From: Flavobacteriales bacterium
GTDB taxonomy: Bacteria > Bacteroidota > Bacteroidia > Flavobacteriales > BACL11
NCBI GenBank assembly: GCA_965183885.1
Contig: OZ238992.1
Coordinates: 500,197 to 564,196 of the forward strand
Length of the DNA stretch: 64,000 nucleotides
Direction of reading: 5' to 3'
Positions 1 to 64,000 of this stretch are shown piece after piece (position 1 is the first letter of the stretch; each line of letters begins with the position of its first letter). The translations under genes and the position numbers were made by a program. A model generated the notes under the pieces. The model worked only from the letters and a program-made list of their open reading frames with translations. It made no database searches and had not been told where the DNA came from.

Positions 1-2311
1 CAGTAGTATCAGTAGTTGACCAAGCAAATAAATAAGAAGGTAAACCATAGTTTACTTTTCCTAAGAAGTGGTAATTTGTTGAAACAACTGCTCCATCAAA
101 AGGACCATTAACACCATAAGTATCACCAGAACCAGCAGTAACTGTAAGGTTTGCATCTGAACCCATAGCATCAGCATAAGAGTTAAGAGAACTATTATAG
201 TTATAATTCATTCCTGTAGAACAATATACATATACCCCAACAGTATCACCAGCATTTACTGTAAAAGCAGCAGGAACATTAATTGAACCAGGGCTATTTA
301 ATGCTATAGAATATGAGTTAACTACATGTGTCCAAGCAGTAGAGTCATGCTCAAATCCTGCAGCAGAACCATTTTTAAAGTAAATATCAACAGTTCCTAA
401 ACCAGAGTTACACATTAAATCTAAAGAAGTAATTCCTAAATTAGTAGTTGCAATAACATCAAAAACTTCAAGTTCTGCATAATAAGAAGTAGATGTAAGT
501 GAAGAACCAACATTTCCTCCTGGAGCAGCATAAAAAGAAGTAGCTCCACCAACAGTTAAGTTTACAGCTCCAATAGTTGAAGTTGCAGTAGGAACTGGAG
601 TTACTACAGCACTTACTGCCCAAGCTGCAGGCTCAGTTAAAGTTACTGTTGCAGTATCAGAACATCCGTTTAATGCATCAGTTGTAATACAAGTATAAGT
701 ACCTGCAACTAAACCAGTAGCAGTAGCATTTGTATCACCATTAGACCATAAGTAAGAGTTTGAAGTAGCAACTGGAGAACTTACTACTGCTGTAGCAGTA
801 CCGTCAGCACCTCCATTACAAGTAATATCTGTTCCTGTAATACTTGCTGCATAATAAGTACAAGGATATACATTAAAGATATTAATATCATCAATTCTTA
901 CAAAATTATCTGCCCAACTGTTTGCAGCTCCATACTTACAAGAAGCTTCTATAGTAATATAAACATCAGATTGATTTGCATAAGCTGATAAATCATAAGT
1001 TAAAGTATGACTACCTGCAAGTAATGTTGTATTATCATAAGAAGTATTACCCATATCATCTGCAATTACAGTACCGTTTGCTTTAATTCTGTACCAAGTA
1101 TATTTAGAAGTATAAGTACTAAATAAATCAGCATCTAAAGTCATGTTTACAATAGGTTGAGACCCTGTAAAGTCCATACAGAAAGAAGATGAAGAAACAT
1201 AATCAGTTTTAGCAAAAGCTTGTGTTTCTGTACTAGGAGTTGATCCATAAGAACTATAAGAACCTGAACCTCCAGTCATTTCTAAAGAAACTGTATCGCT
1301 AATTGCATTAGCTGAAGTAGTAAATGCAACAGAAGATTCAGAACCAGATAAAGTTGTAAATCCAACAGTGGTAAAGTTAGCAGATTCAAAATCCTGAGAA
1401 TAATCTAAAGTATTACATGTATAGTAAGTACATAAAGTACTATCATCAACATTACATGAAGCACAGTAGTTGTTTGCATAAACATCAAAACAACCAGGGT
1501 AAGTACATGAACCATCATCAAATGCAGCAGCTGCATTATAGTTAGATGCAAAAGGATCAGTACAACCACCAACACCAGCAGGACAAGCACCTGTAGCGCC
1601 ATTAGCACCAGCAGTCAAACCATGACCACCACCACCAGTAACAGTACCTCCTGAAGCAATAATAGTACCTGTACCATCAGTAATATCCCAAGCAACCTCA
1701 GAAGTATAACTTCCAGTAACCCAGTTAGCAAGATTTACTGTGTCTGCAGATGAAGCACTAAATGTTGCTGAAGCTGTAGAACCTGTAGTAAAAGTAGAAC
1801 CTGTAATAACAGCAGTACCATTTACAGTAACATCAACAGCATTACCATTCCAACCATCTCCATAAGAATCATACATGTTAAATGTAAATAGACAAGGAGT
1901 TGGCGTACAGTAAGCATTTCCAGCACCACTAGCAAACAGTCCATAACCACCACCACCAGAAGCTGTACCTCCAGAAGCAATAACAGTACCTTCACCATCA
2001 GTGATGTCCCAAGCAACCTCACTACTATAAGAACCTAGGTTCCAGTTAGCAAGATCAATAGTATCACCTGTAGAAGCTATAAAAGTAACTGAATCAATCG
2101 CTCCTGAAGCAATTGTAGCAGCAGTAGCAACAGTTACTCCATTCACAGTAACATCAACAGCGTTACCATTCCAACCATCTCCATACGAATCATACATATG
2201 AAGTGTATGCGTACATTGAGCTGTGGCCGGATTACTAAATATCATAATCGCGAAAGCGAAAAGATAACCTAAGAGTCTCCTAGGATTTTTTTTACTAAAC
2301 TTGTTTTCCAT
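1..2311 (-). CDS. Large secreted multidomain adhesin-like protein, N-terminal 770 aa; the 3' end runs off the left edge
   Basis: Hand translation of the minus strand from ATG (2311-2309) is open down to position 2. An in-frame stop lies upstream at 2342-2344. The N-terminus MENKFSKKNPRRLLGYLFAFAIMIFSNPATAQ looks like a signal peptide. The sequence is G/T/S/A/N-rich. A SprB-type repeat sits at about nt 629-850 (ITCNGGADGTATAVV..YLWSNGDT..GTYTCITTD..GCSDTATVTLTEP). The ORF track omits it because there is no stop in the window. Confidence 0.8.
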   Translation of the reverse strand, partial: MENKFSKKNPRRLLGYLFAFAIMIFSNPATAQCTHTLHMYDSYGDGWNGNAVDVTVNGVTVATAATIASGAIDSVTFIASTGDTIDLANWNLGSYSSEVAWDITDGEGTVIASGGTASGGGGYGLFASGAGNAYCTPTPCLFTFNMYDSYGDGWNGNAVDVTVNGTAVITGSTFTTGSTASATFSASSADTVNLANWVTGSYTSEVAWDITDGTGTIIASGGTVTGGGGHGLTAGANGATGACPAGVGGCTDPFASNYNAAAAFDDGSCTYPGCFDVYANNYCASCNVDDSTLCTYYTCNTLDYSQDFESANFTTVGFTTLSGSESSVAFTTSANAISDTVSLEMTGGSGSYSSYGSTPSTETQAFAKTDYVSSSSFCMDFTGSQPIVNMTLDADLFSTYTSKYTWYRIKANGTVIADDMGNTSYDNTTLLAGSHTLTYDLSAYANQSDVYITIEASCKYGAANSWADNFVRIDDINIFNVYPCTYYAASITGTDITCNGGADGTATAVVSSPVATSNSYLWSNGDTNATATGLVAGTYTCITTDALNGCSDTATVTLTEPAAWAVSAVVTPVPTATSTIGAVNLTVGGATSFYAAPGGNVGSSLTSTSYYAELEVFDVIATTNLGITSLDLMCNSGLGTVDIYFKNGSAAGFEHDSTAWTHVVNSYSIALNSPGSINVPAAFTVNAGDTVGVYVYCSTGMNYNYNSSLNSYADAMGSDANLTVTAGSGDTYGVNGPFDGAVVSTNYHFLGKVNYGLPSYLFAWSTTDTT
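1619..2215 (-). repeat. Tandem in-frame duplication (2 x 321 nt, 2 x 107 aa) inside the adhesin gene: C..MYDSYGDGWNGNAVDVTVNG...LANW..GSY.SEVAWDITDG.GT.IASGGT..GGGG.G
   Basis: M39 (nt 2197-2195) and M146 (nt 1876-1874) each start the same MYDSYGDGWNGNAVDVTVNG block. The DNA strings ccattccaaccatctccata recur exactly 321 nt apart (about 2167 and 1846). Confidence 0.85.
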
Positions 2312-2349
2312 AATACATGTTTTTGTTATTAAAAAGGTTAATTATATGT

Positions 2350-2379
2350 AAAAAGCTATTGCACAACAATGAAATAGCT
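2350..2379 (-). terminator. Intrinsic-terminator-like hairpin in the 5' leader, about 40 nt upstream of the adhesin start codon
   Basis: On the minus strand: AGCUAUU (2379-2373), a 12-nt loop, AAUAGCU (2360-2354), then UUUU. The stem is a perfect 7 bp with a short U tract. Confidence 0.35.
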
Positions 2380-2504
2380 GACTTACCAAAAGCAGGATGC
2401 ACGAAAAATTCATACCCTAACGGATATGAATTCTGGACCAGTTTAACCTGATAATTATTGTTTTTCGTCATCAATTCTTATAGTTATTTTAAAAAATAAG
2501 ACTC

Positions 2505-2512
2505 CAAAAATA
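2505..2512 (-). promoter_or_regulatory. Candidate Bacteroidota -7 promoter box (TATTTTTG) for the adhesin leader
   Basis: Exact match to the TAnnTTTG consensus on the minus strand. A TTTG lies 24 nt further upstream (2540-2537), which is longer than the usual spacing. Confidence 0.3.
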
Positions 2513-2873
2513 GCAAAAAAATATTACATTTAATATCAAACAGTCATAAAAAATGCACTTATTAACAGCTTTTTCTTAATAAAACTAAACTTCGAGAAGC
2601 TATAAAAAAACAACATCTATAAAATATTAAAAAAGCAAGCGTTTTACAACCTTCTTAAATACAAGCAATTACACCCAACAAACAATAAACTTATTTACCT
2701 ATAAATTAAATAACTAAAAAAACAAAAGAAAAACAAATATTCTTTTAAAAGCAAAGCCTAAAGCCCTAACAAATCTCCATGATAAAATAAAGTAATTACT
2801 ATCCTAATAAATTAAAGATTATACTTCAATATTTTTTTATAATTTGGCTCGCAGAAAAGAAAACCCATATATA

Positions 2874-4457
2874 ATGATAAAAAAAATCCTATTTTTAGCT
2901 ATACTTTTAGCTTTTTCAACTTCAAATAAAGCAAATACATTAGTAAGTGATAGTACAAATAATGCTGATTTAATTGCCTATGAATGGAGTCCAATATCAG
3001 ATATAGAAAAGATTTTTCAACACGAAAACTCTAAGAAGCTTACAAAGCGCTCAATTGACCAATCTAAGCTTGCAGAACCACATTACATTGCAGCTGTTGA
3101 TTTAATGGTGAAAAAAGAATATGGAGCAGCAATAAATGAGTTTAAAAGCGCAATGAAACGCTATAAAAGAGCAAAATTAAGTGATGATGCTCTAAACTTT
3201 TTAAGAACCAATATGGCATTATGCTATGCAAACTCTGGAAACACTGAAGATCTTGCTGTAAGTAAACGATTTTTAGGACTAATTACTGTTAAAGCTTACA
3301 ATGACGTTAAGTGGGCTTACAATATTGCCATTGCACACTATCAAGTAGGAAACAATAGTGAGGCCGCTTCAGTATTAAGTGCTGCAATTAGAAAAGATGA
3401 GTTCTACTTCCAGGCATATGTAACTTTAGAAGCTATTTACAGAGCTTCAGGAAACAACAAAGATGCCGACAAAGTAATTGAAAGAATGGAAACTGCTGAA
3501 AATAAACTCTTAGCTAAAGCAGAAAAAGAAGCTAACAACAACTCAGCAAACAAACAAAAAAAGGAAAAAAGAAAGAAAAAAGGGGTTACTCCAGCACCTA
3601 AAGGAGAACGTCCAGATGTTACCAATTTACAAATTGTAACAACAGACAATCCTCTTCAATTTAATAAAATTGATAAAATTAACGAAAGAAGTATGACTCA
3701 AATCCAAGAAGGAATTGGAGAGAACAATCTTGGTTTAGAAGCCCTAAATAATAAAGAGTATGATTTAGCCCAGACTCATCTTAAAAATGCTGAAAAAAGA
3801 TTAAAAAGAGGTAAGATTACAGCTGACGGACTTAATTTCACAAGAGGTAACCTTGCTATTTCTTACTTAGCATCAGGAGAAAAAAGAGGCGTTGGACAAG
3901 CAAAAAGATATTTACGATTCCTTACAAAAAGGATCTATAAAACCAGAGAATGGACTTATAACCTAGCTGTAGCTCACTACGCATTTGCAAGCAAATCAAA
4001 AGGAACTACCAGAAAGGATTACATGGAGAAGTCAATAAAAATGTTTAAAACCTCCATGAAACTTGACCGCTTATACTTACCTGCATATCAAAATTTGATT
4101 TATGTATACAAAGAGTTAGATGATGAGAAAAATGCTTTAAGAACACACAAGTTATATGAAAGAGCCAGGAATCAGCTAATGAAATCATTCAGCAAAAAAG
4201 ATCAAATGGCACAAGGTGGAGACCCTTATATTTTCCGTCTTAACCTAGGTACTTTTGATGAATTTAATACTCCTGCTGCAATATTTGATGAAAAATCTGT
4301 AATTACAGTACCTGTTTCAGAAAAAGAAACTGCTTACTTAGCAGGATTATTCTACACTCTGGATGAAGCTGTAGCCTATCAAAAAGCAATGAAAAAGGAA
4401 GGATATACAAACTCCTTTATTGTAGCCTTTAAAGATGGAGAAAAATTAGAATTCTAA
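2874..4457 (+). CDS. Secreted TPR-like repeat protein with a Lys-rich linker and a C-terminal SPOR-like (peptidoglycan-binding) domain
   Basis: The track ORF starts at TTG 2844. ATG 2874 gives MIKKILFLAILLAFSTSNKANT, which is signal-peptide-like. There are two internally duplicated helical modules and a KQKKEKRKKKG linker. The C-terminus YIFRLNLGTFDEFN...YLAGLFYTLDEAVAYQKAMKKEGYTNSFIVAF resembles SPOR. Confidence 0.6.
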   Translation: MIKKILFLAILLAFSTSNKANTLVSDSTNNADLIAYEWSPISDIEKIFQHENSKKLTKRSIDQSKLAEPHYIAAVDLMVKKEYGAAINEFKSAMKRYKRAKLSDDALNFLRTNMALCYANSGNTEDLAVSKRFLGLITVKAYNDVKWAYNIAIAHYQVGNNSEAASVLSAAIRKDEFYFQAYVTLEAIYRASGNNKDADKVIERMETAENKLLAKAEKEANNNSANKQKKEKRKKKGVTPAPKGERPDVTNLQIVTTDNPLQFNKIDKINERSMTQIQEGIGENNLGLEALNNKEYDLAQTHLKNAEKRLKRGKITADGLNFTRGNLAISYLASGEKRGVGQAKRYLRFLTKRIYKTREWTYNLAVAHYAFASKSKGTTRKDYMEKSIKMFKTSMKLDRLYLPAYQNLIYVYKELDDEKNALRTHKLYERARNQLMKSFSKKDQMAQGGDPYIFRLNLGTFDEFNTPAAIFDEKSVITVPVSEKETAYLAGLFYTLDEAVAYQKAMKKEGYTNSFIVAFKDGEKLEF

Positions 4458-5845
4458 TAATCAGGGGCTGCAACAAAAGGAAAAGTTCTAATCCCAAATG
4501 AATACGATATAGAAGTCTGATCAATTAGGTCAGACTTTTTATTGCTATAAAAAGTAGTAAAGAAAACATCAAACCCTAAAATCTTATAAGAAATCTCAGG
4601 CTGAATAGTGCTTAAATGAGTAAGTACTCCTTGTCCATTAAAATTTCCATAGGAATATTCATCTCCATTACGCTCAGCATCAAAATCAGAAGCAAATATA
4701 TTTTGCCCAAAGTGTGTGCCTAAAGAATCTAAACCAACTAAAGCAATAGTAGCCTTTAATTTTAGCTTTAGTTTTCCTTTAGCATAACCCACAATTGTAA
4801 CTAACTCTTTAAAATTTGCCCCTAAGGGATGCGCTAAAGCATGATTTACATGAGTATAAGATTGCATAGGCTCTTTATGAGCATAAGTATAAGGTTGCGC
4901 CTGATTATACTCCAATAATGCTGTTAACATCTTATACTGCGTTTTAATCCCTAGTTGATAAGCAAATTTATTCTGAAAAAAGCCCGTTGAAAAGTTAGCA
5001 TCTCTGTCTTTTTGTCTTGCTATATTAAGGTCATCCAATAACACCTGCATATATAACATTGTTTTTTTGAAACTTACATTAAGAGAAGCTCCCATCAATA
5101 CATTATCAGGAGAATGTTTTGAAAACTCAACAGGGCGATAAAAAATAACAGGATTAAGATATTCCACATCATAAGCTCTATTATAATCTTCAGAATTAGC
5201 TTGCCAAATAACACCTTCAAAAACAGCTATATTAACATAATCCCCTACCCCAACATCCAAATAATGAATACTAGCATGTTTCTTTCTATCCATACCTTTA
5301 TCCTGAATATCTAAAAATGTTGTAAATAAGTTATAATACTTTACGCGACCAAATTCTGTCTTAACCTTTAAGTAAGGATAAGGACTTAACTCATCAGATA
5401 AAAATAACGAACGATAACCATTACCTATGAAGTGCTTTCCTTTTCCAAAACTAAGAGTGATAAACTTATTTGCCTTATAATCTAAAGCATACATCCACCT
5501 TGTATTATCTCTTCCAAACCCAGGAAGCACCCCTAAAGAATCTTTAATCTCATTTACTCTTAAACTATGCGACCCTTTTAACACATCAAAAGAAGCAGAA
5601 ACTTTTATCTTATTAGAGCGTCCTGATTTAAGAGACAAACCATATAAGAGTGTAGAATTCTTATCTTCTCTAAAACCATCACTGCTTAAAGTAGAAAATC
5701 TTAATGCACTTACATTATAAGCAGAAGAATCTACCTTAAAATCAAAACGACTATGATACTCTTTAGAAAAAAATGAAATATTACTTTGTGCGCTAGCCTG
5801 CACTAAGATAAAAAGAAATAAAATACTACTAAAAAGCGTTTTCAT
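4454..5845 (-). CDS. Wzi/RemB-like capsule-assembly outer-membrane protein
   Basis: The internal start MKTLFSSILFLFILVQASAQS is a signal peptide. The motif GKGKHFIGNGYRSLFLSDELSPYPYLKV resembles the Wzi family core. Alternating beta-strand-like composition runs throughout, and the protein ends in an aromatic residue. Confidence 0.5.
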   Translation of the reverse strand: MKTLFSSILFLFILVQASAQSNISFFSKEYHSRFDFKVDSSAYNVSALRFSTLSSDGFREDKNSTLLYGLSLKSGRSNKIKVSASFDVLKGSHSLRVNEIKDSLGVLPGFGRDNTRWMYALDYKANKFITLSFGKGKHFIGNGYRSLFLSDELSPYPYLKVKTEFGRVKYYNLFTTFLDIQDKGMDRKKHASIHYLDVGVGDYVNIAVFEGVIWQANSEDYNRAYDVEYLNPVIFYRPVEFSKHSPDNVLMGASLNVSFKKTMLYMQVLLDDLNIARQKDRDANFSTGFFQNKFAYQLGIKTQYKMLTALLEYNQAQPYTYAHKEPMQSYTHVNHALAHPLGANFKELVTIVGYAKGKLKLKLKATIALVGLDSLGTHFGQNIFASDFDAERNGDEYSYGNFNGQGVLTHLSTIQPEISYKILGFDVFFTTFYSNKKSDLIDQTSISYSFGIRTFPFVAAPDY

Positions 5846-7214
5846 CTCCCTTAAACACATTCCAAACAGTATGGAAAATAACATTAATATCTAATGAAAG
5901 CGACCAGTTCTCTATATACCAAACATCAAGACGAACACGTCCCTCCATATCTTTTAATTCTTTAGTCTCCCCTCTAAACCCTTTTACCTGGGCTGCTCCA
6001 GTAATCCCTGGCTTTACCAGTTGCCTCACCATATATTTATTAATTAATGCAGAGTACTCCTCAGTATGAGCAAGCATGTGAGGCCTTGGTCCTACAACAG
6101 ACATATCACCAAGAAAAACATTAATAAACTGCGGAAACTCATCTAAAGATGATTTTCTTAAGAATGCACCAATTTTAGTAATACGAGCATCTCCTTTGGA
6201 GGCCTGTTTAGTATCAGCATCGATACTCTGAGTCATAGACCTAAATTTATAGCACATAAACTCTTGATTATCTACTCCTGACCTAGCTTGCTTAAATAAC
6301 ACAGGACCTTTGGAGGAAATCTTAATTAACAATGCAATTATTGGGTATAACCAACTTAACACTAATACAATTACTAAAGAAGAAAATAGAATATCAAATG
6401 ATCTTTTAATAAAACGATTACTTGCATCAGTAAGTGGTTCCGCTCTTAAAGTTACTACCGGAACATCATCAAAGAAATCAATATTTACACGCTTAAAGAT
6501 AAACCCCCTAAAATCAGGAACAACCTTAAAACGTATCATATTCTTATCACAAAAAGTAACCAGACTTTTAATCTTTTGAGTATAGGTTAGTGGCATAGTA
6601 TAAAACACCTCATCAATACCATTACTAATAGCAAAGCTTTCTAAAGCATCATAATTATCTGTTTTTACACCATCCTTAATTTTAAAAGATATATCTGTAT
6701 CAGAGAAAACACCCATTACCTTCACCCCTAAAACATCATCAGAATTAAAATAAGTATACAACTGTTTTGCCACCTCTCCCCCACCAAGAATAATTACTTT
6801 CTTATAATTAAACCCTGATTTACGAAACATATAAATTAACTTAACAGCAAAATAACGCCAAAGTAAAATCAGCACAAAAAGAGTTAAATAAGTGGCATAT
6901 AAATGTTCTCTTGAAAATTCAGACGCCTTTAAAGAAAAAAGTATTGAGCTGATTATAAGCGTATTAAAAGCAAATGCCTTAAATAGATTAAACAATATCC
7001 TATCTAATCTCCTTAACCTTTTTAACTCATAAAGTTCCAACATTAATGCTACTAAAATCCAAACTGCATTAAAAATTATAAATAGAAACTTATACTTATC
7101 TGAGAAGATAAGATTGTCAAACTTTAAGTAAAATGTAATAAGGAATGCAAAATTAACTAAAAACACATCACCAATAAAGTGTACAAACCAGAAGTATCTT
7201 GAATATCCTTTCAT
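5829..7214 (-). CDS. Large polyprenyl-phosphate glycosylphosphotransferase (WbaP/WcaJ-type initiating sugar transferase)
   Basis: The N-terminus has multiple TM segments and a Rossmann-like segment (VIILGGGEVAKQL). The C-terminal bacterial sugar-transferase domain reads FDILFSS...KGPVLFKQARSG...FRSM...DEFPQF...GDMSVVGPRP. Confidence 0.85.
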   Translation of the reverse strand: MKGYSRYFWFVHFIGDVFLVNFAFLITFYLKFDNLIFSDKYKFLFIIFNAVWILVALMLELYELKRLRRLDRILFNLFKAFAFNTLIISSILFSLKASEFSREHLYATYLTLFVLILLWRYFAVKLIYMFRKSGFNYKKVIILGGGEVAKQLYTYFNSDDVLGVKVMGVFSDTDISFKIKDGVKTDNYDALESFAISNGIDEVFYTMPLTYTQKIKSLVTFCDKNMIRFKVVPDFRGFIFKRVNIDFFDDVPVVTLRAEPLTDASNRFIKRSFDILFSSLVIVLVLSWLYPIIALLIKISSKGPVLFKQARSGVDNQEFMCYKFRSMTQSIDADTKQASKGDARITKIGAFLRKSSLDEFPQFINVFLGDMSVVGPRPHMLAHTEEYSALINKYMVRQLVKPGITGAAQVKGFRGETKELKDMEGRVRLDVWYIENWSLSLDINVIFHTVWNVFKGDENAF

Positions 7215-7302
7215 ATATGAAGCAAAAATATAAAAACTAAATACTACAAAGACTTATTGAAGCAAGAAGCTTAAAGTCTTTTCAACAAGATTATTAATAC
7301 CC

Positions 7303-7986
7303 TTAATTAGAGGAGTTAAATTTATCTAGCACTAAATCATATAAAATTAAAGCAATTGCATAAGGATAATAAATAAAGTAACGCTTTATAAGCTGCGGTT
7401 CATCGTACATTCTGTAAAATGCTCTAAGTCCTAGTTTATTTATCCAGTTTGGATAATATTTTATTCCAGCAGCAGTTTGATGCAAGAAACCTCCACAAGT
7501 AAAGCCCTCTCCTTCCCAAGCTGTTGCAGAAAGATCAATAAGAAACTGCTCCTGCAAAGGAGTTCCCATTCCACAAATCACATAATCTGCTTTAAGCTCA
7601 ATTATCTCATTAAAAACTACCGTCCTTTCATCCGATGTTCTTAAATAACCATCTCTAAAACCACAAATACTTAAATCTGGAAATTGTTTTTGAATATTTT
7701 GAATTGCAACATCAATTACCTTTGGTTTTGTACCAATAAAGTATATCGTTTTATTTTTTGCTATAGCCTCACCAAATACCACAGGAGCTAAAGAAGTCAT
7801 ATCAAAACTTTTTCGGGTATACCTACTGCCAAACAAATTCAATAATTTTACCAATAAAATCCCATCAATTTCTATATTAAAATGAGCTAATTGTTTCTTA
7901 TCTTTTCTTGCTAAAAGATAAGAAAATGGATTTAAGAATGTAGTAATTCGTTTATCCTTACTTTTTGATTTAATTATTCTAATCAT
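7303..7986 (-). CDS. WecB/TagA/CpsF-family glycosyltransferase (GT26)
   Basis: Size is 227 aa. Pattern: FLNPFSYLLARK...IDGILLV...IYFIGTKPKVIDVAIQNIQKQFPDL.ICGFRDGY...GMGTPLQE. Confidence 0.7.
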   Translation of the reverse strand: MIRIIKSKSKDKRITTFLNPFSYLLARKDKKQLAHFNIEIDGILLVKLLNLFGSRYTRKSFDMTSLAPVVFGEAIAKNKTIYFIGTKPKVIDVAIQNIQKQFPDLSICGFRDGYLRTSDERTVVFNEIIELKADYVICGMGTPLQEQFLIDLSATAWEGEGFTCGGFLHQTAAGIKYYPNWINKLGLRAFYRMYDEPQLIKRYFIYYPYAIALILYDLVLDKFNSSN

Positions 7987-9179
7987 AATACCTGTTCAAC
8001 TTCATTAACAATAATTTTTACTGATTCATTAGCATTTGGCTGAAAAAAATGAGCTATACTTATATTTTCTTTTTCTTTAGTTGAGAAAATATGTTCCAAC
8101 AGCTGATCCGTACTAAATGCCTTAATAAATAAATCATTATTAATAAAACTATTTTTAAACCTCCAATATTGATTATCTAAAAACAAGAATATTACTTTTT
8201 TCCCTATAGACATTGCCTCCAAAAGCACAGTAGAATTAACGCCAATAACAATGTCCTTTTCTTTTATCGATTTGTAAACATCAACTGATTTATCCTCCAG
8301 TGTAACCCAATTAAGATCAGGGACATAACTATAGTTTTTAATATCATCCCTAGGATGGATTCTAATTGTCAAGTGAATATCTGACACCTGTTCCTTAGCT
8401 AGCTTCTCTAACAAGATTTTTATTGTTTTATGCTGCAATCTATCATTCTCAAACTCATTATGCCATATATAACCTTGCGTGACATATAAGAGCTGTTTTT
8501 TATTACTCTTAACAGCCTCCACTTTATTTAAGAACCTGTACCTAGGCATACCACTTTTTACAAGCTTAACCTTTCGTATTATTTGCTTATTAATATGCGA
8601 AGCAACATAATCACTTATAACAAATATCTTTGACAATCTACTACAACCTACATCACTAGGTAATAAATAATTATACGGCAAAAAAGCAAATATTTTATTT
8701 AACCCCTTTTTAAAGATTCTTCTAAAATAATCTTTAACATCAAACATCTTATTCTCAGAATGTCTTATAACATCCTTTAGTGAGAATGAATAATCTGATA
8801 TTATTCCATCTAATATAAGTAAATGACTCTTATCTTTAAATTTATCAATAATAACTCTTTGCAAAGCCCCATCATTACCATAAATAAAAGCGTCAAAAGT
8901 ATTAAGGTTGTAATCTTTTATCACATCCTTAAATTGCATTAAGAATTTTATTTTCTCAACAAATGACAAATAAGCAAAAGCAGTCTTTAAACTCAAAGAA
9001 AGCTTTATAACATCAAACTTAAAGTCACTTTCATAAATATATTGATTATAAACCTCTGAAGTATCAAAAAAGAACACTTTATACCCTTTTAAAGACAATT
9101 GCTCCGCAACAGGTATCATATTATCAATATGAGTTTTATTTTGTGGGAAGAATAGAATCTTCTTGTTCCTTTTTTGCAT
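7983..9179 (-). CDS. GT-B-like transferase with an HP motif (TagF-type glycerophosphotransferase-like or bacterial sialyl/NulO-transferase-like)
   Basis: KKILFFPQN..H...MIPVAEQL at the N-terminus; LLYVTQGYIWHNE; LTIRIHPRDD; DIVIGVNSTVLLEAMSIGKKVIFL. The specific family cannot be resolved by eye. Confidence 0.4.
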   Translation of the reverse strand: MQKRNKKILFFPQNKTHIDNMIPVAEQLSLKGYKVFFFDTSEVYNQYIYESDFKFDVIKLSLSLKTAFAYLSFVEKIKFLMQFKDVIKDYNLNTFDAFIYGNDGALQRVIIDKFKDKSHLLILDGIISDYSFSLKDVIRHSENKMFDVKDYFRRIFKKGLNKIFAFLPYNYLLPSDVGCSRLSKIFVISDYVASHINKQIIRKVKLVKSGMPRYRFLNKVEAVKSNKKQLLYVTQGYIWHNEFENDRLQHKTIKILLEKLAKEQVSDIHLTIRIHPRDDIKNYSYVPDLNWVTLEDKSVDVYKSIKEKDIVIGVNSTVLLEAMSIGKKVIFLFLDNQYWRFKNSFINNDLFIKAFSTDQLLEHIFSTKEKENISIAHFFQPNANESVKIIVNEVEQVL

Positions 9180-10353
9180 AAAAATAAGATAACATTATAA
9201 ATATTAATAATTCCGATTGGTAAAAATAGTGCGCATTTTCTAAAAAACCAATAACCTCTATCCCAAAAAATAAAACAAACACTAACTTCACTATTTTTTG
9301 ATCCCTCAATGAGCTTCTTAAAATAGTCATAGTGACTTTATATTGATAGTATAGATATAGTATTAATCCCAAAATACCACCTTCAACCAACATTAACAAG
9401 TAATCATTATGCGCAGCTACACCACTTTCTCCAGTAGCATGAAAAAAGAATTCATTAAACCCTCCTAAACCAATACCAATTAAGAAATCTGAAACACTTA
9501 AATTAATAATCGATTGCTGAATAATAAACACCCTATACATAGAAGAAGCATCTAGTTCGCTTACTAAAAATAATTCTTTCATTCTTGGCAGAAGATCAGT
9601 ATAAAGCACAACTAAAACAAATAACACTCCAAATAGAAGACTAAAAACTAAATAAGATATCTTTACTAATAAACGCTTATTTAAATAAAAGTTAATAAAT
9701 AAATTTGCAAGAAATAATGCAATTAAGAGCAATCTAGAATGAGATAGAATGAAAATCCAGAATAATAAAATAAGCATTATAAACCTTAATAAGTTAAGTT
9801 TATTAAATGACACGTATTGCAAGTAGGTAATAAGAACAAAAGCAGATAAGGCAAAACCTAAATGATGGTCCGTAAAATTTCCTGCAACCCTATAGGCTCC
9901 ATTTACAAACCTTACACTTCCTGAAAGCAACTCATAGAATCCTGAAAACACAATAATAGATGACAACACCATTACCACTAAGGATACAGATGAAAGCTTT
10001 ATGTTATTACTTTTAAAACCTAAATAGAAAATGGTAAATGTTGTAATATATAATAAATATCTACTAAAGGTAGGTAGCCACTCAACCGGAGAATTTAATA
10101 AGATGGAAACAATGGACTGTAGCATAAAAATTAACCCCACAATTTTAAAAGTGCTTGACCAACTCATTCTTTGATGCATTACCGCATATAATATTACTAT
10201 AAATATCATATTAACTATTAACAAAGAAAAATAAACTGTAAAATTAATTATTCGTTCCTCAACAGCTATTAAATCAGCAAAAGGGTAAGCAAAAAAACTT
10301 AACACCCATATAATAGAGAAAAAATAAAAATGAACTTTATGTAAGCTTTTCAT
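9136..10353 (-). CDS. wzy: O-antigen polymerase/ligase-family membrane protein (Wzy-like)
   Basis: About 10-12 TM segments. A periplasmic-loop motif HATGESGVAAHNDYLLMLVEGGILG is typical of the Wzy_C/O-antigen ligase family. Confidence 0.65.
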   Translation of the reverse strand: MKSLHKVHFYFFSIIWVLSFFAYPFADLIAVEERIINFTVYFSLLIVNMIFIVILYAVMHQRMSWSSTFKIVGLIFMLQSIVSILLNSPVEWLPTFSRYLLYITTFTIFYLGFKSNNIKLSSVSLVVMVLSSIIVFSGFYELLSGSVRFVNGAYRVAGNFTDHHLGFALSAFVLITYLQYVSFNKLNLLRFIMLILLFWIFILSHSRLLLIALFLANLFINFYLNKRLLVKISYLVFSLLFGVLFVLVVLYTDLLPRMKELFLVSELDASSMYRVFIIQQSIINLSVSDFLIGIGLGGFNEFFFHATGESGVAAHNDYLLMLVEGGILGLILYLYYQYKVTMTILRSSLRDQKIVKLVFVLFFGIEVIGFLENAHYFYQSELLIFIMLSYFYAKKEQEDSILPTK

Positions 10354-11593
10354 ATAAAAGAGTCCAGGGCATTTTATAGTACTTATTTTGATACCAGAAT
10401 ACCATCACAGCACTAACTGAAAATGATAATACTGTAGCATATGCAGCTCCAATAGCACCATACCAATTAATAAAAATATAATTAAATAGTAAATTTAAAA
10501 TTGCTGCAACAAAAGTACTAATTCCTAAAAAGGAGGTTTTATTTAAGTGCACTAAATAAGGAAATAATATTTTATACACTCCATGTACTGCATATCCAAT
10601 TGCAATCCAGAACACATATATTTCTGCTCCTTCATACCTTACATTTACAACATAAGGAATAATTAATTTTGCAATTACCGAGATCAAAAAAGCTATTAAG
10701 AATATTGCTATAATATATAAGTAACTATATTTTACAATACGCTTTTTCTTTTTTGCATCTGGGTCAGATAACATCCTATAAAACCAAGGTGACCATGCCT
10801 TTATAAAGGCATCCGTAAACAATACCACTACCATCCCAAACATATACCCAACAGAATAAATTCCAACCATTTCTAAACTTATCATTCTTTCAATAAAAAA
10901 ACGATCACTTAAACCAATAATAATACCCCCAACAACATGAGGAATTAAAGGGATAGATAAATTAAGTACTTTCCTAAGCTCTACTTTATCAAACTTAAAT
11001 GTTACATACCCATTCCTATGCATATAAGCTAATGATATAAAAAAGAAAAGTGTATAAGCTGTAAGAATTCCTAAAGCCTGAGAGTACCAACCATAATTAT
11101 AAAATAATAACAATACTATAGTAACCCCCATATTCACAGCAGTATTTACCACCTCAAATGCTCCAAAAAGCAACGCTTTCTCTTCATTCCTCAATAGTGT
11201 TAAGTTAAGTGTATTTACCATAAACATAAAACTTATTACAGGAATAACCATTACCCAATTTGAGGGCACTGAAAACAAATTATCATACCATAGCGATGTA
11301 AGAAAAGTTATCCCTAAAGCTAAAGAAGCTGTTATAGTAAGAATGAATAATATATTAGCAATTAAAACAGAAAGCTGCTTTTTAGTATAATTGAAAAAAT
11401 TCTTAGAGATATTAGTATGCATAGCCATACCAATAAATGCTGAGTAAAAAGCAATCATCAACTGGAAAATCGCTAATACTCCATATTCTTCAGGAGATAG
11501 ATATTCAGTTAGCAATGGCAATAACAAAAAAGGTATTGCCTTATTTAGAACACTACTCCCTAAGTATATAATTGAACTTTTAATTAGTTGCAA
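10337..11593 (-). CDS. wzx: Oligosaccharide flippase (Wzx, MOP superfamily)
   Basis: The N-terminus reads SSIIYLGSSVLNKAIPFLLLPLLTEYLSPEEYGVLAIFQ. There are about 12 TM segments, and the gene sits in a polysaccharide-locus context. Confidence 0.7.
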   Translation of the reverse strand: MQLIKSSIIYLGSSVLNKAIPFLLLPLLTEYLSPEEYGVLAIFQLMIAFYSAFIGMAMHTNISKNFFNYTKKQLSVLIANILFILTITASLALGITFLTSLWYDNLFSVPSNWVMVIPVISFMFMVNTLNLTLLRNEEKALLFGAFEVVNTAVNMGVTIVLLLFYNYGWYSQALGILTAYTLFFFISLAYMHRNGYVTFKFDKVELRKVLNLSIPLIPHVVGGIIIGLSDRFFIERMISLEMVGIYSVGYMFGMVVVLFTDAFIKAWSPWFYRMLSDPDAKKKKRIVKYSYLYIIAIFLIAFLISVIAKLIIPYVVNVRYEGAEIYVFWIAIGYAVHGVYKILFPYLVHLNKTSFLGISTFVAAILNLLFNYIFINWYGAIGAAYATVLSFSVSAVMVFWYQNKYYKMPWTLLYEKLT

Positions 11594-12233
11594 TCTTCTT
11601 CAATTTATTTAGCGTTTCTATTGTAATTTCATTTTGAAAAAAAGAAATATTTTCTTTAATAAATTTCTTATCCCAATTCCACCACTCCATTGCCAATAAC
11701 TCTTTTATTAGCTCTTCCGAGAACCTATATTTTATTAGTTTAGCAGGAACTCCCCCCACGATTGCATAATCAGGAACATCTTTTGTAACTACTGACCCTG
11801 CACCTATTATAGCGCCATTCCCAATAGTAACACCAGGCATTATCACACTATTAGCACCTATCCAAACATCATTTTTTATTACAACCTTATTATAAGTTTG
11901 TTTACGCTTAGTCACAAAATTTCCTACATAAGGAACATAAGGAAAAGCACTTATTGACAAATTTTTATAAGGATGACTAATTGCATTAATTGTTACATCC
12001 CATGAAATTGCACAATATTTACCAATAACACTATTTGTGATTTTGGTATACCTACCAATAGAAGTAAGCCTTCCAATAACTGTTTGTTTAACATCAGCAA
12101 AAGGAGCTACCATTACTTCACTATTAAAGGTAGAGCCATCAATAATTGATTTTAATGATATTGATCCATAATCCTTAATGTTATTTGACCTAAATTTTAA
12201 TCTTAGTAAAATATGTTTAATAAGTTGTTTCAT
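11580..12233 (-). CDS. Hexapeptide-repeat (left-handed beta-helix) O-acetyltransferase, CatB/Vat-like
   Basis: VWIGANSVIMPGVTIGNGAIIGAGSVVTKDVPDYAIVGGVPAKLIKYRF, followed by a WWNW tail. Confidence 0.75.
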   Translation of the reverse strand: MKQLIKHILLRLKFRSNNIKDYGSISLKSIIDGSTFNSEVMVAPFADVKQTVIGRLTSIGRYTKITNSVIGKYCAISWDVTINAISHPYKNLSISAFPYVPYVGNFVTKRKQTYNKVVIKNDVWIGANSVIMPGVTIGNGAIIGAGSVVTKDVPDYAIVGGVPAKLIKYRFSEELIKELLAMEWWNWDKKFIKENISFFQNEITIETLNKLKKIATN

Positions 12234-12237
12234 AACA

Positions 12238-13380
12238 CTATGGCAATTGGGCTATAAACTCTTTCATTATACTAAAGTGTCTATCAATTTCTATTCTAGT
12301 CTGTTTAATCTTTACTCCATTGTTTAATTCATAACCAACAATATTTCTAAAATCATTTTTCAAATCCCAAAGCGGAGCAGTATCATCTATTATAATATCT
12401 AGTTTCCTTAGTGCTTTTAATAATAACGATGAGTTTACTTTATCTACAGACTCTAAAATAACACCTCCAATTACTTTTTCTAAAGCTTTTCCTCTACCAT
12501 CCTCACTAACTAATACTGTTGGCTTTGACATACTACTCATATATATATGAGCATGCACCCTATAACCGACATGTAAATCAACTGTATTATAATAATTCAT
12601 TAAATTCTCAGCACTACCTGAGATATCCACCCAATTAAAACTATTAGATTCTAACCAATTTAAGAATTTAAGTTGAGCATTATGAAATTGCTTATTTGCT
12701 CCTGGGGCATTTAAGTATTTATCTGATGGGGAATGATGAAAAACAGTTTCAACCTCTGCCTCTGGAAATAACTTTTTAGTTTCTAAGAATAGCTCCTTCA
12801 TCTGCTTTAACATTCCTTTTGAAGATAGAATTGCAGCCCCTAATGAAAAGCCTACTTTCTTTATATTAGCTGGAACCTTAACTTCTTTACCTAAATAATT
12901 TATATCATATAAAGCAGGGCACCCCGTCATCCTAAAATTAGTTAAACCTAAAGTATTTAGCACATTTTTAGTATGATAATCTCTAACACTTGAATAGTAT
13001 GGAGCATCATTAATTCTTGTTAACAGCTCTATACTTTTAGCGTCTAAATTATAGTCATGTGTATTTTTCCAGTCTCCTTGTTTTGAATACCAACCTACCC
13101 CCATAGCAAGTATTGGAACTTTTATATCATCCAAATTTGGCGTTAATCTATATACCCTAGGATACATCTTATTTTGAACAGCTGGCCCACCTAATAAAAT
13201 TAACGCTTTAGACTCATTAATTATTTTCAAGCTATTCTCACTTAGTTCTTCCCAAGCGTCAATATCCACAAGGTTAACTTCTGGCTTTAACTCTTTAAAT
13301 AACTGCTTTGCTCGATACTTTATTAAGTAATCTCCAGCATTATTTTTGCTTCCTGTTAATAATACATATTGATCTTTCAT
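12238..13380 (-). CDS. Polysaccharide pyruvyl-transferase-family protein
   Basis: The N-terminus LLTGSKNNAGDYLI, a later GYRVHAHI block, and the size all fit the PS_pyruv_trans architecture. Confidence 0.5.
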   Translation of the reverse strand: MKDQYVLLTGSKNNAGDYLIKYRAKQLFKELKPEVNLVDIDAWEELSENSLKIINESKALILLGGPAVQNKMYPRVYRLTPNLDDIKVPILAMGVGWYSKQGDWKNTHDYNLDAKSIELLTRINDAPYYSSVRDYHTKNVLNTLGLTNFRMTGCPALYDINYLGKEVKVPANIKKVGFSLGAAILSSKGMLKQMKELFLETKKLFPEAEVETVFHHSPSDKYLNAPGANKQFHNAQLKFLNWLESNSFNWVDISGSAENLMNYYNTVDLHVGYRVHAHIYMSSMSKPTVLVSEDGRGKALEKVIGGVILESVDKVNSSLLLKALRKLDIIIDDTAPLWDLKNDFRNIVGYELNNGVKIKQTRIEIDRHFSIMKEFIAQLP

Positions 13381-14435
13381 TAGAATAATTCTTTTGTAAT
13401 TATATCATCTTCAGTTACATCAACTTTTACTTCCTTACCAATAATATCGTCAATATATTTTGGACTAATTCCATGTGCAGGACGCTTAAAAGTTAAATCT
13501 TCTCTCTCTACCAGCTTACCTTTAGAAATATCTCTTGCAGCAACCAAGCTTCTTCTTGCATTTTCTCTTGCTTTATCTTCATCAGCTAAAGCCTCAACTT
13601 TAAAGCTTCCTAATACCTCAAAAGCTCTTTCTATATTCTTATTAAATACTAATAAATCTTCTTTATCCATTGCATGATAATGATCATTCCCTTCTAGTGT
13701 TTTATCATGGGTAAAATGCTTTTCAATAATTGTTGCACCTAATAAAACCGCTATCTCGCAAGTCTTCATGTCTTTTGGCAAGGTATGATCAGAATATCCA
13801 ATCAAATTATTTGGAAAAGCCTCTTTAAGACCTAAAATCATACCCAAATTAGCATTTTCATCTGGAGTAGGATAATTTAAGACACAATGCAATAGTGCTA
13901 GCGGGTTCTTAAATGGCTTTATCCAATTTACAGCATCTTGCACCTCACTAAGACTACTAGCGCCAGTAGAAAGGATAATTGGCTTCCCAAAGCTGCATAT
14001 AAACTCTATAAAAGGTTTATTTGTAATGTCCGATGATGATATCTTATAAACGTCCATCATTTTATCTAGGAAAGTTGCAGATTCTATATCAAAAGGGGTA
14101 CTCATAAACTCAATACCTACCTCATCACAATAATCTTTTAACTCTTGCATTTCTTTTTCCCAAAAGCCATCATGTTTTTTAAACAACTCAAATTGTGATT
14201 GTGTAGTTTCCTTTGTAGTGTCCCAATAGGCTGGAGAATGTTTAGACGCTAAAGTTTCAGCCTTATAGGACTGAAATTTTACAGCATGCGCACCTCCTGC
14301 TTTTGCCTGATCTACTAACTCTTTTGCAGTTTTCATTGAACCCTCATGATTCACTCCAACTTCTGCAATAATATATGGCAAACTTAAAGTACTACCACTA
14401 ACTACTTCTTTATTAATAACATCTAATATATTCAT
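13380..14435 (-). CDS. Nonulosonic acid synthase (NeuB/PseI/LegI family) with a C-terminal SAF domain
   Basis: IIAEVGVNHEGSMKTAKELVDQAKAGGAHAVKFQ...; a C-terminal RRSLVAARDISKGKLVEREDLTFKRP SAF-like segment. Confidence 0.85.
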   Translation of the reverse strand: MNILDVINKEVVSGSTLSLPYIIAEVGVNHEGSMKTAKELVDQAKAGGAHAVKFQSYKAETLASKHSPAYWDTTKETTQSQFELFKKHDGFWEKEMQELKDYCDEVGIEFMSTPFDIESATFLDKMMDVYKISSSDITNKPFIEFICSFGKPIILSTGASSLSEVQDAVNWIKPFKNPLALLHCVLNYPTPDENANLGMILGLKEAFPNNLIGYSDHTLPKDMKTCEIAVLLGATIIEKHFTHDKTLEGNDHYHAMDKEDLLVFNKNIERAFEVLGSFKVEALADEDKARENARRSLVAARDISKGKLVEREDLTFKRPAHGISPKYIDDIIGKEVKVDVTEDDIITKELF

Positions 14436-16060
14436 ATCGATTCTATTACTTCGTTTATTATTTTATTAACTTTCCTTCTTCCTGACTTTAACTGTTGCTG
14501 TTGCATTAAGCCACTCATACTTTCTCGCTTTTCTTTTGATGCTACTAAACACTGGAACTCATCATATAAAACTTCATCCGAAAGCTCATAACCAAGCCCT
14601 AAATTTAAAAAACCATACTTAGCAGATGCAAAAAAATGTGTCATCTCTCTTTCATTCTGACCCAAAACTATTGCCGGGGTTCCTATACTAGCAACTTCAT
14701 AAATTGTTCTTCCTGCCGAAGTAAATATTAAATCTGCAGATAACATGTAATCTGATATATTTGACACATTAGTCATTACCTTTACATTTTCAAAAGAATG
14801 TAGCGATTCATATTTAGCATATCCAAAACCAGCTATTACTACAATTTCAATATTATTCTTAATACAGAAATCATTTATTGTTTCAATAACTTTTAACGTA
14901 TAATTATTTGGATCTACGCCACCAAAAGTAATAAGAATCTGCTTAACATCATCTTTTATTTTTTTTGTCTCTGAAAGCATAAACTCATCCCTAAGAATAA
15001 AATAGTCTTGCCCAAAGTAATGCGCATCTAATACCTCTTTTTCAGGATATATAGCATTTATCACTACATCAGCAACTTTACCTCCCTCTCCTAAGTCTTC
15101 AAAGTTAATAACCTTACAACCTTTATCTTTTAAAGTATTAATATATATCAGGTCAGTATCTAACCTATCATTAATTACAATATCAGGAGCATATACCATA
15201 ATATCATCAATAATAGATTCACTTTCTTGAATATGTACAGGATAATTTTTTTCCTTAATTACATCATAAGCCAACTTACTGTCTTCATCAACTAAAAATG
15301 AAACTTGATGGTTTAGAATATCATTTGCTACCAATAGTGTGTTATAAACATGCCCCAGACCAACAGTACTATTTCCTGTAATTACAAATAATATATGTTT
15401 CCTTTTTAAATAATACTCACATAAATTCCAATCCTCATAAGTATCAATATCAATATCCTCTCCCATAGAGAGCAAGCTAAGCTCTACTTTTTCTCCTATT
15501 CTATTATGCTCAGATATTATAGTATTTCTGGTAATTAAAAATGCTCCTGTTTCAGTAAACGAAGGTGTTAAGTACTGTCTATTTAAGCGCTCAGTATAAT
15601 TAGGAATAAACTTTCCCTCTTCTTTTCTCCATGAAAGATGTGTTGCATCTTTTGCTGCAATAATTGTATCAATAGAATTATCTTCAAGCATCAAACTTAT
15701 TGATTTATCTAATGAGCCAGGACTAAGCAAAGGAGAGGTTGGCTGCATAGTAACTATCAAATCATAATCTTTAGCTTCAACCTCTTTACAATGCAGATAA
15801 CAATCGTATATAACAGGGTCAAGTGTAGATTTATCATCTGCTATTTGTGTAGGCCTCCTATGTGTTTTTGCTCCTAGCTTTACAGCTGTATTTAATATTT
15901 CATCATCTTCACTACTAACATAAACATCCAAATTATATTTTGAATTGATTGCATTATTGATTGTATAGTACAATAATGGCTTCCCATTCAACATCCTAAG
16001 ATTTTTTCTTGGAATTCCTTTTGACCCTCCTCTTGCAGGTATTACAACTAAAATATTCAT
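14432..16060 (-). CDS. Fusion protein: CMP-nonulosonate cytidylyltransferase (NeuA/PseF/SpsF-like) plus a PseG/SpsG-like UDP-sugar hydrolase/GT28-C-like domain
   Basis: N-terminus: ILVVIPARGGSKGIPRKNL...MQPTSPLL. C-terminal half: ILFVITGNSTVGLGHVYNTL...ITFGGVDPNN...ADLIFTSAGRTIYEVASIGTPAIVLGQNERE. Confidence 0.75.
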   Translation of the reverse strand: MNILVVIPARGGSKGIPRKNLRMLNGKPLLYYTINNAINSKYNLDVYVSSEDDEILNTAVKLGAKTHRRPTQIADDKSTLDPVIYDCYLHCKEVEAKDYDLIVTMQPTSPLLSPGSLDKSISLMLEDNSIDTIIAAKDATHLSWRKEEGKFIPNYTERLNRQYLTPSFTETGAFLITRNTIISEHNRIGEKVELSLLSMGEDIDIDTYEDWNLCEYYLKRKHILFVITGNSTVGLGHVYNTLLVANDILNHQVSFLVDEDSKLAYDVIKEKNYPVHIQESESIIDDIMVYAPDIVINDRLDTDLIYINTLKDKGCKVINFEDLGEGGKVADVVINAIYPEKEVLDAHYFGQDYFILRDEFMLSETKKIKDDVKQILITFGGVDPNNYTLKVIETINDFCIKNNIEIVVIAGFGYAKYESLHSFENVKVMTNVSNISDYMLSADLIFTSAGRTIYEVASIGTPAIVLGQNEREMTHFFASAKYGFLNLGLGYELSDEVLYDEFQCLVASKEKRESMSGLMQQQQLKSGRRKVNKIINEVIESI

Positions 16061-16062
16061 GT

Positions 16063-17037
16063 TTATTTTAAATCAATCAATTCATTAAACTCAATCTCCA
16101 ACTCTGTTTCTTTATTCTCAAAAAAACTATATAACTTATTAAAGATTGGTAACTTCTCATTTACCTCTTCATCCACCAAGCTATGAAACATATCTATAGC
16201 TCTTAAACCTTCTAATATAACAGAGTTTGATTTATAATCTGCACTAAAAAACCCTTTTCCGATAAGTAAACCTAAAGTTCTATTTCTACTTAAATCATTT
16301 AAAGAAGTCATACATAAATCTCCAAAACCACAAGCTAAAAACAATGTATCATCAGAACCTCCCATAGCTCTTAGTAAGACTCTTACTTCAGAAAAAGCCT
16401 TAGTTAAAATCATAAATCTCGTATTAGGTGAATTGTACTTAGCATCAACAACTCCTAAAACTAAAGCGTAAATATTTTTAAGTACACTTAACATTTCTAC
16501 TCCTCTAATATCAGTAGTACAATCAATATGTAATGAAGTATCTTTTATAACCTGATTAATCTGATTATATTGATTATCTGAAGAATACCCAAGTGTAAGT
16601 AAGGTAGCTGCATGTTCCATAACCTCAACTGCAAATGAAGGCCCTTTTAAAGTAACGACATTATCTGTTCCTAAGGCTTTTTTTACACTATCAACAATTG
16701 TAATACCTTCTGCATACAAACCTTTTGAAAGGTTAACAAAAAGTACTCCTTCAGAAAAATAAGATTTTAATTTTATAAGATTCTCAATAATTACTGATGA
16801 TGGCAATGCAATAAAAATTATGTCAACCTTAGATATAGCATTAAGATCATTGCTTGCTTTTAAATATTTAGAAAGATGCTTATTAGGAAAACAAGACCTG
16901 TTTGTATTCAAGGTATTAATCTCTTCAACTTTTTCCTGATTTCTTGAAAAAAGCACTACATTATTTTCAGTATTTACTGAGAGTTCATTTGCTATTGCAG
17001 TACCAAAAGTACCAGCTCCTAAGACTAAGATATTCAT
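16063..17037 (-). CDS. NAD(P)H-dependent glycerol-3-phosphate dehydrogenase family protein (GpsA-like)
   Basis: MNILVLGAGTFGTAIANEL Rossmann start; a LSRNRTLGLLIGKG motif matching the GpsA SRN..G..LG.G signature; 324 aa. Confidence 0.7.
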   Translation of the reverse strand: MNILVLGAGTFGTAIANELSVNTENNVVLFSRNQEKVEEINTLNTNRSCFPNKHLSKYLKASNDLNAISKVDIIFIALPSSVIIENLIKLKSYFSEGVLFVNLSKGLYAEGITIVDSVKKALGTDNVVTLKGPSFAVEVMEHAATLLTLGYSSDNQYNQINQVIKDTSLHIDCTTDIRGVEMLSVLKNIYALVLGVVDAKYNSPNTRFMILTKAFSEVRVLLRAMGGSDDTLFLACGFGDLCMTSLNDLSRNRTLGLLIGKGFFSADYKSNSVILEGLRAIDMFHSLVDEEVNEKLPIFNKLYSFFENKETELEIEFNELIDLK

Positions 17038-17056
17038 TCTGCAAATCTAGCAACTA

Positions 17057-18910
17057 TTAAGTCAACTCAGAGGTATATCCATCAACATATTTCAACAAGA
17101 GTTCTTTAACAATTATTTCATCTTGTTGCTCTCTTGCATTTTTTATAACCTCGATACAAGAAGCTACAACTTCCATTGATAGTTTTTGCTCTTTTGCCTG
17201 CATAATTCTAGGATGCTCAGATTGCACTACATCATTACCAATAAGTAGCTCCTCATAAAGTTTTTCACCAGGTCTTAAACCTGTGTATTCTATCCTAATA
17301 TCACCATCAGGGTTTTCATTATCAATAGGAGTAAGACCACTTAAATGAATCATTTTATAGGCTAAATCAATTATTTTAATTGGCTCACCCATATCTAAAA
17401 CAAAAACATCTCCCCCTTTAGCCATAGCTCCTGCCTGCAAAACTAATTGTACTGCTTCTGGGATTGACATAAAATAACGAGTAATATTTCTATGAGTTAC
17501 TGTAACCGGACCTCCTGCTTTTATTTGTTTTCTAAAAAGTGGAACAACTGAACCTGCGGAATCCAACACATTACCGAAACGAACCATAGAAAAACAAGTT
17601 TTACTTTTTACAGCAAATGCTTGCAATACTAATTCTGAAAATCGTTTTGAAGCTCCCATAACATTTGTAGGACGAACAGCTTTATCAGTAGAAACCAACA
17701 CCATATTTTCCACCCCTAACTCATCAGAAAGACGTGCCACATTAAAAGTCCCTACTACATTATTATACACTCCTGAAACAATATTAATCTCTACCATAGG
17801 CACGTGCTTATAAGCTGCTGCATGATAGATAGTATGGATTTCATGTTTAGATATTAACTTCTTTAATTGATAATAATTAGTTATTGTACATAAAGCTGGA
17901 ATAACCTCTACATTAACACCCTTAGCAACCAACTCTAAATGAATAGTATACAAGTTAAACTCTGAGTTATCTAATAAAACTACTTTTTTGGGAGATAACC
18001 TCATTATTTGCCTAGACAACTCAGAACCAATACTTCCCCCAGCTCCTGTCACCAAAATATTCTTATCCTTTATATTTCTTTTTAAGAGCTCCTTTTTAGG
18101 CGCTACAGGGCTTCTACCTAAAATATCACCTACCTCAACATGTTGTATAGCATCTAAGGAAACTATTCCATTTACAATATTATCTACTGAAGGTAAAACT
18201 TTAACTTCAATAGGATATTTTGTAAGTTTTTTTAAAATCTGTTTTTTCTTTGAAGCTGTAATAGATGGAATTGCAAATAGCAGCACTTTAGCTCCTTTTT
18301 CTTTAATTAAATAATCTAATTTCTCATAAGGAAAAACCTCAAGATAATTCAAGATTGTACCTTGCCTTTGTTTATCATCATCAATAAAAGCAATAGAAGC
18401 ATAATCAACACTCTTTCTTAAACTTTCAGACAATTGAACCCCAGCATTACCTGCTCCATAAATAACTGTTTGCTTTCTTTCATTAACATAACTATCCCAA
18501 GAATATAAGATACCTTTAAACAAAAACCTTGAAGCAATTACAAATATATTAACAATAAACCAAAATATTGGAAGTACAGATCGTGGCAAGTTTGATTCCC
18601 TAAAAAACATCATAAAAAACCCAACAACTAAACAACTGATTGTTGTTGCCATAAATGTTGTTGTTATAACCTTAATCCCTATATATTGCAATACAGCTCT
18701 ATAAAGTCCCAATCTTATAAATAAAGGAATCATTAACAAAGGAAAAACAAGAAATAACCACCACGACGACTCTATATAGTCAGCCGGCCATACTTCTCCT
18801 AAACGCAATACAAAAGAGAACCATACTGAAAAAATAATAGTACACAAATCAATAAACAACATAATAAGTTGCTTATAAATACGCTCTAAATTTTGCAATC
18901 TAAACTTCAT
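17057..18910 (-). CDS. Membrane-anchored UDP-HexNAc 4,6-dehydratase (CapD/PglF/WbpM family)
   Basis: Four N-terminal TM segments, then VIYGAGNAG..., LVTGAGGSIGSEL, HAAAYKHVPMVE. Confidence 0.85.
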   Translation of the reverse strand: MKFRLQNLERIYKQLIMLFIDLCTIIFSVWFSFVLRLGEVWPADYIESSWWLFLVFPLLMIPLFIRLGLYRAVLQYIGIKVITTTFMATTISCLVVGFFMMFFRESNLPRSVLPIFWFIVNIFVIASRFLFKGILYSWDSYVNERKQTVIYGAGNAGVQLSESLRKSVDYASIAFIDDDKQRQGTILNYLEVFPYEKLDYLIKEKGAKVLLFAIPSITASKKKQILKKLTKYPIEVKVLPSVDNIVNGIVSLDAIQHVEVGDILGRSPVAPKKELLKRNIKDKNILVTGAGGSIGSELSRQIMRLSPKKVVLLDNSEFNLYTIHLELVAKGVNVEVIPALCTITNYYQLKKLISKHEIHTIYHAAAYKHVPMVEINIVSGVYNNVVGTFNVARLSDELGVENMVLVSTDKAVRPTNVMGASKRFSELVLQAFAVKSKTCFSMVRFGNVLDSAGSVVPLFRKQIKAGGPVTVTHRNITRYFMSIPEAVQLVLQAGAMAKGGDVFVLDMGEPIKIIDLAYKMIHLSGLTPIDNENPDGDIRIEYTGLRPGEKLYEELLIGNDVVQSEHPRIMQAKEQKLSMEVVASCIEVIKNAREQQDEIIVKELLLKYVDGYTSELT

Positions 18911-20033
18911 ACAATTCTTTTATGTTTTGTATTACTCTATCTATATCTTTCACCTCCATATTTGTCCCTGAAGGTAAACAAAGTCCTCTTAAAAATAAAT
19001 CCTCAGATAGTTCTCCTCCATAATATTTACAGTCAATAAAAATAGGTTGCTTATGCATAGGCTTCCATAATGGACGACTTTCAACATTATCTTTTTCAAG
19101 ATGCAAACGTAAAGTCTCTCTATCAATAGACGAGTCTTCACTTAATAATATTGTTGTCAGCCAATAGTTAGAGTATGCCCCTTGAAACTCTTCTAAAAAA
19201 GTAATCTCCTGAATAGCTTCTAATTCTTTCTTATAATAATTAAAAATCATTCTCTTCTTCTGGACTCTGTCCTTAAGAACCTCTAACTGCCCAATACCAA
19301 TTGCAGCAACAACATTACTCATTCTATAATTATAACCAATATTTGAATGTTCATAATGCGGAGCACTATCTCTAGCTTGAGTTGAAAGGAATTTTGCTTT
19401 CTCAATCATCTTTTCATCCTTACTAATTAAAGCACCTCCCCCAGAAGTTGTAATAATTTTATTTCCATTAAAAGAATAAATTCCAAAAGCACCAAAGGTA
19501 CCCAGCTGCCTTCCATTATAAGTACTTCCTAAAGCTTCAGCCGCATCTTCAATTAAAGGGATGTTATATTGATTAACAACTCTCATAATCTCATCCATAC
19601 TAGCAGGCATTCCATATAAATGCACTAATACAATTGCCTTAGGAGGTTTACCTTGAGCTATCCCATCTAAAATTGCTTGCTCTAGCAACTTAGGACACAT
19701 ATTCCAACTCTCCTTATCACTATCAACAAATATTGGGTTAGCTCCTTGATAGACTATTGGATTAGCTGATGCTGAAAATGTAAATGATGAACAAATTACA
19801 CTATCACCTTTTTGAACGTTTAATAGAATTAAAGCTAGATGTAAAGCTGCTGTACCACTACTTAATGCTGCCACACTATAACCCTCAGAAATATCAGATA
19901 AATCTTGTTCAAACTTAGTAATATGAGGACCTACTGGGGCTATCCAATTTGTATCAAAAGCTTCTTTAACGTAAAGCTGCTCAGCTCCTCCCATGTGGGG
20001 TGAAGCCAACCATATTTTTTTTTCTTTGTTCAA
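18900..20033 (-). CDS. DegT/DnrJ/EryC1/StrS-family sugar aminotransferase (PglE/WcfR-like)
   Basis: IWLASPHMGGAEQLYVKEAFDTNWIAPVGP; PLP-lysine context FNGNKIITTSGGGALI. Confidence 0.85.
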   Translation of the reverse strand: MNKEKKIWLASPHMGGAEQLYVKEAFDTNWIAPVGPHITKFEQDLSDISEGYSVAALSSGTAALHLALILLNVQKGDSVICSSFTFSASANPIVYQGANPIFVDSDKESWNMCPKLLEQAILDGIAQGKPPKAIVLVHLYGMPASMDEIMRVVNQYNIPLIEDAAEALGSTYNGRQLGTFGAFGIYSFNGNKIITTSGGGALISKDEKMIEKAKFLSTQARDSAPHYEHSNIGYNYRMSNVVAAIGIGQLEVLKDRVQKKRMIFNYYKKELEAIQEITFLEEFQGAYSNYWLTTILLSEDSSIDRETLRLHLEKDNVESRPLWKPMHKQPIFIDCKYYGGELSEDLFLRGLCLPSGTNMEVKDIDRVIQNIKELYEV

Positions 20034-20621
20034 TTAATAGGTTGTTCTGAATATAGTTGCAAATATAATCTTAATGTCTATCCAAAGGTTATTATTATAG
20101 TAATAATCTAGATTTATTCGCACTTTATCAGGAAACACAACCTTCATATTATATTCTTCAGGGTCTTTCTGTTGTGCTAATAATTCTTCCTCATTTGCAT
20201 ATTTAAGACTTGCAACCCCTGTTATTCCAGGTCTTAATTCTAAAATTTTTCTATCCTCACCTCTTAATAAATCTGCATAACCTGGGACATCAGGTCTTGG
20301 ACCAACAAAACTCATCTCTCCTATCAACACATTCCAAAGCTCAGGCAATTCATCTAATTTATACTTCCTAAGAAACACGCCTACTTTAGTAATTCTACTA
20401 TCTCCTTTTACTGAAACTGTAGAAGATGAGTCTTGCACAATAGACATTGTCCTAAACTTAACCAAAGTAAATTTCCCCCCATTTAGTCCAATTCTTTCCT
20501 GCTTAAAAAAAACAGCACCTTTTGATGAAAATCTTATAACTAATGAAACAATCAAAAATAAAGGCATAAAAACTATTAGACCAAAAAATGACATTATGAT
20601 ATCAAAAAATCTTTTTAGCAT
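20034..20621 (-). CDS. Small monotopic phosphoglycosyl transferase (PglC/WcfS-like initiating sugar transferase)
   Basis: 195 aa. KRFFDIIMSFFGLIVFMPLFLIVSLVIRFSSKGAVFFKQERIG...FRTM...DELPELWNVLIGEMSFVGPRP. Confidence 0.85.
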   Translation of the reverse strand: MLKRFFDIIMSFFGLIVFMPLFLIVSLVIRFSSKGAVFFKQERIGLNGGKFTLVKFRTMSIVQDSSSTVSVKGDSRITKVGVFLRKYKLDELPELWNVLIGEMSFVGPRPDVPGYADLLRGEDRKILELRPGITGVASLKYANEEELLAQQKDPEEYNMKVVFPDKVRINLDYYYNNNLWIDIKIIFATIFRTTY

Positions 20622-21370
20622 TACAATCTTCTTTTAATAGCATTAAAAGCATAAGAAACAAAACAATACAAGCTATAAAACAATGACAATTGTTCTATTT
20701 CTCTATACACCTTCCAAACCCCTAAAGTTGCCTTTATCTTATTTGAAGTATTTGAGGTTGAAACTAGACGATACTTTGCTAACACCTTATTTAAACCATA
20801 AGCCTTAACTCCGGTTCTCATTATCTTTAACCAAAGCGCCATATCCTGAGAAGATCTTACATTAGGCATTTCAACATCACTAATTTTATTTCTATCTAGA
20901 ATCACTGTTAAACAGCCAATAGCAGTATTCTTTAAATAAGATTGATACCCCATACTCTTAGGGGCTCTTATTACATTATATTCTTTAGTATCATCCTCAG
21001 AAATACGAATATAAGCAGTATAAGAGAATGCTATACTACCTTCCTCCATAAACTTTAGTTGCTCCTCTAATTTATTTGACACCCACATATCATCACTATC
21101 TAAGAAAGCAATAAAACGTCCCTTTGCGCTTTTAATAGCAAGGTTTCTTGCTGTAGCAGGACCAACATTATTGGTTAAGAAAATTGGCTTTATTCTATCA
21201 TCATTACTAACTAATTCTTTAATTAGAGCAACTGAATTATCTTTTGAACAATCATCTACAATAAGCAATTCCCAATTCTCATAGGTCTGATTTACTACTG
21301 ACTGAATACAAGAAGCAATAAATTTCTCAGAATTATACGAGGGGGTTATTATGGAAACTAAGCTATTCAT
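20621..21370 (-). CDS. Family 2 glycosyltransferase
   Basis: VSIITPSYNSEKFIASCIQSVVNQTYENWELLIVDDCSKDNS; DSDD motif (FLDSDDMW). Confidence 0.85.
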   Translation of the reverse strand: MNSLVSIITPSYNSEKFIASCIQSVVNQTYENWELLIVDDCSKDNSVALIKELVSNDDRIKPIFLTNNVGPATARNLAIKSAKGRFIAFLDSDDMWVSNKLEEQLKFMEEGSIAFSYTAYIRISEDDTKEYNVIRAPKSMGYQSYLKNTAIGCLTVILDRNKISDVEMPNVRSSQDMALWLKIMRTGVKAYGLNKVLAKYRLVSTSNTSNKIKATLGVWKVYREIEQLSLFYSLYCFVSYAFNAIKRRL

Positions 21371-21860
21371 CTCTCAATAATTTATAAACCCCTAAAAAAT
21401 CACTTTTCCTTCCTTCTGAAATTTTCTTAAAGCCTGCTTTCTCAATCCCTTTTACACTTGGGATATTATTCTTTCTTGTTCCTATCCAAATATCACTACC
21501 CTTTTTATGCTCAATAATTTTTGAGAGAGCAAACGGATACAAATTATTACCTCTAAACTTTAGATTTGTTTGGCAATTTACTATATGAAAATCACCTTTT
21601 TTCATAAATGGAAACTTAAATATCTTTGGCAAAACATTTGAATAATGAGCAATCTCTCCAGTCTCTTTATCTTCTATATAAAAAATTAACATCTTACTCT
21701 TAGAAAATAAAAACCAAAACATATACAATAATAAAGAATCATTATGTAGCTTCAGTTCCCCAAGACTGGGTTTAAAAAAATAATATTTAAACTTATCATC
21801 AATCTTAATAGATGGACTACCACTATTTAAATAAAACATAAGCTCTCCCTCTTTATTCAT
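21363..21860 (-). CDS. GNAT-like N-acetyltransferase
   Basis: FRGNNLYPFALSKIIEHKK...IGTRKNNIPSVKGIEKAGFKKI resembles GNAT motif A/B. The start is set at internal M19 (MNKEG), 8 nt overlapping the upstream stop. The track ORF extends to 21914. Confidence 0.5.
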   Translation of the reverse strand: MNKEGELMFYLNSGSPSIKIDDKFKYYFFKPSLGELKLHNDSLLLYMFWFLFSKSKMLIFYIEDKETGEIAHYSNVLPKIFKFPFMKKGDFHIVNCQTNLKFRGNNLYPFALSKIIEHKKGSDIWIGTRKNNIPSVKGIEKAGFKKISEGRKSDFLGVYKLLRDE

Positions 21861-22665
21861 AGCTTCTTCTAATTTCTTCTTGAGACAAAATTGCCGTAAC
21901 TCTCTGTGGAACAATAAATTTCATTTTTTTTAATAAACTTTTAAAAGGATAAAGCAATCTAACTACTAATTGAATGAATGGGGCATAAGTAACATGCAGC
22001 TGACAATATGCTTTTCTAAACTTAAACTTTCTTATGTATTCCTTCTGAATATTTGTTTCATGCAGTATACTTTTTGTCCCTCCACAAACATATTTTAATT
22101 TCAATTCATTTAAGTAATAGTCAGTCATAGTATAAAACAAAACATCACTCATTCTTAATTTTAAATAATCTGGATGAAATTTAGTTGTTGAATAATCACA
22201 GAAACCTTCTCTAAGTCTATTTTGACTATATCCAATAAGCTTACCTTCATTATTAAAAACTCCCCAAAAATCCCAATTTCCTAACAAAGTATTAATCTCT
22301 CCAGTAAATTGAGCTTTTGTTTTCATAGAATGTTTATTAATATATCTTTTAAAAGCGCTTTCATACACTTCATATCCATCCTTAATAATCACTTCTGAAG
22401 AAACAAGCCTTACGTCTACATTTTTCAGTCCTTTTCTAATACTTTTTCTAGTATTACTACTTAACTCTTCAAGCCCATCACATTTATCTTTTATAATATA
22501 CCAAAAGTCAGTTTCCTCTGTACAATCAAAATTAGATGTCCATCTAGCGAAAAAAGCATTATTATTAACAATTAACTCCTTAATTTCTTTTTCCGAAGTA
22601 AGCACTTCAACATGAGGAGCTGACAAAGGAATCATTGCACTATTATATTTTCTCCAATTTATCAT
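21853..22665 (-). CDS. FemAB-like/Acetyltransf_6-like (GNAT-fold) protein of unknown acceptor
   Basis: 270 aa. ..SSNTRKSIRKGLKNVDVRLV.., ..WGVFNNEGKLIGYSQN.. The architecture is reminiscent of the FemX/CelD-like families. This is a weak call made by eye. Confidence 0.35.
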   Translation of the reverse strand: MINWRKYNSAMIPLSAPHVEVLTSEKEIKELIVNNNAFFARWTSNFDCTEETDFWYIIKDKCDGLEELSSNTRKSIRKGLKNVDVRLVSSEVIIKDGYEVYESAFKRYINKHSMKTKAQFTGEINTLLGNWDFWGVFNNEGKLIGYSQNRLREGFCDYSTTKFHPDYLKLRMSDVLFYTMTDYYLNELKLKYVCGGTKSILHETNIQKEYIRKFKFRKAYCQLHVTYAPFIQLVVRLLYPFKSLLKKMKFIVPQRVTAILSQEEIRRSYE

Positions 22666-23663
22666 AAAAAAGAACGACTTAAAAACCTTAATGAACTAGC
22701 AAAAAACAATACAGGAAGACTAAATATCAACAATAGGGCTACCCTGAGCATTCTCCTTTTTAAACTAGTAACTGTTAAAGAATATTTATATAGATCAAAT
22801 ATTAAAAACACAATAAACAGCATACCTAAACGCTCTGCAATCATATCAACTTCCAGATTAACTAACCCCATAAGCAATATAATACTAAATAATAAAGATG
22901 GAATTGTTTGGAATATATTAAGTATGTTATCCTTGTATTTTATTAGTGCTATAACCAGAATTACACAAAAAATTAATAAATATACATAACCCATATTTAG
23001 AACTGTAGGCTTTGCTGATTTAAGCATTGCTAGCAAACTTAACGAAGACACATACAGAATAGAAAGTGAAATAGAAATAGTAACTCTATCTTTTAACTGA
23101 AATTTAAAGAATCGTTTTATAATAAATATTGGCATTAATAAAATCACAATATTATGAATAAATACTCCACAAATAAATAACATTATTGATTTCTTATAAT
23201 CTGTCTCAACTATAGCATATGAGTATAATATTACAATAGTTGCAAAAAACTGCCTATATATATTCTCATACCCAAAGAAAAAAGGAAAAGTAGTAAGTAG
23301 TATTATAAATAAACCTTTTTTAAATTTCTGACCTTTTAACATTACTGAATCCTGAACTCTAAGTAGTAAATATATCCATACAAAATCAAGAATAATAAAT
23401 GCTAATTGATCTGACTTTACTATAAAATAAATAATTCTTAGAGAGAACCAATATATAAACTCTCTCAAATAATAAATATCAAAAGATGTTGCTCTCATCT
23501 CTTTTGCATAAGTCACAATATCATAATCATAACCTGAAGTTCTTACTACAATCATAAAAAGGAATGTTAATGGCAGGTACAACCATTTAAACATATTATT
23601 GCTCTCAATAAGCAATGTAAACAAACCTAATACAATTAAAGATATAAATATAATAAACTCCAT
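22662..23663 (-). CDS. EpsG-family membrane protein (second putative polysaccharide polymerase)
   Basis: About 9-10 TM segments. The N-terminal ..VRTSGYDYDIVTYAKEM.. resembles the EpsG signature. It sits next to a flippase. Confidence 0.5.
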   Translation of the reverse strand: MEFIIFISLIVLGLFTLLIESNNMFKWLYLPLTFLFMIVVRTSGYDYDIVTYAKEMRATSFDIYYLREFIYWFSLRIIYFIVKSDQLAFIILDFVWIYLLLRVQDSVMLKGQKFKKGLFIILLTTFPFFFGYENIYRQFFATIVILYSYAIVETDYKKSIMLFICGVFIHNIVILLMPIFIIKRFFKFQLKDRVTISISLSILYVSSLSLLAMLKSAKPTVLNMGYVYLLIFCVILVIALIKYKDNILNIFQTIPSLLFSIILLMGLVNLEVDMIAERLGMLFIVFLIFDLYKYSLTVTSLKRRMLRVALLLIFSLPVLFFASSLRFLSRSFL

Positions 23664-23666
23664 TCC

Positions 23667-24959
23667 CTATTCTACTATATTAGTTTGATTACTCTCCAGT
23701 TTAAAATATTTATATGATGCTGCAAAAGACATTAACATACTTACAATAGATAAAACATAAATCATAATTAATGAATTCTCTCTAGCTGAATATTCCATAT
23801 ATTGTAAAACAATAAATAATACTAAAGGTGTAAAGAGGAAAATTAAAGCCATATTTTTACTACTCCTTTTAATCAGATTCTGATTTAATGTAAAGTAAGG
23901 TTGAAATAATGCTGAAGCAATAAAAATGAAAATAAAACTTATACTTAAATCTTTAGCATAAGCAGTTGTACTAATAGTATCTTCCAAAGTAAATGCTCCT
24001 CTTTGAAAAATTAACTGTATCGTTTCAAAACCAAAAACATCTATAAAATAAACAAGACCCAAGCCTAAAAATAAAGCAATACCTACTGATAAAAATATCA
24101 ACCTCACATCCTTTTTAATTGACAACTTCCTTAAAACTATAGTATTTAAATTTAAAATAACTGCTGTTAGAAGTGTATTCAATAATATTACAGCATAATT
24201 ATAAAATGTAATATTATTCCCATCATCAAGACCTGCTACAAACCTTGACATGAGCATTATAATATTTGCAAAGTTACCTAAAAGCATTAGTGATAAATTA
24301 AAGTCTTTTATCCCAAAATGCACCTTAACACCACCAAGCTCTTTAAACATTGGACTTAAATATTTATACATCATACTCAATAAACCTAATACTCTACTTA
24401 TAGCAATCCCTAACACTCCAAATAATATTGACAAAGGATAAAGAATAACTGTTGAAATAAACATATCAACAGTAGTTGCTATAGAATGCTCCTTAAACTG
24501 TCCTTTTCCCTGCATTATTAATAAGAAAATTGAACTATAAAAATTAATAGACACAACAAAGCCTAAGAAAACAGAAACAGATATAAATAGCAAATAACTT
24601 TCAGGATTTATATACCAAACAATAGGCAGTTGAATAAGCTGACTTAGCACAAAAAGTTTTACAACCATCTGCTTTGAAGAACTCATTACATTTACTAGTG
24701 AGACTTTACCTTCAGCATCATACAATTTAGAAAATTTAGACAACAGACTAGCTTGCAAGGCATTTCCCTGCGTTAATTGCGCAAAGAAATCAGTAATTGT
24801 TTTTAATAAAAGAAAATTAGCATATAAAATAGATGATCCAAAAATAGATGCAAGAATAATCTCCCTAACAAAACCTATACCTTTCTTTATTATGTTAGAA
24901 AGGAACATAATAATAAAATCAAGTATTGATTTATTTGAGATCAGTCTTTTCAATAACAT
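23667..24959 (-). CDS. MOP-superfamily flippase (MurJ/MviN-like Wzx), second flippase of the locus
   Basis: The N-terminus reads IKKGIGFVREIILASIFGSSILYANFLLLKTITDFF, which is MurJ-like. About 12 TM segments. Confidence 0.55.
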   Translation of the reverse strand: MLLKRLISNKSILDFIIMFLSNIIKKGIGFVREIILASIFGSSILYANFLLLKTITDFFAQLTQGNALQASLLSKFSKLYDAEGKVSLVNVMSSSKQMVVKLFVLSQLIQLPIVWYINPESYLLFISVSVFLGFVVSINFYSSIFLLIMQGKGQFKEHSIATTVDMFISTVILYPLSILFGVLGIAISRVLGLLSMMYKYLSPMFKELGGVKVHFGIKDFNLSLMLLGNFANIIMLMSRFVAGLDDGNNITFYNYAVILLNTLLTAVILNLNTIVLRKLSIKKDVRLIFLSVGIALFLGLGLVYFIDVFGFETIQLIFQRGAFTLEDTISTTAYAKDLSISFIFIFIASALFQPYFTLNQNLIKRSSKNMALIFLFTPLVLFIVLQYMEYSARENSLIMIYVLSIVSMLMSFAASYKYFKLESNQTNIVE

Positions 24960-24960
24960 C

Positions 24961-26286
24961 TTAAACTACTTTCACTCCTATCTGAAGATATTTAAAACCT
25001 TTATCTCTCATAAACTGACTATCAAATTGATTCCTACCATCAATAAAAATATTTCCAAGCATCTTATTTTTAATTACTTCAAAGTCTGGACTTCTAAATT
25101 CTTTCCACTCAGTCACTAAGATAGCAGCGTCTACATTCTCTAAAGCCTCATATTTATCACTACAATAATTTACATCAATACCTTTTAAATAGTGTTGTGC
25201 TTCAGCTATTGCTTTTGGGTCATAAGCATTAACTTTCCCTCCAGAATTAACTATCGACCGAATTAGATTTATTGATGGTGCTTCTCTCATATCATCAGTT
25301 TCAGGTTTAAAAGACAAGCCCCAAACTCCAAAAGTTTTCCCTTCTAGATTTGCTCCAAATTGACTAACAATTTTACCAAATAAAATATTCTTCTGAGCTT
25401 TATTAACTTGTTCAACAGATGATATTAATTCAGGGTTATAACCATGATTATTTGCAATATTAATTAAAGCCTGAACATCCTTAGGAAAGCAACTTCCCCC
25501 ATAACCACAACCTGGATAAATAAATTGATAACCTATTCGCTTATCACTACCTATTCCTGTACGAACTTGATTAACATCTGCACCTACATGTTCACAAATA
25601 TTTGCTATCTCATTAATGAATGATATTTTTGTAGCCAACATTGCATTAGCGGCATACTTAGTCATCTCAGCTGACCTAATATCCATTCCTATAAACCTAT
25701 CATGATTTAATGTAAATGGAGCATATAAAGCTCGCATAGTACTTAAAGCAGTTTCATCATCAGCTCCAACAACTACTCTATCTGGATGCATAAAATCTTT
25801 TATTGCCGCCCCTTCTTTTAAAAATTCAGGATTAGAAACAACATTAAAAGACAATGAAGAATTCCTTTTATCTAAAGCAGTTTGTATTGTTTGCTGAACC
25901 TTATCAGCCGTACCAATAGGAACAGTCGACTTATCAACCACAACAATAGGATGAACCATTTTCTCTCCTATAGACTGAGCAACTGCTAAAACATATTTTA
26001 AATCAGCAGAACCATCCTCACCCATTGGAGTTCCAACTGCAATAAAAACTACTTCAGCTACTTTAAGAGCTTCACTAATATTAGTAGTAAACTGAAGATT
26101 TCCTTTTGAGTAATTATCCTTTACTAATTGATCCAAACCAGGCTCATATATAGGAATAATTCCATTTTTTAATCCTTCTATTTTCTTAGCATCTACATCT
26201 ACGCAAATAACACTATTTCCCATTTCTGCAAAACAAGCGGCTGCGACTAAACCAACATAACCAGACCCTATAATTCCTACTTTCAT
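24961..26286 (-). CDS. ugd: UDP-glucose 6-dehydrogenase
   Basis: MKVGIIGSGYVGLVAAACFAEMGN..., ...GYGGSCFPKDV...; 441 aa. Confidence 0.9.
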   Translation of the reverse strand: MKVGIIGSGYVGLVAAACFAEMGNSVICVDVDAKKIEGLKNGIIPIYEPGLDQLVKDNYSKGNLQFTTNISEALKVAEVVFIAVGTPMGEDGSADLKYVLAVAQSIGEKMVHPIVVVDKSTVPIGTADKVQQTIQTALDKRNSSLSFNVVSNPEFLKEGAAIKDFMHPDRVVVGADDETALSTMRALYAPFTLNHDRFIGMDIRSAEMTKYAANAMLATKISFINEIANICEHVGADVNQVRTGIGSDKRIGYQFIYPGCGYGGSCFPKDVQALINIANNHGYNPELISSVEQVNKAQKNILFGKIVSQFGANLEGKTFGVWGLSFKPETDDMREAPSINLIRSIVNSGGKVNAYDPKAIAEAQHYLKGIDVNYCSDKYEALENVDAAILVTEWKEFRSPDFEVIKNKMLGNIFIDGRNQFDSQFMRDKGFKYLQIGVKVV

Positions 26287-26289
26287 AAA

Positions 26290-27141
26290 TTACTCTTTAA
26301 TCATATTTTGACGTACATTTCTAAATACTGCAATAATAATTGAAATAATAAAAGAGATTATACCTGCCAATGAAGCTAACATCAACACTCCTCTTTCCGC
26401 AACCTGTGTTACAGTAAAATTTTGAACAAAAGCTAAAGGTTTTAATAATTTTTGATTAGTCTCATTTACTGATCTCATTTGAACCAATTCAACTATCTGA
26501 TTTTGGACATCTGAAACTCCTTTCCTGGAAAGAATACTTGTAGAGCTCATATTTAGTTGAGCATCTGAAGCCCCTCTTAAAGTTTTAAGCTCTATAACTT
26601 CTTTATTAATCTCTTCTATTACCTGATTATTTGTAGCTAAATAATTCTCATAGAAGCTTTTTATATAATCATTATTATTAAAGTAATAAAATAATCCACT
26701 CTCAACAGCTGAAATAACCTCATTATTCTTAACAATAAGGTTTATTTCAAATTTTGGAGTATTAAACTTTTTCCCTTCTTGACCTTCTCTATAAATTTGT
26801 TCTGCTTTTATATCTTTTATTAAAGCAGCTTCTTCTTCTAAGATATTTAATCTATTAGCTACAGCAAGGTAATCCTCTTTTTTTACATATGCTTGCAAAT
26901 TATTAATCAAATTAATTGCTGTTCTTTGGTTCATTACCTCTCTATCATCCTGAATTCTTTCAAATACTGAAATTCCTGACGTAGCAATAGCAGTAGTCTT
27001 ATAAAATGCCGGTTTAGTTTTCTGAAATACAATAGCAAGAAGCATCCCTGCAATAGTCACAGAGATGATTAACTTCCAAAACTTAATAAAGAATAGGATT
27101 ACTTCATTAATAATTTCTCTTAAACTTAATTCTTCATTCAT
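26290..27141 (-). CDS. Short chain-length-determinant (Wzz/PCP-like) protein with no kinase domain
   Basis: An N-terminal TM (FWKLIISVTIAGMLLAIVF), a coiled central part, and a C-terminal TM (GVLMLASLAGIISFIISIIIAVF). Confidence 0.55.
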   Translation of the reverse strand: MNEELSLREIINEVILFFIKFWKLIISVTIAGMLLAIVFQKTKPAFYKTTAIATSGISVFERIQDDREVMNQRTAINLINNLQAYVKKEDYLAVANRLNILEEEAALIKDIKAEQIYREGQEGKKFNTPKFEINLIVKNNEVISAVESGLFYYFNNNDYIKSFYENYLATNNQVIEEINKEVIELKTLRGASDAQLNMSSTSILSRKGVSDVQNQIVELVQMRSVNETNQKLLKPLAFVQNFTVTQVAERGVLMLASLAGIISFIISIIIAVFRNVRQNMIKE

Positions 27142-27159
27142 ATTTTTAGTTTTATTTTT

Positions 27160-28406
27160 TTAGAGTTTCCAGGTAGATTCTTTATAAATCCCTTTAATGT
27201 CCAAAAGTACCAATTTTTCTTTTGATAGCTGAATAAAATCTGCAGGAGTATAAGTAAGAAACTCATCGTGACCCACTGTTACAATTATAGCATCGTATTT
27301 AAGCTCATCACTAATAGGGTTTGAAATAAAATCCAACCCTTCAGAATCTTTAACATAAGGTCATAAATACTTACATTACAGGAGAACTCCTGTAGTCCTT
27401 TTGCAATTTGTGTAACTTTAGTATTTCTAGTATCTGAACAGTTTTCTTTAAACGTATAACCCAATAACAAAACATCTGCACCTTTTATTACCTTATTTTC
27501 CGCAATCATTAATTTAATTGCTTTATTTACAATAAAATTAGCTACACTATTATTTATCTTCCTTGAAGAAAGCATTAAATTTGGCTTATAACCTAACTCT
27601 GCTGACTTAAAAGTTAAATAATAAGGATCTACTCCTATACAATGCCCTCCAACCAAACCTGGTTTAAAGTCTAAGAAATTCCATTTAGTTCTTGCCGCAG
27701 CTAAGACCTCCGAAGTATCTACACCCATTCTATCAAACAACATTGCCAACTCATTTATCAATGCTATATTAACATCCCTCTGAGTATTCTCAACAACCTT
27801 AGCTGCTTCTGCCACCTTAATACTAGGAGCTTTATAAGTTCCTGCGTCAATTACCTTGCCATATAAGCTATCTACAACATCAGCAATCACAGGGGTAGAA
27901 CCACTAGTAACCTTTATAACATTTTGCAAGCTATACTCCTTTGCTCCAGGACTAATTCGCTCCGGACTATATCCACAATAAAAATCAATATTATATCTAA
28001 GCTTTGAACACTCTTCTAGTATAGGAACACAAATCTCCTCGGTCACTCCTGGATACACAGTAGATTCATAAATTACAACATCTCCTTTTTGTAAGTATTT
28101 AGCAATAAGTTCAGAGGCAACCTTAAGAAATGATAAGTCAGGAAGGTTATCTTTAGTGACAGGGGTTGGAACAGTTACAATATAAATATTTGCCTCTGCA
28201 ATATCCTCAGCATTAGCTGAGAACACTAAGCTATCATTCTCAAACAAACTAGTTTCAAGGTTGCTATCAACACCTTTTTGAAGATCAGCAATTCTCAAAG
28301 TATTAACATCATAACCGACAACACTATAATGTTTTGAAAAAGCTAAGGCTAATGGTAAACCAACATAACCTAAACCAATTATTGCTATTTTATTTTCTAT
28401 TGCCAT
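27160..28406 (-). pseudogene. UDP-N-acetyl-hexosamine (ManNAc/GalNAc) dehydrogenase, WbpO/Cap5O/VipA family, interrupted by a 1-nt frameshift near 27358-27362
   Basis: MAIENKIAIIGLGYVGLPLALAF... The track ORF ends in an aberrant tail ..IYDLMLKILKGWILFQTLLVMSLNTML*. The adjacent frame continues with the family-typical YVKDSEGLDFISNPISDELKYDAIIVTVGHDEFLTYTPADFIQLSKEKLVLLDIKGIYKESTWKL* (stop at 27160-27162). GACCTT where GACCCTT would restore ..YDPYVKD.. Confidence 0.75.
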
Positions 28407-28411
28407 AAAGT

Positions 28412-28433
28412 AAAAAAGCCCCAAAGGGGCTTT
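28412..28433 (-). terminator. Rho-independent terminator downstream of gldN
   Basis: On the minus strand: AAAGCCCC-UUU-GGGGCUUU followed by UUUUUU. The stem is a perfect GC-rich 8 bp. It lies 28 nt after the gldN stop. Confidence 0.8.
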
Positions 28434-28460
28434 CTAATAATTAAATCAAATCTCTTTGGA

Positions 28461-29360
28461 TTAGTATTCCCAAAGATCGTGCTCAATATTAAAGATTTCA
28501 GTTTTAATTCTTTCAGATTCTAATAAGGCATCTAAACCAATCATATATTCACTAATCTTTCTATCCATAACATTAGCTTCTTTTATAATTGTAGATGAGA
28601 ACATTCTTTTCCAGAAGATATCATCATAAGTTCTTCTCTCAGCATCATTTTTAACTAAATTAAATACTTCAGCATTAATAAGTACTTCTCTTGCTTCAGG
28701 GAAATGTATCCAAAATAAAGGGGAGAAAGAACCCGTTAATTGCCCTGAAACTTCATCTCTATCTTCTTTTAATGGAGCAATCCCAATAATTCTTACATCC
28801 ATTGTTGATTTTTGTTTATCAAAAAACCATTGTTCTTTTAATCTCCATTTTTTTACCTGATTACGATCAAAAGCTTTCTTCACCAACTTATCTTCCATAG
28901 CTTCCTCCTCAGTCATTCCTTCAGCAACCTTATCCCAATTTACAACTTTTTCAATTTCTTCCTTAGCTCCACCAATCTTCTTAATTTCATCTTGAGTCAT
29001 TGGCTCTCTAAACTCATCATCCATAATAGCATTACCATAAGCAGTAATTGACCCCTCTTTAACAGCAGAATAAATTACATCAATCAAACTTTTCCTATCT
29101 TCAATAGTATGAGCTACACCATCATTTTCAGGATAATAAAATGGGTGATTTATCTTTTGTCTTAAATCAATTTCTCTCCATACTACACGAGACCACATTA
29201 CATCAGCCTCCCTAAGGTGAGTATATTTTTGCACCTTTTTATTATGATGTTTTTCTTTCTTATAAACTGAATTCATTTCTTCAATCGACAATACATCTTG
29301 TGCACTTGCACCTGTTGTTAGCAGTGTTGCAGTGATAAAAAATAAAATAATCTTTTTCAT
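28461..29360 (-). CDS. gldN: Gliding motility/T9SS protein GldN (PorN)
   Basis: Signal peptide, then ..HLREADVMWSRVVWREIDLRQKINHPFYYP.. Its position after gldM fits the call. Confidence 0.85.
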   Translation of the reverse strand: MKKIILFFITATLLTTGASAQDVLSIEEMNSVYKKEKHHNKKVQKYTHLREADVMWSRVVWREIDLRQKINHPFYYPENDGVAHTIEDRKSLIDVIYSAVKEGSITAYGNAIMDDEFREPMTQDEIKKIGGAKEEIEKVVNWDKVAEGMTEEEAMEDKLVKKAFDRNQVKKWRLKEQWFFDKQKSTMDVRIIGIAPLKEDRDEVSGQLTGSFSPLFWIHFPEAREVLINAEVFNLVKNDAERRTYDDIFWKRMFSSTIIKEANVMDRKISEYMIGLDALLESERIKTEIFNIEHDLWEY

Positions 29361-29365
29361 AATTT

Positions 29366-31060
29366 TTATTTAATTGTTAGTACTAAAGGATCAAGAGACC
29401 TTGTAGCTGTATTTTTAGCATCAACTCTTTTTGCTTTAATACTTGATATTGTTATACTATTTCCAGATTTTGTATTTTTAATAATACCTTCCATTTTATT
29501 AGTAAACTTAGGACCTCTAGCGATATCATTCTGTTGTTCACCCTTATACATTCCTGTAAGCTTATACGAAGTAATTACATACCTTACTCCTTTAAAATCA
29601 AAGTCTTTTAGTTTTGCAGACAATCCACCTGCAGTAACCATTTTCATTTTATCAATAAACAACTCACCTTTAACATTAGCAGTAAATGCTACTTCAGCTT
29701 TTGGTGGCGGAACTTCTTTTACTCTAAACTCCATTTCCCCCATTTTAGTACGCTTCCCTTCAACTTCTGCAAATAAACTTACCATTGCCTTTCCTTTTTT
29801 AGATGGACGAGCAGAATACTCTCCTAATGATTTCTTAATAGGAGCTACCTTTCCATTATTAATTACTGCAGAAATTTCACCAGCCGTATAACCAGGAACA
29901 GAAATTTTTAATGGATTATCAACTTCTAAATATAAGATATTCATATTAGTTGGAGAAACAACCGCTGTTTTAGCTGCTACAAGATATTCACCTTTAAAAG
30001 GGTACATCTTAGTTCCATTATCTGTTTTCATAGCAATAAGTCCTCCCCATTTTTTAACTCCTTCTGAAACAGTTTTTGCAGCAAACATTCCTTTTCCATT
30101 TACAATATCAACTGTTTCGTAATCACCAATCATTTCATATTGCCCATTACCAAGCGAATCATACTCCCCAACATAAATCATTGGTGCCTGAGTAGTATCT
30201 TTAGCCGATATAAATATTTGTGCTCTAAACGAATCTCCTTTAAGTACAAAATTAGAGTTAGGAATTTGTATTCCTTCAGCAGAAGTAAATTTCAATGACC
30301 CTGCATCAATATTTTCTCTTAACATATTAATAACATCAGCTTCAGTATTTCTTACATCCGACTGCATTTTTGAAAGCAATGTTAAAGCTCCTACAGAAGG
30401 CATGTCGTTAAAATTATAATTTTCCCATGTTACTCCTCCAACTCCTTTTTTACCTTTTTTATCCTCTACATTACAAATTGCATTAATATTTTCAATTAAG
30501 GCTTTGTTTCCAGCAGCAATTGCCACCAACAAGTCACTATAGTCAGTAACATTTTGCTTTAACTCACTTGCTTTCCCGGTAGCTATAAATAAAGTACCTG
30601 ACATGTCTCTATCATCCTTATTCTCTAAATTCCCGATTGATCTATGCTTTTGTTCATCATTTAAATCTGAGAAAGGAATTTCAAATATATTTTCCTCAAT
30701 CTCATCTCCATTTTCATCTTCATACTTTCCTAAACAAACTTCTCCATCAACACCTAAAACAAGGTCATACTTCATTTCTTGTATATATTCTACAAGTGCA
30801 TCAGCCTTTTTCTTTACTTCTAAAGCTTGATCTCTAAAAGGACCTGCTTTTACTGGGTTTAATTCAGCAGCAGCAGTAAATGCAGCATAAGTATCTCCAT
30901 TTTTAGCATTAAAGTTAGTCGTAGTTCTTTCTATACCTTTATTCACTTCAAAAAAGGAATTCAATACCTCTTTTGATACATTTAATGCAAGAAGCGCTGT
31001 AAGCACTAAATACATCATATTAATCATCTTTTGTCTTGGCGACAAATTACCTCCTGCCAT
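29366..31060 (-). CDS. gldM: Gliding motility/T9SS protein GldM (PorM)
   Basis: MAGGNLSPRQKMINMMYLVLTALLALNVSKEVLNSF is the canonical N-terminus. 564 aa. Confidence 0.9.
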   Translation of the reverse strand: MAGGNLSPRQKMINMMYLVLTALLALNVSKEVLNSFFEVNKGIERTTTNFNAKNGDTYAAFTAAAELNPVKAGPFRDQALEVKKKADALVEYIQEMKYDLVLGVDGEVCLGKYEDENGDEIEENIFEIPFSDLNDEQKHRSIGNLENKDDRDMSGTLFIATGKASELKQNVTDYSDLLVAIAAGNKALIENINAICNVEDKKGKKGVGGVTWENYNFNDMPSVGALTLLSKMQSDVRNTEADVINMLRENIDAGSLKFTSAEGIQIPNSNFVLKGDSFRAQIFISAKDTTQAPMIYVGEYDSLGNGQYEMIGDYETVDIVNGKGMFAAKTVSEGVKKWGGLIAMKTDNGTKMYPFKGEYLVAAKTAVVSPTNMNILYLEVDNPLKISVPGYTAGEISAVINNGKVAPIKKSLGEYSARPSKKGKAMVSLFAEVEGKRTKMGEMEFRVKEVPPPKAEVAFTANVKGELFIDKMKMVTAGGLSAKLKDFDFKGVRYVITSYKLTGMYKGEQQNDIARGPKFTNKMEGIIKNTKSGNSITISSIKAKRVDAKNTATRSLDPLVLTIK

Positions 31061-31094
31061 ATTATTTTATGTTTTTCTTAGTAATTTAAAATGA

Positions 31095-31742
31095 TTATTT
31101 ATTAGGATTCATTGCATTAAGCATATTTCCATATACTTTATTCAATTGCTCTAAATTATCTCCTAAACTACTTACTTGTTCTTGGAATTTTTTAGAATCA
31201 TCAACAGAAGATTGTAAGTTTTGTAAGAATATCGTTGTAGCTTCCATTTGTTGGTTAGAAGTTTGAAGTTGTAACTCATATAATGAATTTAGTGCATTCA
31301 TATTTTTCACACCTTCTTGTATTTGGCTATTGTATTCTGAAATTCCTGCTGCTGCAGAAACTGTTTCATTCAACTGTTTTGCTGATTCTCCAAAAGACCT
31401 TAAACCTTCATTTAAGCTTTCTACTAAAGCATTATCAATCTTAGCTTTTGCTAAAGCATCATCTAACTGTTGTGCTGGACGCTTTGCTGAATTAGGATCT
31501 TCCATATGAGCTAGCTCAGGATAAACCAATGACCAATCTACTTCTTCATGAGTTTTTTCAAATGCTGAGAAGAAAAATATTACAGCTTCAGTTAATAACC
31601 CTATTGTTAAAAATAAACCTGAAAATGGCCAGTGTTGGATTTTAAATAATGCACCAATAATTACAAGAGCAGCTCCCCACCCGTATAGTTTTGGCATCAT
31701 TGTTTTATACCATTTTGCATCTGTCATATTAGCTAATCCCAT
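31095..31742 (-). CDS. gldL: Gliding motility/T9SS protein GldL (PorL)
   Basis: Two N-terminal TM helices (YGWGAALVIIGALFKIQHWP...) and a coiled C-terminal part. It sits between gldK and gldM. Confidence 0.85.
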   Translation of the reverse strand: MGLANMTDAKWYKTMMPKLYGWGAALVIIGALFKIQHWPFSGLFLTIGLLTEAVIFFFSAFEKTHEEVDWSLVYPELAHMEDPNSAKRPAQQLDDALAKAKIDNALVESLNEGLRSFGESAKQLNETVSAAAGISEYNSQIQEGVKNMNALNSLYELQLQTSNQQMEATTIFLQNLQSSVDDSKKFQEQVSSLGDNLEQLNKVYGNMLNAMNPNK

Positions 31743-31778
31743 TGTCTTTCTTTTATTTAATTATTTATTAATTCTATT

Positions 31779-33089
31779 TTATTGAAAATCTTTCTTATCT
31801 CTTCCTAAGAAGTCAACTGCACATCTAAATCCTATATAACATTTTGCAGTATCTTGATATTCGAATGTACGTGTACTCGTTTGTATAAAGTAAGCAATGT
31901 CTTTCCAAGACCCACCTCTAATAGCTTTTCTTTTTAGCACTGCATGATCATCTTCATTTGCATCATAATGATAATCCATATTCATATCATGAGTATAAGA
32001 TAATGCAGACTCATCATAAGCATTTGAAGTCCATTCTGCAACATTACCTGCCATGTCATACAAACCATATCCATTAGGATTATAAGAAGCTACTCTAATA
32101 GACTTAATACCACCATCGGCAGTATAGTTACCTCTTAAAGGCTTAAAGTTAGCCAAAAAACATCCTTTTAAGTTACGTGTATAAGGTCCTCCCCATGGGT
32201 ATGGAGAAAAGTCTAAACCACCTCTAGATGCATACTCCCACTCTGATTCAGTAGGCAATCTAAACTCCGGCAAAGTTGGCTGCTTAGTTTTTCTTAAGAA
32301 ATCATTCATCATTTTAGTTCTCCATTTTGCAAAAGCAGTAGCTTGCTTCCAGTTAATCCCAACTACAGGATAATCATCAAAAGCTGAATGCCAAAAATAA
32401 TTCTTTGTATATGGATCATTAAATGAGTAAGCATAATCATGTATCCAAGCTAAAGTATCTGGAAAAATAGAAACCTCAACCTCAGATAAAAACTCACTTC
32501 TATCTCTTTTTCCAGGCGCATCCCCTTCTCTCTTAGCTTTAGCTGAAGCAGCTTGAACATCTAAGACCTGATATTTATAAATGTACTTTCTAGTATCAAA
32601 TTCTCTTCTTCCATCTAACCTTTCATGCTCTGGCAAATACATTTCTTCTTCTAGGATTTCTCTAACTTCTTGATCATCCCATCTAATTCTTGTATTCCAA
32701 TTAATCCTTGCTGGATCTAAGAAATTACCGTACTGATCTTCTTCAATAAGATGCCCTTCTATACCAGCTTCTCCTAAAATAGTATGAGCCAAAGAATCTC
32801 TTACCCAATTTGTAAATTGACGATATTCGTTATTTGTAATTTCAGTTTCATCCATATAGAACGCACCAACAGAAACAGATTTAGAAGCTGTTACATTGGA
32901 AAATGGAACATCTTGATCAGAAGGTCCCATTACAAAGCTACCTTGAGGAATAAACACCATTCCATAAGGATCAGTTGGATTCCAAATTTGTCTTTTTTGA
33001 GCTCCTACTAGTTCTCCGTTACCTGAACTACCACAAGCACTTAATAGTGCTACGACTGAACTTAATAATATTATTTTTTTCATATTCAT
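31779..33089 (-). CDS. gldK: Gliding motility/T9SS lipoprotein GldK (PorK), FGE-sulfatase/SUMF1 fold
   Basis: Lipobox LLSACGSS, ..GMVFIPQGSFVMG.., ..RGGSWKD.., ..GFRCA.. Confidence 0.9.
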   Translation of the reverse strand: MNMKKIILLSSVVALLSACGSSGNGELVGAQKRQIWNPTDPYGMVFIPQGSFVMGPSDQDVPFSNVTASKSVSVGAFYMDETEITNNEYRQFTNWVRDSLAHTILGEAGIEGHLIEEDQYGNFLDPARINWNTRIRWDDQEVREILEEEMYLPEHERLDGRREFDTRKYIYKYQVLDVQAASAKAKREGDAPGKRDRSEFLSEVEVSIFPDTLAWIHDYAYSFNDPYTKNYFWHSAFDDYPVVGINWKQATAFAKWRTKMMNDFLRKTKQPTLPEFRLPTESEWEYASRGGLDFSPYPWGGPYTRNLKGCFLANFKPLRGNYTADGGIKSIRVASYNPNGYGLYDMAGNVAEWTSNAYDESALSYTHDMNMDYHYDANEDDHAVLKRKAIRGGSWKDIAYFIQTSTRTFEYQDTAKCYIGFRCAVDFLGRDKKDFQ

Positions 33090-33122
33090 ATTTATTTATC
33101 ACAATTGTGAATTAAATCTATT

Positions 33123-34040
33123 TTATAAGAATCTTGGAGTTTTATATCTTGATATAGCTTTAGTTCTACTTATTTTAAAGTTATAGCCTATCATAACTTC
33201 CAAAGAATTACCTAAAGAATTAACTAAAGTAATATCATACCCAAGTCCAAGTCTTAAATCTTCATTAATATTCATTCCCCCTAAGAGAATTAACCCTTCA
33301 TCTAACCTATAACTAACGCCTCCCCACATCTTATTATTGTATATTAAATTAGCATTAATATCTAACTGAGAAGTAGAACCGTCAGACTTTAAATAGATTG
33401 ACGGATTTAAAGACAATACTGTATTTAACTCATGATAATATCCTGCAATTAAAAAATAATGCCTTGCTAATGAATATTGCGCTCCATTACTCCAATCTAC
33501 AATAGGCTCTGTTAAATGAGCAGATGAGATACCTATATAGGCATCTTGAGTGTTATAATAAATTCCTGCACCAAGATCTAATTTTGAACCTTTAACATCT
33601 CCGGTAGGAATAACAGGATCTCCACTAGTTGCTGGTTTTAGAAAACCTCCATCAAGCCCACTCTGATACATTCCCACAGACATACCCATACCTATTTGCC
33701 CAAGACCTAATTCAGTTCTGTAAGCGTAAGAAGCTTGTAACCCTAAATTGCTAAAACCTGCAATTTGGTCTTTTACAATATTTAAACCTACACCCCCAAA
33801 AAGAGAAGGCAATTCAGCATCAATACTAAAATTTTGTGTAGAAGCAGCAGCTCCATTATCATCGAATCCTAACCATTGAGATCGGTGCAATACAGATGTA
33901 GCAATAACACCTCTACTACCTGCAAAACCAGGATTATTAGCCAACTTATTAAACATATTCTGACTAAACTGAGGGTCCTGCTGTGCACTTACAAGAGTCA
34001 CAGTTAAAACACTTACGATTAAGAGTACTATTTTCTTCAT
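33123..34040 (-). CDS. porP: PorP/SprF-family T9SS outer-membrane protein
   Basis: MKKIVLLIVSVLTVTLVSAQQDPQFSQNMFNKLANNPGFAGS is the family-typical N-terminus. The C-terminus is beta-barrel-like. The track ORF starts 5 codons earlier, at 34055. Confidence 0.85.
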   Translation of the reverse strand: MKKIVLLIVSVLTVTLVSAQQDPQFSQNMFNKLANNPGFAGSRGVIATSVLHRSQWLGFDDNGAAASTQNFSIDAELPSLFGGVGLNIVKDQIAGFSNLGLQASYAYRTELGLGQIGMGMSVGMYQSGLDGGFLKPATSGDPVIPTGDVKGSKLDLGAGIYYNTQDAYIGISSAHLTEPIVDWSNGAQYSLARHYFLIAGYYHELNTVLSLNPSIYLKSDGSTSQLDINANLIYNNKMWGGVSYRLDEGLILLGGMNINEDLRLGLGYDITLVNSLGNSLEVMIGYNFKISRTKAISRYKTPRFL

Positions 34041-34183
34041 ATTTGGGTTGCCCATTGAAAATTTTTGGCGCTAAAATAAACAATTTTTAATTAAGCGTCT
34101 AAAATACTACCCACTATCTTATCAATTCAACTGAAATAAAAACCTTAAGCAAAGGCTATCCTACTAAACATCAAAGCATTCAA

Positions 34184-35344
34184 TTAAATAAACTTATTAA
34201 AAGTTTTTAACCACCTTTCGGGAACTTCTCCCTTATTTGCCAACTCATAATCACTGTAAGAACAAGCTACAAAATAGTTTTCTACCTTTTTTTCAGACTT
34301 AAAAGAAACGGGAACACCCATCCACCATCTACCACTACTTTTGCTTTTATAAAACACAATTTCATTCTTACCATCATCAAAAGCAACAGTATATTTTATG
34401 CAATTTTTCAAATTTGGATTTAACTCATTTTTTCTCATTTTATAACCATCAATAAAATACCAAATCATTTGAGCTATTAAATGAGCTGTTTGACTGTTAT
34501 TATCTAAATTTTGATCATATTCAAATAAACCAACAGCCGAAATTTTATCACTTAATCCTGCGTAATGCATTATTTTACATGCCTGCTCTCCATTTAAACC
34601 ATTAGGAGTACTATAAGCATTAGCAGCTGCATAAGAATGCTGAATAGCTGAGATATCAAAACTTAAAAAATCTGTATTTCTCATAATTGGTTCCACCTCA
34701 TGCAGATTAGCTTTTAAATCCCCCAATCGCAACACATCAAAATTCATAGCATTTAACATATCAACCGCTATAGGACTAACAAAGTAAGATTGATAACCTA
34801 AATTTGAATAATGAAATAAATGGCTAGGCTTATGACTGATCATTTTTCCTAAATGAGAGAATGATGCTAAATTATCCTCCTCTAATCCAATATCGAAATT
34901 CTTATCTACTACTGAAAGAGAAATAAATTTATTTAAAGAAGCATAAGCCTTATAAATAGCATAACTCACATCATGTCCCCCACCAATTACCACAGGTATT
35001 ATCCCATCATTTAGTAACGCCTTACAAACTTCTTCTATCTGCTGAAAAGAATCCTTCCTAGAAGACATTAAACGCAACACGCCTAAATCAACAACCCTAG
35101 GTAATTTAATGTAATTTAACTCATATAACAAGTCCCTAATCTTACATCTTTTCCTTGAAAATTTATTTTTTGACCCTTCATACTCAGGAACATTAAATAT
35201 TGCTATTTCAGCATATTTAACCTCTGGAGTAGAATTAGACGTATGAGTTTCAATTAACCTTCCTATTTGCGATGAAGACCAATTATTTCTAACTGAATAA
35301 ACATCAGAATCTAGAGGTTCAAAATAGGAGATTAGTTCTTTCAT
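34184..35344 (-). CDS. Arginase/formimidoylglutamase-fold protein with degenerate metal-binding motifs
   Basis: VVIGGGHDVS, VVDKNFDIG and LSFDISAI occupy the positions of the GGDHS, DAHxD and SxDxDxxDP motifs. Confidence 0.6.
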   Translation of the reverse strand: MKELISYFEPLDSDVYSVRNNWSSSQIGRLIETHTSNSTPEVKYAEIAIFNVPEYEGSKNKFSRKRCKIRDLLYELNYIKLPRVVDLGVLRLMSSRKDSFQQIEEVCKALLNDGIIPVVIGGGHDVSYAIYKAYASLNKFISLSVVDKNFDIGLEEDNLASFSHLGKMISHKPSHLFHYSNLGYQSYFVSPIAVDMLNAMNFDVLRLGDLKANLHEVEPIMRNTDFLSFDISAIQHSYAAANAYSTPNGLNGEQACKIMHYAGLSDKISAVGLFEYDQNLDNNSQTAHLIAQMIWYFIDGYKMRKNELNPNLKNCIKYTVAFDDGKNEIVFYKSKSSGRWWMGVPVSFKSEKKVENYFVACSYSDYELANKGEVPERWLKTFNKFI

Positions 35345-37680
35345 TATTTCTTTTTCCCTCTTGGCTTTTTAGCAGGTTGATTCTCCATTAAGGTAAGACA
35401 TTCTTCTCTTGTTAAATCTTTTGGCTCAGTACCTTTAGGGATTTTAACATTTATTTTCTTTCCTTTAGCTGGAGTAACCTGAATAAAAGGACCATACCTA
35501 CCATTAAGCACCTGAACTAAAGGTTCTCCATCAAAATTTGAAATCAGTCTATCTTTGTCAGCTTGAATTTTTATTTTAATCAACTCAATAGACCTTTCTA
35601 AAGATATTGTTAAAGGCTCTTCTTCATCAGTTTTTTTGATTGAAGTAAACTTCCCATCATATCTAAGATAAGGACCAAATCTACCAATTGAGGCTACAAC
35701 TTCTTTTCCTTCAAACTCTCCAACCAACCTTGGCAATTTAAATAAATCCATTGCTTGATCCAAAGTAATTGTTTGTATTGTCTGTCCTTTAATCAAGGAA
35801 GCAAACTTAGGTTTTGGAGCATTTTCATCTTCTTGTTTTTCACCCATTTGAACCATAGGACCAAAAGGACCTATACGAGCAAATACTTTTGTTCCACTCA
35901 CAGGATCAGTTCCCAACTCTCTTTCTCCAGATGCCTTTCCAACATTTCCTATTACATCAGTAACTTTCTCATGAAACCCTCCATAGAATGAAGCAATCAT
36001 CTCATTCCATACTTTTTTCCCTTCAGCAATTTCATCAAATTCTGTTTCTACAGAAGCAGTAAAACTATACTCCATTACATCAGAAAAATGCTCTACTAAA
36101 AAATCTGTAACAACAATACCTACATCTGTAGGGAACAGCTTTTGTTTTTCAGCCCCTGTAATTGAGGTCTTTTCTAATTTTTCCAAGGTCCCATTCTTAA
36201 GTTCTATCACTTGAGAAATACGCTCGACCCCTTCTCTACTTTCTTTTTCAATATACCCTCTTTTTTGAATAGTAGTAATTGTTGCTGCATATGTTGATGG
36301 TCTTCCAATTCCTAACTCCTCCATCTTTTTTACCAAACTTGCCTCTGCATATCTAGCTGGAGGACGAGAAAATTGTTCAGAAGCAATTGCTTCTGACAAA
36401 CCTAAAACCTCTCCAACCTCTAATTTTGGAAGCATTCCTTTTTGCTCTTCCAAATCATCATCTTTACCTTCAAGATATACTTTCATAAAGCCTTCAAAAG
36501 TAATCACCTCTCCTCTAGCAACAAATTGCTCTGAAGTATTTGAAAGACCAATTTTAACTACTGTTCTATCAAGCCTTGCATCCGACATTTGTGATGAGAT
36601 GGTTCTTTTCCAAATTAAATCATAAAGCCTTTGATGAGAACTATCTCCATCAACAGTTTTATTATTCATATAAGAAGGACGAATAGCCTCATGCGCTTCT
36701 TGCGCCCCTTTCGACTTTTTTGTATAGACTCTTCTTTGCGCATACTCTTCTCCATATAAGTTTGTAATTTCCAAAGCAGCTGCAGCTAAAGCATCATCCG
36801 ATAAATTAACACTATCAGTTCTCATATAAGTTATCTTACCTGCCTCATATAATTTCTGAGCTACCATCATAGTTTGGCTAACTGAAAAGCCTAGCTTACG
36901 AGAAGCTTCTTGTTGTAAAGTTGAAGTAGTAAATGGAGCTGTTGGTGATTTCTTAGCTGGCTTTTGCTCTAATGATTCCACTGAAAAACTAGCATCTTTA
37001 CATTTTTCCATAAAAGCATAAGCTTCCTCATTTTCATTAAAACGCTGTGGCAACTCTGCTTTCACCACTTTAGCATCAGTATTAATAAAGAAAGCAACTA
37101 CCTTATAAGACGATTTAGATGCAAATTCTGAAATTTCTTTTTCTCTCTCTACAATTAAACGAACTGCAACAGACTGTACTCTACCTGCCGACAACCCTTG
37201 TTTAACTTTTCTCCATAAAACAGGAGAAAGCTCAAAACCTACTAATCTATCTAGCACTCTTCTTGCTTGTTGAGCGTTTACTAAATTAGTATCTATTACC
37301 CTAGGGCTTTCAACGGCTTTAGTAATTGCTTTTTTAGTAATTTCATGAAAAACAATTCTTTTTGTTGTTGACGCATCTAACTTTAAAGCCTCCGTTAAAT
37401 GCCAAGCAATAGCTTCCCCCTCTCTATCCTCATCCGTTGCAAGCCATACTGTATCTGCTTTTTTAGCAACACTCTTCAAGTGACTCACAACCTTAGTTTT
37501 ATCTTCTGATATTACATAATTAGGAGCAAACCCATTCTCAATATCAATAGCCATTCCTCCTTTTTTAGGCAAATCTCTAATATGCCCTATACTTGATTCC
37601 ACTACGAAGTCTTTTCCTAAAAATCCTTGTATTATCTTCTTTTTTGCTGGTGATTCTACAATTACTAAGTTTTTTGCCAT
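35344..37680 (-). CDS. topA: DNA topoisomerase I
   Basis: MAKNLVIVESPAKKKIIQGFLGKDFVVESSIGHIRDLP (Toprim); ..ITYMRTDS.. active-site Tyr context; 778 aa. Confidence 0.95.
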   Translation of the reverse strand: MAKNLVIVESPAKKKIIQGFLGKDFVVESSIGHIRDLPKKGGMAIDIENGFAPNYVISEDKTKVVSHLKSVAKKADTVWLATDEDREGEAIAWHLTEALKLDASTTKRIVFHEITKKAITKAVESPRVIDTNLVNAQQARRVLDRLVGFELSPVLWRKVKQGLSAGRVQSVAVRLIVEREKEISEFASKSSYKVVAFFINTDAKVVKAELPQRFNENEEAYAFMEKCKDASFSVESLEQKPAKKSPTAPFTTSTLQQEASRKLGFSVSQTMMVAQKLYEAGKITYMRTDSVNLSDDALAAAALEITNLYGEEYAQRRVYTKKSKGAQEAHEAIRPSYMNNKTVDGDSSHQRLYDLIWKRTISSQMSDARLDRTVVKIGLSNTSEQFVARGEVITFEGFMKVYLEGKDDDLEEQKGMLPKLEVGEVLGLSEAIASEQFSRPPARYAEASLVKKMEELGIGRPSTYAATITTIQKRGYIEKESREGVERISQVIELKNGTLEKLEKTSITGAEKQKLFPTDVGIVVTDFLVEHFSDVMEYSFTASVETEFDEIAEGKKVWNEMIASFYGGFHEKVTDVIGNVGKASGERELGTDPVSGTKVFARIGPFGPMVQMGEKQEDENAPKPKFASLIKGQTIQTITLDQAMDLFKLPRLVGEFEGKEVVASIGRFGPYLRYDGKFTSIKKTDEEEPLTISLERSIELIKIKIQADKDRLISNFDGEPLVQVLNGRYGPFIQVTPAKGKKINVKIPKGTEPKDLTREECLTLMENQPAKKPRGKKK

Positions 37681-37816
37681 AAAAGTATATTTTCAAAATT
37701 TGGTGCAAATAAAAGGAAGTTTTTTTAAATAAAACAAATCGTTTTTTCTTGTCAGTTTCAATTATATTATTTATAATATAAGTAAAATTAGGTACTGCCA
37801 CATTGTCAGTTTTTGT

Positions 37817-37824
37817 TATTTTTG
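37817..37824 (+). promoter_or_regulatory. Candidate Bacteroidota -7 promoter box (TATTTTTG) for the miaB operon
   Basis: Exact TAnnTTTG match 21 nt upstream of the miaB ATG. No clear -33 TTTG at the usual spacing. Confidence 0.3.
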
Positions 37825-37844
37825 CAAATATTTAAACAGTAATT

Positions 37845-39293
37845 ATGAGCATTGAGCACCTATTAGGGAAAAAGATTGATGAAAAAAAGCAAGGAGAAGC
37901 ATTAGATATTCCTAAAAATGAAAAAGCAACTAAAAAAATGTACATTGAGAGCTATGGCTGTCAAATGAACTTTTCAGATAGTGAGATTGTTGCATCTATA
38001 CTTACTGGAGAAGGATTTGCCACTACTCAAGATATTACTGAGGCCGATTTAGTATTCGTAAACACCTGCTCAATAAGAGAAAAAGCAGAGTTAACCGTTA
38101 GAAAAAGACTAGAGTTTTACAACTCAATAAAAAGAGATAAAAACTCTAAAATGCTTGTTGGAGTATTAGGCTGTATGGCTGAACGTTTAAAAGAAAAGTT
38201 CTTAGAGGAAGAGAAATTAGTTGACTTAGTTGTTGGCCCTGATTCTTATAGAGATTTACCAAACCTAATTAAACAGGTTGAAGACGGAAGGAAAGCTGTA
38301 AATGTATTTTTATCTCGTGAAGAAACTTATGCTGATATTAGCCCTGTAAGACTTGGAGGAAATGGCGTTACTGCATTTGTATCAATTACTAGAGGCTGCG
38401 ACAATATGTGTACTTTCTGTGTTGTCCCTTATACTAGAGGTAGAGAAAGAAGTCGTAACCCAGAAAGTATAATTGAAGAATGCACTCAATTATTTAAAGA
38501 TGGCTATAGAGAAATTACATTATTAGGACAAAATGTTGATTCTTATCTTTGGTATGGAGGAGGTGCTAAAAAAGACTTTAAAAAAGCAAGTGAAGAAGCT
38601 AGAGGAAATGCTCTTAGCTTTGCCAACTTACTTGATAAAGTAGCTAATGTAAACCCAAAACTACGCATTCGCTTTTCCACCTCAAACCCACAAGATATGG
38701 GAGTAGATGTAATTGATGTAATGGCAAAGCATGATAATATTTGTAACTATATTCATCTTCCTGTACAATCAGGAAGCAGTAGAATATTAGAGCTTATGAA
38801 TAGGGGTTATAATAGAGAAAAATACATTCAGCTAATTAATGATATTAAACAACGAATCCCTGACTGTGCTATTTCTATGGATATGATTACAGGCTTTTGT
38901 AGCGAAACAGTGGAAGACCATAAAGAAACGCTATCATTAATGGATTATGTAGAGTATGACTATGGCTATATGTTCAAGTACTCTGAACGCCCAAATACTC
39001 CTGCACAAAGAAAAATGGAAGATGATATTCCTGAAAAAGAAAAACAAAGAAGGCTTGCTGAAATTATTAGCAAACAACAAGCTCATTCTTTAAAAAACAT
39101 GCAAAAGAAAGTAGGACACACCTATGAAGTGCTTATTGAAGGCGTATCAAAAAAATCAAAAGAGCATTTGTATGGAAGAACTACTCATAACTCAGCAGTA
39201 ATATTAAACAAAGGAAATCATAAATTAGGTGAATATGTTATGGTTAAAATTAATGACTGCACCTCTGCTACACTTAAAGGAACCGTATTATAA
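37845..39293 (+). CDS. miaB: tRNA-2-methylthio-N6-dimethylallyladenosine synthase
   Basis: [16 protein letters not shown], radical-SAM [11 protein letters not shown], and a C-terminal TRAM-like domain. Confidence 0.9.
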
Positions 39294-39295
39294 TA

Positions 39296-40471
39296 ATGAA
39301 TAGTCAACAAGCAAAACAACGATTTGGAATTATAGGAAACAACCCTAAATTAGAAAGAGCTATTGATGTTGCACTTCAAGTAGCTCCTACTGACATTTCT
39401 ATACTTGTTGTTGGAGAAAGTGGAACAGGAAAAGAGAATATCCCTAAAATCATTCATCAGAATAGTAAAAGAAAACACAATCCTTACATTGCTGTTAATT
39501 GTGGAGCAATACCTGAAGGTACAATTGACAGTGAACTTTTTGGACATGAAAAAGGATCTTTTACTGGAGCTCATGACAGCAGGAAAGGTTACTTTGAAGC
39601 TGCAAATACAGGAACTATATTTTTAGATGAGGTTGGTGAGCTACCTATGGCTTCACAAGCACGATTATTAAGAGTATTAGAAAATGGTGAATTTATAAAA
39701 GTAGGGTCATCAAAAGCACAAAAAACAGATGTTAGGATTATTGCTGCTACAAACATAAATATGCAAGAAGCTGTAAAAAAAGGCACTTTTCGTGAGGACT
39801 TATACTATCGATTAAATACTATTAGCATACAGCTACCTCCTTTAAGAAATAGAGATAATGACATTCATTTGCTATTTCGAAAATTTGCCGCCGATTTTGC
39901 TGACCAGTACAGCACTCCACCAATTCGACTTACTGAAGATGCAGTTGAAGTTTTAAAAGCATATAATTGGCCTGGAAACATCCGACAACTTAGGAATTTT
40001 GTTGCTCAGCTTTCTGTTATTGAATCGGAACGCATGATTACAGCCAGCACTTTAGAAGAACATTTACCTACAAATACTGGAACTGCCCCCGTACTTTTTG
40101 AAGATAAAAATAAAGCTGACTTATCTGAGAGAGAAATACTTTACAAAGTACTTTTTGACATGAAGCGTGATCTTACTGATTTAAAAAAGATTACTTTTGA
40201 CCTGATGCAAAAAGAAGGAAACACTGAAGTAATGAGTAATGTAAGCCCTTCTGTTTTTAATGAAAATACAGAGCATAATCTCTTTATTACAAATAAAGAA
40301 GAAAATGAAAATACCATTGAAGTAGAGGAATCTTTATCCTTATTTGAACAAGAAAAGAAATTGGTTGAAAAATCATTATTAAAGCATAAAGGAAAAAGAA
40401 AAGATGCAGCTGCAGAATTAGGAATATCAGAAAGAACACTCTATAGAAAACTAAAAGAATTTGGATTATAA
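39296..40471 (+). CDS. Sigma-54-dependent transcriptional activator (AAA+ plus Fis-type HTH) with no N-terminal sensor/receiver domain
   Basis: Walker A GESGTGKE begins about 40 aa from the N-terminus. GSFTGA loop (GAFTGA variant). C-terminal AAAELGISERTLYRKLKEFGL. Confidence 0.85.
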   Translation: MNSQQAKQRFGIIGNNPKLERAIDVALQVAPTDISILVVGESGTGKENIPKIIHQNSKRKHNPYIAVNCGAIPEGTIDSELFGHEKGSFTGAHDSRKGYFEAANTGTIFLDEVGELPMASQARLLRVLENGEFIKVGSSKAQKTDVRIIAATNINMQEAVKKGTFREDLYYRLNTISIQLPPLRNRDNDIHLLFRKFAADFADQYSTPPIRLTEDAVEVLKAYNWPGNIRQLRNFVAQLSVIESERMITASTLEEHLPTNTGTAPVLFEDKNKADLSEREILYKVLFDMKRDLTDLKKITFDLMQKEGNTEVMSNVSPSVFNENTEHNLFITNKEENENTIEVEESLSLFEQEKKLVEKSLLKHKGKRKDAAAELGISERTLYRKLKEFGL

Positions 40472-40977
40472 TGCAATTAAATAAATTACTAATTACGCTT
40501 TCATTAAGCATCGTATTCTTTTCTTCTTGTGGAATCTATTCTTTTACAGGAGCTTCTGTTCCTGTTGGAGCAGAAACTGTATCCGTAGCATATTTTAATA
40601 ATAAAGCAGCTACAATACAAGCAAGTTTAAGTCAAGTATTTACTGAGCGCTTAAAAGATATGTTTTTAGAACAAACAAATTTAAGCCTTAGTGATAATGA
40701 GGGAGATTTAGCATTTAGCGGATATATTAGTAAGTATCAAATAAAACCTATGGCAATTATGGCAAATGAAACCGCTGCCAAAAACAGGTTAACTATTGCT
40801 GTAAAAGTAACTTATAACAATAGCTTTGACGCTAGCAAAAACTTTGAGCAAACTTTTAGCAGCTATAAAGATTATGATAGCTCACAAAACTTATCAGAAG
40901 TAGAAACTGTATTAATTGAAGAGATAACAAACCAATTAGCAGAAGACATCTTTAATAAAGCAGTAGTAAATTGGTAA
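40471..40977 (+). CDS. lptE: LptE-family LPS-assembly lipoprotein
   Basis: Lipobox FFSSCGIYSFTGASVP; 168 aa; conserved operon position before secG in Bacteroidota. The start overlaps the upstream stop (TAATG). Confidence 0.6.
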   Translation: MQLNKLLITLSLSIVFFSSCGIYSFTGASVPVGAETVSVAYFNNKAATIQASLSQVFTERLKDMFLEQTNLSLSDNEGDLAFSGYISKYQIKPMAIMANETAAKNRLTIAVKVTYNNSFDASKNFEQTFSSYKDYDSSQNLSEVETVLIEEITNQLAEDIFNKAVVNW

Positions 40978-41648
40978 TGGAAATCCAAAAACTAATATCC
41001 AACCCTAATCAAATAAGTAAAACTGAGATTACTTATCTTGACAACTTGCTTTTAGAGCATCCTTATTTCCAAAGTGGACAATTACTACTTGCAAAAGGAC
41101 TGCTCAATACAGATAGCATACGCTATAACCGACAACTTAAAAAAGCTGCAGCTTATGCTTTAGAAAGAAAACAACTTTTTACACTTATCACCTCCAATAA
41201 ATCAGAGTCAATTAAAGAAGAAAGTCTAAGTAAAATTGAAGTTAGCACTGATAAAAGCCCCGAAGAAAGCTTAGAGATTGGAAAACCTTTACAATTTGAT
41301 GAAACTGAAAGCCATTCTTTTTCTGAATGGTTAGCACTATCAAAAGTAAAGAAAATAAAAAGAAAGGAAAAACCTAAAAAAGTAGACTTAGTTGATGACT
41401 TTATTAAAAAAGAAACTGGCATTAGCAAGCCTAAAAAAGGAACTTTTTTTAAAGCTATAGATGTTGCAAAAGAAAGTTTAATTGAAAATGATGAGCTTGT
41501 AACACCTACTTTAGCTAAGGTTTACCTAGAGCAAGGCCATTATGAAAAGGCTATTTATGCTTATCAAAAATTAATTTTGAAATATCCAGAAAAAAATAGT
41601 TTCTTTGCAACCCAAATTGAATTGATTAATAATTTAAATAAAAAATAA
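40977..41648 (+). CDS. Hypothetical protein with a C-terminal TPR-like helix pair
   Basis: ATG at 40977 overlaps the lptE stop (TAATG); the track starts at TTG 40971. ..LAKVYLEQGHYEKAIYAYQKLILKYPEKNSFF.. Confidence 0.5.
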   Translation: MEIQKLISNPNQISKTEITYLDNLLLEHPYFQSGQLLLAKGLLNTDSIRYNRQLKKAAAYALERKQLFTLITSNKSESIKEESLSKIEVSTDKSPEESLEIGKPLQFDETESHSFSEWLALSKVKKIKRKEKPKKVDLVDDFIKKETGISKPKKGTFFKAIDVAKESLIENDELVTPTLAKVYLEQGHYEKAIYAYQKLILKYPEKNSFFATQIELINNLNKK

Positions 41649-41649
41649 A

Positions 41650-41973
41650 ATGTACACGATTTTTGCAATCCTTATCATCATAACATCCATCCTATTAGTT
41701 TTAGTTGTTTTAGTTCAGAATCCTAAAGGTGGTGGATTATCTTCATCATTTGGTGGTGGAGGTGGAAACCAAATTATGGGTGCAAAAAAAACTACTGACT
41801 TTTTAGAAAAAGCAACTTGGACTTTAGCAATTGCTTTAATTTCTTTAAGTTTATTATCAAACTTTGCAATCCCAAGAAATAATGACACTGAAGCTGTTGA
41901 AATTAAAGCTCAGGAACAAATTGATGATGCTGTAATCCCTAACTTACCAGTTAACCCAGCACAAGGAGAGTAA
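41650..41973 (+). CDS. secG: Preprotein translocase subunit SecG
   Basis: Two TM segments with VLVQNPKGGGLSSSFGGGG between them. Confidence 0.85.
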   Translation: MYTIFAILIIITSILLVLVVLVQNPKGGGLSSSFGGGGGNQIMGAKKTTDFLEKATWTLAIALISLSLLSNFAIPRNNDTEAVEIKAQEQIDDAVIPNLPVNPAQGE

Positions 41974-42040
41974 TACTTCTTTTATTTTACTGTTTTTGTT
42001 TATCTGCCATAATTTCATTTATTTTGGACGCTTATTGCTT

Positions 42041-42055
42041 TGGCATACTTTATGC
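42041..42055 (+). promoter_or_regulatory. Sigma-54-type -24/-12-like element upstream of groES (TGGCAT-N5-ATGC)
   Basis: GG (42042-43) and GC (42054-55) have the canonical 12-nt register of TGGCAC-N5-TTGC, with one mismatch in each half. It lies 35 nt upstream of the groES ATG. Confidence 0.35.
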
Positions 42056-42089
42056 ATTAGTATAATCTCAGAATAATAAATATATAATA

Positions 42090-42371
42090 ATGACAAAAAT
42101 AAACATCACCCCTTTAGCTGATAGAGTTATCATACAGCAAAATGCAGCTGAGACCACAACTGCAAGTGGTATAATAATACCAGACACTGCACAAGAAAAA
42201 CCTCAAAAAGGAAAAGTTATTGCAGTAGGAAAAGGCACCAAAGACAACCCTGTTACTGTAAATGAAGGCGATAACGTACTTTATGGTAAATATGCTGGAA
42301 CTGAATTAAAATTTGAAGGAGAAGATTATCTTATAATGAGAGAGTCAGATATTTTAGCAATTATAAAATAA
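42090..42371 (+). CDS. groES: Co-chaperonin GroES
   Basis: 93 aa. [11 protein letters not shown]...GKVIAVGKG... Confidence 0.95.
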
Positions 42372-44006
<1,635 letters not shown>

Positions 44007-44040
44007 TTTAGACTAATAGTAGTTAGATATTAGACAAATG

Positions 44041-44070
44041 AAATCTCTGCCAATACGGTGGGGATTTTTT
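44041..44070 (+). terminator. Rho-independent terminator after groEL
   Basis: AAAUCUCUGCC-AAUAC-GGUGGGGAUUU hairpin (with G-U pairs) followed by UUUUUU. Confidence 0.6.
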
Positions 44071-44377
44071 ATTTAAATGGTTTTACAATACCCTTTCCCA
44101 ACCACTTTAAACCTAGCCAAATAAATTTCAGAAAGTGATATACAATTTGAAACGCAAATAATGCAAATATTACAATTGAAAGAAGAATCATTTCTAAAAA
44201 ATTCAATCTCTTATCCTCAGAATTTTTAAGTTCCTCAACATCTTCACTATTAATCTCATTTACTTCAACCTTCAAAGTATCTTGCTTTACTTCTAAAGTA
44301 TCAACAACCGCAAAAGAAGCATAACTTACATTAGTAAATGTAGTTAGTATAACTAAAAAGGATATTATCTTCTTCAT
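44069..44377 (-). CDS. Small hypothetical membrane/secreted protein
   Basis: Signal peptide MKKIISFLVILTTFTNVSYA, an acidic middle, and a C-terminal hydrophobic segment. No recognisable family. Confidence 0.45.
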   Translation of the reverse strand: MKKIISFLVILTTFTNVSYASFAVVDTLEVKQDTLKVEVNEINSEDVEELKNSEDKRLNFLEMILLSIVIFALFAFQIVYHFLKFIWLGLKWLGKGIVKPFK

Positions 44378-44449
44378 AACTTAATATGTATTGATTAATA
44401 ATAGCACAAAGCTAAATCATAAAAAATAAAATGTTATGCTATGCATAGT

Positions 44450-44483
44450 AAATAAAGAAGCCCTACCGATACAGTAGGGCTTC
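44450..44483 (-). terminator. Rho-independent terminator at the end of the dcw cluster (after ftsZ)
   Basis: Perfect 10-bp stem GAAGCCCUAC / GUAGGGCUUC (44457-44466 / 44474-44483) with a 7-nt loop, followed on the minus strand by UUUAUUU. Confidence 0.8.
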
Positions 44484-44516
44484 TTTATAAAAAACTAACA
44501 GTCAAATTACATGTCG

Positions 44517-46256
44517 TTAATCTACATTATCGTGCAAAAATGAGTTGTTTTGTCTTAGCACTGTAGTATTATTTTCTCCTTCATTTAAAGTATAAGTAGA
44601 ACGCTCACTTTCTGAAGAGTGTGTTGTTTCTTCTAAATCGATATTATTACGTTTATAAGCAGGAATATCTTCCAAGTTAGTTAATCCAGAAGGAGTGCGT
44701 AACTGCTGAGAAATAGCTCTCAACCTATTTTCTCGCTCTCTTGCCTCTACTTTCATACTATCCGTATTAACAAAAGGAGCACTTTCCATAGTATTTAAAG
44801 TTTGCTCTTGTTTAGGCTTAACCTCTTCCTCCTCTATATCAGAGTCATCTAACTCAACATCACCTAAATCCAACACTACTGTTTTTTGTACAGGAGCTAC
44901 TTCCTCATCTAAAATAATTGAAGCAATCATTTCTTCTGAATTCTCTTCAAATTCAGGCTCTACCGCCACATCTATATCAGCATCTAACTCAAAAACTATT
45001 TTCTTTTCCTCAGTAAATTGAGGTACAGTTTCAATAACTTGGTTTGTTTCAAAAGATATTGTTTCATTTACAACTGGATTTTCAAACTCATCATCTTCTA
45101 AGTCTAAAGTTTGTTGTGGACTCTCAACTATAGGTGTATTTACTATAGCTTCAAATGAAGTTGGAGTTGAAGTAATAGTTTCAGCTCTTTTTATTGGCGT
45201 TGGCTCTTCATTAAAATCTTCTAAACTTTTTTCTTCCTCTAAACCTAAAACTGTCGTTCCTTTAGGCTTTCTTTTCTCCTCAAACCCTGTTGCAACAACA
45301 GTTACACTAACAGCTGCTCCTAAATCAGAGTCAATACCAATACCTTCAATAATATTCACATTTCTACCAGCTGCTTCTTGTATCTTATTTTTTATCTTAA
45401 ATAGCTCTGACATTTTAATCTCATCATCACCATCACCTGTTACAATTTTTAACAATACTTGCTGAGCGCCAGTAATATCGTTATCATTTAACAAAGGTGA
45501 ATCTAAAGCTCCCATCACTGCTTCAATAGCTCTATTTTCTCCTTCAGCTACTGCCTGTCCCATAACTGCAGTTCCACTATTTTCTAATACTTTTCTAGCA
45601 TCATTTAAATCAATATTAACTAATAAATGCTGTGAAATTACTTCTGCAATACCTTTAGTTGCTGTATTTAAAACCTCATTAGCTTTACCAAAAGCTTGAG
45701 TAAAAGTAAGATCTCCATATACCTCAATTAATTTATCATTATTAATAATTAAAAGTGTATCAACATATTTCTTAAGTTCAGACAAACCGTCCTCTGCATA
45801 TTGTTTACGATATCCTCCTTCTGTAGAGAAAGGGTTAGTAACAACACCAACAGTTAATATTCCTTTTTCACGAGCAATTTCAGCAATAACTGGTGCAGCA
45901 CCTGTTCCTGTACCACCACCCATACCAGCAGTTAAAAATAACATCTTGGTATTTGCATCTAACAATTCAACAATTCGCTCAGCACTCTCCTCTGCTGCTC
46001 TTCTTCCTACTTCAGGATTAGATCCTGCTCCAAGCCCCTCAGTAAGTGTTGCTCCTAATTGAATTTTAATTGGAACTGGGCTTGCCTCAAGAGCTTGTGC
46101 ATCAGTATTACAAATTACAAAATCTACTCCCTTAATTCCATGCTCAAACATGTAATTAACAGCATTACTACCTCCACCTCCAATTCCCATCACTTTTATT
46201 TGTGATGATTGATGTTTTGGCATCTGGAAATCCATTCCTAAGTCAATTGCGCTCAT
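44517..46256 (-). CDS. ftsZ: Cell division protein FtsZ with a long acidic linker and an extended C-terminal tail
   Basis: GIGGGGSNAVN, GGGTGTGAAPV, a long E/D-rich linker, and ..LEDIPAYKRNN.. (C-terminal peptide). Confidence 0.95.
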   Translation of the reverse strand: MSAIDLGMDFQMPKHQSSQIKVMGIGGGGSNAVNYMFEHGIKGVDFVICNTDAQALEASPVPIKIQLGATLTEGLGAGSNPEVGRRAAEESAERIVELLDANTKMLFLTAGMGGGTGTGAAPVIAEIAREKGILTVGVVTNPFSTEGGYRKQYAEDGLSELKKYVDTLLIINNDKLIEVYGDLTFTQAFGKANEVLNTATKGIAEVISQHLLVNIDLNDARKVLENSGTAVMGQAVAEGENRAIEAVMGALDSPLLNDNDITGAQQVLLKIVTGDGDDEIKMSELFKIKNKIQEAAGRNVNIIEGIGIDSDLGAAVSVTVVATGFEEKRKPKGTTVLGLEEEKSLEDFNEEPTPIKRAETITSTPTSFEAIVNTPIVESPQQTLDLEDDEFENPVVNETISFETNQVIETVPQFTEEKKIVFELDADIDVAVEPEFEENSEEMIASIILDEEVAPVQKTVVLDLGDVELDDSDIEEEEVKPKQEQTLNTMESAPFVNTDSMKVEARERENRLRAISQQLRTPSGLTNLEDIPAYKRNNIDLEETTHSSESERSTYTLNEGENNTTVLRQNNSFLHDNVD

Positions 46257-46285
46257 AATTTTCTTTTTTTTGAATTTATTAATTT

Positions 46286-47602
46286 TTAGTCTATATCTTC
46301 AGTAAAAAAGCTAGAGAAAATCTCAAGTAATCCTTTTTTAGTTGATGTTTCTTTTACCTCCTCTACTTCTTCTTGCTCTACCTCTTTATTTTCTACTACT
46401 GTTTCAGTAAGCTTAATATTATTTTGCTCGGCATGTTCAAAACCTTTAAGCACCAAGCCTACTCCTGTTGAGTACATTGGACTTACAACTACATCTTTTG
46501 AGTCACTACCTAAATGTTCATTAGGATAACCTATCCTAGTTTCTTTTCCAGTAATAAAGGCTACTAACTGCTTTAAATTACGAATTTGAGAACCTCCACC
46601 CGTAAGTACTATCCCTGTCATTAATTTGTTCTCATAACCCGAAACTTTAATTTCATGATATACAAAATCAATAATTTCTTTCATTCTGGAACCAATAATT
46701 TCTGATAAGTTTTTTACTGCAATTTCTTTTGGGTCTCTACCTCTTAGCCCTGGTATAGAAACCATTACATTTTCCTGATCTTCAGTATACATTGCTGAAC
46801 CAAACTTTATCTTTAACAGCTCTGCTTGTTTTTCAAGTATAGATAGCCCTGTTTTAATATCCTTAGTTATTACATTACCTCCAAATGGGATTACAGCAGT
46901 ATGCCTTATAATATTATCTAAAAAGATAGCTACATCAGTTGTTCCTCCTCCTATATCAACTAAAGCTACTCCTTCTCTAAGTTCATCTTCATCTAAAGTT
47001 GCCACTGCTGAAGCAAAAGGCTCTAATACTAATTCTTTAGGTGTTAACCCTGCTTTTTCTACACATCTCATAATATTTCTAACCGCTCCTACTTGAGCTG
47101 TAATAACATGAAAATTAGCTTCTAATTTTACTCCTGCCATTCCCTTAGGGTCTTGTATTCCATCCTCTCCATCAACAGTATATTCTTGTGGAATAACATG
47201 TATCACCTCTTCTCCAGGAATTGTAATCAACTTAAACATATTTGATTTTAATTTATCAATATCTGCTTTGTCAATCTCAACACTAGTATTCTCTCTTACT
47301 ATCTCACCTCTATGCTGTAAGCTTTTAATATGCTGCCCTGCAATACCAACAAACACCTCATTTATTGCTACACCTGATTTTTGTTTTGCTTGCTCAACTG
47401 CTTCTTTTATTGAATCAACTGTTTTATCAATATTTGCTACAATCCCTCTAGCTACACCATGAGATACAGCACGTCCTGTCCCTAAAATTTCTAGCTTACC
47501 ATATTGATTTTTTCTACCAATCATTACTGATATCTTAGTTGTACCAATATCTAAGCCTACCATGTAGGCTCCTGTATTTAATTGTTGATTGTTATCTTCC
47601 AT
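46286..47602 (-). CDS. ftsA: Cell division protein FtsA
   Basis: VGLDIGTTKISVMIG, DIGGGTTDVAIF. The start is taken at MEDNNQQ (47602). The track start at 47623 would overlap ftsQ by 16 nt. Confidence 0.9.
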   Translation of the reverse strand: MEDNNQQLNTGAYMVGLDIGTTKISVMIGRKNQYGKLEILGTGRAVSHGVARGIVANIDKTVDSIKEAVEQAKQKSGVAINEVFVGIAGQHIKSLQHRGEIVRENTSVEIDKADIDKLKSNMFKLITIPGEEVIHVIPQEYTVDGEDGIQDPKGMAGVKLEANFHVITAQVGAVRNIMRCVEKAGLTPKELVLEPFASAVATLDEDELREGVALVDIGGGTTDVAIFLDNIIRHTAVIPFGGNVITKDIKTGLSILEKQAELLKIKFGSAMYTEDQENVMVSIPGLRGRDPKEIAVKNLSEIIGSRMKEIIDFVYHEIKVSGYENKLMTGIVLTGGGSQIRNLKQLVAFITGKETRIGYPNEHLGSDSKDVVVSPMYSTGVGLVLKGFEHAEQNNIKLTETVVENKEVEQEEVEEVKETSTKKGLLEIFSSFFTEDID

Positions 47603-47607
47603 ACTAT

Positions 47608-48327
47608 TTATTTTTTTGTACAAACAATTTGATTGTTATACTTTAAACTAATATCGCTATAAGTTTGCCACCCCTTTACAGGCATAGCTTGTTTATAAAA
47701 TTGATCTAGGTTTTTTAATTTTTCATCAATATCAATAAGTTTCCCAAAGTGTATTCTCTGATCACCTACCCTAGGGATAATTATCAACTCATCATTATTA
47801 AAATGTAGTTGTGTAAACTGAGCTCTCCAAAAGCTATTATCATTAATCTTACTTGCCAACTCAAAAACTACTTTATGTTGTTCTGCTCCAATATCACCAC
47901 TAAAAATAAGTAGCCTTGGTGTGTAATTTGGTGATAAAAGCATTTGCTTACCCTGTTCATCTAAATAATAATCCTCAGTAGTAGTCTTAATACGAACTAT
48001 AGCTTTTCTTTGAGCAACATCAATTGCCAACTTACCTAACTGATCACTATAAACCTCAGCAGTTTTTACTGCTGGATGATCAAGTAACACCTGTTCCAAA
48101 TCATTTAAATATGAGTCACTTAACACTACACTATCAATAGCAATGCTATTTTCTTTTAAATATTCCTGCACTATTTGTTCATTTACAAAAGCATCTTCTG
48201 ATTCCTGTACACTAATTGCATGTAAATTAAAATATTGCTGTGTCTGTTTTTTATTAGTAAAAGCTAAAAGTACCACTAACAATGCACAAAGCGTCATCCA
48301 TTTTAATATTTGAAATAACTTTTGCAT
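47608..48327 (-). CDS. ftsQ: Cell division protein FtsQ
   Basis: Single N-terminal TM and a POTRA-like segment. It lies between murC and ftsA. Confidence 0.75.
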   Translation of the reverse strand: MQKLFQILKWMTLCALLVVLLAFTNKKQTQQYFNLHAISVQESEDAFVNEQIVQEYLKENSIAIDSVVLSDSYLNDLEQVLLDHPAVKTAEVYSDQLGKLAIDVAQRKAIVRIKTTTEDYYLDEQGKQMLLSPNYTPRLLIFSGDIGAEQHKVVFELASKINDNSFWRAQFTQLHFNNDELIIIPRVGDQRIHFGKLIDIDEKLKNLDQFYKQAMPVKGWQTYSDISLKYNNQIVCTKK

Positions 48328-49703
48328 TAGTTTAATATTTGTTTTATTGGTTCAACTAAAGTTCCAATATCACCAGCTCCAAGAGTAATTAACACCTCCA
48401 AGTCTTTATCCCTAAGGTTAGATAACAAACCTTCCTTTTTACATAGTTCCTGTTTATTTGCGCTACAAAGATTCAATAACATCTTAGCGTCAACACCTTT
48501 AATTGGCAACTCTCTAGCAGGGTAAATATCTAACAATATTAGCTGATCAGCTAAAGATAACGAGCTTGCAAAATCATTTGCAAAATCCTGAGTACGCGAA
48601 AATAAATGAGGTTGAAACACCACTGTTATTTCACGCTTAGGAAACAATTGCTTAGCCGCATTAATAGTAGCACTAACTTCTTTTGGATGGTGTGCATAAT
48701 CATCTATATAAGCTAAATCTGCAGTGTTAATATGCACATCAAACCTTCTATTGATTCCTTTAAAAGATGCCATCGCCTCTACTATCTGCTCTGAAGATAA
48801 CCCTAAAAATGACGCAACACTAAGTGCTGCTATTGCATTACTCACATTATGCACTCCTGGAAGTACTAATTCTAATGCTAGTTTTTTTCCATTATTAGCT
48901 AAGTAGTCAAAATTCATTCTTCCAGCAACAACCTTAATATTATCAGCATAAAAATCTGATTTACCTTTAGCTGAATATTTATATAATTTTCCATCTTCTG
49001 GAACAGGAAAGCTAACAGCAATCTCTTGTTCTACTATTAAAACCCCATTTGGTTTTAATTGAGCAGCAAACTCAACAAATGCATCCTTAAGCTGAGTTTC
49101 TGTTTCATAAATATCTAAATGATCAGCATCAACAGAAGTAATAATTGCAACATCAGCTTTTAAATGAAGAAATGAGCGATCATACTCATCAGCCTCAACT
49201 ATTAATATATCTCCCTCTTCAGCCAACAATAAGTTAGTATTGTAATTTCTACTAATACCTCCTAAAAAAGCTGTTGCCTTTTGCTCAGTATGCTGTAGAA
49301 TATGTGCTAGTATTGCAGTAGTTGTAGTTTTTCCGTGCGTACCCGCAACAGCTATAGTAAAGCAATCTTCACTAATCATTCCTAGTACTTGAGCTCTCTT
49401 ATACAAACTCAACCCCTTGTTCTTAAAAAACTGTAACAACTTATTATCCGAAGAAATGGCTGGAGTATAAACCACCAATAATTCATCTTCCTTTGCAGTT
49501 TTTATTTGTTCAGGAATCTCTAAAACATCATCATTAAAAAAAACTTCAATTCCCTCTTCCGCTAGAGTGACACATAAAGCGGAATTTACCTTATCGTAAC
49601 CTGCAACATATTTACCTTTAGCTTTAAAATAGCGCGCCAAAGCACTCATGCCGATACCACCAACACCTATAAAGTAAATATATTTATACGAATCTATCTT
49701 CAT
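48327..49703 (-). CDS. murC: UDP-N-acetylmuramate--L-alanine ligase
   Basis: IYFIGVGGIGMSALA, AVAGTHGKTTTT. Confidence 0.92.
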   Translation of the reverse strand: MKIDSYKYIYFIGVGGIGMSALARYFKAKGKYVAGYDKVNSALCVTLAEEGIEVFFNDDVLEIPEQIKTAKEDELLVVYTPAISSDNKLLQFFKNKGLSLYKRAQVLGMISEDCFTIAVAGTHGKTTTTAILAHILQHTEQKATAFLGGISRNYNTNLLLAEEGDILIVEADEYDRSFLHLKADVAIITSVDADHLDIYETETQLKDAFVEFAAQLKPNGVLIVEQEIAVSFPVPEDGKLYKYSAKGKSDFYADNIKVVAGRMNFDYLANNGKKLALELVLPGVHNVSNAIAALSVASFLGLSSEQIVEAMASFKGINRRFDVHINTADLAYIDDYAHHPKEVSATINAAKQLFPKREITVVFQPHLFSRTQDFANDFASSLSLADQLILLDIYPARELPIKGVDAKMLLNLCSANKQELCKKEGLLSNLRDKDLEVLITLGAGDIGTLVEPIKQILN

Positions 49704-50803
49704 TTTTTTACCAAGCCTAAAGCTATAGTTGCTATCTTATTAGCAGCATTTTTTACTGCTAGTTTTTTAATATTTTCTTTCAATTTATCTTGCAATCCCT
49801 TATCTTCAATCAGTTCCATAAGATTATTTACAAGCTTACGATTTGCATCAGCATCTTCAACAAGCAAGGCTGCATTCTTATTAACGAGTGATTGTGCATT
49901 TTTATATTGATGATTTTCAGCTGCACTTGGCAAGGGAACCAAGATAATTGGCTTAGCCAAAGTACATAGTTCTGAAATTGCAATTGCACCTGCACGAGAT
50001 ACAATTATATCTGCAGCAGCATAGGCTAAATCCATTTCTTTAATAAAAGTATATGCATTAATATCTGCTGTATTTATAGCTGCTATTTTCTCTTTTGCTT
50101 TATTCTCAAAAGAAATACCTGTTTGCCATATCAAGTTCACTTCTTTATCCTTAAAAACATCTAAACTATCAGCAATAGCATTATTAATACTTCTAGCCCC
50201 TAAACTTCCTCCCACTACTAAAACTGTTGGCTTTGAAGAATCAATATTAAATGCTTTTCTGCCCTCCTCAACTTTATTCTCAAATTCTAAGATATCTTCC
50301 CTAATAGGATTCCCTGTAATAACTAGCTTTTCTTTTGGAAAGAATCGCTCCATGTTATCATAAGCAACACATATCTTCTGAACATATTTAGCAAGTAGCT
50401 TATTTGTAATTCCTGGATAAGAATTCTGTTCTTGAATTAAAGAAGGAACTCCTTTTCTGCTTGCAGCAAACAACAAAGGTCCACTTGCATAGCCTCCTGT
50501 ACCAATAGCTAAATCAGGCTTAAAATCTTTAACAATTTTACTTGCTCTCCATATACTATTAATCACCTTAAAAGGAAATAATAAATTTCTTCTGCTTAAG
50601 CTCCTTTGCAAACCACTAATCCAAAGCCCTTCTATCTTATATCCTGCCATGGGAACCTTTTCCATTTCCATTCTATCTGCAGCACCTACAAATAAGAATT
50701 CTACAACATCTACTTTTTGCTCTATTGCCTTTGCAATAGCAATAGCTGGAAAAATATGTCCTCCTGTGCCTCCTCCACTAATAATTACTTTAAACTTTTT
50801 CAT
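49700..50803 (-). CDS. murG: Undecaprenyl-PP-MurNAc-pentapeptide UDP-GlcNAc transferase
   Basis: MKKFKVIISGGGTGGHIFPAIAIA. The start is taken at internal M11; the track start is 50833. Confidence 0.9.
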   Translation of the reverse strand: MKKFKVIISGGGTGGHIFPAIAIAKAIEQKVDVVEFLFVGAADRMEMEKVPMAGYKIEGLWISGLQRSLSRRNLLFPFKVINSIWRASKIVKDFKPDLAIGTGGYASGPLLFAASRKGVPSLIQEQNSYPGITNKLLAKYVQKICVAYDNMERFFPKEKLVITGNPIREDILEFENKVEEGRKAFNIDSSKPTVLVVGGSLGARSINNAIADSLDVFKDKEVNLIWQTGISFENKAKEKIAAINTADINAYTFIKEMDLAYAAADIIVSRAGAIAISELCTLAKPIILVPLPSAAENHQYKNAQSLVNKNAALLVEDADANRKLVNNLMELIEDKGLQDKLKENIKKLAVKNAANKIATIALGLVKK

Positions 50804-51920
50804 AGGCTCTATCTGTAGCATCTCTACTAACACTTAAAATTATACCTATTGCCATACAACTAAAAACAATAGATGTTCCTCCCATACTAATAAGAGGTAA
50901 GGTTTGCCCAGTAACAGGCAACACCTCTACTGAAACTAACATATTTATAAAAGCTTGAAAAACTAATGAGAACATCAGCCCTATAGTTATCAAGCTTCCA
51001 AAAACGCTTTCTATCCTTAAAGATATTCTTACTGCTCTAAAAAGTAATATTAAGTACGCTATTACTGATATAGCTCCACCTATTAAACCGTACTCCTCAA
51101 CTATTATTGCAAAAATAAAATCTGATGACGAATAAGGTAGAATATTTTTTTGTGTACTTTTTCCAGGGCCAACTCCTTTAAGCCCACCATTTTGTATTGC
51201 TACTAAGGCTTGAGTCTGTTGGAAATCATTTGACTGCTCATCACCTTCAGTTTCAATAAAAAACCCATCTATTCTACTAACCCAAGTTGCCGACCTAGGC
51301 ATCACCTTAGTTCCAAAAGGAGTATACTTAGCTGTACCATAAATTACAAACGCACCAACAATGGCAATACCTATGATCCCTGCAAGAAATTTTATTTTTA
51401 TTCTCCCAACAAACATCAATACCATTCCGTTAATAAATACCAAAGCTGCTGAAGAAAAATTATTAGGCAATATTAGCAAACATACCAAAATCAGCGGCCC
51501 CAAAACATACCACACTAAGTCTTTAAAATTATGTAAATACTCCCTATGCTTACTAATTTGTCTTGCCATAAAAACAATTACTGCAAGCTTTGCTATATCA
51601 GAAGGCTGAAACTGCAAACTTAAAAATTGCAGCCAACGCGAAGCACCATTAACATTAACTCCAATTATAAAAACTAAGATTAATAGAATAATACTTACCC
51701 CATAAGAAAGCAAACCTAATTTTGAGAAATATTTAAACTTAATTTTATGAACTAGATACATTGCCGAGAACCCTAGCAATAATTTTACTATATGTTTAAA
51801 CAAGAAATTCCACCCAGCAGTACTGTAAACTACTAAAATGGAAATTAAAGCTAAAAAAGAAACAATATACCAAATTGTTCTATCACCTTCAATTTTAATA
51901 TCTTTAAACAAAGGGTTCAT
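50790..51920 (-). CDS. ftsW: FtsW/RodA (SEDS) family peptidoglycan polymerase
   Basis: About 10 TM segments. ..SSDFIFAIIVEEYGLIGG.., ..LPLISMGGTS.. Confidence 0.88.
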   Translation of the reverse strand: MNPLFKDIKIEGDRTIWYIVSFLALISILVVYSTAGWNFLFKHIVKLLLGFSAMYLVHKIKFKYFSKLGLLSYGVSIILLILVFIIGVNVNGASRWLQFLSLQFQPSDIAKLAVIVFMARQISKHREYLHNFKDLVWYVLGPLILVCLLILPNNFSSAALVFINGMVLMFVGRIKIKFLAGIIGIAIVGAFVIYGTAKYTPFGTKVMPRSATWVSRIDGFFIETEGDEQSNDFQQTQALVAIQNGGLKGVGPGKSTQKNILPYSSSDFIFAIIVEEYGLIGGAISVIAYLILLFRAVRISLRIESVFGSLITIGLMFSLVFQAFINMLVSVEVLPVTGQTLPLISMGGTSIVFSCMAIGIILSVSRDATDRAYEKV

Positions 51921-53240
51921 TTATAGCTCTCTTACTTGTTTTTTAAATTGAAACCCTCTTTCTTCATAATTTGCAAACAAATCAAAGCTTGCACAAGCAG
52001 GAGATAATAACACTACATTATTTTTATTAGCCAAACTATACGATTGTTTTACAGCTTCCTCCATATCACTTGCTTGTACAATTGTATCTACTTTTCCTCT
52101 AAAGGCATTAATAATATTCTCATTGTTTTCTCCTAAGCAGATAATAGCTTTCACTTTCTCAGTTACCATATCTGTAAGCTCACTATAATCATTGCCTTTA
52201 TCAACCCCACCAACAATCCAAACTACATCTTTGCTCATACTCTCAAGAGCATACCAACAAGCATTTACATTAGTCGCTTTTGAGTCATTAATAAAATCAA
52301 CACCATGTACTGTAAGTACATATTCTAAGCGATGTTCTACATTTTGAAAATCAATCATTGATTTTCTGATTACAGCATCCTTAACCTCAAACACTCTGGC
52401 TGCCATAGCTGCTGCCATAGAGTTAAAAATATTATGCCTTCCTTGCAAAGCTAAATCTTGTATAGTCATTGTCTTATTATTTATATTAATTTTTATTTCT
52501 TTATTATTATAGTACCCTCCTTCTATTTTTTCTTCAATTAATGAGATAGGTAGTTTTTTTGCTTTTGTTGCGATTGCATTTACAAGTAAATCATCCGCAT
52601 TATAAATTAAGTAATCTGTTATTAGTTGATTTTCTGTAATTCTAAACTTAGAAGCTGTATAATTCTCTAATTTATAATCATACCTATCTAAATGATCAGG
52701 AGTCACATTAAGTATTATAGCTACATCTGATCGAAAATTTCTAATACCATCAAGCTGGAAACTACTCAACTCCAGAACAATATAATCATAATCACGCTCA
52801 GCAATAGAAAGTGCAAAACCAACCCCAACATTTCCAGCAACTAATACATCATAACCTGCATTTTTTAACACATGACCTAACAATAATGTAGTAGTAGTTT
52901 TACCATTACTCCCTGTTATTGCAGCAATTTTTGCTTTAGTATATCTAAATGCAAATTCTACCTCTGATATTACAGGAACATTTCTTTTCACTAAAGCTTG
53001 AACCAAAGCTACCTTATCAGGTATTCCAGGGCTTTTTATCACCTCATCGGCATTAAAAATTAGCTCAGGCGTGTGCCTACCTTCCTCCCACTCTATCTTA
53101 TTATTTAAAAGAACTTCTTTATTATCATCAGTAATTATTCCTTTATCAGAAACAAAAACATCAAAACCTTTTTTCTTTGCTAAAACAGCCGCTCCTACTC
53201 CACTTATTCCTGCTCCTAAAACGACAATTCTCTTAGTCAT
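51921..53240 (-). CDS. murD: UDP-N-acetylmuramoylalanine--D-glutamate ligase
   Basis: [29 protein letters not shown]. The start is taken at internal M20, abutting the mraY stop; the track start is 53297. Confidence 0.9.
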   Translation of the reverse strand: MTKRIVVLGAGISGVGAAVLAKKKGFDVFVSDKGIITDDNKEVLLNNKIEWEEGRHTPELIFNADEVIKSPGIPDKVALVQALVKRNVPVISEVEFAFRYTKAKIAAITGSNGKTTTTLLLGHVLKNAGYDVLVAGNVGVGFALSIAERDYDYIVLELSSFQLDGIRNFRSDVAIILNVTPDHLDRYDYKLENYTASKFRITENQLITDYLIYNADDLLVNAIATKAKKLPISLIEEKIEGGYYNNKEIKININNKTMTIQDLALQGRHNIFNSMAAAMAARVFEVKDAVIRKSMIDFQNVEHRLEYVLTVHGVDFINDSKATNVNACWYALESMSKDVVWIVGGVDKGNDYSELTDMVTEKVKAIICLGENNENIINAFRGKVDTIVQASDMEEAVKQSYSLANKNNVVLLSPACASFDLFANYEERGFQFKKQVREL

Positions 53241-54454
53241 TATCTTAGTTTTAAAGTTACAACTGTTATAACTGCCAACATTATTCCTACAATCCAAAAT
53301 CGAGTTACAATTTTACTTTCATGCATTCCTAATTTTTGATAATGATGATGTAAGGGAGCCATCTTAAAGACTCTTTTTCCAACACCATACTTCTTTTTTG
53401 TGTATTTGAAATAACCTACTTGTAACATTACCGAGACATTCTCAATTAAGAATATCCCACAGAGAACTGGAATTAATAACTCTTTACGAATTAGGATAGC
53501 TACAACAGCTATAATTCCTCCCAAAGCTAAAGACCCTGTATCTCCCATAAACACCTGTGCTGGATAAGAGTTATACCACATAAACCCTACACAAGCCCCT
53601 ACAAAAGCAGCCATATAAATCACAAGCTCTCCCGTATTTGGAATATACATGATGTTTAAATACTCTGCTGCAATAATATTACCAGATACATAAGCAAAAA
53701 GTGCTAAAGTAGCTCCAATAATTGCTGAGGTTCCTGTTGCAAGACCATCAAGACCATCAGTCATATTTGCTCCATTAGATACTGCTGTAATAATAACCAC
53801 TACAATCAAAATAAATAATATCCAAGCATAATCCTTTGCTGTATCACCCATCCAAGATGTAAGATCTTGATAATCAAACTCATTATTTTTAAAAAATGGC
53901 GTTGTTGTTTTTGATGATTTTTTAGCAATATCAACACTACCGACTACACTAGTTTCATTTGTGATTGCCACATCTTCTTTTACAACAATATCAGAACTAA
54001 AAACCATTACTAAACCAACTATTATCCCTATACCTACTTGTCCTAAAATCTTAAACCTCCCTGCTAAACCTTCTTTATCTTTCTTATACACTTTAATATA
54101 ATCATCAATAAAACCAATAGCCCCCAACCAAAGCGTTGAAACAATCATTATAATAATATAAATGTTGTCTAACTTTGTAAATAATAACGTTGGAATTAAT
54201 ATTGCAGCCAATATGATTAAACCTCCCATAGTTGGCGTTCCTTTTTTACTATCCTCACCTGCTAATCCTAACTCCCTAACCTGCTCACCAATCTGCTTAT
54301 TTCTAATAATATTGATAATCTTCCCTCCAAAAACTAAAGAAACCAACAAGGAAGTAATCACTGCCATTGCTGCACGAAAGGAAATATACTGAAACAATCC
54401 TGCTCCTGGAAAATCATAGGTATTTTGTAGATATTCAAATAGGTAGTATAACAT
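53240..54454 (-). CDS. mraY: Phospho-N-acetylmuramoyl-pentapeptide transferase
   Basis: ..KKGTPTMGG.., ..[13 protein letters not shown].., ..[11 protein letters not shown].. Confidence 0.95.
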
Positions 54455-55915
54455 TTATAGTTTATTTATATTTAATACTTCTTTTAGTTCTTCTTTATCG
54501 TCAAAAGGAAGTTTCTCTCCTTTTATTTCTTGATACTTTTCATGCCCTTTACCCGCTACAAGCACAATATCATTTTCAGTTGCTAACCTACAAGCTGTTT
54601 TTATAGCCTGTTTTCTATCAGTAATTACTAGCACTTTCTTCATTTGTTGCACATCCAAACCAGCAAGCATATCCTCAATTATTGAATCAGGGTTTTCTGA
54701 CCTTGGATTATCAGATGTTAAAATAACCTGAGTACTTAAGTTACAAGCAACAGCAGCCATAAGTGGTCGCTTTGCCTTATCTCTATCGCCACCACAGCCT
54801 ACAACCGTAATCAGCTGCTCAGTTTTTGAACGGATATCATTTATTGTTGAAAGTACATTTCGTAGAGCATCATCAGTATGAGCATAATCTACTATAGCAG
54901 TAATTTTTTCCTCTGACTGAAAATACTGAAACCTTCCTTCAGCAGCAGTAAGCATACTCATTGCTGCAAGCACTTCATTATCTTCAAAGTCAAAAAGATT
55001 AGCAACAGCATAAACAGAAAGCATATTATAAGCATTAAACTCTCCTATTAACCTTACCCAAACATCAATCCTATTAATACTTAGAAGCATTCCCTCAAAC
55101 TGATTTTCAAGAACCTTACATTTATAATCTGCTACAGACTTTAAAGCATAAGTCTTTTTTATTGCCTTAGTTCCTTCCAACATTTTAGCCCCATTCCTAT
55201 CATCCTTATTAGTAAGAGCAAAAGCAGTTTTAGGCAATAAGTCAAAAAATGACTTTTTCACATCACGATACTCTGCAAATGTGTTATGATAATCCAAGTG
55301 ATCTTGCGTAATATTAGTAAATACCCCCCCCGCAAAGTTTAAAGCATGTATTCTTCCCTGAGCAATAGCATGAGAACTCACCTCCATAAAGCAATATTCG
55401 CACCCTTGCGCTAGCATTTTACTAAGGAGTAAATTAATTTGTAAAGCATCAGGAGTAGTATGTGTTGAAGGAATTACCTGGTCAACTATTTTATTTTGAA
55501 TTGTAGAAAGCATACCTACCTTTACCCCTAATTGAGAGAACAATTGAGCAAGTAAACTAACAATAGTAGTTTTTCCATTAGTACCTGTAACACCGACTAA
55601 CTTTATATTATCAGAAGGATTTCCGTAAAAATTTGAAGCTATTACTGCCAAAGCATCATTACTGTTTTTTACACATATATAGGTAACCTCACTTTCTATA
55701 TTATCTGGAATAGTTTCAACTACAATTACTTTTGCCCCTTTAACTATAGCCTGATTAATATAAGCATGCCCATCAGAAAGTGTTCCTTTTACAGCAATAA
55801 AAAGCGTTCCCTCTCCTACCTTTCTAGAGTCAAAAGCAACATCAACTATCTCAGTATCGTCTAAACCAACTACACTAACAATATTTACTTTATATAATAA
55901 CTCTTTTAATCTCAT
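54455..55915 (-). CDS. murE: UDP-MurNAc-L-Ala-D-Glu--2,6-diaminopimelate ligase
   Basis: VTGTNGKTT, ..DYAHTDDAL.., ..GCGGDRDKAKRP.., ..TSDNPRSE.. Confidence 0.92.
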   Translation of the reverse strand: MRLKELLYKVNIVSVVGLDDTEIVDVAFDSRKVGEGTLFIAVKGTLSDGHAYINQAIVKGAKVIVVETIPDNIESEVTYICVKNSNDALAVIASNFYGNPSDNIKLVGVTGTNGKTTIVSLLAQLFSQLGVKVGMLSTIQNKIVDQVIPSTHTTPDALQINLLLSKMLAQGCEYCFMEVSSHAIAQGRIHALNFAGGVFTNITQDHLDYHNTFAEYRDVKKSFFDLLPKTAFALTNKDDRNGAKMLEGTKAIKKTYALKSVADYKCKVLENQFEGMLLSINRIDVWVRLIGEFNAYNMLSVYAVANLFDFEDNEVLAAMSMLTAAEGRFQYFQSEEKITAIVDYAHTDDALRNVLSTINDIRSKTEQLITVVGCGGDRDKAKRPLMAAVACNLSTQVILTSDNPRSENPDSIIEDMLAGLDVQQMKKVLVITDRKQAIKTACRLATENDIVLVAGKGHEKYQEIKGEKLPFDDKEELKEVLNINKL

Positions 55916-58017
55916 TAAGCTAATTTCAATTCTATTAATGTCCCTTTAGTAAAAGAACTTCCCTTTTTTATTGATTGTGACTTTACAGCTCCAAACCCAC
56001 TACAATTTACTTTTAGCCCATAAGTTTCTAAAAGAAAAATAACATCCTGCAAAACCATTCCTTTTAAATCAGGTACTTTACCTTTTTGTAAATCTTTTTC
56101 TATATTTCTTCTTTCTAAACTAAGATCTGCTTTAGTTGTTCTTGCTACAATCCAATCCGCTTCAGCTGAACTATTCTTAATTCCAAATTCATTTAACACC
56201 TTAACTGCATCAGTCATTATTCCATTCTTCACCTTTGGGAAATCTATTGTCTCTTCTGAAGCTACAATTGCCTTATGAATACTCATATCAGAAGCATAAA
56301 CTTTGTCTGCTAACTCTTTAAAAATTGGCGCTGCAACTGAACCCCCATAATGACCATTCTCTTTAGGGTTATTAACTACAACTATGCAAGAATACTTTGG
56401 GTTATTTGCTGGAAAGAAGCCTGCAAATGAAGCTTGATACTCCTTATCAACACCTTCTGCTCTATTGTTAAAATTAATAACTGTAGTTCCAGTTTTACCT
56501 GCTATAGCATACTCTTTTGAGCGGATATTTTTTGCTGTACCTTCTTCAATAACCCCAGTTAATAACGGCAATACTTTCTCTATTGTAACTTCAGAACAAA
56601 TTGCAGGATTAATTACTTTAGTACTACGCTCTTCAATAATTTTACCATCACGACTAATTGCTGTAGTAAAAATAGGGTTTACCATTTTTCCACTATTTGC
56701 AACTGCATTGTAAAAAGCAAGCATATGTATAGGAGTAAGCTGCATTTCATAACCTATTGACATCCAAGGAAGCGTTACTCCTGACCACCCTCCTTTATTT
56801 GGTATTGGTGTTTTTAAATTATTTGGAAAAGGCAACTCTAAATCTAAAGGAGTACTCAATCCCATTTTATAGATTCTATCTGTAAATGCTGTAGGATTAC
56901 TTTTATAATTATCAAAAATAATACGAGATATCCCTACGTTTGAAGATTTTATAAACGCTTTTTTTATTGTCATTTTATTGTAAAGCCCTGTACGAGAATC
57001 TTTCATCACCCTATCATAAAACTTAAAGCGTCCACCATAAGTATTTACAGTATCTGTAGTTTTAAAGTAGCCATCCTCCAAACCTGCAATTATTGAAGCT
57101 AACTTAAAAGTAGACCCTGGAGAAACATGCTTTGCCATAGCATAATTAAATGTCTCATTCACACTACCATCTTCATGTTTTTTAAGATTAGCAATTACCT
57201 TAACCTCTCCTGTTTCAACTTCCATTAACACTACACAACCCCAATCAGCATTATGATGTAATAAGGTTGTTTCCAATGCCTTTTCCGCCACATCCTGCAT
57301 GTCAGTATTAATAGTAGTAATTACATTGTTTCCTGGCTGAGGCAAACGATTACGTTCTGCATCTTGCGGCACCCAAACTCCTTTAGCAATTTTTCTTTTT
57401 AAGTGCTCTCCATCAACCCCAGATAATGTCTGATTAAATGCACGCTCAATTCCTACAGGATTTACATCCCTGAGCACTCCTACAGTTCGCTGCGCTAATA
57501 AACCAAATGGCTTTTCTCTATTTGGCCTTTGCTCAGCAATTAAACCTCCTTTATTTTTACCTAACTTAAAAATTGGCATCTTTTTAAGTTCATTTAGCTC
57601 ATTATGAGTTACTTTATTCTTTAATAAAATATATTTATTCTTTTTCGCTTTTTTTGATTGCTTTAAAAACATTTCATACTCTTGAGGAGTTTTATCCTCA
57701 AATAATTCTGAGAGCATTATTGACAAACCGACAACATTATCATAAAATAAACCCTCCTTCATTACGCTCATATCTAACCTAACGTTATACAAAGGCATAG
57801 AAATCGCTAGTAAAGAACCATCATCTGCAATAATATTTCCTCTTGGAGCCTCAACAGGAAAATACCTTGGCTGTGAGCTTGTATTTATTGCTGCACTGAA
57901 TTGCTGCACTTTAATAATTTTCGCAAGCACCCCTAAAGCAATAAAAACTACAAATAGGTATAAACCTATTATTCTGAAGTTTGTGTTTTTTACTTTCTTA
58001 GTCATTATTGCGTTCAA
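55915..58017 (-). CDS. ftsI: Class B penicillin-binding protein (FtsI/PBP3-like) with a C-terminal PASTA-like domain
   Basis: N-terminal TM, SPGSTFK (SxxK), SSN, KTGT, and a C-terminal VPDLKGMVLQDVIFLLETYGLKV segment. Confidence 0.9.
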   Translation of the reverse strand: MNAIMTKKVKNTNFRIIGLYLFVVFIALGVLAKIIKVQQFSAAINTSSQPRYFPVEAPRGNIIADDGSLLAISMPLYNVRLDMSVMKEGLFYDNVVGLSIMLSELFEDKTPQEYEMFLKQSKKAKKNKYILLKNKVTHNELNELKKMPIFKLGKNKGGLIAEQRPNREKPFGLLAQRTVGVLRDVNPVGIERAFNQTLSGVDGEHLKRKIAKGVWVPQDAERNRLPQPGNNVITTINTDMQDVAEKALETTLLHHNADWGCVVLMEVETGEVKVIANLKKHEDGSVNETFNYAMAKHVSPGSTFKLASIIAGLEDGYFKTTDTVNTYGGRFKFYDRVMKDSRTGLYNKMTIKKAFIKSSNVGISRIIFDNYKSNPTAFTDRIYKMGLSTPLDLELPFPNNLKTPIPNKGGWSGVTLPWMSIGYEMQLTPIHMLAFYNAVANSGKMVNPIFTTAISRDGKIIEERSTKVINPAICSEVTIEKVLPLLTGVIEEGTAKNIRSKEYAIAGKTGTTVINFNNRAEGVDKEYQASFAGFFPANNPKYSCIVVVNNPKENGHYGGSVAAPIFKELADKVYASDMSIHKAIVASEETIDFPKVKNGIMTDAVKVLNEFGIKNSSAEADWIVARTTKADLSLERRNIEKDLQKGKVPDLKGMVLQDVIFLLETYGLKVNCSGFGAVKSQSIKKGSSFTKGTLIELKLA

Positions 58018-58330
58018 TAATAATTGGTGGCGTTTCCGAAGTGATTAAACCTTGATCTAGCACCAACTCCTCGATAACTGACCTCCTATACATACTCATT
58101 AAGTCTGACTTTGTAGTTATATACACTAAACGTAAATCAGCTACTTCTTTTTCTAAAGAAATTGATTGTTTTAATAAACGTTCAGCACTAAAAGAAACTC
58201 TAATATTAACAAGTATTAAAACAACTATGAACAACAAAAAAGGAATGTACTTTTGATTGCTTTCATTAGCAATAAACTCACCTCTCAAAATTGAAAGAAA
58301 TGAATTTCTATGTTCTTTTTTTGTTTTCAT
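57998..58330 (-). CDS. ftsL: FtsL-like cell division protein
   Basis: 110 aa, single TM (IPFLLFIVVLILVNI), followed by a coiled segment. It lies between rsmH and ftsI. Confidence 0.65.
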   Translation of the reverse strand: MKTKKEHRNSFLSILRGEFIANESNQKYIPFLLFIVVLILVNIRVSFSAERLLKQSISLEKEVADLRLVYITTKSDLMSMYRRSVIEELVLDQGLITSETPPIIIERNND

Positions 58331-59226
58331 TATTTCTTTTCTGCAATACGCAACTTAGCACTTCTTGCTCTAGAATTTGTCGTTACCTCCTTATCTGAAG
58401 CAACAATAACCTTCCTGTTTACCTCGATTAAATCTTTAATTGGGTTCCCAAAAAAATCTTTATGCAACTTCCCCTCCAGATTACCTTTCTTCATTAAGTT
58501 TTTAACCATCCTATCTTCAAGAGAATGATAAGACATTACTACCAACCTCCCCCCTTCATTTAATAAATCCACTGCATCTAAAAGCATCTCCTCCAAAGCA
58601 GTCATTTCATCATTCACCTCTATTCTTATTGCCTGAAAAACTCTAGCCAAAAACTGATTTCTTTTTTTCTCAGGAACCAAATCCTTAATAATATCAATTA
58701 ACTGATTAGTGGTTGTTATTTTATCTAACTCTCTAGAATTTACAATTTCCTGAGCTATCTTTCTTGAGTTCCTAAGCTCTCCATATTTATATAAAACATC
58801 GGCTAAATCTCCTTTATCATATTCATTAACAACACTCATAGCTGATAACTGCGACTTAGTATTCATTCTCATATCCAACTCCCCATCAAAACGGATAGAA
58901 AACCCTCTTTCAGCAATATCAAACTGATGAGAAGAAACCCCTAAATCAGCTAACAGACCGTCAATTTTAGTTACTCCCTCCATTCTCAGGAAGTTTCTCA
59001 AGTATCTAAAATTTGCAGCTATTAATTTAAAACCATCCTGCTTTAAATCATTTCTATGTGCATTTTCATCTTGATCAAAAGCAAATAACTTTCCTCCCTT
59101 CAATTGCTTTAATATCAATTTAGAATGCCCACCGCCACCAAAAGTGACATCAACATAAATTCCATCAGGCTTAATATTTAGCCCCTCAATACATTCGTTT
59201 AATAATACCGGACTATGATACTCCAT
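58330..59226 (-). CDS. rsmH: 16S rRNA (cytosine1402-N4)-methyltransferase
   Basis: MEYHSPVLLNECIEGLNIKPDGIYVDVTFGGGGHS. The track start at 59238 adds 4 codons. Confidence 0.92.
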   Translation of the reverse strand: MEYHSPVLLNECIEGLNIKPDGIYVDVTFGGGGHSKLILKQLKGGKLFAFDQDENAHRNDLKQDGFKLIAANFRYLRNFLRMEGVTKIDGLLADLGVSSHQFDIAERGFSIRFDGELDMRMNTKSQLSAMSVVNEYDKGDLADVLYKYGELRNSRKIAQEIVNSRELDKITTTNQLIDIIKDLVPEKKRNQFLARVFQAIRIEVNDEMTALEEMLLDAVDLLNEGGRLVVMSYHSLEDRMVKNLMKKGNLEGKLHKDFFGNPIKDLIEVNRKVIVASDKEVTTNSRARSAKLRIAEKK

Positions 59227-59689
59227 CAGAATCTTCAAATGACTGATTACCCATTACCTCTTCAGCTAAATTTCCAAAATCAACTAAAGTTGCTGCAACT
59301 GCAGCTTCATAACTATCTTTATCCCAAATCTCAATCATATTTACCGAAGAAGACAATACAATTTCTTTGCTAATTGCCGCAAAGGCAAATAAATCTTTAG
59401 GTATTAAAAACCTTCCAGAACTATCTACCTCAACAACTTTTAAGCCTGACATATAGGAACGAATAAAATCATTATTCTTTTTTACAAATCGATTTAACTT
59501 ATTTACCTGACCAACTACTTTATCCCATTCTGACATAGGATGAATTTCCAAGCATTTGTTAAATACCGATCTTTTAATTACAAAACCATCACCTAATACA
59601 TTTTTCAACTGCTTTTTTAAAGCAGAAGGAAACATCACACGCCCTTTAGCGTCTGCTTTACATTCGTATGTTCCAATTATATTAATCAT
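59213..59689 (-). CDS. mraZ: Division/cell wall cluster transcriptional regulator MraZ
   Basis: 158 aa with two SpoVT/AbrB-like halves (DAKGRVMFPSALKKQL; DSSGRFLIPKDL). Confidence 0.9.
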   Translation of the reverse strand: MINIIGTYECKADAKGRVMFPSALKKQLKNVLGDGFVIKRSVFNKCLEIHPMSEWDKVVGQVNKLNRFVKKNNDFIRSYMSGLKVVEVDSSGRFLIPKDLFAFAAISKEIVLSSSVNMIEIWDKDSYEAAVAATLVDFGNLAEEVMGNQSFEDSDGVS

Positions 59690-59730
59690 TTTTTATTCTA
59701 CTGAATCTGGCTGCTAATATACGCATAAAT

Positions 59731-59755
59731 CCCACTTTCTCCCACTAACCCCCAC
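59731..59755 (-). promoter_or_regulatory. Putative MraZ operator: three direct GTGGG repeats at exact 10-bp spacing upstream of mraZ
   Basis: CCCAC on the plus strand at 59731-35, 59741-45 and 59751-55, which is AGTGGG x3 on the minus strand. It lies 41-66 nt upstream of the mraZ ATG. Confidence 0.65.
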
Positions 59756-59860
59756 TTTGTTGATAACTTTTACCACTTCAATTCATTTTAGCACGCTTTT
59801 ACCTAGTTGTTGCTATTAACAAATATTTTCGTTTCTTTGCAAACTAAAATCTAAACTTAC

Positions 59861-60613
59861 ATGATTAAGGAAGAAGGGAAATTTAAATGGCTTGAAGAAG
59901 GGAATGGAGGCCATCCAATTATACTACTACATGGTTTAATGGGAGGGGTTGAAAACTTTGGAGATATGGTTACACACATCTCTAAAGAATATCAAGTATA
60001 CGGCTTAGATCTAAAATTATTTGAAGGTTCTTTACTTAAGGTTTCAGTAAAAAAATTAAGCGACTATCTTTATGAATTTATGCAGCACTTAGGGTTAAAA
60101 AGTGCAGTATTCATAGGAAATTCAATGGGAGGACATATCGGATTAATATTTTCGAAAGAACACCCTGAGATGGTTGATGGACTTGTACTTACAGGAAGCT
60201 CTGGACTCTATGAAAATGCAATGGGAGATTCATTTCCAAGAAGAGGAGATTACGACTATATAAGAGTTAAAACTGAAGAAGTATTTTACGACCCAAAAGT
60301 AGCCACTAAAGAATTAGTTGATAGAGTATTTGAAATTGCAAATAACCGTGTTTCTGTACTTAAGCTATTAGGATATGCAAAATCAGCAATTAGACATAAT
60401 ATGGCTGAGGACATTCCACATTTTAAAATGCCAGTTTGTTTAATATGGGGAGAACAAGATAAAGTAACTCCACCCCCAGTAGCAGATGAGTTTCATAAAT
60501 TACTACCAAACTCAGAATTACACTGGATGCCTTTATGTGGGCACGCTGCAATGTGGGAACACCCAAAAGAATTTAGTGAGATTGCACTAAAATGGCTTAA
60601 AACCCATATCTAA
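59861..60613 (+). CDS. Alpha/beta-fold hydrolase
   Basis: HPIILLHGLMGG, nucleophile elbow GNSMGG, and a C-terminal CGHAAMWEHP. Confidence 0.8.
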   Translation: MIKEEGKFKWLEEGNGGHPIILLHGLMGGVENFGDMVTHISKEYQVYGLDLKLFEGSLLKVSVKKLSDYLYEFMQHLGLKSAVFIGNSMGGHIGLIFSKEHPEMVDGLVLTGSSGLYENAMGDSFPRRGDYDYIRVKTEEVFYDPKVATKELVDRVFEIANNRVSVLKLLGYAKSAIRHNMAEDIPHFKMPVCLIWGEQDKVTPPPVADEFHKLLPNSELHWMPLCGHAAMWEHPKEFSEIALKWLKTHI

Positions 60614-60624
60614 AGAATTAAAGG

Positions 60625-61233
60625 ATGAAAATAAAAACTGCCGAATTTGTAATTAGCAATACCGATTACAAAATTTGCCCTGCACCTAAAATGGCAGAAT
60701 ATGCGTTTATCGGAAGGTCTAATGTTGGAAAATCATCCTTAATTAATGCTTTAGTAAATAAAAAGAACTTAGCAAAAACATCAGGAAAGCCAGGAAAAAC
60801 ACAATTGATAAATCATTTTCTTATCAACAAAGAATGGTACTTAGTTGACTTACCTGGTTTTGGTTATGCCAAAATTTCAAAGTCGAAAAGAGCCCAGTTT
60901 CACGATATGATAAGCGAGTATTTACTTAACAGAACCAACTTAATGTGCTTATTTGTTTTAATTGATAGCAGACATAGTCCTCAAAAAATTGACCAAGAAT
61001 TTATGCAATGGCTTGCCGAAAACAGCATTCCTTTTGTAATGGTTTTTACTAAAGCTGATAAGCTAGGAAAAGTAGTTGTAGCAAAAAAAATAGAGGCTTA
61101 TAAAAAAGAAATGCTTAAAGAGTGGGAAGAGCTTCCTCAAACCTTTACTACCTCAGCCGAAACTAAAATAGGAACAGTAGAAATTGCTCAGTTTATTGAG
61201 CAATTAAACCCTCAATTTAAAGAAATTACTTAG
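60625..61233 (+). CDS. engB: Ribosome-biogenesis GTPase YihA/YsxC (EngB)
   Basis: GRSNVGKSSLINAL (G1), DLPGFGYA (G3), TKADK (G4). Confidence 0.9.
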   Translation: MKIKTAEFVISNTDYKICPAPKMAEYAFIGRSNVGKSSLINALVNKKNLAKTSGKPGKTQLINHFLINKEWYLVDLPGFGYAKISKSKRAQFHDMISEYLLNRTNLMCLFVLIDSRHSPQKIDQEFMQWLAENSIPFVMVFTKADKLGKVVVAKKIEAYKKEMLKEWEELPQTFTTSAETKIGTVEIAQFIEQLNPQFKEIT

Positions 61234-61558
61234 TTTCTTTAATTTTTGTTTGCTCTGCAAAAAACTCACAATAATCACGAAGTGCTCCTGCCAGCCTATC
61301 ATGTCCTGTAGCACGCTCTAAAGTAGTAGCCATCCCCATCATTGTTTGATGATACATAATAAACATTTCATTTACAGGCATATCTTTAGTCCATAAATCA
61401 ATACGTAAAGTTTCTTTAGATTTAGCTGCCCAAGCTGAAACCATTAAAGCTTTAATATTATTTTCACTAGCAGCTCCATCACTTGCATGCATCTCAATAT
61501 TTACAGGCAGGTTATTTTCATCTAAAGCAACATCAAATTTTAAAGTTTGTTTTTTCAT
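61226..61558 (-). CDS. gldC: Gliding motility protein GldC
   Basis: 110 aa. LDENNLP...IDLWTKDMPVNEM... matches my recollection of the GldC core. It sits immediately downstream of gldB, as in Flavobacterium johnsoniae. Confidence 0.75.
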   Translation of the reverse strand: MKKQTLKFDVALDENNLPVNIEMHASDGAASENNIKALMVSAWAAKSKETLRIDLWTKDMPVNEMFIMYHQTMMGMATTLERATGHDRLAGALRDYCEFFAEQTKIKETK

Positions 61559-62535
61559 CTTTTTGGTTTGTATTTTGATGCATTTAAAATAGCCCTTGCA
61601 TCAGTTATAAATATTAACTCATCTAAAGCAATATCATTATTATCCACATATTCTTGCACTATCTTATAACCTGTAAAATAGGCTATACGAGCTGGAGCTT
61701 CCTCAGGCATACCTTTTGCAAAAGGAGCATGATCTAAAAAAGTTTGATACAGCTGTTCATTTGAAGAAAATAATAAATCATTATCAACAAAATAAGTCCA
61801 AATTTCTGCCTCGTTTTCCTCTACCCAATCCATCTGTTCTTTAGTAAATCGGAATTGATTTTCCATTGCAACATCAGGGAGCATAGCATTAATAAAATAC
61901 ATTAACTTTCCTTTATGTATCATCTGAGACAGAAAATCTCTACCTCCTAAATAGTTTTGAAAATAAGCATTAAACCATACTTCCATTACATTAGAAACTA
62001 TAAACTCTTTTCGCTTCTGAAAACGCAAATACTCAGGATCGCCTAAAAAACCATAGAATTTACTATTTTTTCCTAAGAAATTTTCTAACCCTATAGCTAC
62101 ATTATCATCATAAGTAACTACTCCATAATTAAACCCTCCAAAAAAGGTTGTAATATCAGGAATTGGATAAGAAGGAAACTCATCTGAGAACCTTCCAAAA
62201 GCCTTATTTAAATCCTTTTCAATACTAGTAAAATCCGAAAAATTAATAGCAACACTGTCATAAGCCTCTCTCATGTCTGGATGTGAGGTAAAAGCAAGCA
62301 ACTCATTATAATACTTTTCATCAGCAAAGCTTGAAAACATTATTTGAGTAGCAAAAACCTCATTAAAGCTTCCAAAAACTAAATCCCACTCACTTGTAAG
62401 CTCCTCTACATTCTCAGCATTTATTAGGAATAATGATTGCTCAAAACGGTTAAATTTTAAATCTGCAATACTTGCATCATCAGAGAAACAAGAGGACAAT
62501 AAGAAAACAGTTAGTAATAATACGATACGATTCAT
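61555..62535 (-). CDS. gldB: Gliding motility lipoprotein GldB
   Basis: Lipobox LLSSCFSD, ..FNRFEQSLF.. The size (326 aa) and the gldB-gldC pairing fit. Confidence 0.7.
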   Translation of the reverse strand: MNRIVLLLTVFLLSSCFSDDASIADLKFNRFEQSLFLINAENVEELTSEWDLVFGSFNEVFATQIMFSSFADEKYYNELLAFTSHPDMREAYDSVAINFSDFTSIEKDLNKAFGRFSDEFPSYPIPDITTFFGGFNYGVVTYDDNVAIGLENFLGKNSKFYGFLGDPEYLRFQKRKEFIVSNVMEVWFNAYFQNYLGGRDFLSQMIHKGKLMYFINAMLPDVAMENQFRFTKEQMDWVEENEAEIWTYFVDNDLLFSSNEQLYQTFLDHAPFAKGMPEEAPARIAYFTGYKIVQEYVDNNDIALDELIFITDARAILNASKYKPKR

Positions 62536-62578
62536 AATGCAAAAATAAGAAGTTTTGCCTTACATTTGCAAAACAGTT

Positions 62579-63352
62579 ATGCAAACAACAGCAATAATAA
62601 ATCATATTACTAATTGGCTACTTTCATACGCTAAAAAAACAAATGTTAAAGGATTTGTAATAGGAATTTCTGGAGGTATTGACTCAGCAGTAAGCTCTAC
62701 CTTAGCAGCAAAAACAGGCCTTCCCCTTATTTGTGTGGAAATGCCCATACATCAACAACAATCACAAGTAATTAGAGGGAAAAAGCATATTGATTGGCTG
62801 AAAGAGAATTTTGAAAATGTAAGCTCAGTTGAATTAGACCTCAGCTCAACATTTGATAATTTTACAAACCAACTCCCAAAAAATGAAAAACAATACGAAC
62901 TTGCTTTAGTAAATACTCGTGCTCGTTTAAGGATGACTACGCTCTATTATTTTGCTCAAGCCAACAGCTCTTTAGTAGTAGGAACAGGAAATAAAGTAGA
63001 AGACTTTGGAATTGGTTTCTTTACTAAATATGGTGATGGAGGTGTAGATCTTAGCCCTATTGCTGACTTATTAAAAACTGAAGTTTATGCTCTTGGGAAA
63101 GAGATGGGGGTTAATAAGGATATCTTAGTTGCCCCACCAACTGATGGGCTTTGGGGGGATGATAAAACAGATGAAGATCAGATTGGTGCTAGCTACCCAG
63201 AACTAGAATGGGCAATGAACTTTAAGGGGGATACTACTGCCTTAAACCCAAGAGAAATAGAGGTACTAAAAATCTACACTAGACTTAATAAAGCTAACCA
63301 ACATAAAATGCAAGCTATACCTGTTTGCGAGATTCCAAAAAACCTTAAGTAA
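62579..63352 (+). CDS. nadE: NH3-dependent NAD+ synthetase
   Basis: PP-loop GISGGIDSAV. The start is taken at ATG 62579 (MQTTAIINHI); the track begins at TTG 62555. Confidence 0.9.
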   Translation: MQTTAIINHITNWLLSYAKKTNVKGFVIGISGGIDSAVSSTLAAKTGLPLICVEMPIHQQQSQVIRGKKHIDWLKENFENVSSVELDLSSTFDNFTNQLPKNEKQYELALVNTRARLRMTTLYYFAQANSSLVVGTGNKVEDFGIGFFTKYGDGGVDLSPIADLLKTEVYALGKEMGVNKDILVAPPTDGLWGDDKTDEDQIGASYPELEWAMNFKGDTTALNPREIEVLKIYTRLNKANQHKMQAIPVCEIPKNLK

Positions 63353-63397
63353 TCTATTTTCACTACATTAGCCCCAAACTAACTAAAAAAACGAGTT

Positions 63398-63745
63398 ATG
63401 GGGAAATTAGAAAAGCCATTAACATGGATACTTATATTAGGACTATTAGGATATTTATTTATGGGAAATTGTTGTAAATCTAATTCTGAATACAATGAAG
63501 AAATTGAACTTGAGAAAATAGAATTACAAATTATTGCAACAGACTCAGATACAAATATTGATAGCGTACTTACTATAGCTATTGAAGAAATTAAGGACGA
63601 TAGCACAATAAAAGTTATGCTAGAAAGAGGAGACTTTGACACAACAATTACAGAATCAACTACTAATGAAGACAGAAATAAAATTGAGAAAAAAATAATT
63701 AAAATTAAAACTACAACAAGAAGCACCGAGGAATATTCAGAATAA
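63398..63745 (+). CDS. Small hypothetical acidic protein with an N-terminal hydrophobic/lipoprotein-like segment
   Basis: MGKLEKPLTWILILGLLGYLFMGNCC, then an E/D/T-rich sequence. A mirror ORF of equal length exists on the minus strand. The plus strand is preferred on composition and signal-like N-terminus only. Confidence 0.4.
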   Translation: MGKLEKPLTWILILGLLGYLFMGNCCKSNSEYNEEIELEKIELQIIATDSDTNIDSVLTIAIEEIKDDSTIKVMLERGDFDTTITESTTNEDRNKIEKKIIKIKTTTRSTEEYSE

Positions 63746-63750
63746 AATCT

Positions 63751-64000
63751 TTATTCTGTGATATATTGTTGAAACCAGATTTCTCGCTCTATTATTGCTG
63801 AATCTGAATACACTGATGAAAAGCGATGACCTTCATCTTTATAAATTTTTAAACCATAGGAATGGTTATTTGCCTTTAGTTGAGTAGCTAATTTAATAGA
63901 ATGCTCAACATTTACTCTCTTATCTGCATCACCATGCAATAAAAGAATAGGTACGTGTTTAGGCAATTCCTCAACCCATTTCACTACAGAACGCCTATAT
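63751..64000 (-). CDS. C-terminal part of an alpha/beta hydrolase (S9 peptidase/dienelactone-hydrolase-like); the 5' end lies beyond the right edge
   Basis: ..VPILLLHGDADKRVNVEHSIKLATQLKANNHSYGLKIYKDEGHRFS.. is a catalytic Asp/His region. The frame stays open to position 64000 (..YRRSVVKWVEE..). Confidence 0.7.
   Translation of the reverse strand, partial: YRRSVVKWVEELPKHVPILLLHGDADKRVNVEHSIKLATQLKANNHSYGLKIYKDEGHRFSSVYSDSAIIEREIWFQQYITE

Follow-up and report, generated by a model that had tools for sequence, protein, structure and literature searches.

The closest described precedent is the wca-galF-rfb-gnd-ugd-wzzB region of Escherichia coli K-12, an annotated co-directional tandem of two Wzx/Wzy clusters, in which one cluster carries WcaJ together with pyruvyl and acetyl transferases and the other is flanked by ugd and wzz. 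The locus presented here, found in a marine flavobacterium within a window of 64 kb (the whole stretch of DNA analysed, to which all positions refer), belongs to this well-known kind, and its mechanism is not new. The gldKLMN gliding/T9SS genes border it on one side and a convergent TPR gene on the other. We consider it, with a probability of roughly 0.7, to be a two-module locus that directs Wzx/Wzy-dependent synthesis of surface polysaccharides and is conserved within its lineage, with module roles as proposed below.

Extent and layout of the locus

The locus (24 kb, 4454-28406) is an unbroken series of 22 minus-strand ORFs, one of them frameshifted. The earlier note had counted 23 genes, which is corrected here, while its description of co-directional genes with mostly overlapping or abutting ends holds: 18 of the 21 junctions overlap or have spacing of no more than 4 nt. 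The widest gaps are 88 nt (7215-7302), 40 nt (27142-27181, measured from the end of the frameshift-restored dehydrogenase gene) and 19 nt (17038-17056). Both sets of assembly genes that had been proposed are found, each with an initiating phosphoglycosyl transferase (PGT), a MOP-superfamily flippase and a polymerase-type membrane protein; the PGTs are of the WcaJ and the small PglC type, and the polymerase-type proteins are Wzy_C and EpsG. On the gldN side, the locus is preceded by a hairpin:

28413-28435, minus strand, intrinsic terminator directly 3' of gldN, dividing the gldKLMN genes from the polysaccharide locus

Its 10-bp stem contains 5 G-C pairs and is followed by a T-run, making it the strongest site in 20000-38500. 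A like hairpin also occurs 3' of gldN in L007, one of twelve related loci (numbered with L) found via the GpsA-like protein in MAGs of marine Flavobacteriales.

The nine central genes are AT-rich, as had been noticed by eye, with a GC content of 0.284 vs 0.333 in 30 genes outside the locus (Mann-Whitney p = 1e-5). The deficit is confined to codon positions 1 and 2 (0.317 vs 0.393). Since GC3 does not differ between the two gene sets (0.217 vs 0.214, p = 0.6), base composition gives no evidence of foreign origin, and AT-richness does not serve as the sign of horizontal exchange that it had been taken for.

Module B

Genes of module B (17057-28406) are, in order from gldN:

27160-28406, minus strand, TviB/WbpO-like UDP-N-acetylhexosamine 6-dehydrogenase gene, frameshifted, first after gldN (Pfam and NCBIfam)
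26290-27141, minus strand, Wzz-like chain-length determinant of PCP-1 topology (two TM segments, residues 21-39 and 252-270)
24961-26286, minus strand, UDP-glucose 6-dehydrogenase, Ugd (all three Pfam UDPG_MGDP_dh domains)
23667-24959, minus strand, flippase, divergent MOP protein of the MurJ/MVF family (short, 430 aa, at least 10 TM)
22662-23663, minus strand, polymerase candidate of EpsG type (Pfam EpsG, 8 TM)
21853-22665, minus strand, FemX-like double-GNAT protein (predicted structure and Foldseek)
21363-21860, minus strand, small accessory protein of about 165 aa (no family match)
20621-21370, minus strand, TuaG-like GT2 glycosyltransferase (Pfam Glycos_transf_2, E = 3.5e-39)
20034-20621, minus strand, initiating transferase, small monotopic PglC-type PGT (Pfam Bac_transf, E = 4.8e-58)
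18900-20033, minus strand, DegT/PglE/LegC-type sugar aminotransferase (Pfam DegT_DnrJ_EryC1, E = 3e-96)
17057-18910, minus strand, PglF/CapD-type membrane-anchored UDP-HexNAc 4,6-dehydratase, last gene of the module (Pfam Polysacc_synt_2, E = 3.6e-116)

The first of these genes, left unnamed in the earlier note, lacks one nucleotide of a C-run at about 27359-27360, and its C-terminus carries on in another frame; the ORF matches the N-terminal and central Pfam UDPG_MGDP_dh domains, with the C-terminal domain truncated. With one C put back, the gene encodes an intact 415-aa protein scoring 486 bits with NF011729 (cut-off 592) and 361 bits with TIGR03026 (cut-off 190). The gene is either a pseudogene or the site of a sequencing error. 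Its start at 28406 is correct, as a longer TTG ORF from 28424 enters the gldN terminator. Ugd scores 534 bits with the TuaD model and 469 bits with TIGR03026. The Wzz-like protein shows a weak match to Pfam Wzz (E = 0.003, 18 bits vs cut-off 25.5), and its orthologs, 38-58% identical, are found at the matching position in relatives.

The flippase has no Pfam match of its own. The profile of its family connects to bona fide MurJ proteins of Pfam, an intermediate member exceeding the MurJ gathering score, and this bridging of profiles places it in the MurJ family. Profile comparison with PST flippases is weak (probability 17%). The possibility that this flippase might be a true MurJ, raised previously, is thus answered in part: the protein is a family member, yet clearly not canonical MurJ, being far under the equivalog cut-off (TIGR01695, 19.7 bits vs 235). 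Equivalents of R52 and R270 are not conserved. Orthologs (41-61% identity) are at the matching position in nine relatives.

The EpsG-type protein matches Pfam EpsG over its full length with 24 bits, under the gathering score of 30.1, while all five of its orthologs match EpsG (best E = 1e-9). Five other relatives have a protein with 11-12 TM in its place, confirmed as Pfam Wzy_C in L004. The FemX-like protein, without a match in Pfam or NCBIfam, gave an AlphaFold2 model with pLDDT 91.9; top Foldseek matches of the model (E from 6e-8, TM 0.55-0.60) are Weissella FemX, aminoacyl-tRNA-dependent peptide synthases and the MprF synthase domain. Kept in nine relatives with 41-50% identity, it is predicted to transfer aminoacyl groups to an amino sugar. 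The small accessory protein is possibly a GNAT, its sole PDB profile match being GNAT PaiA (E = 0.27). It has orthologs in L001 and L004 only; L007 has a sulfotransferase (Pfam) in its place, and L010 and L012 have 262-aa ORFs that equal this sulfotransferase in size and position.

Among the remaining genes, the GT2 scores 335 bits with the TuaG model (under the cut-off of 400), and the aminotransferase 408 bits with TIGR04181 of the LegC family (cut-off 420). The PglC-type transferase has 195 aa and one TM segment. PglF also contains CoA_binding_3 and 4 TM segments, and is 67-81% identical to its relatives.

Module A

Module A (4454-17037) continues in the same direction:

16063-17037, minus strand, GpsA-like glycerol-3-phosphate dehydrogenase, conserved first gene of the module (Pfam NAD_Gly3P_dh N- and C-terminal domains)
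14432-16060, minus strand, fusion of CMP-nonulosonate cytidylyltransferase (PseF-like) and UDP-sugar hydrolase (PseG-like) (Pfam CTP_transf_3, Glyco_tran_28_C)
13380-14435, minus strand, nonulosonic acid synthase of the NeuB/PseI family (Pfam NeuB, E = 5e-75, and SAF domain)
12238-13380, minus strand, polysaccharide pyruvyl transferase (Pfam PS_pyruv_trans, E = 3e-22)
11580-12233, minus strand, hexapeptide-repeat acetyltransferase (Pfam Hexapep)
10337-11593, minus strand, flippase, Wzx, PST family (Pfam Polysacc_synt, E = 1e-16, and Polysacc_synt_3; 10 TM segments)
9136-10353, minus strand, polymerase candidate with Wzy_C domain (Pfam Wzy_C, E = 2.4e-14; 10 TM)
7983-9179, minus strand, cassette-specific soluble glycosyltransferase candidate (weak matches)
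7303-7986, minus strand, WecG/TagA/CpsF-family glycosyltransferase (Pfam Glyco_tran_WecG, E = 4e-32)
5829-7214, minus strand, initiating transferase, large polytopic WcaJ-type undecaprenyl-phosphate glucose phosphotransferase (TIGR03023)
4454-5884, minus strand, conserved outer-membrane beta-barrel protein, weakly Wzi-like (signal-peptide-like N-terminus)

The GpsA-like gene, added here as a correction, is placed exactly at the unit boundary, and its product falls under every NCBIfam GpsA cut-off. Its L004 counterpart carries a fused cytidylyltransferase domain, with a TagF-like transferase coming next (both by Pfam); the ORF is likewise extended (452-454 aa) in L005, L006 and L010. Scores of the nonulosonic acid genes are all under their cut-offs, with 108 bits for PseF and 116 bits for PseG in the fusion protein, and equivalog scores of 335 bits (TIGR03569) and 259 bits (PseI) for the synthase. 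The best NCBIfam models for the acetyltransferase, all under cut-off, are Vat/CatB-type O-acetyltransferases.

These nonulosonic acid genes come without a dehydratase or aminotransferase of their own in module A, so the two modules may not work independently of each other; the pathway probably uses PglF and the aminotransferase of module B. Calling the units complete was therefore too strong, and neither Wza, Wzc nor an identifiable WaaL was found in the 64-kb window.

Pfam Wzy_C also spans O-antigen ligases and O-oligosaccharyltransferases, so the family match stands but does not separate a polymerase from the ligase that had been considered as an alternative. The Wzy_C protein has no homolog in 11 related loci (blastp E < 1), and genes flanking it and the neighbouring glycosyltransferase candidate are 61-80% identical there. 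Because this variability is cassette-specific, the polymerase role is preferred. The glycosyltransferase candidate also lacks homologs in related loci (blastp); it matches a BFO_1060 family glycosyltransferase (E = 5e-6, 26 bits) and Capsule_synth (E = 0.005), and is possibly a nonulosonate transferase.

The WecG-family protein is 61-70% identical in four relatives. The WcaJ-type transferase exceeds the TIGR03023 cut-off (470.5 bits vs 410.75), matches Pfam Bac_transf and CoA_binding_3, has 5 TM segments, and is 77-80% identical to its relatives. The beta-barrel protein (468 aa in the public gene call) gave an AF2 model (pLDDT 58) rich in long beta hairpins, for which Foldseek returned OprD, Wzi (2ynk, rank 2) and AlgE at TM of about 0.4. 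Pfam Wzi is matched by two of 28 orthologs (best E = 3e-4), and the Wzi-like assignment of the earlier note is weakly supported.

Related loci and cassette turnover

The recurring order is gldN, Wzz-like, Ugd, MurJ-like flippase, polymerase, FemX-like, GT2, PglC, aminotransferase, PglF, GpsA-like, variable cassette, WecG, WcaJ, beta-barrel protein and TPR gene. The boundary drawn just after PglF coincides with a true module boundary in related genomes. Both PGTs are present in all six related loci extending far enough, and the two-module layout is ancestral and common to about ten related species of marine Flavobacteriales, which makes the term "fused" misleading.

Each module in relatives also seems to have its own flippase and polymerase, according to Pfam in L004 (a Wzy_C protein in module B; Polysacc_synt, TagF-like transferase and Wzy_C in module A) and in L002 (Polysacc_synt and Wzy_C in module A), and to size and TM count in the other loci. 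At least six different module A centres exist among 11 species, and module B varies between two polymerase types and in its accessory genes. Remnants of Ugd and of the dehydrogenase were seen in L007, L010 and L005. Comparison with relatives confirms the predicted conserved flanks, on the gldN and TPR sides, and the replacement of cassettes: outer genes of each module are conserved, while at both centres the flippase, polymerase and tailoring genes have been swapped or lost from one species to another.

Candidate promoters

Boxes of the TAnnTTTG form, the Bacteroidetes -7 type, were found at three module starts:

27202-27209, minus strand, TAnnTTTG box, candidate module B promoter, 60 nt upstream of the Wzz-like gene
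17042-17049, minus strand, TAGATTTG box, candidate module A promoter, at the module junction, 4 nt upstream of the GpsA-like ATG
7215-7302, minus strand, fcl 3'-end remnant with TATTTTTG box (7223-7230), 8 nt upstream of the wcaJ ATG

In 11 of 12 species the columns of the junction box show little or no variation, and neighbouring intergenic columns vary. The box before wcaJ is kept in 7/7 species, and the one before the Wzz-like gene in 4/5, at 52-60 nt (52-54 nt in L002, L005 and L010). In L005 the latter falls within a remnant of the dehydrogenase 3' end. The gldB gene is preceded by a box at spacing equal to that of the junction box. Conservation of the three boxes suggests that they act as promoters and makes a single transcript for the locus, as assumed in the earlier note, doubtful.

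In L002, L005 and L006, gmd and fcl are present upstream of wcaJ. The segment 7215-7302 aligns with the fcl end of relatives, reaching a Smith-Waterman score of 30 with that of L002 (shuffles 16.2 ± 2.5; 0/500 reach 30), and is what is left, in decayed form, of the 3' end of an fcl (GDP-fucose synthase) gene that was lost.

Proposed function

Gene content, cross-species conservation and cassette turnover are matters of observation here; for the reaction order and the named sugars, we infer the following scheme. Module B would make an O-antigen-like unit. PglF and the DegT aminotransferase would produce UDP-4-amino-4,6-dideoxy-HexNAc, a sugar probably aminoacylated by the FemX-like enzyme, and the small PglC-type transferase would load the amino sugar onto undecaprenyl phosphate. 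The GT2 would extend the unit, with UDP-GlcA supplied by Ugd, before export by the divergent MurJ-family flippase and polymerisation by the EpsG-type protein, chain length being set by the Wzz-like protein.

Module A would make a unit, similar in kind to colanic acid, of an acidic exopolysaccharide or capsule, started by the WcaJ-type transferase on glucose-1-phosphate and extended by the WecG-family and cassette-specific glycosyltransferases. Its decorations would be nonulosonic acid, pyruvate and acetate. The PST-family Wzx would flip this unit and the Wzy_C protein polymerise it; the conserved beta-barrel protein is encoded at the 3' end of the module. Exchange of the module centres would give each species its own, species-specific glycans.

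Gene content and organization of the locus

The polysaccharide locus extends over positions 4454-28406 as an unbroken series of 22 minus-strand ORFs, and not of 23 genes as counted in the earlier note. Neighbouring ORFs overlap or lie no more than 4 nt apart at 18 of the 21 internal junctions, and the largest gaps measure 88 nt (7215-7302), 40 nt, and 19 nt (17038-17056). Upstream, the minus-strand run consists of gldN, gldM, gldL, a gene for a GldK-type FGE-sulfatase protein, porP/sprF, an arginase-family gene, and topA. At the opposite end, the minus-strand gene for a beta-barrel outer-membrane protein (OMP) converges with a plus-strand TPR gene, and their stop codons overlap at 4454-4457, which leaves no space for a terminator between them. 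Abutting ends of these two genes were also observed in the related loci L004, L007, and L010.

Module B, the part of the locus next to gldN, is composed of the following genes.

Genes of module B
28406 to about 27160, minus strand: TviB/WbpO-like dehydrogenase, frameshifted
26290-27141, minus strand: Wzz-like protein with two TM segments; Pfam Wzz 18 bits (cut-off 25.5), topology fitting a co-polymerase
24961-26286, minus strand: Ugd
23667-24959, minus strand: 430-aa polytopic protein, the putative flippase 2; MurJ match of 19.7 bits only
22662-23663, minus strand: EpsG-like 8-TM protein; Pfam EpsG 24 bits (cut-off 30.1)
21853-22665, minus strand: protein without family match (FemX-like)
21363-21860, minus strand: accessory protein without family match; faint GNAT signal only
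20621-21370, minus strand: TuaG-like GT2
20034-20621, minus strand: PglC-type phosphoglycosyl transferase (PGT), 195 aa, one TM segment; Pfam Bac_transf 196 bits
18900-20033, minus strand: DegT aminotransferase; LegC family model 408 bits (cut-off 420)
17057-18910, minus strand: PglF-type dehydratase

The PglF dehydratase, PglE aminotransferase, and PglC transferase are adjacent, and this triad is kept in all relatives. Module B contains no hexapeptide acetyltransferase and thus no PglD-type N-acetyltransferase. The EpsG-like protein gave nothing usable in a sequence search of solved structures; all five of its orthologs examined match Pfam EpsG (best E = 1.2e-9), the polymerase activity of the EpsG family being itself an annotation. 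The frameshift in the dehydrogenase gene is caused by one C missing from a short C-run at about 27359-27360, and restoring it yields an intact 415-aa enzyme, so that the gene may be a pseudogene or may reflect an assembly or sequencing error. Among relatives, this gene is present in L002, while only a 3'-end remnant was found in L005.

Genes of module A
16063-17037, minus strand: GpsA-like glycerol-3-phosphate dehydrogenase; under all NCBIfam GpsA cut-offs
14432-16060, minus strand: PseF-PseG fusion; PseF 108 bits (cut-off 206), PseG 116 bits (cut-off 154)
13380-14435, minus strand: NeuB-family synthase; NeuB 335 bits (cut-off 400), PseI 259 bits (cut-off 340)
12238-13380, minus strand: pyruvyl transferase
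11580-12233, minus strand: hexapeptide acetyltransferase; nearest to Vat/CatB O-acetyltransferases
10337-11593, minus strand: Polysacc_synt flippase (PST-family Wzx); Pfam 61 bits (cut-off 28), 10 TM segments
9136-10353, minus strand: Wzy_C protein with 10 TM segments; Pfam Wzy_C 54 bits (cut-off 32), a domain also found in ligases
7983-9179, minus strand: soluble protein with weak glycosyltransferase similarity
7303-7986, minus strand: WecG-family glycosyltransferase
5829-7214, minus strand: WcaJ-type PGT; TIGR03023 470.5 bits (cut-off 410.75)
4454-5884, minus strand: signal-peptide protein without family match (OMP)

The nonulosonate synthase, CMP-transferase, and hydrolase carry the corresponding Pfam-level domains, and all of them score under the equivalog cut-offs. 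No 4,6-dehydratase or aminotransferase is encoded between 4454 and 17037. The pair nearest to the nonulosonate genes is PglF and the aminotransferase, the last two enzymes of module B, and the modules are therefore probably linked metabolically. The structure predicted for the OMP is a large beta barrel, although the model is poor (pLDDT 58). Support for the label Wzi-like, proposed in the earlier note, is weak: Wzi (2ynk) ranks second among the Foldseek matches of this model, but with a TM-score of only 0.37, and Pfam Wzi matches 2 of 28 OMP orthologs (best E = 3e-4), which leaves Wzi similarity as a possibility only. Sequence searches of solved structures gave nothing usable for the OMP and the glycosyltransferase at 7983-9179, and no match for the Wzy_C protein.

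Each module thus has its own flippase and polymerase-type protein, confirming that two sets of assembly genes are present. The description of both units as complete is too strong. Domains of the Wza translocon and the Wzc tyrosine kinase were not found in locus genes or in the flanking ORFs scanned outside the dcw-like stretch 46286-59689, and module A is devoid of its own dehydratase and aminotransferase. The segment 37845-63352 has a housekeeping character, with genes for a MiaB-like radical SAM enzyme, a sigma-54 activator, LptE, SecG, FtsZ, and probably GroEL; FtsZ is followed by a long co-directional cluster resembling dcw genes, and an alpha/beta hydrolase, a GTPase, GldB, and NAD synthase are also encoded. 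No polysaccharide export genes were detected among the scanned ORFs of this segment.

Related loci and turnover of module centres

The GpsA-like protein was used as a query against species-representative genomes and disclosed 12 loci, 11 of which come from uncultured marine MAGs assigned to Flavobacteriales, Cryomorphaceae or Bacteroidota. Proteins of the window were mapped onto these loci, and ORFs were called on them. The recurring order in the module B part is gldN, dehydrogenase (not always present), Wzz-like gene, ugd, flippase 2, polymerase-type gene, FemX-like gene, optional accessory genes, GT2, PglC, aminotransferase, and PglF. It continues in the module A part with the GpsA-like gene, 5-8 kb of variable sequence, WecG, optional gmd-fcl, WcaJ, OMP, and the convergent TPR gene.

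Protein identity to the window in related loci
GldN: 81-86%
PglF: 67-81%
WcaJ: 77-80%
GpsA-like protein: 64-78%
Flippase 2: 41-61%
FemX-like protein: 41-50%
OMP: 48-61%

Both PGTs occur in all six loci that reach far enough to include them (L002, L004, L005, L006, L007, and L010). According to Pfam, L004 has a Wzy_C protein in module B in place of the EpsG type of the window, and its module A comprises a GpsA-cytidylyltransferase fusion, a Polysacc_synt flippase, a TagF-like glycerophosphotransferase, Wzy_C, WecG, and WcaJ; in L002, module A combines Polysacc_synt with Wzy_C. For L005, L007, and L010, the flippase and polymerase of each module were judged by size and TM counts only. The recurring gene order, the presence of both PGTs, and the paired flippase and polymerase genes in relatives point to a two-module design that is ancestral to the lineage. 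The same layout and the same boundary were found in about ten species, and the earlier description of the units as fused is hence misleading; the boundary placed after PglF does correspond to a true module boundary in the related loci.

Comparison with related genomes, suggested in the earlier note as a check for conserved flanks and cassette replacement, revealed that the gldN and TPR sides are kept while the centres are swapped. At least six kinds of module A centres exist among the 11 lineage MAG loci compared. The window and L012 share the nonulosonate/pyruvyl type, which L006 also carries as an insert separating PglF from GpsA. L008 and L009 have another nonulosonate-like type, a glycerol-phosphate (TagF) type occurs in L004, L005, L006, and L010, and three further types are found in L001, L002, and L007. 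Module B shows two polymerase types and varying accessory genes, including a sulfotransferase in L007 (Pfam) and same-sized ORFs at this place in L010 and L012. Both module centres are therefore replaced among relatives, in agreement with the hypervariability anticipated for them.

In L006, the nonulosonate/pyruvyl/Wzx cassette (4660-9763) is 48-76% identical to that of the window. As it is additional to a full TagF-type module A, the L006 locus has three flippase-like genes. The GpsA-cytidylyltransferase fusion ORF of L004 spans 10001-11365, and GpsA-like ORFs lengthened in a comparable way, to 452-454 aa, occur in L005, L006, and L010. The fusion followed by the TagF-like glycerophosphotransferase in L004 implies a glycerol-phosphate-containing polymer. 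The GpsA-like gene of the window, unfused and without a TagF partner, may be either an anchor gene left behind or the sole gpsA of the cell.

Traces of gene loss are also present. The gmd-fcl pair for GDP-fucose synthesis lies upstream of wcaJ in L002 (18015-20205), L005 (15854-18047), and L006 (16159-18358), and is lost in the window, L004, L007, and L010. The 88-nt gap upstream of wcaJ in the window aligns with the 3' end of fcl and is its decayed remnant (local alignment score 30, against 16.2 +/- 2.5 for shuffled sequences, with 0 of 500 shuffles reaching 30); fcl remnants are clearer in L004, L007, and L010 than in the window. In L007 (1348-1554) and L010 (1408-1605), short ugd-like fragments follow the Wzz-like gene and precede the flippase gene, which indicates that ugd was lost there.

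Transcription signals

An intrinsic terminator, composed of a hairpin and a T-run, follows gldN at 28435-28413 and is the strongest such site in the region 20000-38500. Only about 7 nt lie between it and the first start codon of the locus, and a similar hairpin follows gldN in L007. Scanning for sigma-70 promoters gave counts no higher than in shuffled sequence; the sigma-70 model is unsuited to this phylum. In Bacteroidetes, promoters rely mainly on the -7 consensus TAnnTTTG, known from Bacteroides and Flavobacterium. The window overall shows no excess of this motif (98 observed vs 109 expected), and the weight given here to individual boxes comes from cross-species conservation at three gene starts only. 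At the module junction, the box at 17042-17049 stands 4 nt before the ATG of the GpsA-like gene and is kept in 11 of 12 species, with variable adjacent bases. The box at 7223-7230 is 8 nt before the wcaJ ATG in the window, and one is kept upstream of wcaJ in all seven species compared. The third, at 27202-27209, precedes the Wzz-like gene by 60 nt in the window and by 52-60 nt in four of five species.

With the 4-nt spacing, which is repeated by a box before gldB (62540-62547), transcription would begin at the AUG. Box spacing before the GpsA-like gene, wcaJ, and gldB would accordingly give leaderless or nearly leaderless mRNAs. From the conserved boxes at three gene starts we infer separate promoters for module B, module A, and wcaJ-OMP, which speaks against the single transcript proposed in the earlier note.

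Proposed pathway and comparison with known systems

What is observed directly is which gene families are present, how they are ordered and conserved, and that module centres are replaced; the pathway that these observations suggest is as follows. In module B, PglF and the aminotransferase would make a 4-amino sugar, which the FemX-like enzyme probably aminoacylates, as no PglD is present. The small PGT would load the sugar onto undecaprenyl phosphate, and the unit would be extended, with glucuronate provided via Ugd, before flipping, polymerisation, and length control. In module A, WcaJ would start with glucose-1-phosphate, WecG-family and cassette-specific glycosyltransferases would extend the unit, and nonulosonic acid, pyruvate, and acetate would decorate it, followed by flipping and polymerisation.

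The closest precedent is the wza-wzzB region of E. coli K-12, and the locus is of a known kind. The wca-rfb tandem of E. coli and Salmonella likewise consists of two Wzx/Wzy-dependent clusters placed head to tail on one strand. The wca cluster (WcaJ, WzxC, WcaD, pyruvyl and acetyl transferases, and gmd-fcl in E. coli K-12) resembles module A in having a WcaJ-type PGT, pyruvyl and acetyltransferases, and its own flippase and polymerase; gmd-fcl beside wcaJ, as in wca, is seen in three relatives of the window. The rfb cluster, with RfbX and WbbH and then gnd, ugd, and wzzB, resembles module B in its own flippase and polymerase and in the flanking ugd and wzz. Gene order and proteins are nevertheless not orthologous, and the flippase of module B belongs to the MurJ family and not to PST. 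The O-antigen of E. coli K-12 is initiated by WecA, encoded elsewhere, whereas module B carries its own PglC-type PGT. Colanic acid of E. coli has Wza-Wzb-Wzc, none of which was found in the scanned ORFs of the window.

Two further systems resemble parts of the locus. The bacillosamine module of Campylobacter pgl shares with module B an adjacent and conserved set of membrane-anchored PglF-type dehydratase, DegT aminotransferase, and small monotopic PGT. It differs in that the adjacent PglD-type N-acetyltransferase is missing here, with a conserved FemX-like protein instead, and in that module B would feed a Wzy-polymerised glycan and not an oligosaccharyltransferase pathway. Pseudaminic and legionaminic acid clusters share the NeuB-family synthase, CMP-transferase, and PseG-like hydrolase domain with module A, in which, however, PseF and PseG are fused, all three score under equivalog cut-offs, and neither PseB/LegB nor PseC/LegC is present.

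The FemX-like protein and a possible composite glycan

The FemAB-like label attached to the 21853-22665 product (unk270) holds at the level of fold. Its predicted structure is a double-GNAT fold (pLDDT 91.9), and the top Foldseek matches are FemX chains, followed by aminoacyl-tRNA-dependent peptide synthases and MprF synthase domains (E = 6e-8, TM 0.55-0.60). Searches of Pfam and NCBIfam gave no family match, Pfam FemAB included, and a sequence search of solved structures returned chance barnase matches only. The likeness to FemABX aminoacyl-tRNA-dependent transferases thus lies in the fold and in the best matches, to FemX and MprF synthase domains, whereas the protein of the window has 270 aa against about 335 aa in FemX, a sequence identity of about 10%, and a context of polysaccharide synthesis in place of peptidoglycan. 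The possibility that unk270 and unk183 form one frameshifted FemAB gene was rejected, as relatives have unk270 alone or with different neighbours and the public gene call agrees; a 469-aa homolog (P0128), which is a tandem of unk270-like parts and no fusion, also counts against a single gene.

A looser parallel than the E. coli tandem, although in the same phylum, is offered by O-LPS/A-LPS of P. gingivalis. In the model for this species, a WbaP-initiated linker with an aminoacylated uronic sugar is joined to a WbaQ-initiated O-polysaccharide and anchors T9SS cargo (PMC7468200, PMC13086638). Both systems are from Bacteroidota and combine two PGT-initiated undecaprenyl-linked units, a link to T9SS, and an amino-acid-substituted sugar on one unit, made with a GNAT-type transferase; the named P. 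gingivalis genes, however, have locus tags far apart in the genome, and a single Wzy is proposed (PMC7468200, PMC13086638).

By analogy, the two undecaprenyl-linked units could end up in a single molecule, one of them capping the polymer of the other or acting on it as a linker or adaptor. The P. gingivalis model with its two paralogous PGTs and the amino-acid-transferring VimA (PMC7468200, PMC13086638) lends some weight to this idea, as do the two PGTs, conserved FemX-like enzyme, uronic-acid dehydrogenases, and DegT aminotransferase of the locus, and its position directly downstream of porP-gldKLMN in several species. We nonetheless consider one composite glycan unlikely. Each module has its own polymerase-type protein here and in relatives, which a single-copy linker would not need, and gldN is cut off from the locus by a strong terminator. 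Parts resembling the Wbp/Vim pathway are limited in the locus to the frameshifted TviB/WbpO-like dehydrogenase, the DegT aminotransferase, and the FemX-fold protein, itself devoid of a family match; no deacetylase (VimE), oxidoreductase (WbpB) or WbpD-type acetyltransferase was found.

Flippase 2 and the number of Wzx/Wzy units

Flippase 2 has no direct Pfam match, reaches 19.7 bits with the TIGR01695 MurJ equivalog, under the curated cut-off of 235.55, and gave nothing usable in a sequence search of solved structures. None of the 254 homologs found was assigned a Pfam domain, and almost none has one among the homologous proteins P0001-P0120 and P0367-P0492. Only 126 clusters (at 50% identity) match its profile among 1.84 billion representatives, and the closest homologs with a named source are marine Flavobacteriales or Bacteroidetes, so the family is very narrow. 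Distant full-length profile matches, of 500-545 aa, score 220-340 bits as genuine Pfam MurJ proteins, a 432-aa intermediate (P0379) passes the MurJ gathering score, and the family profile is collinear with Pfam MurJ proteins over roughly 320-400 of 424 positions. Judged from these profile matches, flippase 2 belongs, as a short and divergent protein, to the MurJ/MVF branch of the MOP superfamily, and not to the PST branch. The two flippases were also considered as close paralogs; this was discarded, the comparison of the flippase 2 and PST profiles giving 17% probability, with the N-lobe aligned to the C-lobe.

This affiliation raises the question of whether the locus holds only one true Wzx/Wzy unit. 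The MurJ-like protein would then serve the cell as its housekeeping flippase for lipid II, and/or an O-antigen ligase or O-oligosaccharyltransferase would be encoded by the Wzy_C gene, and the apparent duplication would reflect a single polysaccharide pathway intermingled with envelope housekeeping or glycan-transfer genes. The flippase 2 profile does reach genuine MurJ, homologs carry the annotation "putative lipid II flippase" (JGI), and Pfam describes PF04932 as "O-Antigen ligase". Mutational studies of E. coli MurJ point to R18, R24, R52, and R270 as cavity residues, and flippase 2 keeps the counterparts of R18 (as K) and R24. In every aligned member of the flippase 2 family, however, the position of R52 is taken by A, S or a different non-basic residue and that of R270 by I, V or a different non-basic residue, never by R or K; the numbering follows an E. 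coli sequence checked only by its 34% identity to a 340-bit Pfam MurJ protein.

Other evidence goes against a housekeeping role as well. The MurJ equivalog score is low, flippase 2 has about 430 aa in comparison with about 510-540 aa in MurJ, its orthologs diverge much faster than GldN and PglF, and its gene is always located between ugd and the variable polymerase. Because of these features, flippase 2 is likelier to be a polysaccharide-unit flippase than a housekeeping one. For the Wzy_C protein, polymerase is favoured over ligase because of its cassette-specific variability: neither this protein nor the neighbouring glycosyltransferase has a homolog (blastp E < 1) in any of the 11 relatives, which would be unexpected for a conserved-core ligase, and each module in relatives has one such protein. 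A single Wzx/Wzy unit is thus improbable, and two units, each with its own flippase and polymerase, are preferred.

A possible link to protein secretion

Module B could alternatively be the source of a glycolipid by which surface proteins secreted through the T9SS are anchored or linked in this marine lineage, the aminoacylated sugar giving a free amine for the cargo. The idea derives from the position of module B after porP-gldKLMN, the lineage-conserved FemX-like protein, the uronic-acid dehydrogenases, and the unusual MurJ-family flippase, and is motivated by the two-PGT, amino-acid-sugar parallel with P. gingivalis. We regard it as speculative, with little chance of being correct. If true, the product would be a functional analogue of the seryl/glycyl linking sugar of P. 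gingivalis and T. forsythia, made by unrelated enzymes and encoded beside secretion genes.

Base composition

Composition of nine central genes was compared with that of 30 genes outside the locus by the Mann-Whitney test.

Base composition of central genes and of genes outside the locus
Overall GC: 0.284 central, 0.333 outside, p = 1e-5
GC at codon positions 1+2: 0.317 central, 0.393 outside, p = 2.5e-5
GC3: 0.217 central, 0.214 outside, p = 0.6
4-fold-site GC: 0.170 central, 0.129 outside, p = 0.016

The AT-richness of the central genes, noticed previously by eye, is borne out by overall GC. The drop is confined to codon positions 1+2, and GC3 is the same inside and outside, which removes low GC as a sign of horizontal exchange. 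Housekeeping membrane ORFs outside the locus (ftsW-like and mraY-like) have GC12 of 0.37-0.38, and membrane character alone is therefore no explanation for the drop. Such a profile is in keeping with glycan genes that evolve fast and are weakly expressed, in a genome that is itself AT-rich. Recent import of a foreign AT-rich cassette, or of a whole second unit beside a resident one in this genome, might be read from the low central GC, the slight difference at 4-fold sites, and the Wzy_C and glycosyltransferase genes unique among relatives, but is very unlikely given the identical GC3, the locus without mobile-element genes, tRNA-like borders or long non-coding gaps, exchange that concerns cassette centres and not a whole unit, and the two-module layout with the same boundary in about ten species, which largely refutes the whole-unit version.

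Significance for marine Flavobacteriales

The locus leaves the understanding of such pathways unchanged. Two of its components may repay biochemical work: the short MurJ-like flippases, apparently dedicated to one polysaccharide unit, and the conserved FemX-fold enzyme, which predicts an amino-acid-substituted sugar. The genes gldN, PglF, GpsA-like, wcaJ, and OMP provide conserved anchors for recovery of glycan types from metagenomes. If the two-module reading is true, abundant small-genome marine Flavobacteriales keep a fixed two-slot glycan site and swap the contents of both slots between species, a pattern that pressure from phages and grazers is usually expected to produce.

Follow-up and report, generated by a model that had tools for sequence, protein, structure and literature searches.

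A cytidylyltransferase–PseG-like fusion and a NeuB-type synthase as a putative nonulosonate cassette beside a GpsA paralogue in a Flavobacteriales polysaccharide locus

The locus studied here raises the question of whether a gene for a GpsA-type dehydrogenase that precedes two nonulosonate (NulO) genes takes part in their pathway. It lies in a stretch of 64,000 nucleotides from a Flavobacteriales bacterium, the whole of which is called the window below. The best combined explanation, to which a probability of about 60% may be given, is that the NulO cassette and gpsA are two separate things side by side. The genes concerned are the following:

17057–20621, minus strand: left-hand frame, made up of a PglF-like 4,6-dehydratase (17057–18910), a DegT/LegC-family aminotransferase (18900–20033) and a PglC-like small phosphoglycosyl transferase (20034–20621)
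16063–17037, minus strand: GpsA-like NAD(P)H glycerol-3-phosphate dehydrogenase paralogue (NAD_Gly3P_dh_N, NAD_Gly3P_dh_C, GPD_NAD_C_bact)
15407–16060, minus strand: fusion N-terminal domain (aa 1–218), predicted CMP-nonulosonate synthetase with Kdn-type gatekeeper Arg187 (CTP_transf_3, E 1e-22)
14432–15397, minus strand: fusion C-terminal domain (aa 222–542), PseG/SpsG-like GT-B domain, putative nucleotide-sugar hydrolase (TIGR03590)
13380–14435, minus strand: NeuB-family nonulosonate synthase, TIM barrel and SAF (PF03102, 252 bits, plus SAF), with ATGA coupling to the fusion
12238–13380, minus strand: polysaccharide pyruvyl-transferase-family protein, a frequent third cassette gene (PF04230, E 3e-22)
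11580–12233, minus strand: hexapeptide-repeat acetyltransferase, probably an O-acetyltransferase (Hexapep; Vat/CatB-like; weak NeuD_NnaD match)
10337–11593, minus strand: Wzx-type flippase (Polysacc_synt), which travels with the cassette (48 of 84 loci)
9136–10353, minus strand: Wzy-type polymerase (Wzy_C)
7983–9179, minus strand: candidate nonulosonate transferase of 398 aa with no confident family (weak NF046086 BFO_1060 match, E 5e-6)
7303–7986, minus strand: WecG/TagA/CpsF-family (GT26) glycosyltransferase (PF03808, E 4e-32)
5829–7214, minus strand: WbaP-like polyprenyl-phosphate sugar-phosphate transferase (Bac_transf and CoA_binding_3), part of the conserved right-hand frame

The fusion–NeuB cassette

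Three consecutive minus-strand reading frames of 324 aa (16063–17037), 542 aa (14432–16060) and 351 aa (13380–14435) match, in Pfam and NCBIfam profiles, the GpsA-type, cytidylyltransferase–PseG-like and NeuB-type domains that the initial annotation had assigned to them. All four family matches in these proteins miss the curated NCBI equivalog cut-offs (GpsA 200 vs 257, PseG 116 vs 153.6, PseF 108 vs 205.7, NeuB 335 vs 399.7), and the names are thus to be read at the family level only. The three genes had also been described as overlapping at their stop and start codons. This is correct for the fusion and neuB, which are translationally coupled by a 4-nt ATGA overlap, but not for gpsA, whose TAA stop (16065–16063) is separated by 2 nt from the fusion ATG at 16060. 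A further overlap, of 1 nt (TAATG), joins neuB to the next gene. The profile matches bear out that NeuC-type (Epimerase_2), PseB and PseH genes are missing from the immediate neighbourhood, and WecB/NeuC-like sequences were sought by tblastn across the whole window without a hit. The PglF-like dehydratase and the DegT aminotransferase are present as annotated; the supposed GNAT at 21363–21860 matched no family of Pfam or NCBIfam at a threshold as loose as E ≤ 1.

The distribution of the cassette was studied in 84 fusion-bearing metagenome loci, the denominators being the loci with enough sequence. In 68 of 71 informative loci the gene that comes straight after the fusion is neuB (62–81% identity). 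Of 62 loci, 34 have a homologue of the pyruvyl transferase in third place and 12 an alternative protein of 369 aa. GpsA is directly upstream of the fusion in only 6/58 loci and PglF is near it on that side in only 6/37 (absent from 31), which suggests that the cassette depends on neither. In four loci (L016–L019) the cassette has no PglF or GpsA nearby, two of these (L016 and L017) placing it among housekeeping genes, and in another (L059) it comes right after PglF on a 9.1-kb contig that shows no gpsA. DegT aminotransferases occur in 13 of the 84 loci, WecB-like genes in 11 and WecC-like genes in 17. For the fusion, 5579 homologues were found; the top 120 are 67–73% identical and include Aliarcobacter skirrowii WP_066354398.1 as well as MAGs labelled Alphaproteobacteria, Arcobacter and Crocinitomicaceae; at 57–73% identity the source names are Flavobacteriales, Crocinitomicaceae, Arcobacter/Aliarcobacter and Alphaproteobacteria. 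The NulO module that had been recognized in the window, a conserved cytidylyltransferase–PseG-like fusion with a NeuB-type synthase, is upheld, and it is highly probable that these two proteins form an autonomous CMP-NulO cassette. This cassette is self-contained, horizontally mobile, widespread and uncharacterised, and represents a variant of a known pathway type.

The N-terminal domain of the fusion has the CMAS motifs PARGGSKG, QPTSP, RQ and DxD, invariant among fusions. Its closest solved relative is PpNeuA, the CMP-Kdn synthetase of Prymnesium parvum (9t4z), both in sequence (96.8 bits) and in fold, where it ranks first with 34% identity. Arg187, invariant in 83/83 fusions, aligns with Arg196 of PpNeuA inside the motif RIGEK/RLGEK, at a position occupied by Leu in mouse CMAS and by Phe192 in that of N. 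meningitidis; a second pocket residue differs (Leu175 in the fusion vs Tyr183 in PpNeuA). The R196L replacement switches the specificity of PpNeuA from Kdn to Neu5Ac, and the gatekeeper Arg has been reported only in Kdn-specific enzymes (PMC12934254). Nevertheless, trout CMAS prefers Kdn despite a Leu at this position (PMC12934254), so that the gatekeeper residue is not a perfect predictor.

The C-terminal domain matches the PseG profile, in agreement with its first assignment: TIGR03590 is its top match (aa 222–466, model positions 2–267 of 280, E 1.9e-33, below cut-off), and MurG is far weaker (E 4e-4). Its hhalign alignment to C. jejuni PseG (3HBM) runs from end to end (probability 86%, 246 aligned columns, 25% identity), His17 of PseG corresponding to H237 of the fusion, which is invariant among fusions within the motif GLGH. 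One possibility is that this domain is instead a glycosyltransferase, for instance one that moves the NulO from CMP-NulO, in which case the aldose used by NeuB would come from elsewhere, such as a phosphorylated hexose. In the AF2 model its fold is GT-B, of the MurG/GT1 type, MurG and GT1 transferases head the fold search with PseG outside the top 50, and the GxGH motif with its histidine is also found in MurG, so the domain could be a transferase. The missed PseG equivalog cut-off and the name 'glycosyltransferase' given by NCBI to some homologues point the same way. Yet the profile preference for PseG, the end-to-end alignment and the PseG-like compact size argue against this interpretation, as do the separate BFO_1060-like candidate transferase in the locus and the lack of a phosphatase for a 9-phosphate route, and it seems unlikely. 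A further argument is the precedent of SpsG in B. subtilis, a PseG-like enzyme in a NulO pathway that lacks NeuC (PMC7439481). It is rather probable that the domain is a hydrolase, whose substrate probably differs from the UDP-6-deoxy-AltdiNAc of PseG.

The predicted pathway and its product

In the proposed pathway, the PseG/SpsG-like domain would stand in for NeuC by hydrolysing a common nucleotide hexose (GDP-mannose may serve as an example) to the free aldose, NeuB would condense this aldose with PEP, and the N-terminal domain of the fusion would activate the resulting NulO with CTP. The likeness to a CMP-Kdn synthetase with the gatekeeper Arg, and the fact that the cassette is usually found without a dedicated dehydratase or aminotransferase, point to a Kdn-type product. 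Kdn or another 5-hydroxy (non-5-N-acetyl) NulO is therefore the tentative prediction, at somewhat less than even odds, for an assignment that is based on one gatekeeper residue and on likeness to a single characterised enzyme. 7,9-pyruvylation requires free 7-OH and 9-OH groups, which Leg and Pse do not have, and 7,9-pyruvylated Kdn is known from nature (PMC6801904). Moreover, Serratia marcescens makes Kdn from a two-gene neuA–neuB module without neuC (PMC9000132).

The downstream genes may decorate and use this NulO. The pyruvyl transferase, the O-acetyltransferase, Wzx, Wzy, the BFO_1060-like candidate, the WecG-family glycosyltransferase and the WbaP-like protein would together make up a Wzx/Wzy-dependent acidic polysaccharide unit. 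A homologue of the acetyltransferase (39–65% identity) comes next in no fewer than 11 cassette loci, and 26 of 84 contain a hexapeptide protein (181 aa) of a distinct family that has diverged further. The candidate nonulosonate transferase, which adjoins the WecG/TagA glycosyltransferase gene, also has a weak PF05159 Capsule_synth match (E 0.005); the BFO_1060 family comprises the transferase of a Leg derivative to ManNAcA in T. forsythia (PMC5420450). The WbaP-like gene is 71–86% identical in relatives, and its product presumably initiates this assembly, designated unit A.

Alternatively, the upstream genes, designated unit B, could contribute: the dehydratase, the aminotransferase and an acetyltransferase would make a UDP-2,4-diamino-2,4,6-trideoxyhexose, from which the PseG-like domain would free the sugar on the way to CMP-Leg (Sps-type) or CMP-Pse. 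The PglF-like gene and that of the aminotransferase, which comes close to the LegC family (TIGR04181, 408 bits vs a cut-off of 420), are indeed directly upstream, the C-terminal domain is PseG/SpsG-like, and some cassette loci do have DegT aminotransferases. [quoted passage not shown] SpsE is also the second-best solved relative of the window NeuB (159 bits), behind N. meningitidis NeuB (188) and ahead of PseI (142). Nevertheless, the synthase of the window resembles NeuB more than PseI, also by profile (335 for NeuB_NnaB and 259 for PseI, both below cut-off), and no inverting PseB was recognized (TIGR03589, 155 vs 408). Nor was any N-acetyltransferase of the PglD/SpsD/PseH type identified, the supposed GNAT matching no family, and the synthetase carries an Arg where enzymes that bind the N-acetyl group have Leu, Phe or Ile. 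Finally, the left-hand frame is syntenic and 62–81% identical in the related loci L001–L015 (the PglC-like gene of L004 is only 36% identical), and its genes seldom accompany the fusion in other loci. Neither PglF nor the aminotransferase is ever missing from L001–L015, whatever the cassette, and both sit beside the PglC-like gene, which fits the synthesis of an initiating sugar. With PglF missing near the cassette in most informative loci, the earlier idea that unit B supplies the missing steps is weakened, and a Leg or Pse product is improbable.

Ordinary CMP-Neu5Ac, with the PseG-like domain acting on UDP-ManNAc (from WecB) or UDP-GlcNAc, is more doubtful still. It would suit the closeness of NeuB to the N. 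meningitidis enzyme, whose N-acetyl contact Arg314 is retained here and conserved in all SAF-bearing NeuBs, the WecB- and WecC-like genes of some cassette loci and the hexapeptide acetyltransferases reminiscent of NeuD and NeuO; but Arg187 is predicted to clash with a 5-N-acetyl group, and neither the window (which also lacks NeuC) nor most cassette loci have WecB.

The GpsA paralogue

Contrary to the NulO genes, gpsA appears to belong to the frame of the locus. It closes a conserved series (PglC, aminotransferase, PglF, GpsA), and the variable cassette region begins right behind it. Its position after PglF is constant in 13 related loci (within L001–L015) with five different downstream contents, and its identity in the close relatives L001–L010, L013 and L015 (72–78%) is comparable to that of PglF (76–81%). 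It persists when the neighbouring cassette is made up of WecB/WecC, sulfotransferase or GT56 genes, and in the gpsA tree the sequences are not grouped by downstream cassette. It can thus be held with considerable confidence that gpsA is part of the frame rather than of the cassette.

A function in the NulO module was the alternative that first suggested itself, either in providing glycerol phosphate as a substituent of the NulO or polymer or in the keto-reduction of a sugar. The gene is adjacent to the fusion and co-oriented with it, is intact, and recurs in the same arrangement in L015, L023, L025, L026, L029, L035 and L041; in L011 and L012, gpsA is followed by a different set of NeuA::HAD and NeuB. 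Yet these adjacencies are all confined to a single locus frame of the Flavobacteriales, about 90% of the fusion–NeuB loci have no gpsA, and the cassette can also lie upstream of it, as in L009, where it directly follows PglF and is itself followed by gpsA::tagD (in L036, gpsA::tagD precedes the cassette). The view of gpsA as embedded in the NulO cassette is not sustained, and a role in it is very improbable. The relatives described below would suit a supply of glycerol phosphate for such a substituent, but no TagD or TagF-like gene that could consume glycerol-3-phosphate was found in the window. A sugar keto-reductase is especially unlikely, given the intact DHAP/G3P phosphate-binding motifs and the recurrent fusion of the same paralogue to a bona fide TagD domain (in P0243, TIGR01518 above cut-off).

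It also seems improbable that this is the housekeeping gpsA of a small-genome member of the Flavobacteriales, placed in the polysaccharide locus by chance. Of this earlier suggestion the positional part stands: gpsA is retained in relatives without NulO genes (L001, L004, L005, L007, L008, L010, L013 and L101), its sequence is conserved regardless of the cassette, and it stands alone in loci without visible use of CDP-glycerol. The source contig is only 2.1 Mb long, and the motifs GPSFA, LKN and GDL..T..SRNR are conserved, from which a catalytically intact enzyme is predicted. Nevertheless, the window GpsA falls below all 14 NCBIfam GpsA cut-offs, as do 9/10 of its nearest 50%-cluster representatives below every curated one, whereas 8/8 canonical representatives at about 30% identity pass. 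TagD fusions are frequent in the subfamily, which is also found in polysaccharide loci of large-genome Flavobacteriaceae (4.7–4.9 Mb), such as the cultured Aggregatimonas sangjinii (4.7 Mb) and Mariniflexile rhizosphaerae. Large-genome Flavobacteriaceae should carry a canonical gpsA. No second gpsA was found within the window, and we infer from the subfamily that this copy is a non-housekeeping paralogue in this genome.

Comparison with known systems

Many relatives have gpsA joined in one gene with tagD, for a glycerol-3-phosphate cytidylyltransferase, and the gene of a TagF-like transferase behind it, a set that may make CDP-glycerol and a glycerol-phosphate polymer. These fusions, a single nested clade of the gpsA tree (examples are those of Mariniflexile rhizosphaerae, L001 and L100), belong to the same GpsA subfamily as the window copy (53–81% identity) and likewise head the variable region. 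Their loci are related to teichoic-acid-like capsule systems, whereas the window copy has no TagD domain; here the NulO cassette fills the TagF-like slot, and nothing in the locus visibly uses the product of the solitary gpsA.

C. jejuni PseG shares with the fusion domain the motifs (Y/F)xL/IR(E/D)EF and GG(T/V)D and a similarly compact GT-B size. Its Tyr78 is not conserved, and the fusion domain differs in being joined to a CMP-NulO synthetase, outside a PseB/PseC/PseH context. The Sps enzymes of B. subtilis are separate proteins, unlike the fusion, and SpsF belongs to a different cytidylyltransferase subfamily. Like the window, the Sps set combines a PseG-like protein with a NeuB-family synthase and a cytidylyltransferase and requires no NeuC-type gene (PMC7439481), and the PglF-like dehydratase and DegT aminotransferase near the cassette recall it here. 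It needs, however, a dehydratase, an aminotransferase and an acetyltransferase, which most cassette loci lack, and its product Leg (5,7-di-N-acetyl) fits the gatekeeper Arg poorly. PpNeuA (PDB 9T4Z; PMC12934254) has the same CTP- and metal-binding motifs as the fusion. It is, however, a eukaryotic enzyme that stands alone, carries a TM anchor and lacks a PseG-like part, and the algal pathway is not known to employ a PseG-like hydrolase.

Two other systems resemble the locus in its layout. The family of the T. forsythia NulO transferases Tanf_01245/TFUB4_00887 (PMC5420450) is weakly matched by the 398-aa protein of the window and by a 446-aa protein in 25 cassette loci, far under the family cut-off (26–36 bits vs 200), and in both systems a ManNAc(A)-type transferase gene adjoins the candidate NulO transferase. 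In Serratia marcescens KL1/KL2, the extra domain (sugar-phosphate isomerase/epimerase, COG1082) is carried by NeuB instead of NeuA, and there is no PseG-like domain; like the cassette, its neuA–neuB pair heads the variable region of a Wzx/Wzy capsule locus, and its product is mainly Kdn (PMC9000132).

Organisation of the region

The genes considered here are three co-oriented ORFs of the minus strand. Reading of the sequence and profile matches confirmed both their presence and the domain types proposed in the initial annotation:

13380-14435, minus strand: neuB, 351 aa, NeuB and SAF domains
14432-16060, minus strand: fusion gene, 542 aa, CTP_transf_3 at the N-terminus, then a PseG-like region
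16063-17037, minus strand: GpsA-like gene, 324 aa, two glycerol-3-phosphate dehydrogenase domains and a bacterial C-terminal module

The three genes had been described as overlapping at their stop and start codons. This holds for the fusion gene and neuB, which have four nucleotides in common (ATGA), and not for gpsA and the fusion gene, which lie 2 nt apart. A gap of 19 nt separates the PglF-like gene from gpsA, and a single base is common to neuB and the next gene (TAATG). The surroundings are a long minus-strand polysaccharide region made up of two units. In transcription order, the upstream unit starts with a UDP-glucose dehydrogenase, a flippase-like protein, an EpsG-like polymerase and two proteins of unknown family, and ends with a GT2, a PglC-like small phosphoglycosyl transferase, a DegT/LegC-family aminotransferase and a membrane PglF/WbpM-type 4,6-dehydratase. 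Downstream of gpsA-fusion-neuB come a pyruvyl-transferase-family protein, a hexapeptide acetyltransferase, Wzx and Wzy; an unknown 398-aa protein, a WecG/TagA glycosyltransferase and a WbaP-like initiating transferase close this unit. As already reported for the vicinity of these genes, no NeuC/WecB-type epimerase, PseB or PseH was found in the window, and no SpsD/PglD-type acetyltransferase was identified there. The supposed GNAT of the upstream genes (unit B) has no family match at all.

The scores stay below the NCBI curated equivalog cut-offs for the GpsA-like protein (200 vs 257 for NF000942, 172 vs 202 for NF000940), the two halves of the fusion (107.8 vs 205.7 for PseF TIGR03584; 116.3 vs 153.55 for PseG TIGR03590) and NeuB (335 vs 399.65 for NeuB_NnaB, 259 vs 340.25 for PseI), and these names are therefore valid at the family level only.

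Other features of the window deserve mention. A UDP-ManNAc/UDP-sugar dehydrogenase-like gene (27163-28424, minus strand) apparently carries a frameshift near 27351 that splits it. Of a 422-aa homologue, residues 4-355 correspond to 28391-27351 and residues 360-422 to 27351-27163 in a different frame; the called ORF has only 379 aa, its C-terminal domain being truncated. Either the gene is a pseudogene or the sequence contains an error. Frame-conserved proteins of 183, 270, 476 and 537 aa are encoded at 21363-22665 (minus), 4454-5884 (minus) and 2844-4457 (plus). Pfam gives no match for the first three at E<=1, nor for the fourth at E<=1e-4, and NCBIfam gives none at E<=1 for those of 183 and 270 aa. 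Nearly all related loci contain the 270-aa protein (41-66% identity). Directly upstream of the polysaccharide region lies a type IX secretion/gliding block (28461-34055, minus strand; GldN, GldM, GldL, an FGE-sulfatase-type GldK-like protein and PorP/SprF), which confirms the Bacteroidota origin of the sequence.

The GpsA-like gene and the locus frame

The GpsA-like gene was studied in 12 GTDB genomes (almost all labelled as Flavobacteriales MAGs) and in metagenome contigs carrying it. All these carriers have a common syntenic locus, except for a more distant Aggregatimonas locus (L014). The backbone ...GT2-PglC-aminotransferase-PglF-GpsA is kept in the close relatives (L001-L010, L013 and L015; 72-78% identity for GpsA and 76-81% for PglF), and in L011 and L012 both proteins are about 65-68% identical to those of the window. 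The gene content after gpsA is variable among related loci.

Genes following gpsA in the window and in related loci
L001-3, L007, L008, L013: GpsA fused to TagD, then Wzx and a PF04464 glycerophosphotransferase
Window, L015: fusion gene and NeuB
L011, L012: CTP_transf_3::HAD, GalE-like epimerase, short SAF-less NeuB
L004: WecB and UDP-sugar dehydrogenase
L005: Wzx and sulfotransferase
L010: GT56-like protein

The order itself may vary: the nonulosonic acid (NulO) genes sit between PglF and gpsA::tagD in L009, come after gpsA::tagD in L036, and directly follow PglF in L059, a 9.1-kb contig on which gpsA is not found. In a distance tree of GpsA, the branching does not track the downstream cassette, and the TagD fusions group in a single clade, itself nested among the stand-alone copies. 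The initial annotation had embedded GpsA in the NulO module and had set beforehand a refuting condition in two parts, namely that this is the only gpsA of the genome and that its position is conserved in relatives devoid of NulO genes. The second part is what the related loci display, and GpsA is a neighbour through locus architecture, not a component of the module. Two further observations concern these loci. The set found after the GpsA-like gene in L011 (8984-12016) and L012 (8984-11993), namely a CTP_transf_3::HAD-phosphatase fusion, a GalE-like epimerase and a 287-aa SAF-less NeuB, is the animal/Bacteroides-type 9-phosphate NulO route in the same slot. In L001 and L002 (6418-8139), a single 573-aa ORF joins the PglC-like phosphoglycosyl transferase to the DegT aminotransferase; the window has two distinct genes for them.

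The GpsA-like protein matches PF01210, PF07479 and PF20618 (E = 2.8e-32, 9.8e-29 and 3.5e-18), and its GPS(F/H)A, LKN and GDL..T..SRNR motifs align with those of the T. maritima (1Z82) and Coxiella (3K96) enzymes. Since the substrate and catalytic motifs are unbroken in all 23 relatives compared and some relatives are fused to TagD, the protein would far more likely be a true DHAP/G3P enzyme than a sugar keto-reductase, a role that had also been envisaged. Marine metagenomes are very rich in homologues at 75-81% identity, and of the best 120 about one in seven is a 450-aa fusion with a PF01467 (TagD family) domain; in the one such fusion examined, this domain scores above the TIGR01518 cut-off. 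Unlike the relatives, in which TagD and a TagF/TagB-type glycerophosphotransferase are found, the 64-kb window contains no TagD, TagF-like gene or second gpsA (tblastn; Pfam for the TagD/TagF types), so a consumer of glycerol-3-phosphate is not visible in its version of the locus. Two candidates were discarded: a relic TagD domain after gpsA has no room in a gap of 2 nt, and the 398-aa protein is dissimilar to the Glyphos_transf protein of L001 and does not match Pfam PF04464.

It may also be asked whether the gene is a paralogue or simply housekeeping. Among 1.84 billion cluster representatives searched, roughly 25-30 full-length clusters (~33-61% identity, 155-420 bits) make up the small group to which the protein belongs, and the bulk of GpsAs lies at ~30% identity and 125-140 bits. 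Like the window protein, nine of the ten nearest clusters tested fail every curated GpsA model, which all eight canonical controls pass. The same subfamily occurs in polysaccharide loci of cultured, large-genome Flavobacteriaceae, directly after rml genes: the Mariniflexile rhizosphaerae member has a TagD fusion, with a glycerophosphotransferase after it; the Aggregatimonas sangjinii member, annotated as a hypothetical protein, stands alone and is followed by WecB and WecC. This latter order, a stand-alone paralogue followed by WecB and a UDP-ManNAc-dehydrogenase-like gene with no TagD nearby, recurs in two distant Flavobacteriales lineages (A. sangjinii CP040710, 8001-11425; L004, 8001-11294). 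No second, canonical gpsA was found in the window or in 1.2 Mb of comparison loci. A purely housekeeping gene is an improbable reading, and a canonical gpsA probably lies elsewhere in the source genome. The case calls for caution, as adjacency at the border between a conserved frame and a variable cassette does not imply a shared pathway.

The fusion protein, NeuB and the spread of the cassette

In the N-terminal, CMP-sialate synthetase (CMAS)-type domain of the fusion, the PARGGSKG (P-loop), QPTSP, RQ (dimerisation arm) and DxD (metal-binding) motifs show no variation in sets of 31 and of 83 homologues. Its fold matches 9T4Z, 6IFD and 1QWJ. The best solved relative is 9T4Z, the CMP-Kdn synthetase PpNeuA of Prymnesium parvum (96.8 bits by sequence; first by fold, with 34% identity), which outranks the mouse, Vibrio and Neisseria CMP-Neu5Ac synthetases and the Aeromonas PseF. 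In HMMER alignments, Arg187 (NRIGEK) aligns with PpNeuA Arg196 (CRLGEK), a gatekeeper position held by Leu in the mouse enzyme and by Phe192 in that of Neisseria; Arg187 is invariant in 83/83 fusions. PpNeuA Arg196 takes the place of a hydrophobic residue that makes room for the 5-N-acetyl group, the R196L exchange shifts specificity from Kdn to Neu5Ac, and the gatekeeper Arg has been reported in Kdn-specific enzymes only (PMC12934254).

The C-terminal domain does match PseG profiles, as had been proposed: TIGR03590 is the best profile match of residues 222-466 (E = 1.9e-33, model positions 2-267 of 280, below the equivalog cut-off). An end-to-end hhalign alignment with C. jejuni PseG (3HBM; probability 86%, 246 columns) places the catalytic His17 of the GxGH loop on H237, which is invariant. 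The AF2 model has a GT-B fold (pLDDT 80, pTM 0.74). The domain has no match in a PDB sequence search at E<=0.01 and PseG is outside the top 50 of Foldseek; the link to PseG is that of the NCBIfam profile and of hhalign with the 3HBM sequence. The top structural matches, MurG/GT1, and the glycosyltransferase names given in NCBI would favour a domain that is itself a transferase. This reading is weakened by the existence of a separate candidate for that function: the 398-aa protein (7983-9179, minus strand), whose gene adjoins the WecG/TagA-family glycosyltransferase, weakly matches the BFO_1060 family (E = 5e-6) and Capsule_synth (E = 0.005), with no confident family, and a 446-aa protein with the same weak BFO_1060 match occurs in 25 cassette loci. 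As BFO_1060 proteins are the T. forsythia transferases of Pse/Leg derivatives to ManNAcA (PMC5420450), the 398-aa protein is a candidate nonulosonate transferase.

NeuB matches PF03102 (252 bits) and SAF (50 bits), and its FKRP motif aligns with R314 of the N. meningitidis enzyme. Both the PDB matches (Neisseria NeuB, 188 bits; SpsE, 159; PseI, 142) and the NCBIfam scores place it nearer to NeuB than to PseI, below both cut-offs.

Of the 5579 homologues of the fusion, the best 120 have 541-558 aa and 67-73% identity, and include Aliarcobacter skirrowii WP_066354398.1 and MAGs labelled as Alphaproteobacteria, Arcobacter and Crocinitomicaceae. These features point to a unit that is conserved and horizontally mobile. 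An assembly artefact is ruled out by the same architecture in thousands of homologues of ~541 aa. Neighbours were counted in 84 metagenome loci holding the fusion.

Neighbours of the fusion gene (denominators are informative loci)
NeuB directly downstream, 62-81% identical: 68/71
Pyruvyl-transferase homologue as third gene: 34/62
Alternative 369-aa Walker-A protein, usually with an APH-like kinase: 12/62
Wzx nearby: 48/84
Hexapeptide acetyltransferase nearby: 26/84
GpsA directly upstream: 6/58
PglF just upstream: 6/37

The NulO module and its conserved fusion are genuine. Unit-B enzymes had been considered necessary to feed the pathway. Given these counts and four loci (L016-L019) where the cassette has neither PglF nor GpsA nearby, two of them (L016 and L017) among housekeeping genes, such a supply is unsupported as a general property; it is possible in this particular genome. 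On the whole, the initial annotation was largely correct in its observations and half right in its interpretation, the module with its fusion being retained and GpsA removed from it.

In eight loci (L016-L019, L025, L029, L042 and L086), the third gene is not the pyruvyl-transferase-like one and codes for the 369-aa Walker-A protein (weak HprK-related match), accompanied by an APH/choline-kinase-like kinase as fourth gene, which suggests that the product or polymer has a phosphorylated variant. In L018, an 867-kb contig, several ORFs make up the glmS-like gene and neuB (8048-9759 and 11629-12685), probably owing to assembly or indel errors, and care is needed when the presence of a gene is called from contigs of this kind.

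Candidate product and relation to known NulO routes

In our lead model, the cassette would work in three steps. The PseG-like domain would free a hexose, for instance mannose from GDP-mannose, NeuB would condense it with PEP, and the N-terminal domain would make the CMP-sugar. In the boldest reading, to which we give a probability of about 0.35, the fusion plus NeuB would be a minimal route of two genes, not described before, that leads to CMP-Kdn or a new 5-hydroxy NulO, and a PseG-type hydrolase would free the hexose of a common nucleotide sugar (GDP-mannose, for example). The pair would have spread horizontally among marine Bacteroidota, Campylobacterota and Alphaproteobacteria and, often together with a pyruvyl transferase, would lead to pyruvylated Kdn-type surface polysaccharides.

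Regarding the product alone, a Kdn-type sugar is the candidate that we tentatively favour, at slightly less than even odds. A 7,9-pyruvate ketal needs 7- and 9-hydroxyls, which Leg and Pse do not have. Kdn bearing this ketal is known (PMC6801904) and fits, circumstantially, the tight linkage of neuB to the pyruvyl transferase. A Leg-type product is unlikely, and some other sugar slightly more so. Neu5Ac, towards which the NeuB scores lean and against which Arg187 stands at the position facing the 5-N-acetyl group, has a low probability. Pse, suggested by the PseG-like domain, is very improbable; no inverting PseB (155 vs 407.75) and no PseH were found, and the synthase is not PseI-type.

The charge of the cell surface, recognition by phages and grazers and the stickiness of particles are all shaped by NulOs, whose biosynthesis is as a rule deduced from the classical Neu, Leg and Pse gene sets. 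The cassette merits attention for its abundance in marine metagenomes, its spread across phyla and its likely mis-typing, as current prediction schemes would call it Pse through the PseG-like domain or Neu through NeuB when it may make Kdn-type sugars instead. The prediction is specific: a Kdn-type product, Arg187 as gatekeeper and a PseG-type hydrolase replacing NeuC. If true, it would provide a bacterial two-protein system for CMP-Kdn-like donors and make Arg187 a marker for Kdn prediction in genomes.

Nothing specific on Kdn in Flavobacteria or on CMAS::PseG fusions was found in the literature, and parallels come from other systems. Serratia marcescens makes Kdn from a two-gene neuA-neuB module devoid of neuC (PMC9000132). 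The NulO pathway of B. subtilis, which does without NeuC, sets a precedent for the use of a PseG-like enzyme, SpsG (PMC7439481); the obligate Sps-type association of PglF/SpsM, SpsC and SpsD is not seen here, PglF being near the fusion in 6/37 loci. The cassette is a very common variant of NulO biosynthesis that is as yet uncharacterised, and all its parts come from known enzyme families.
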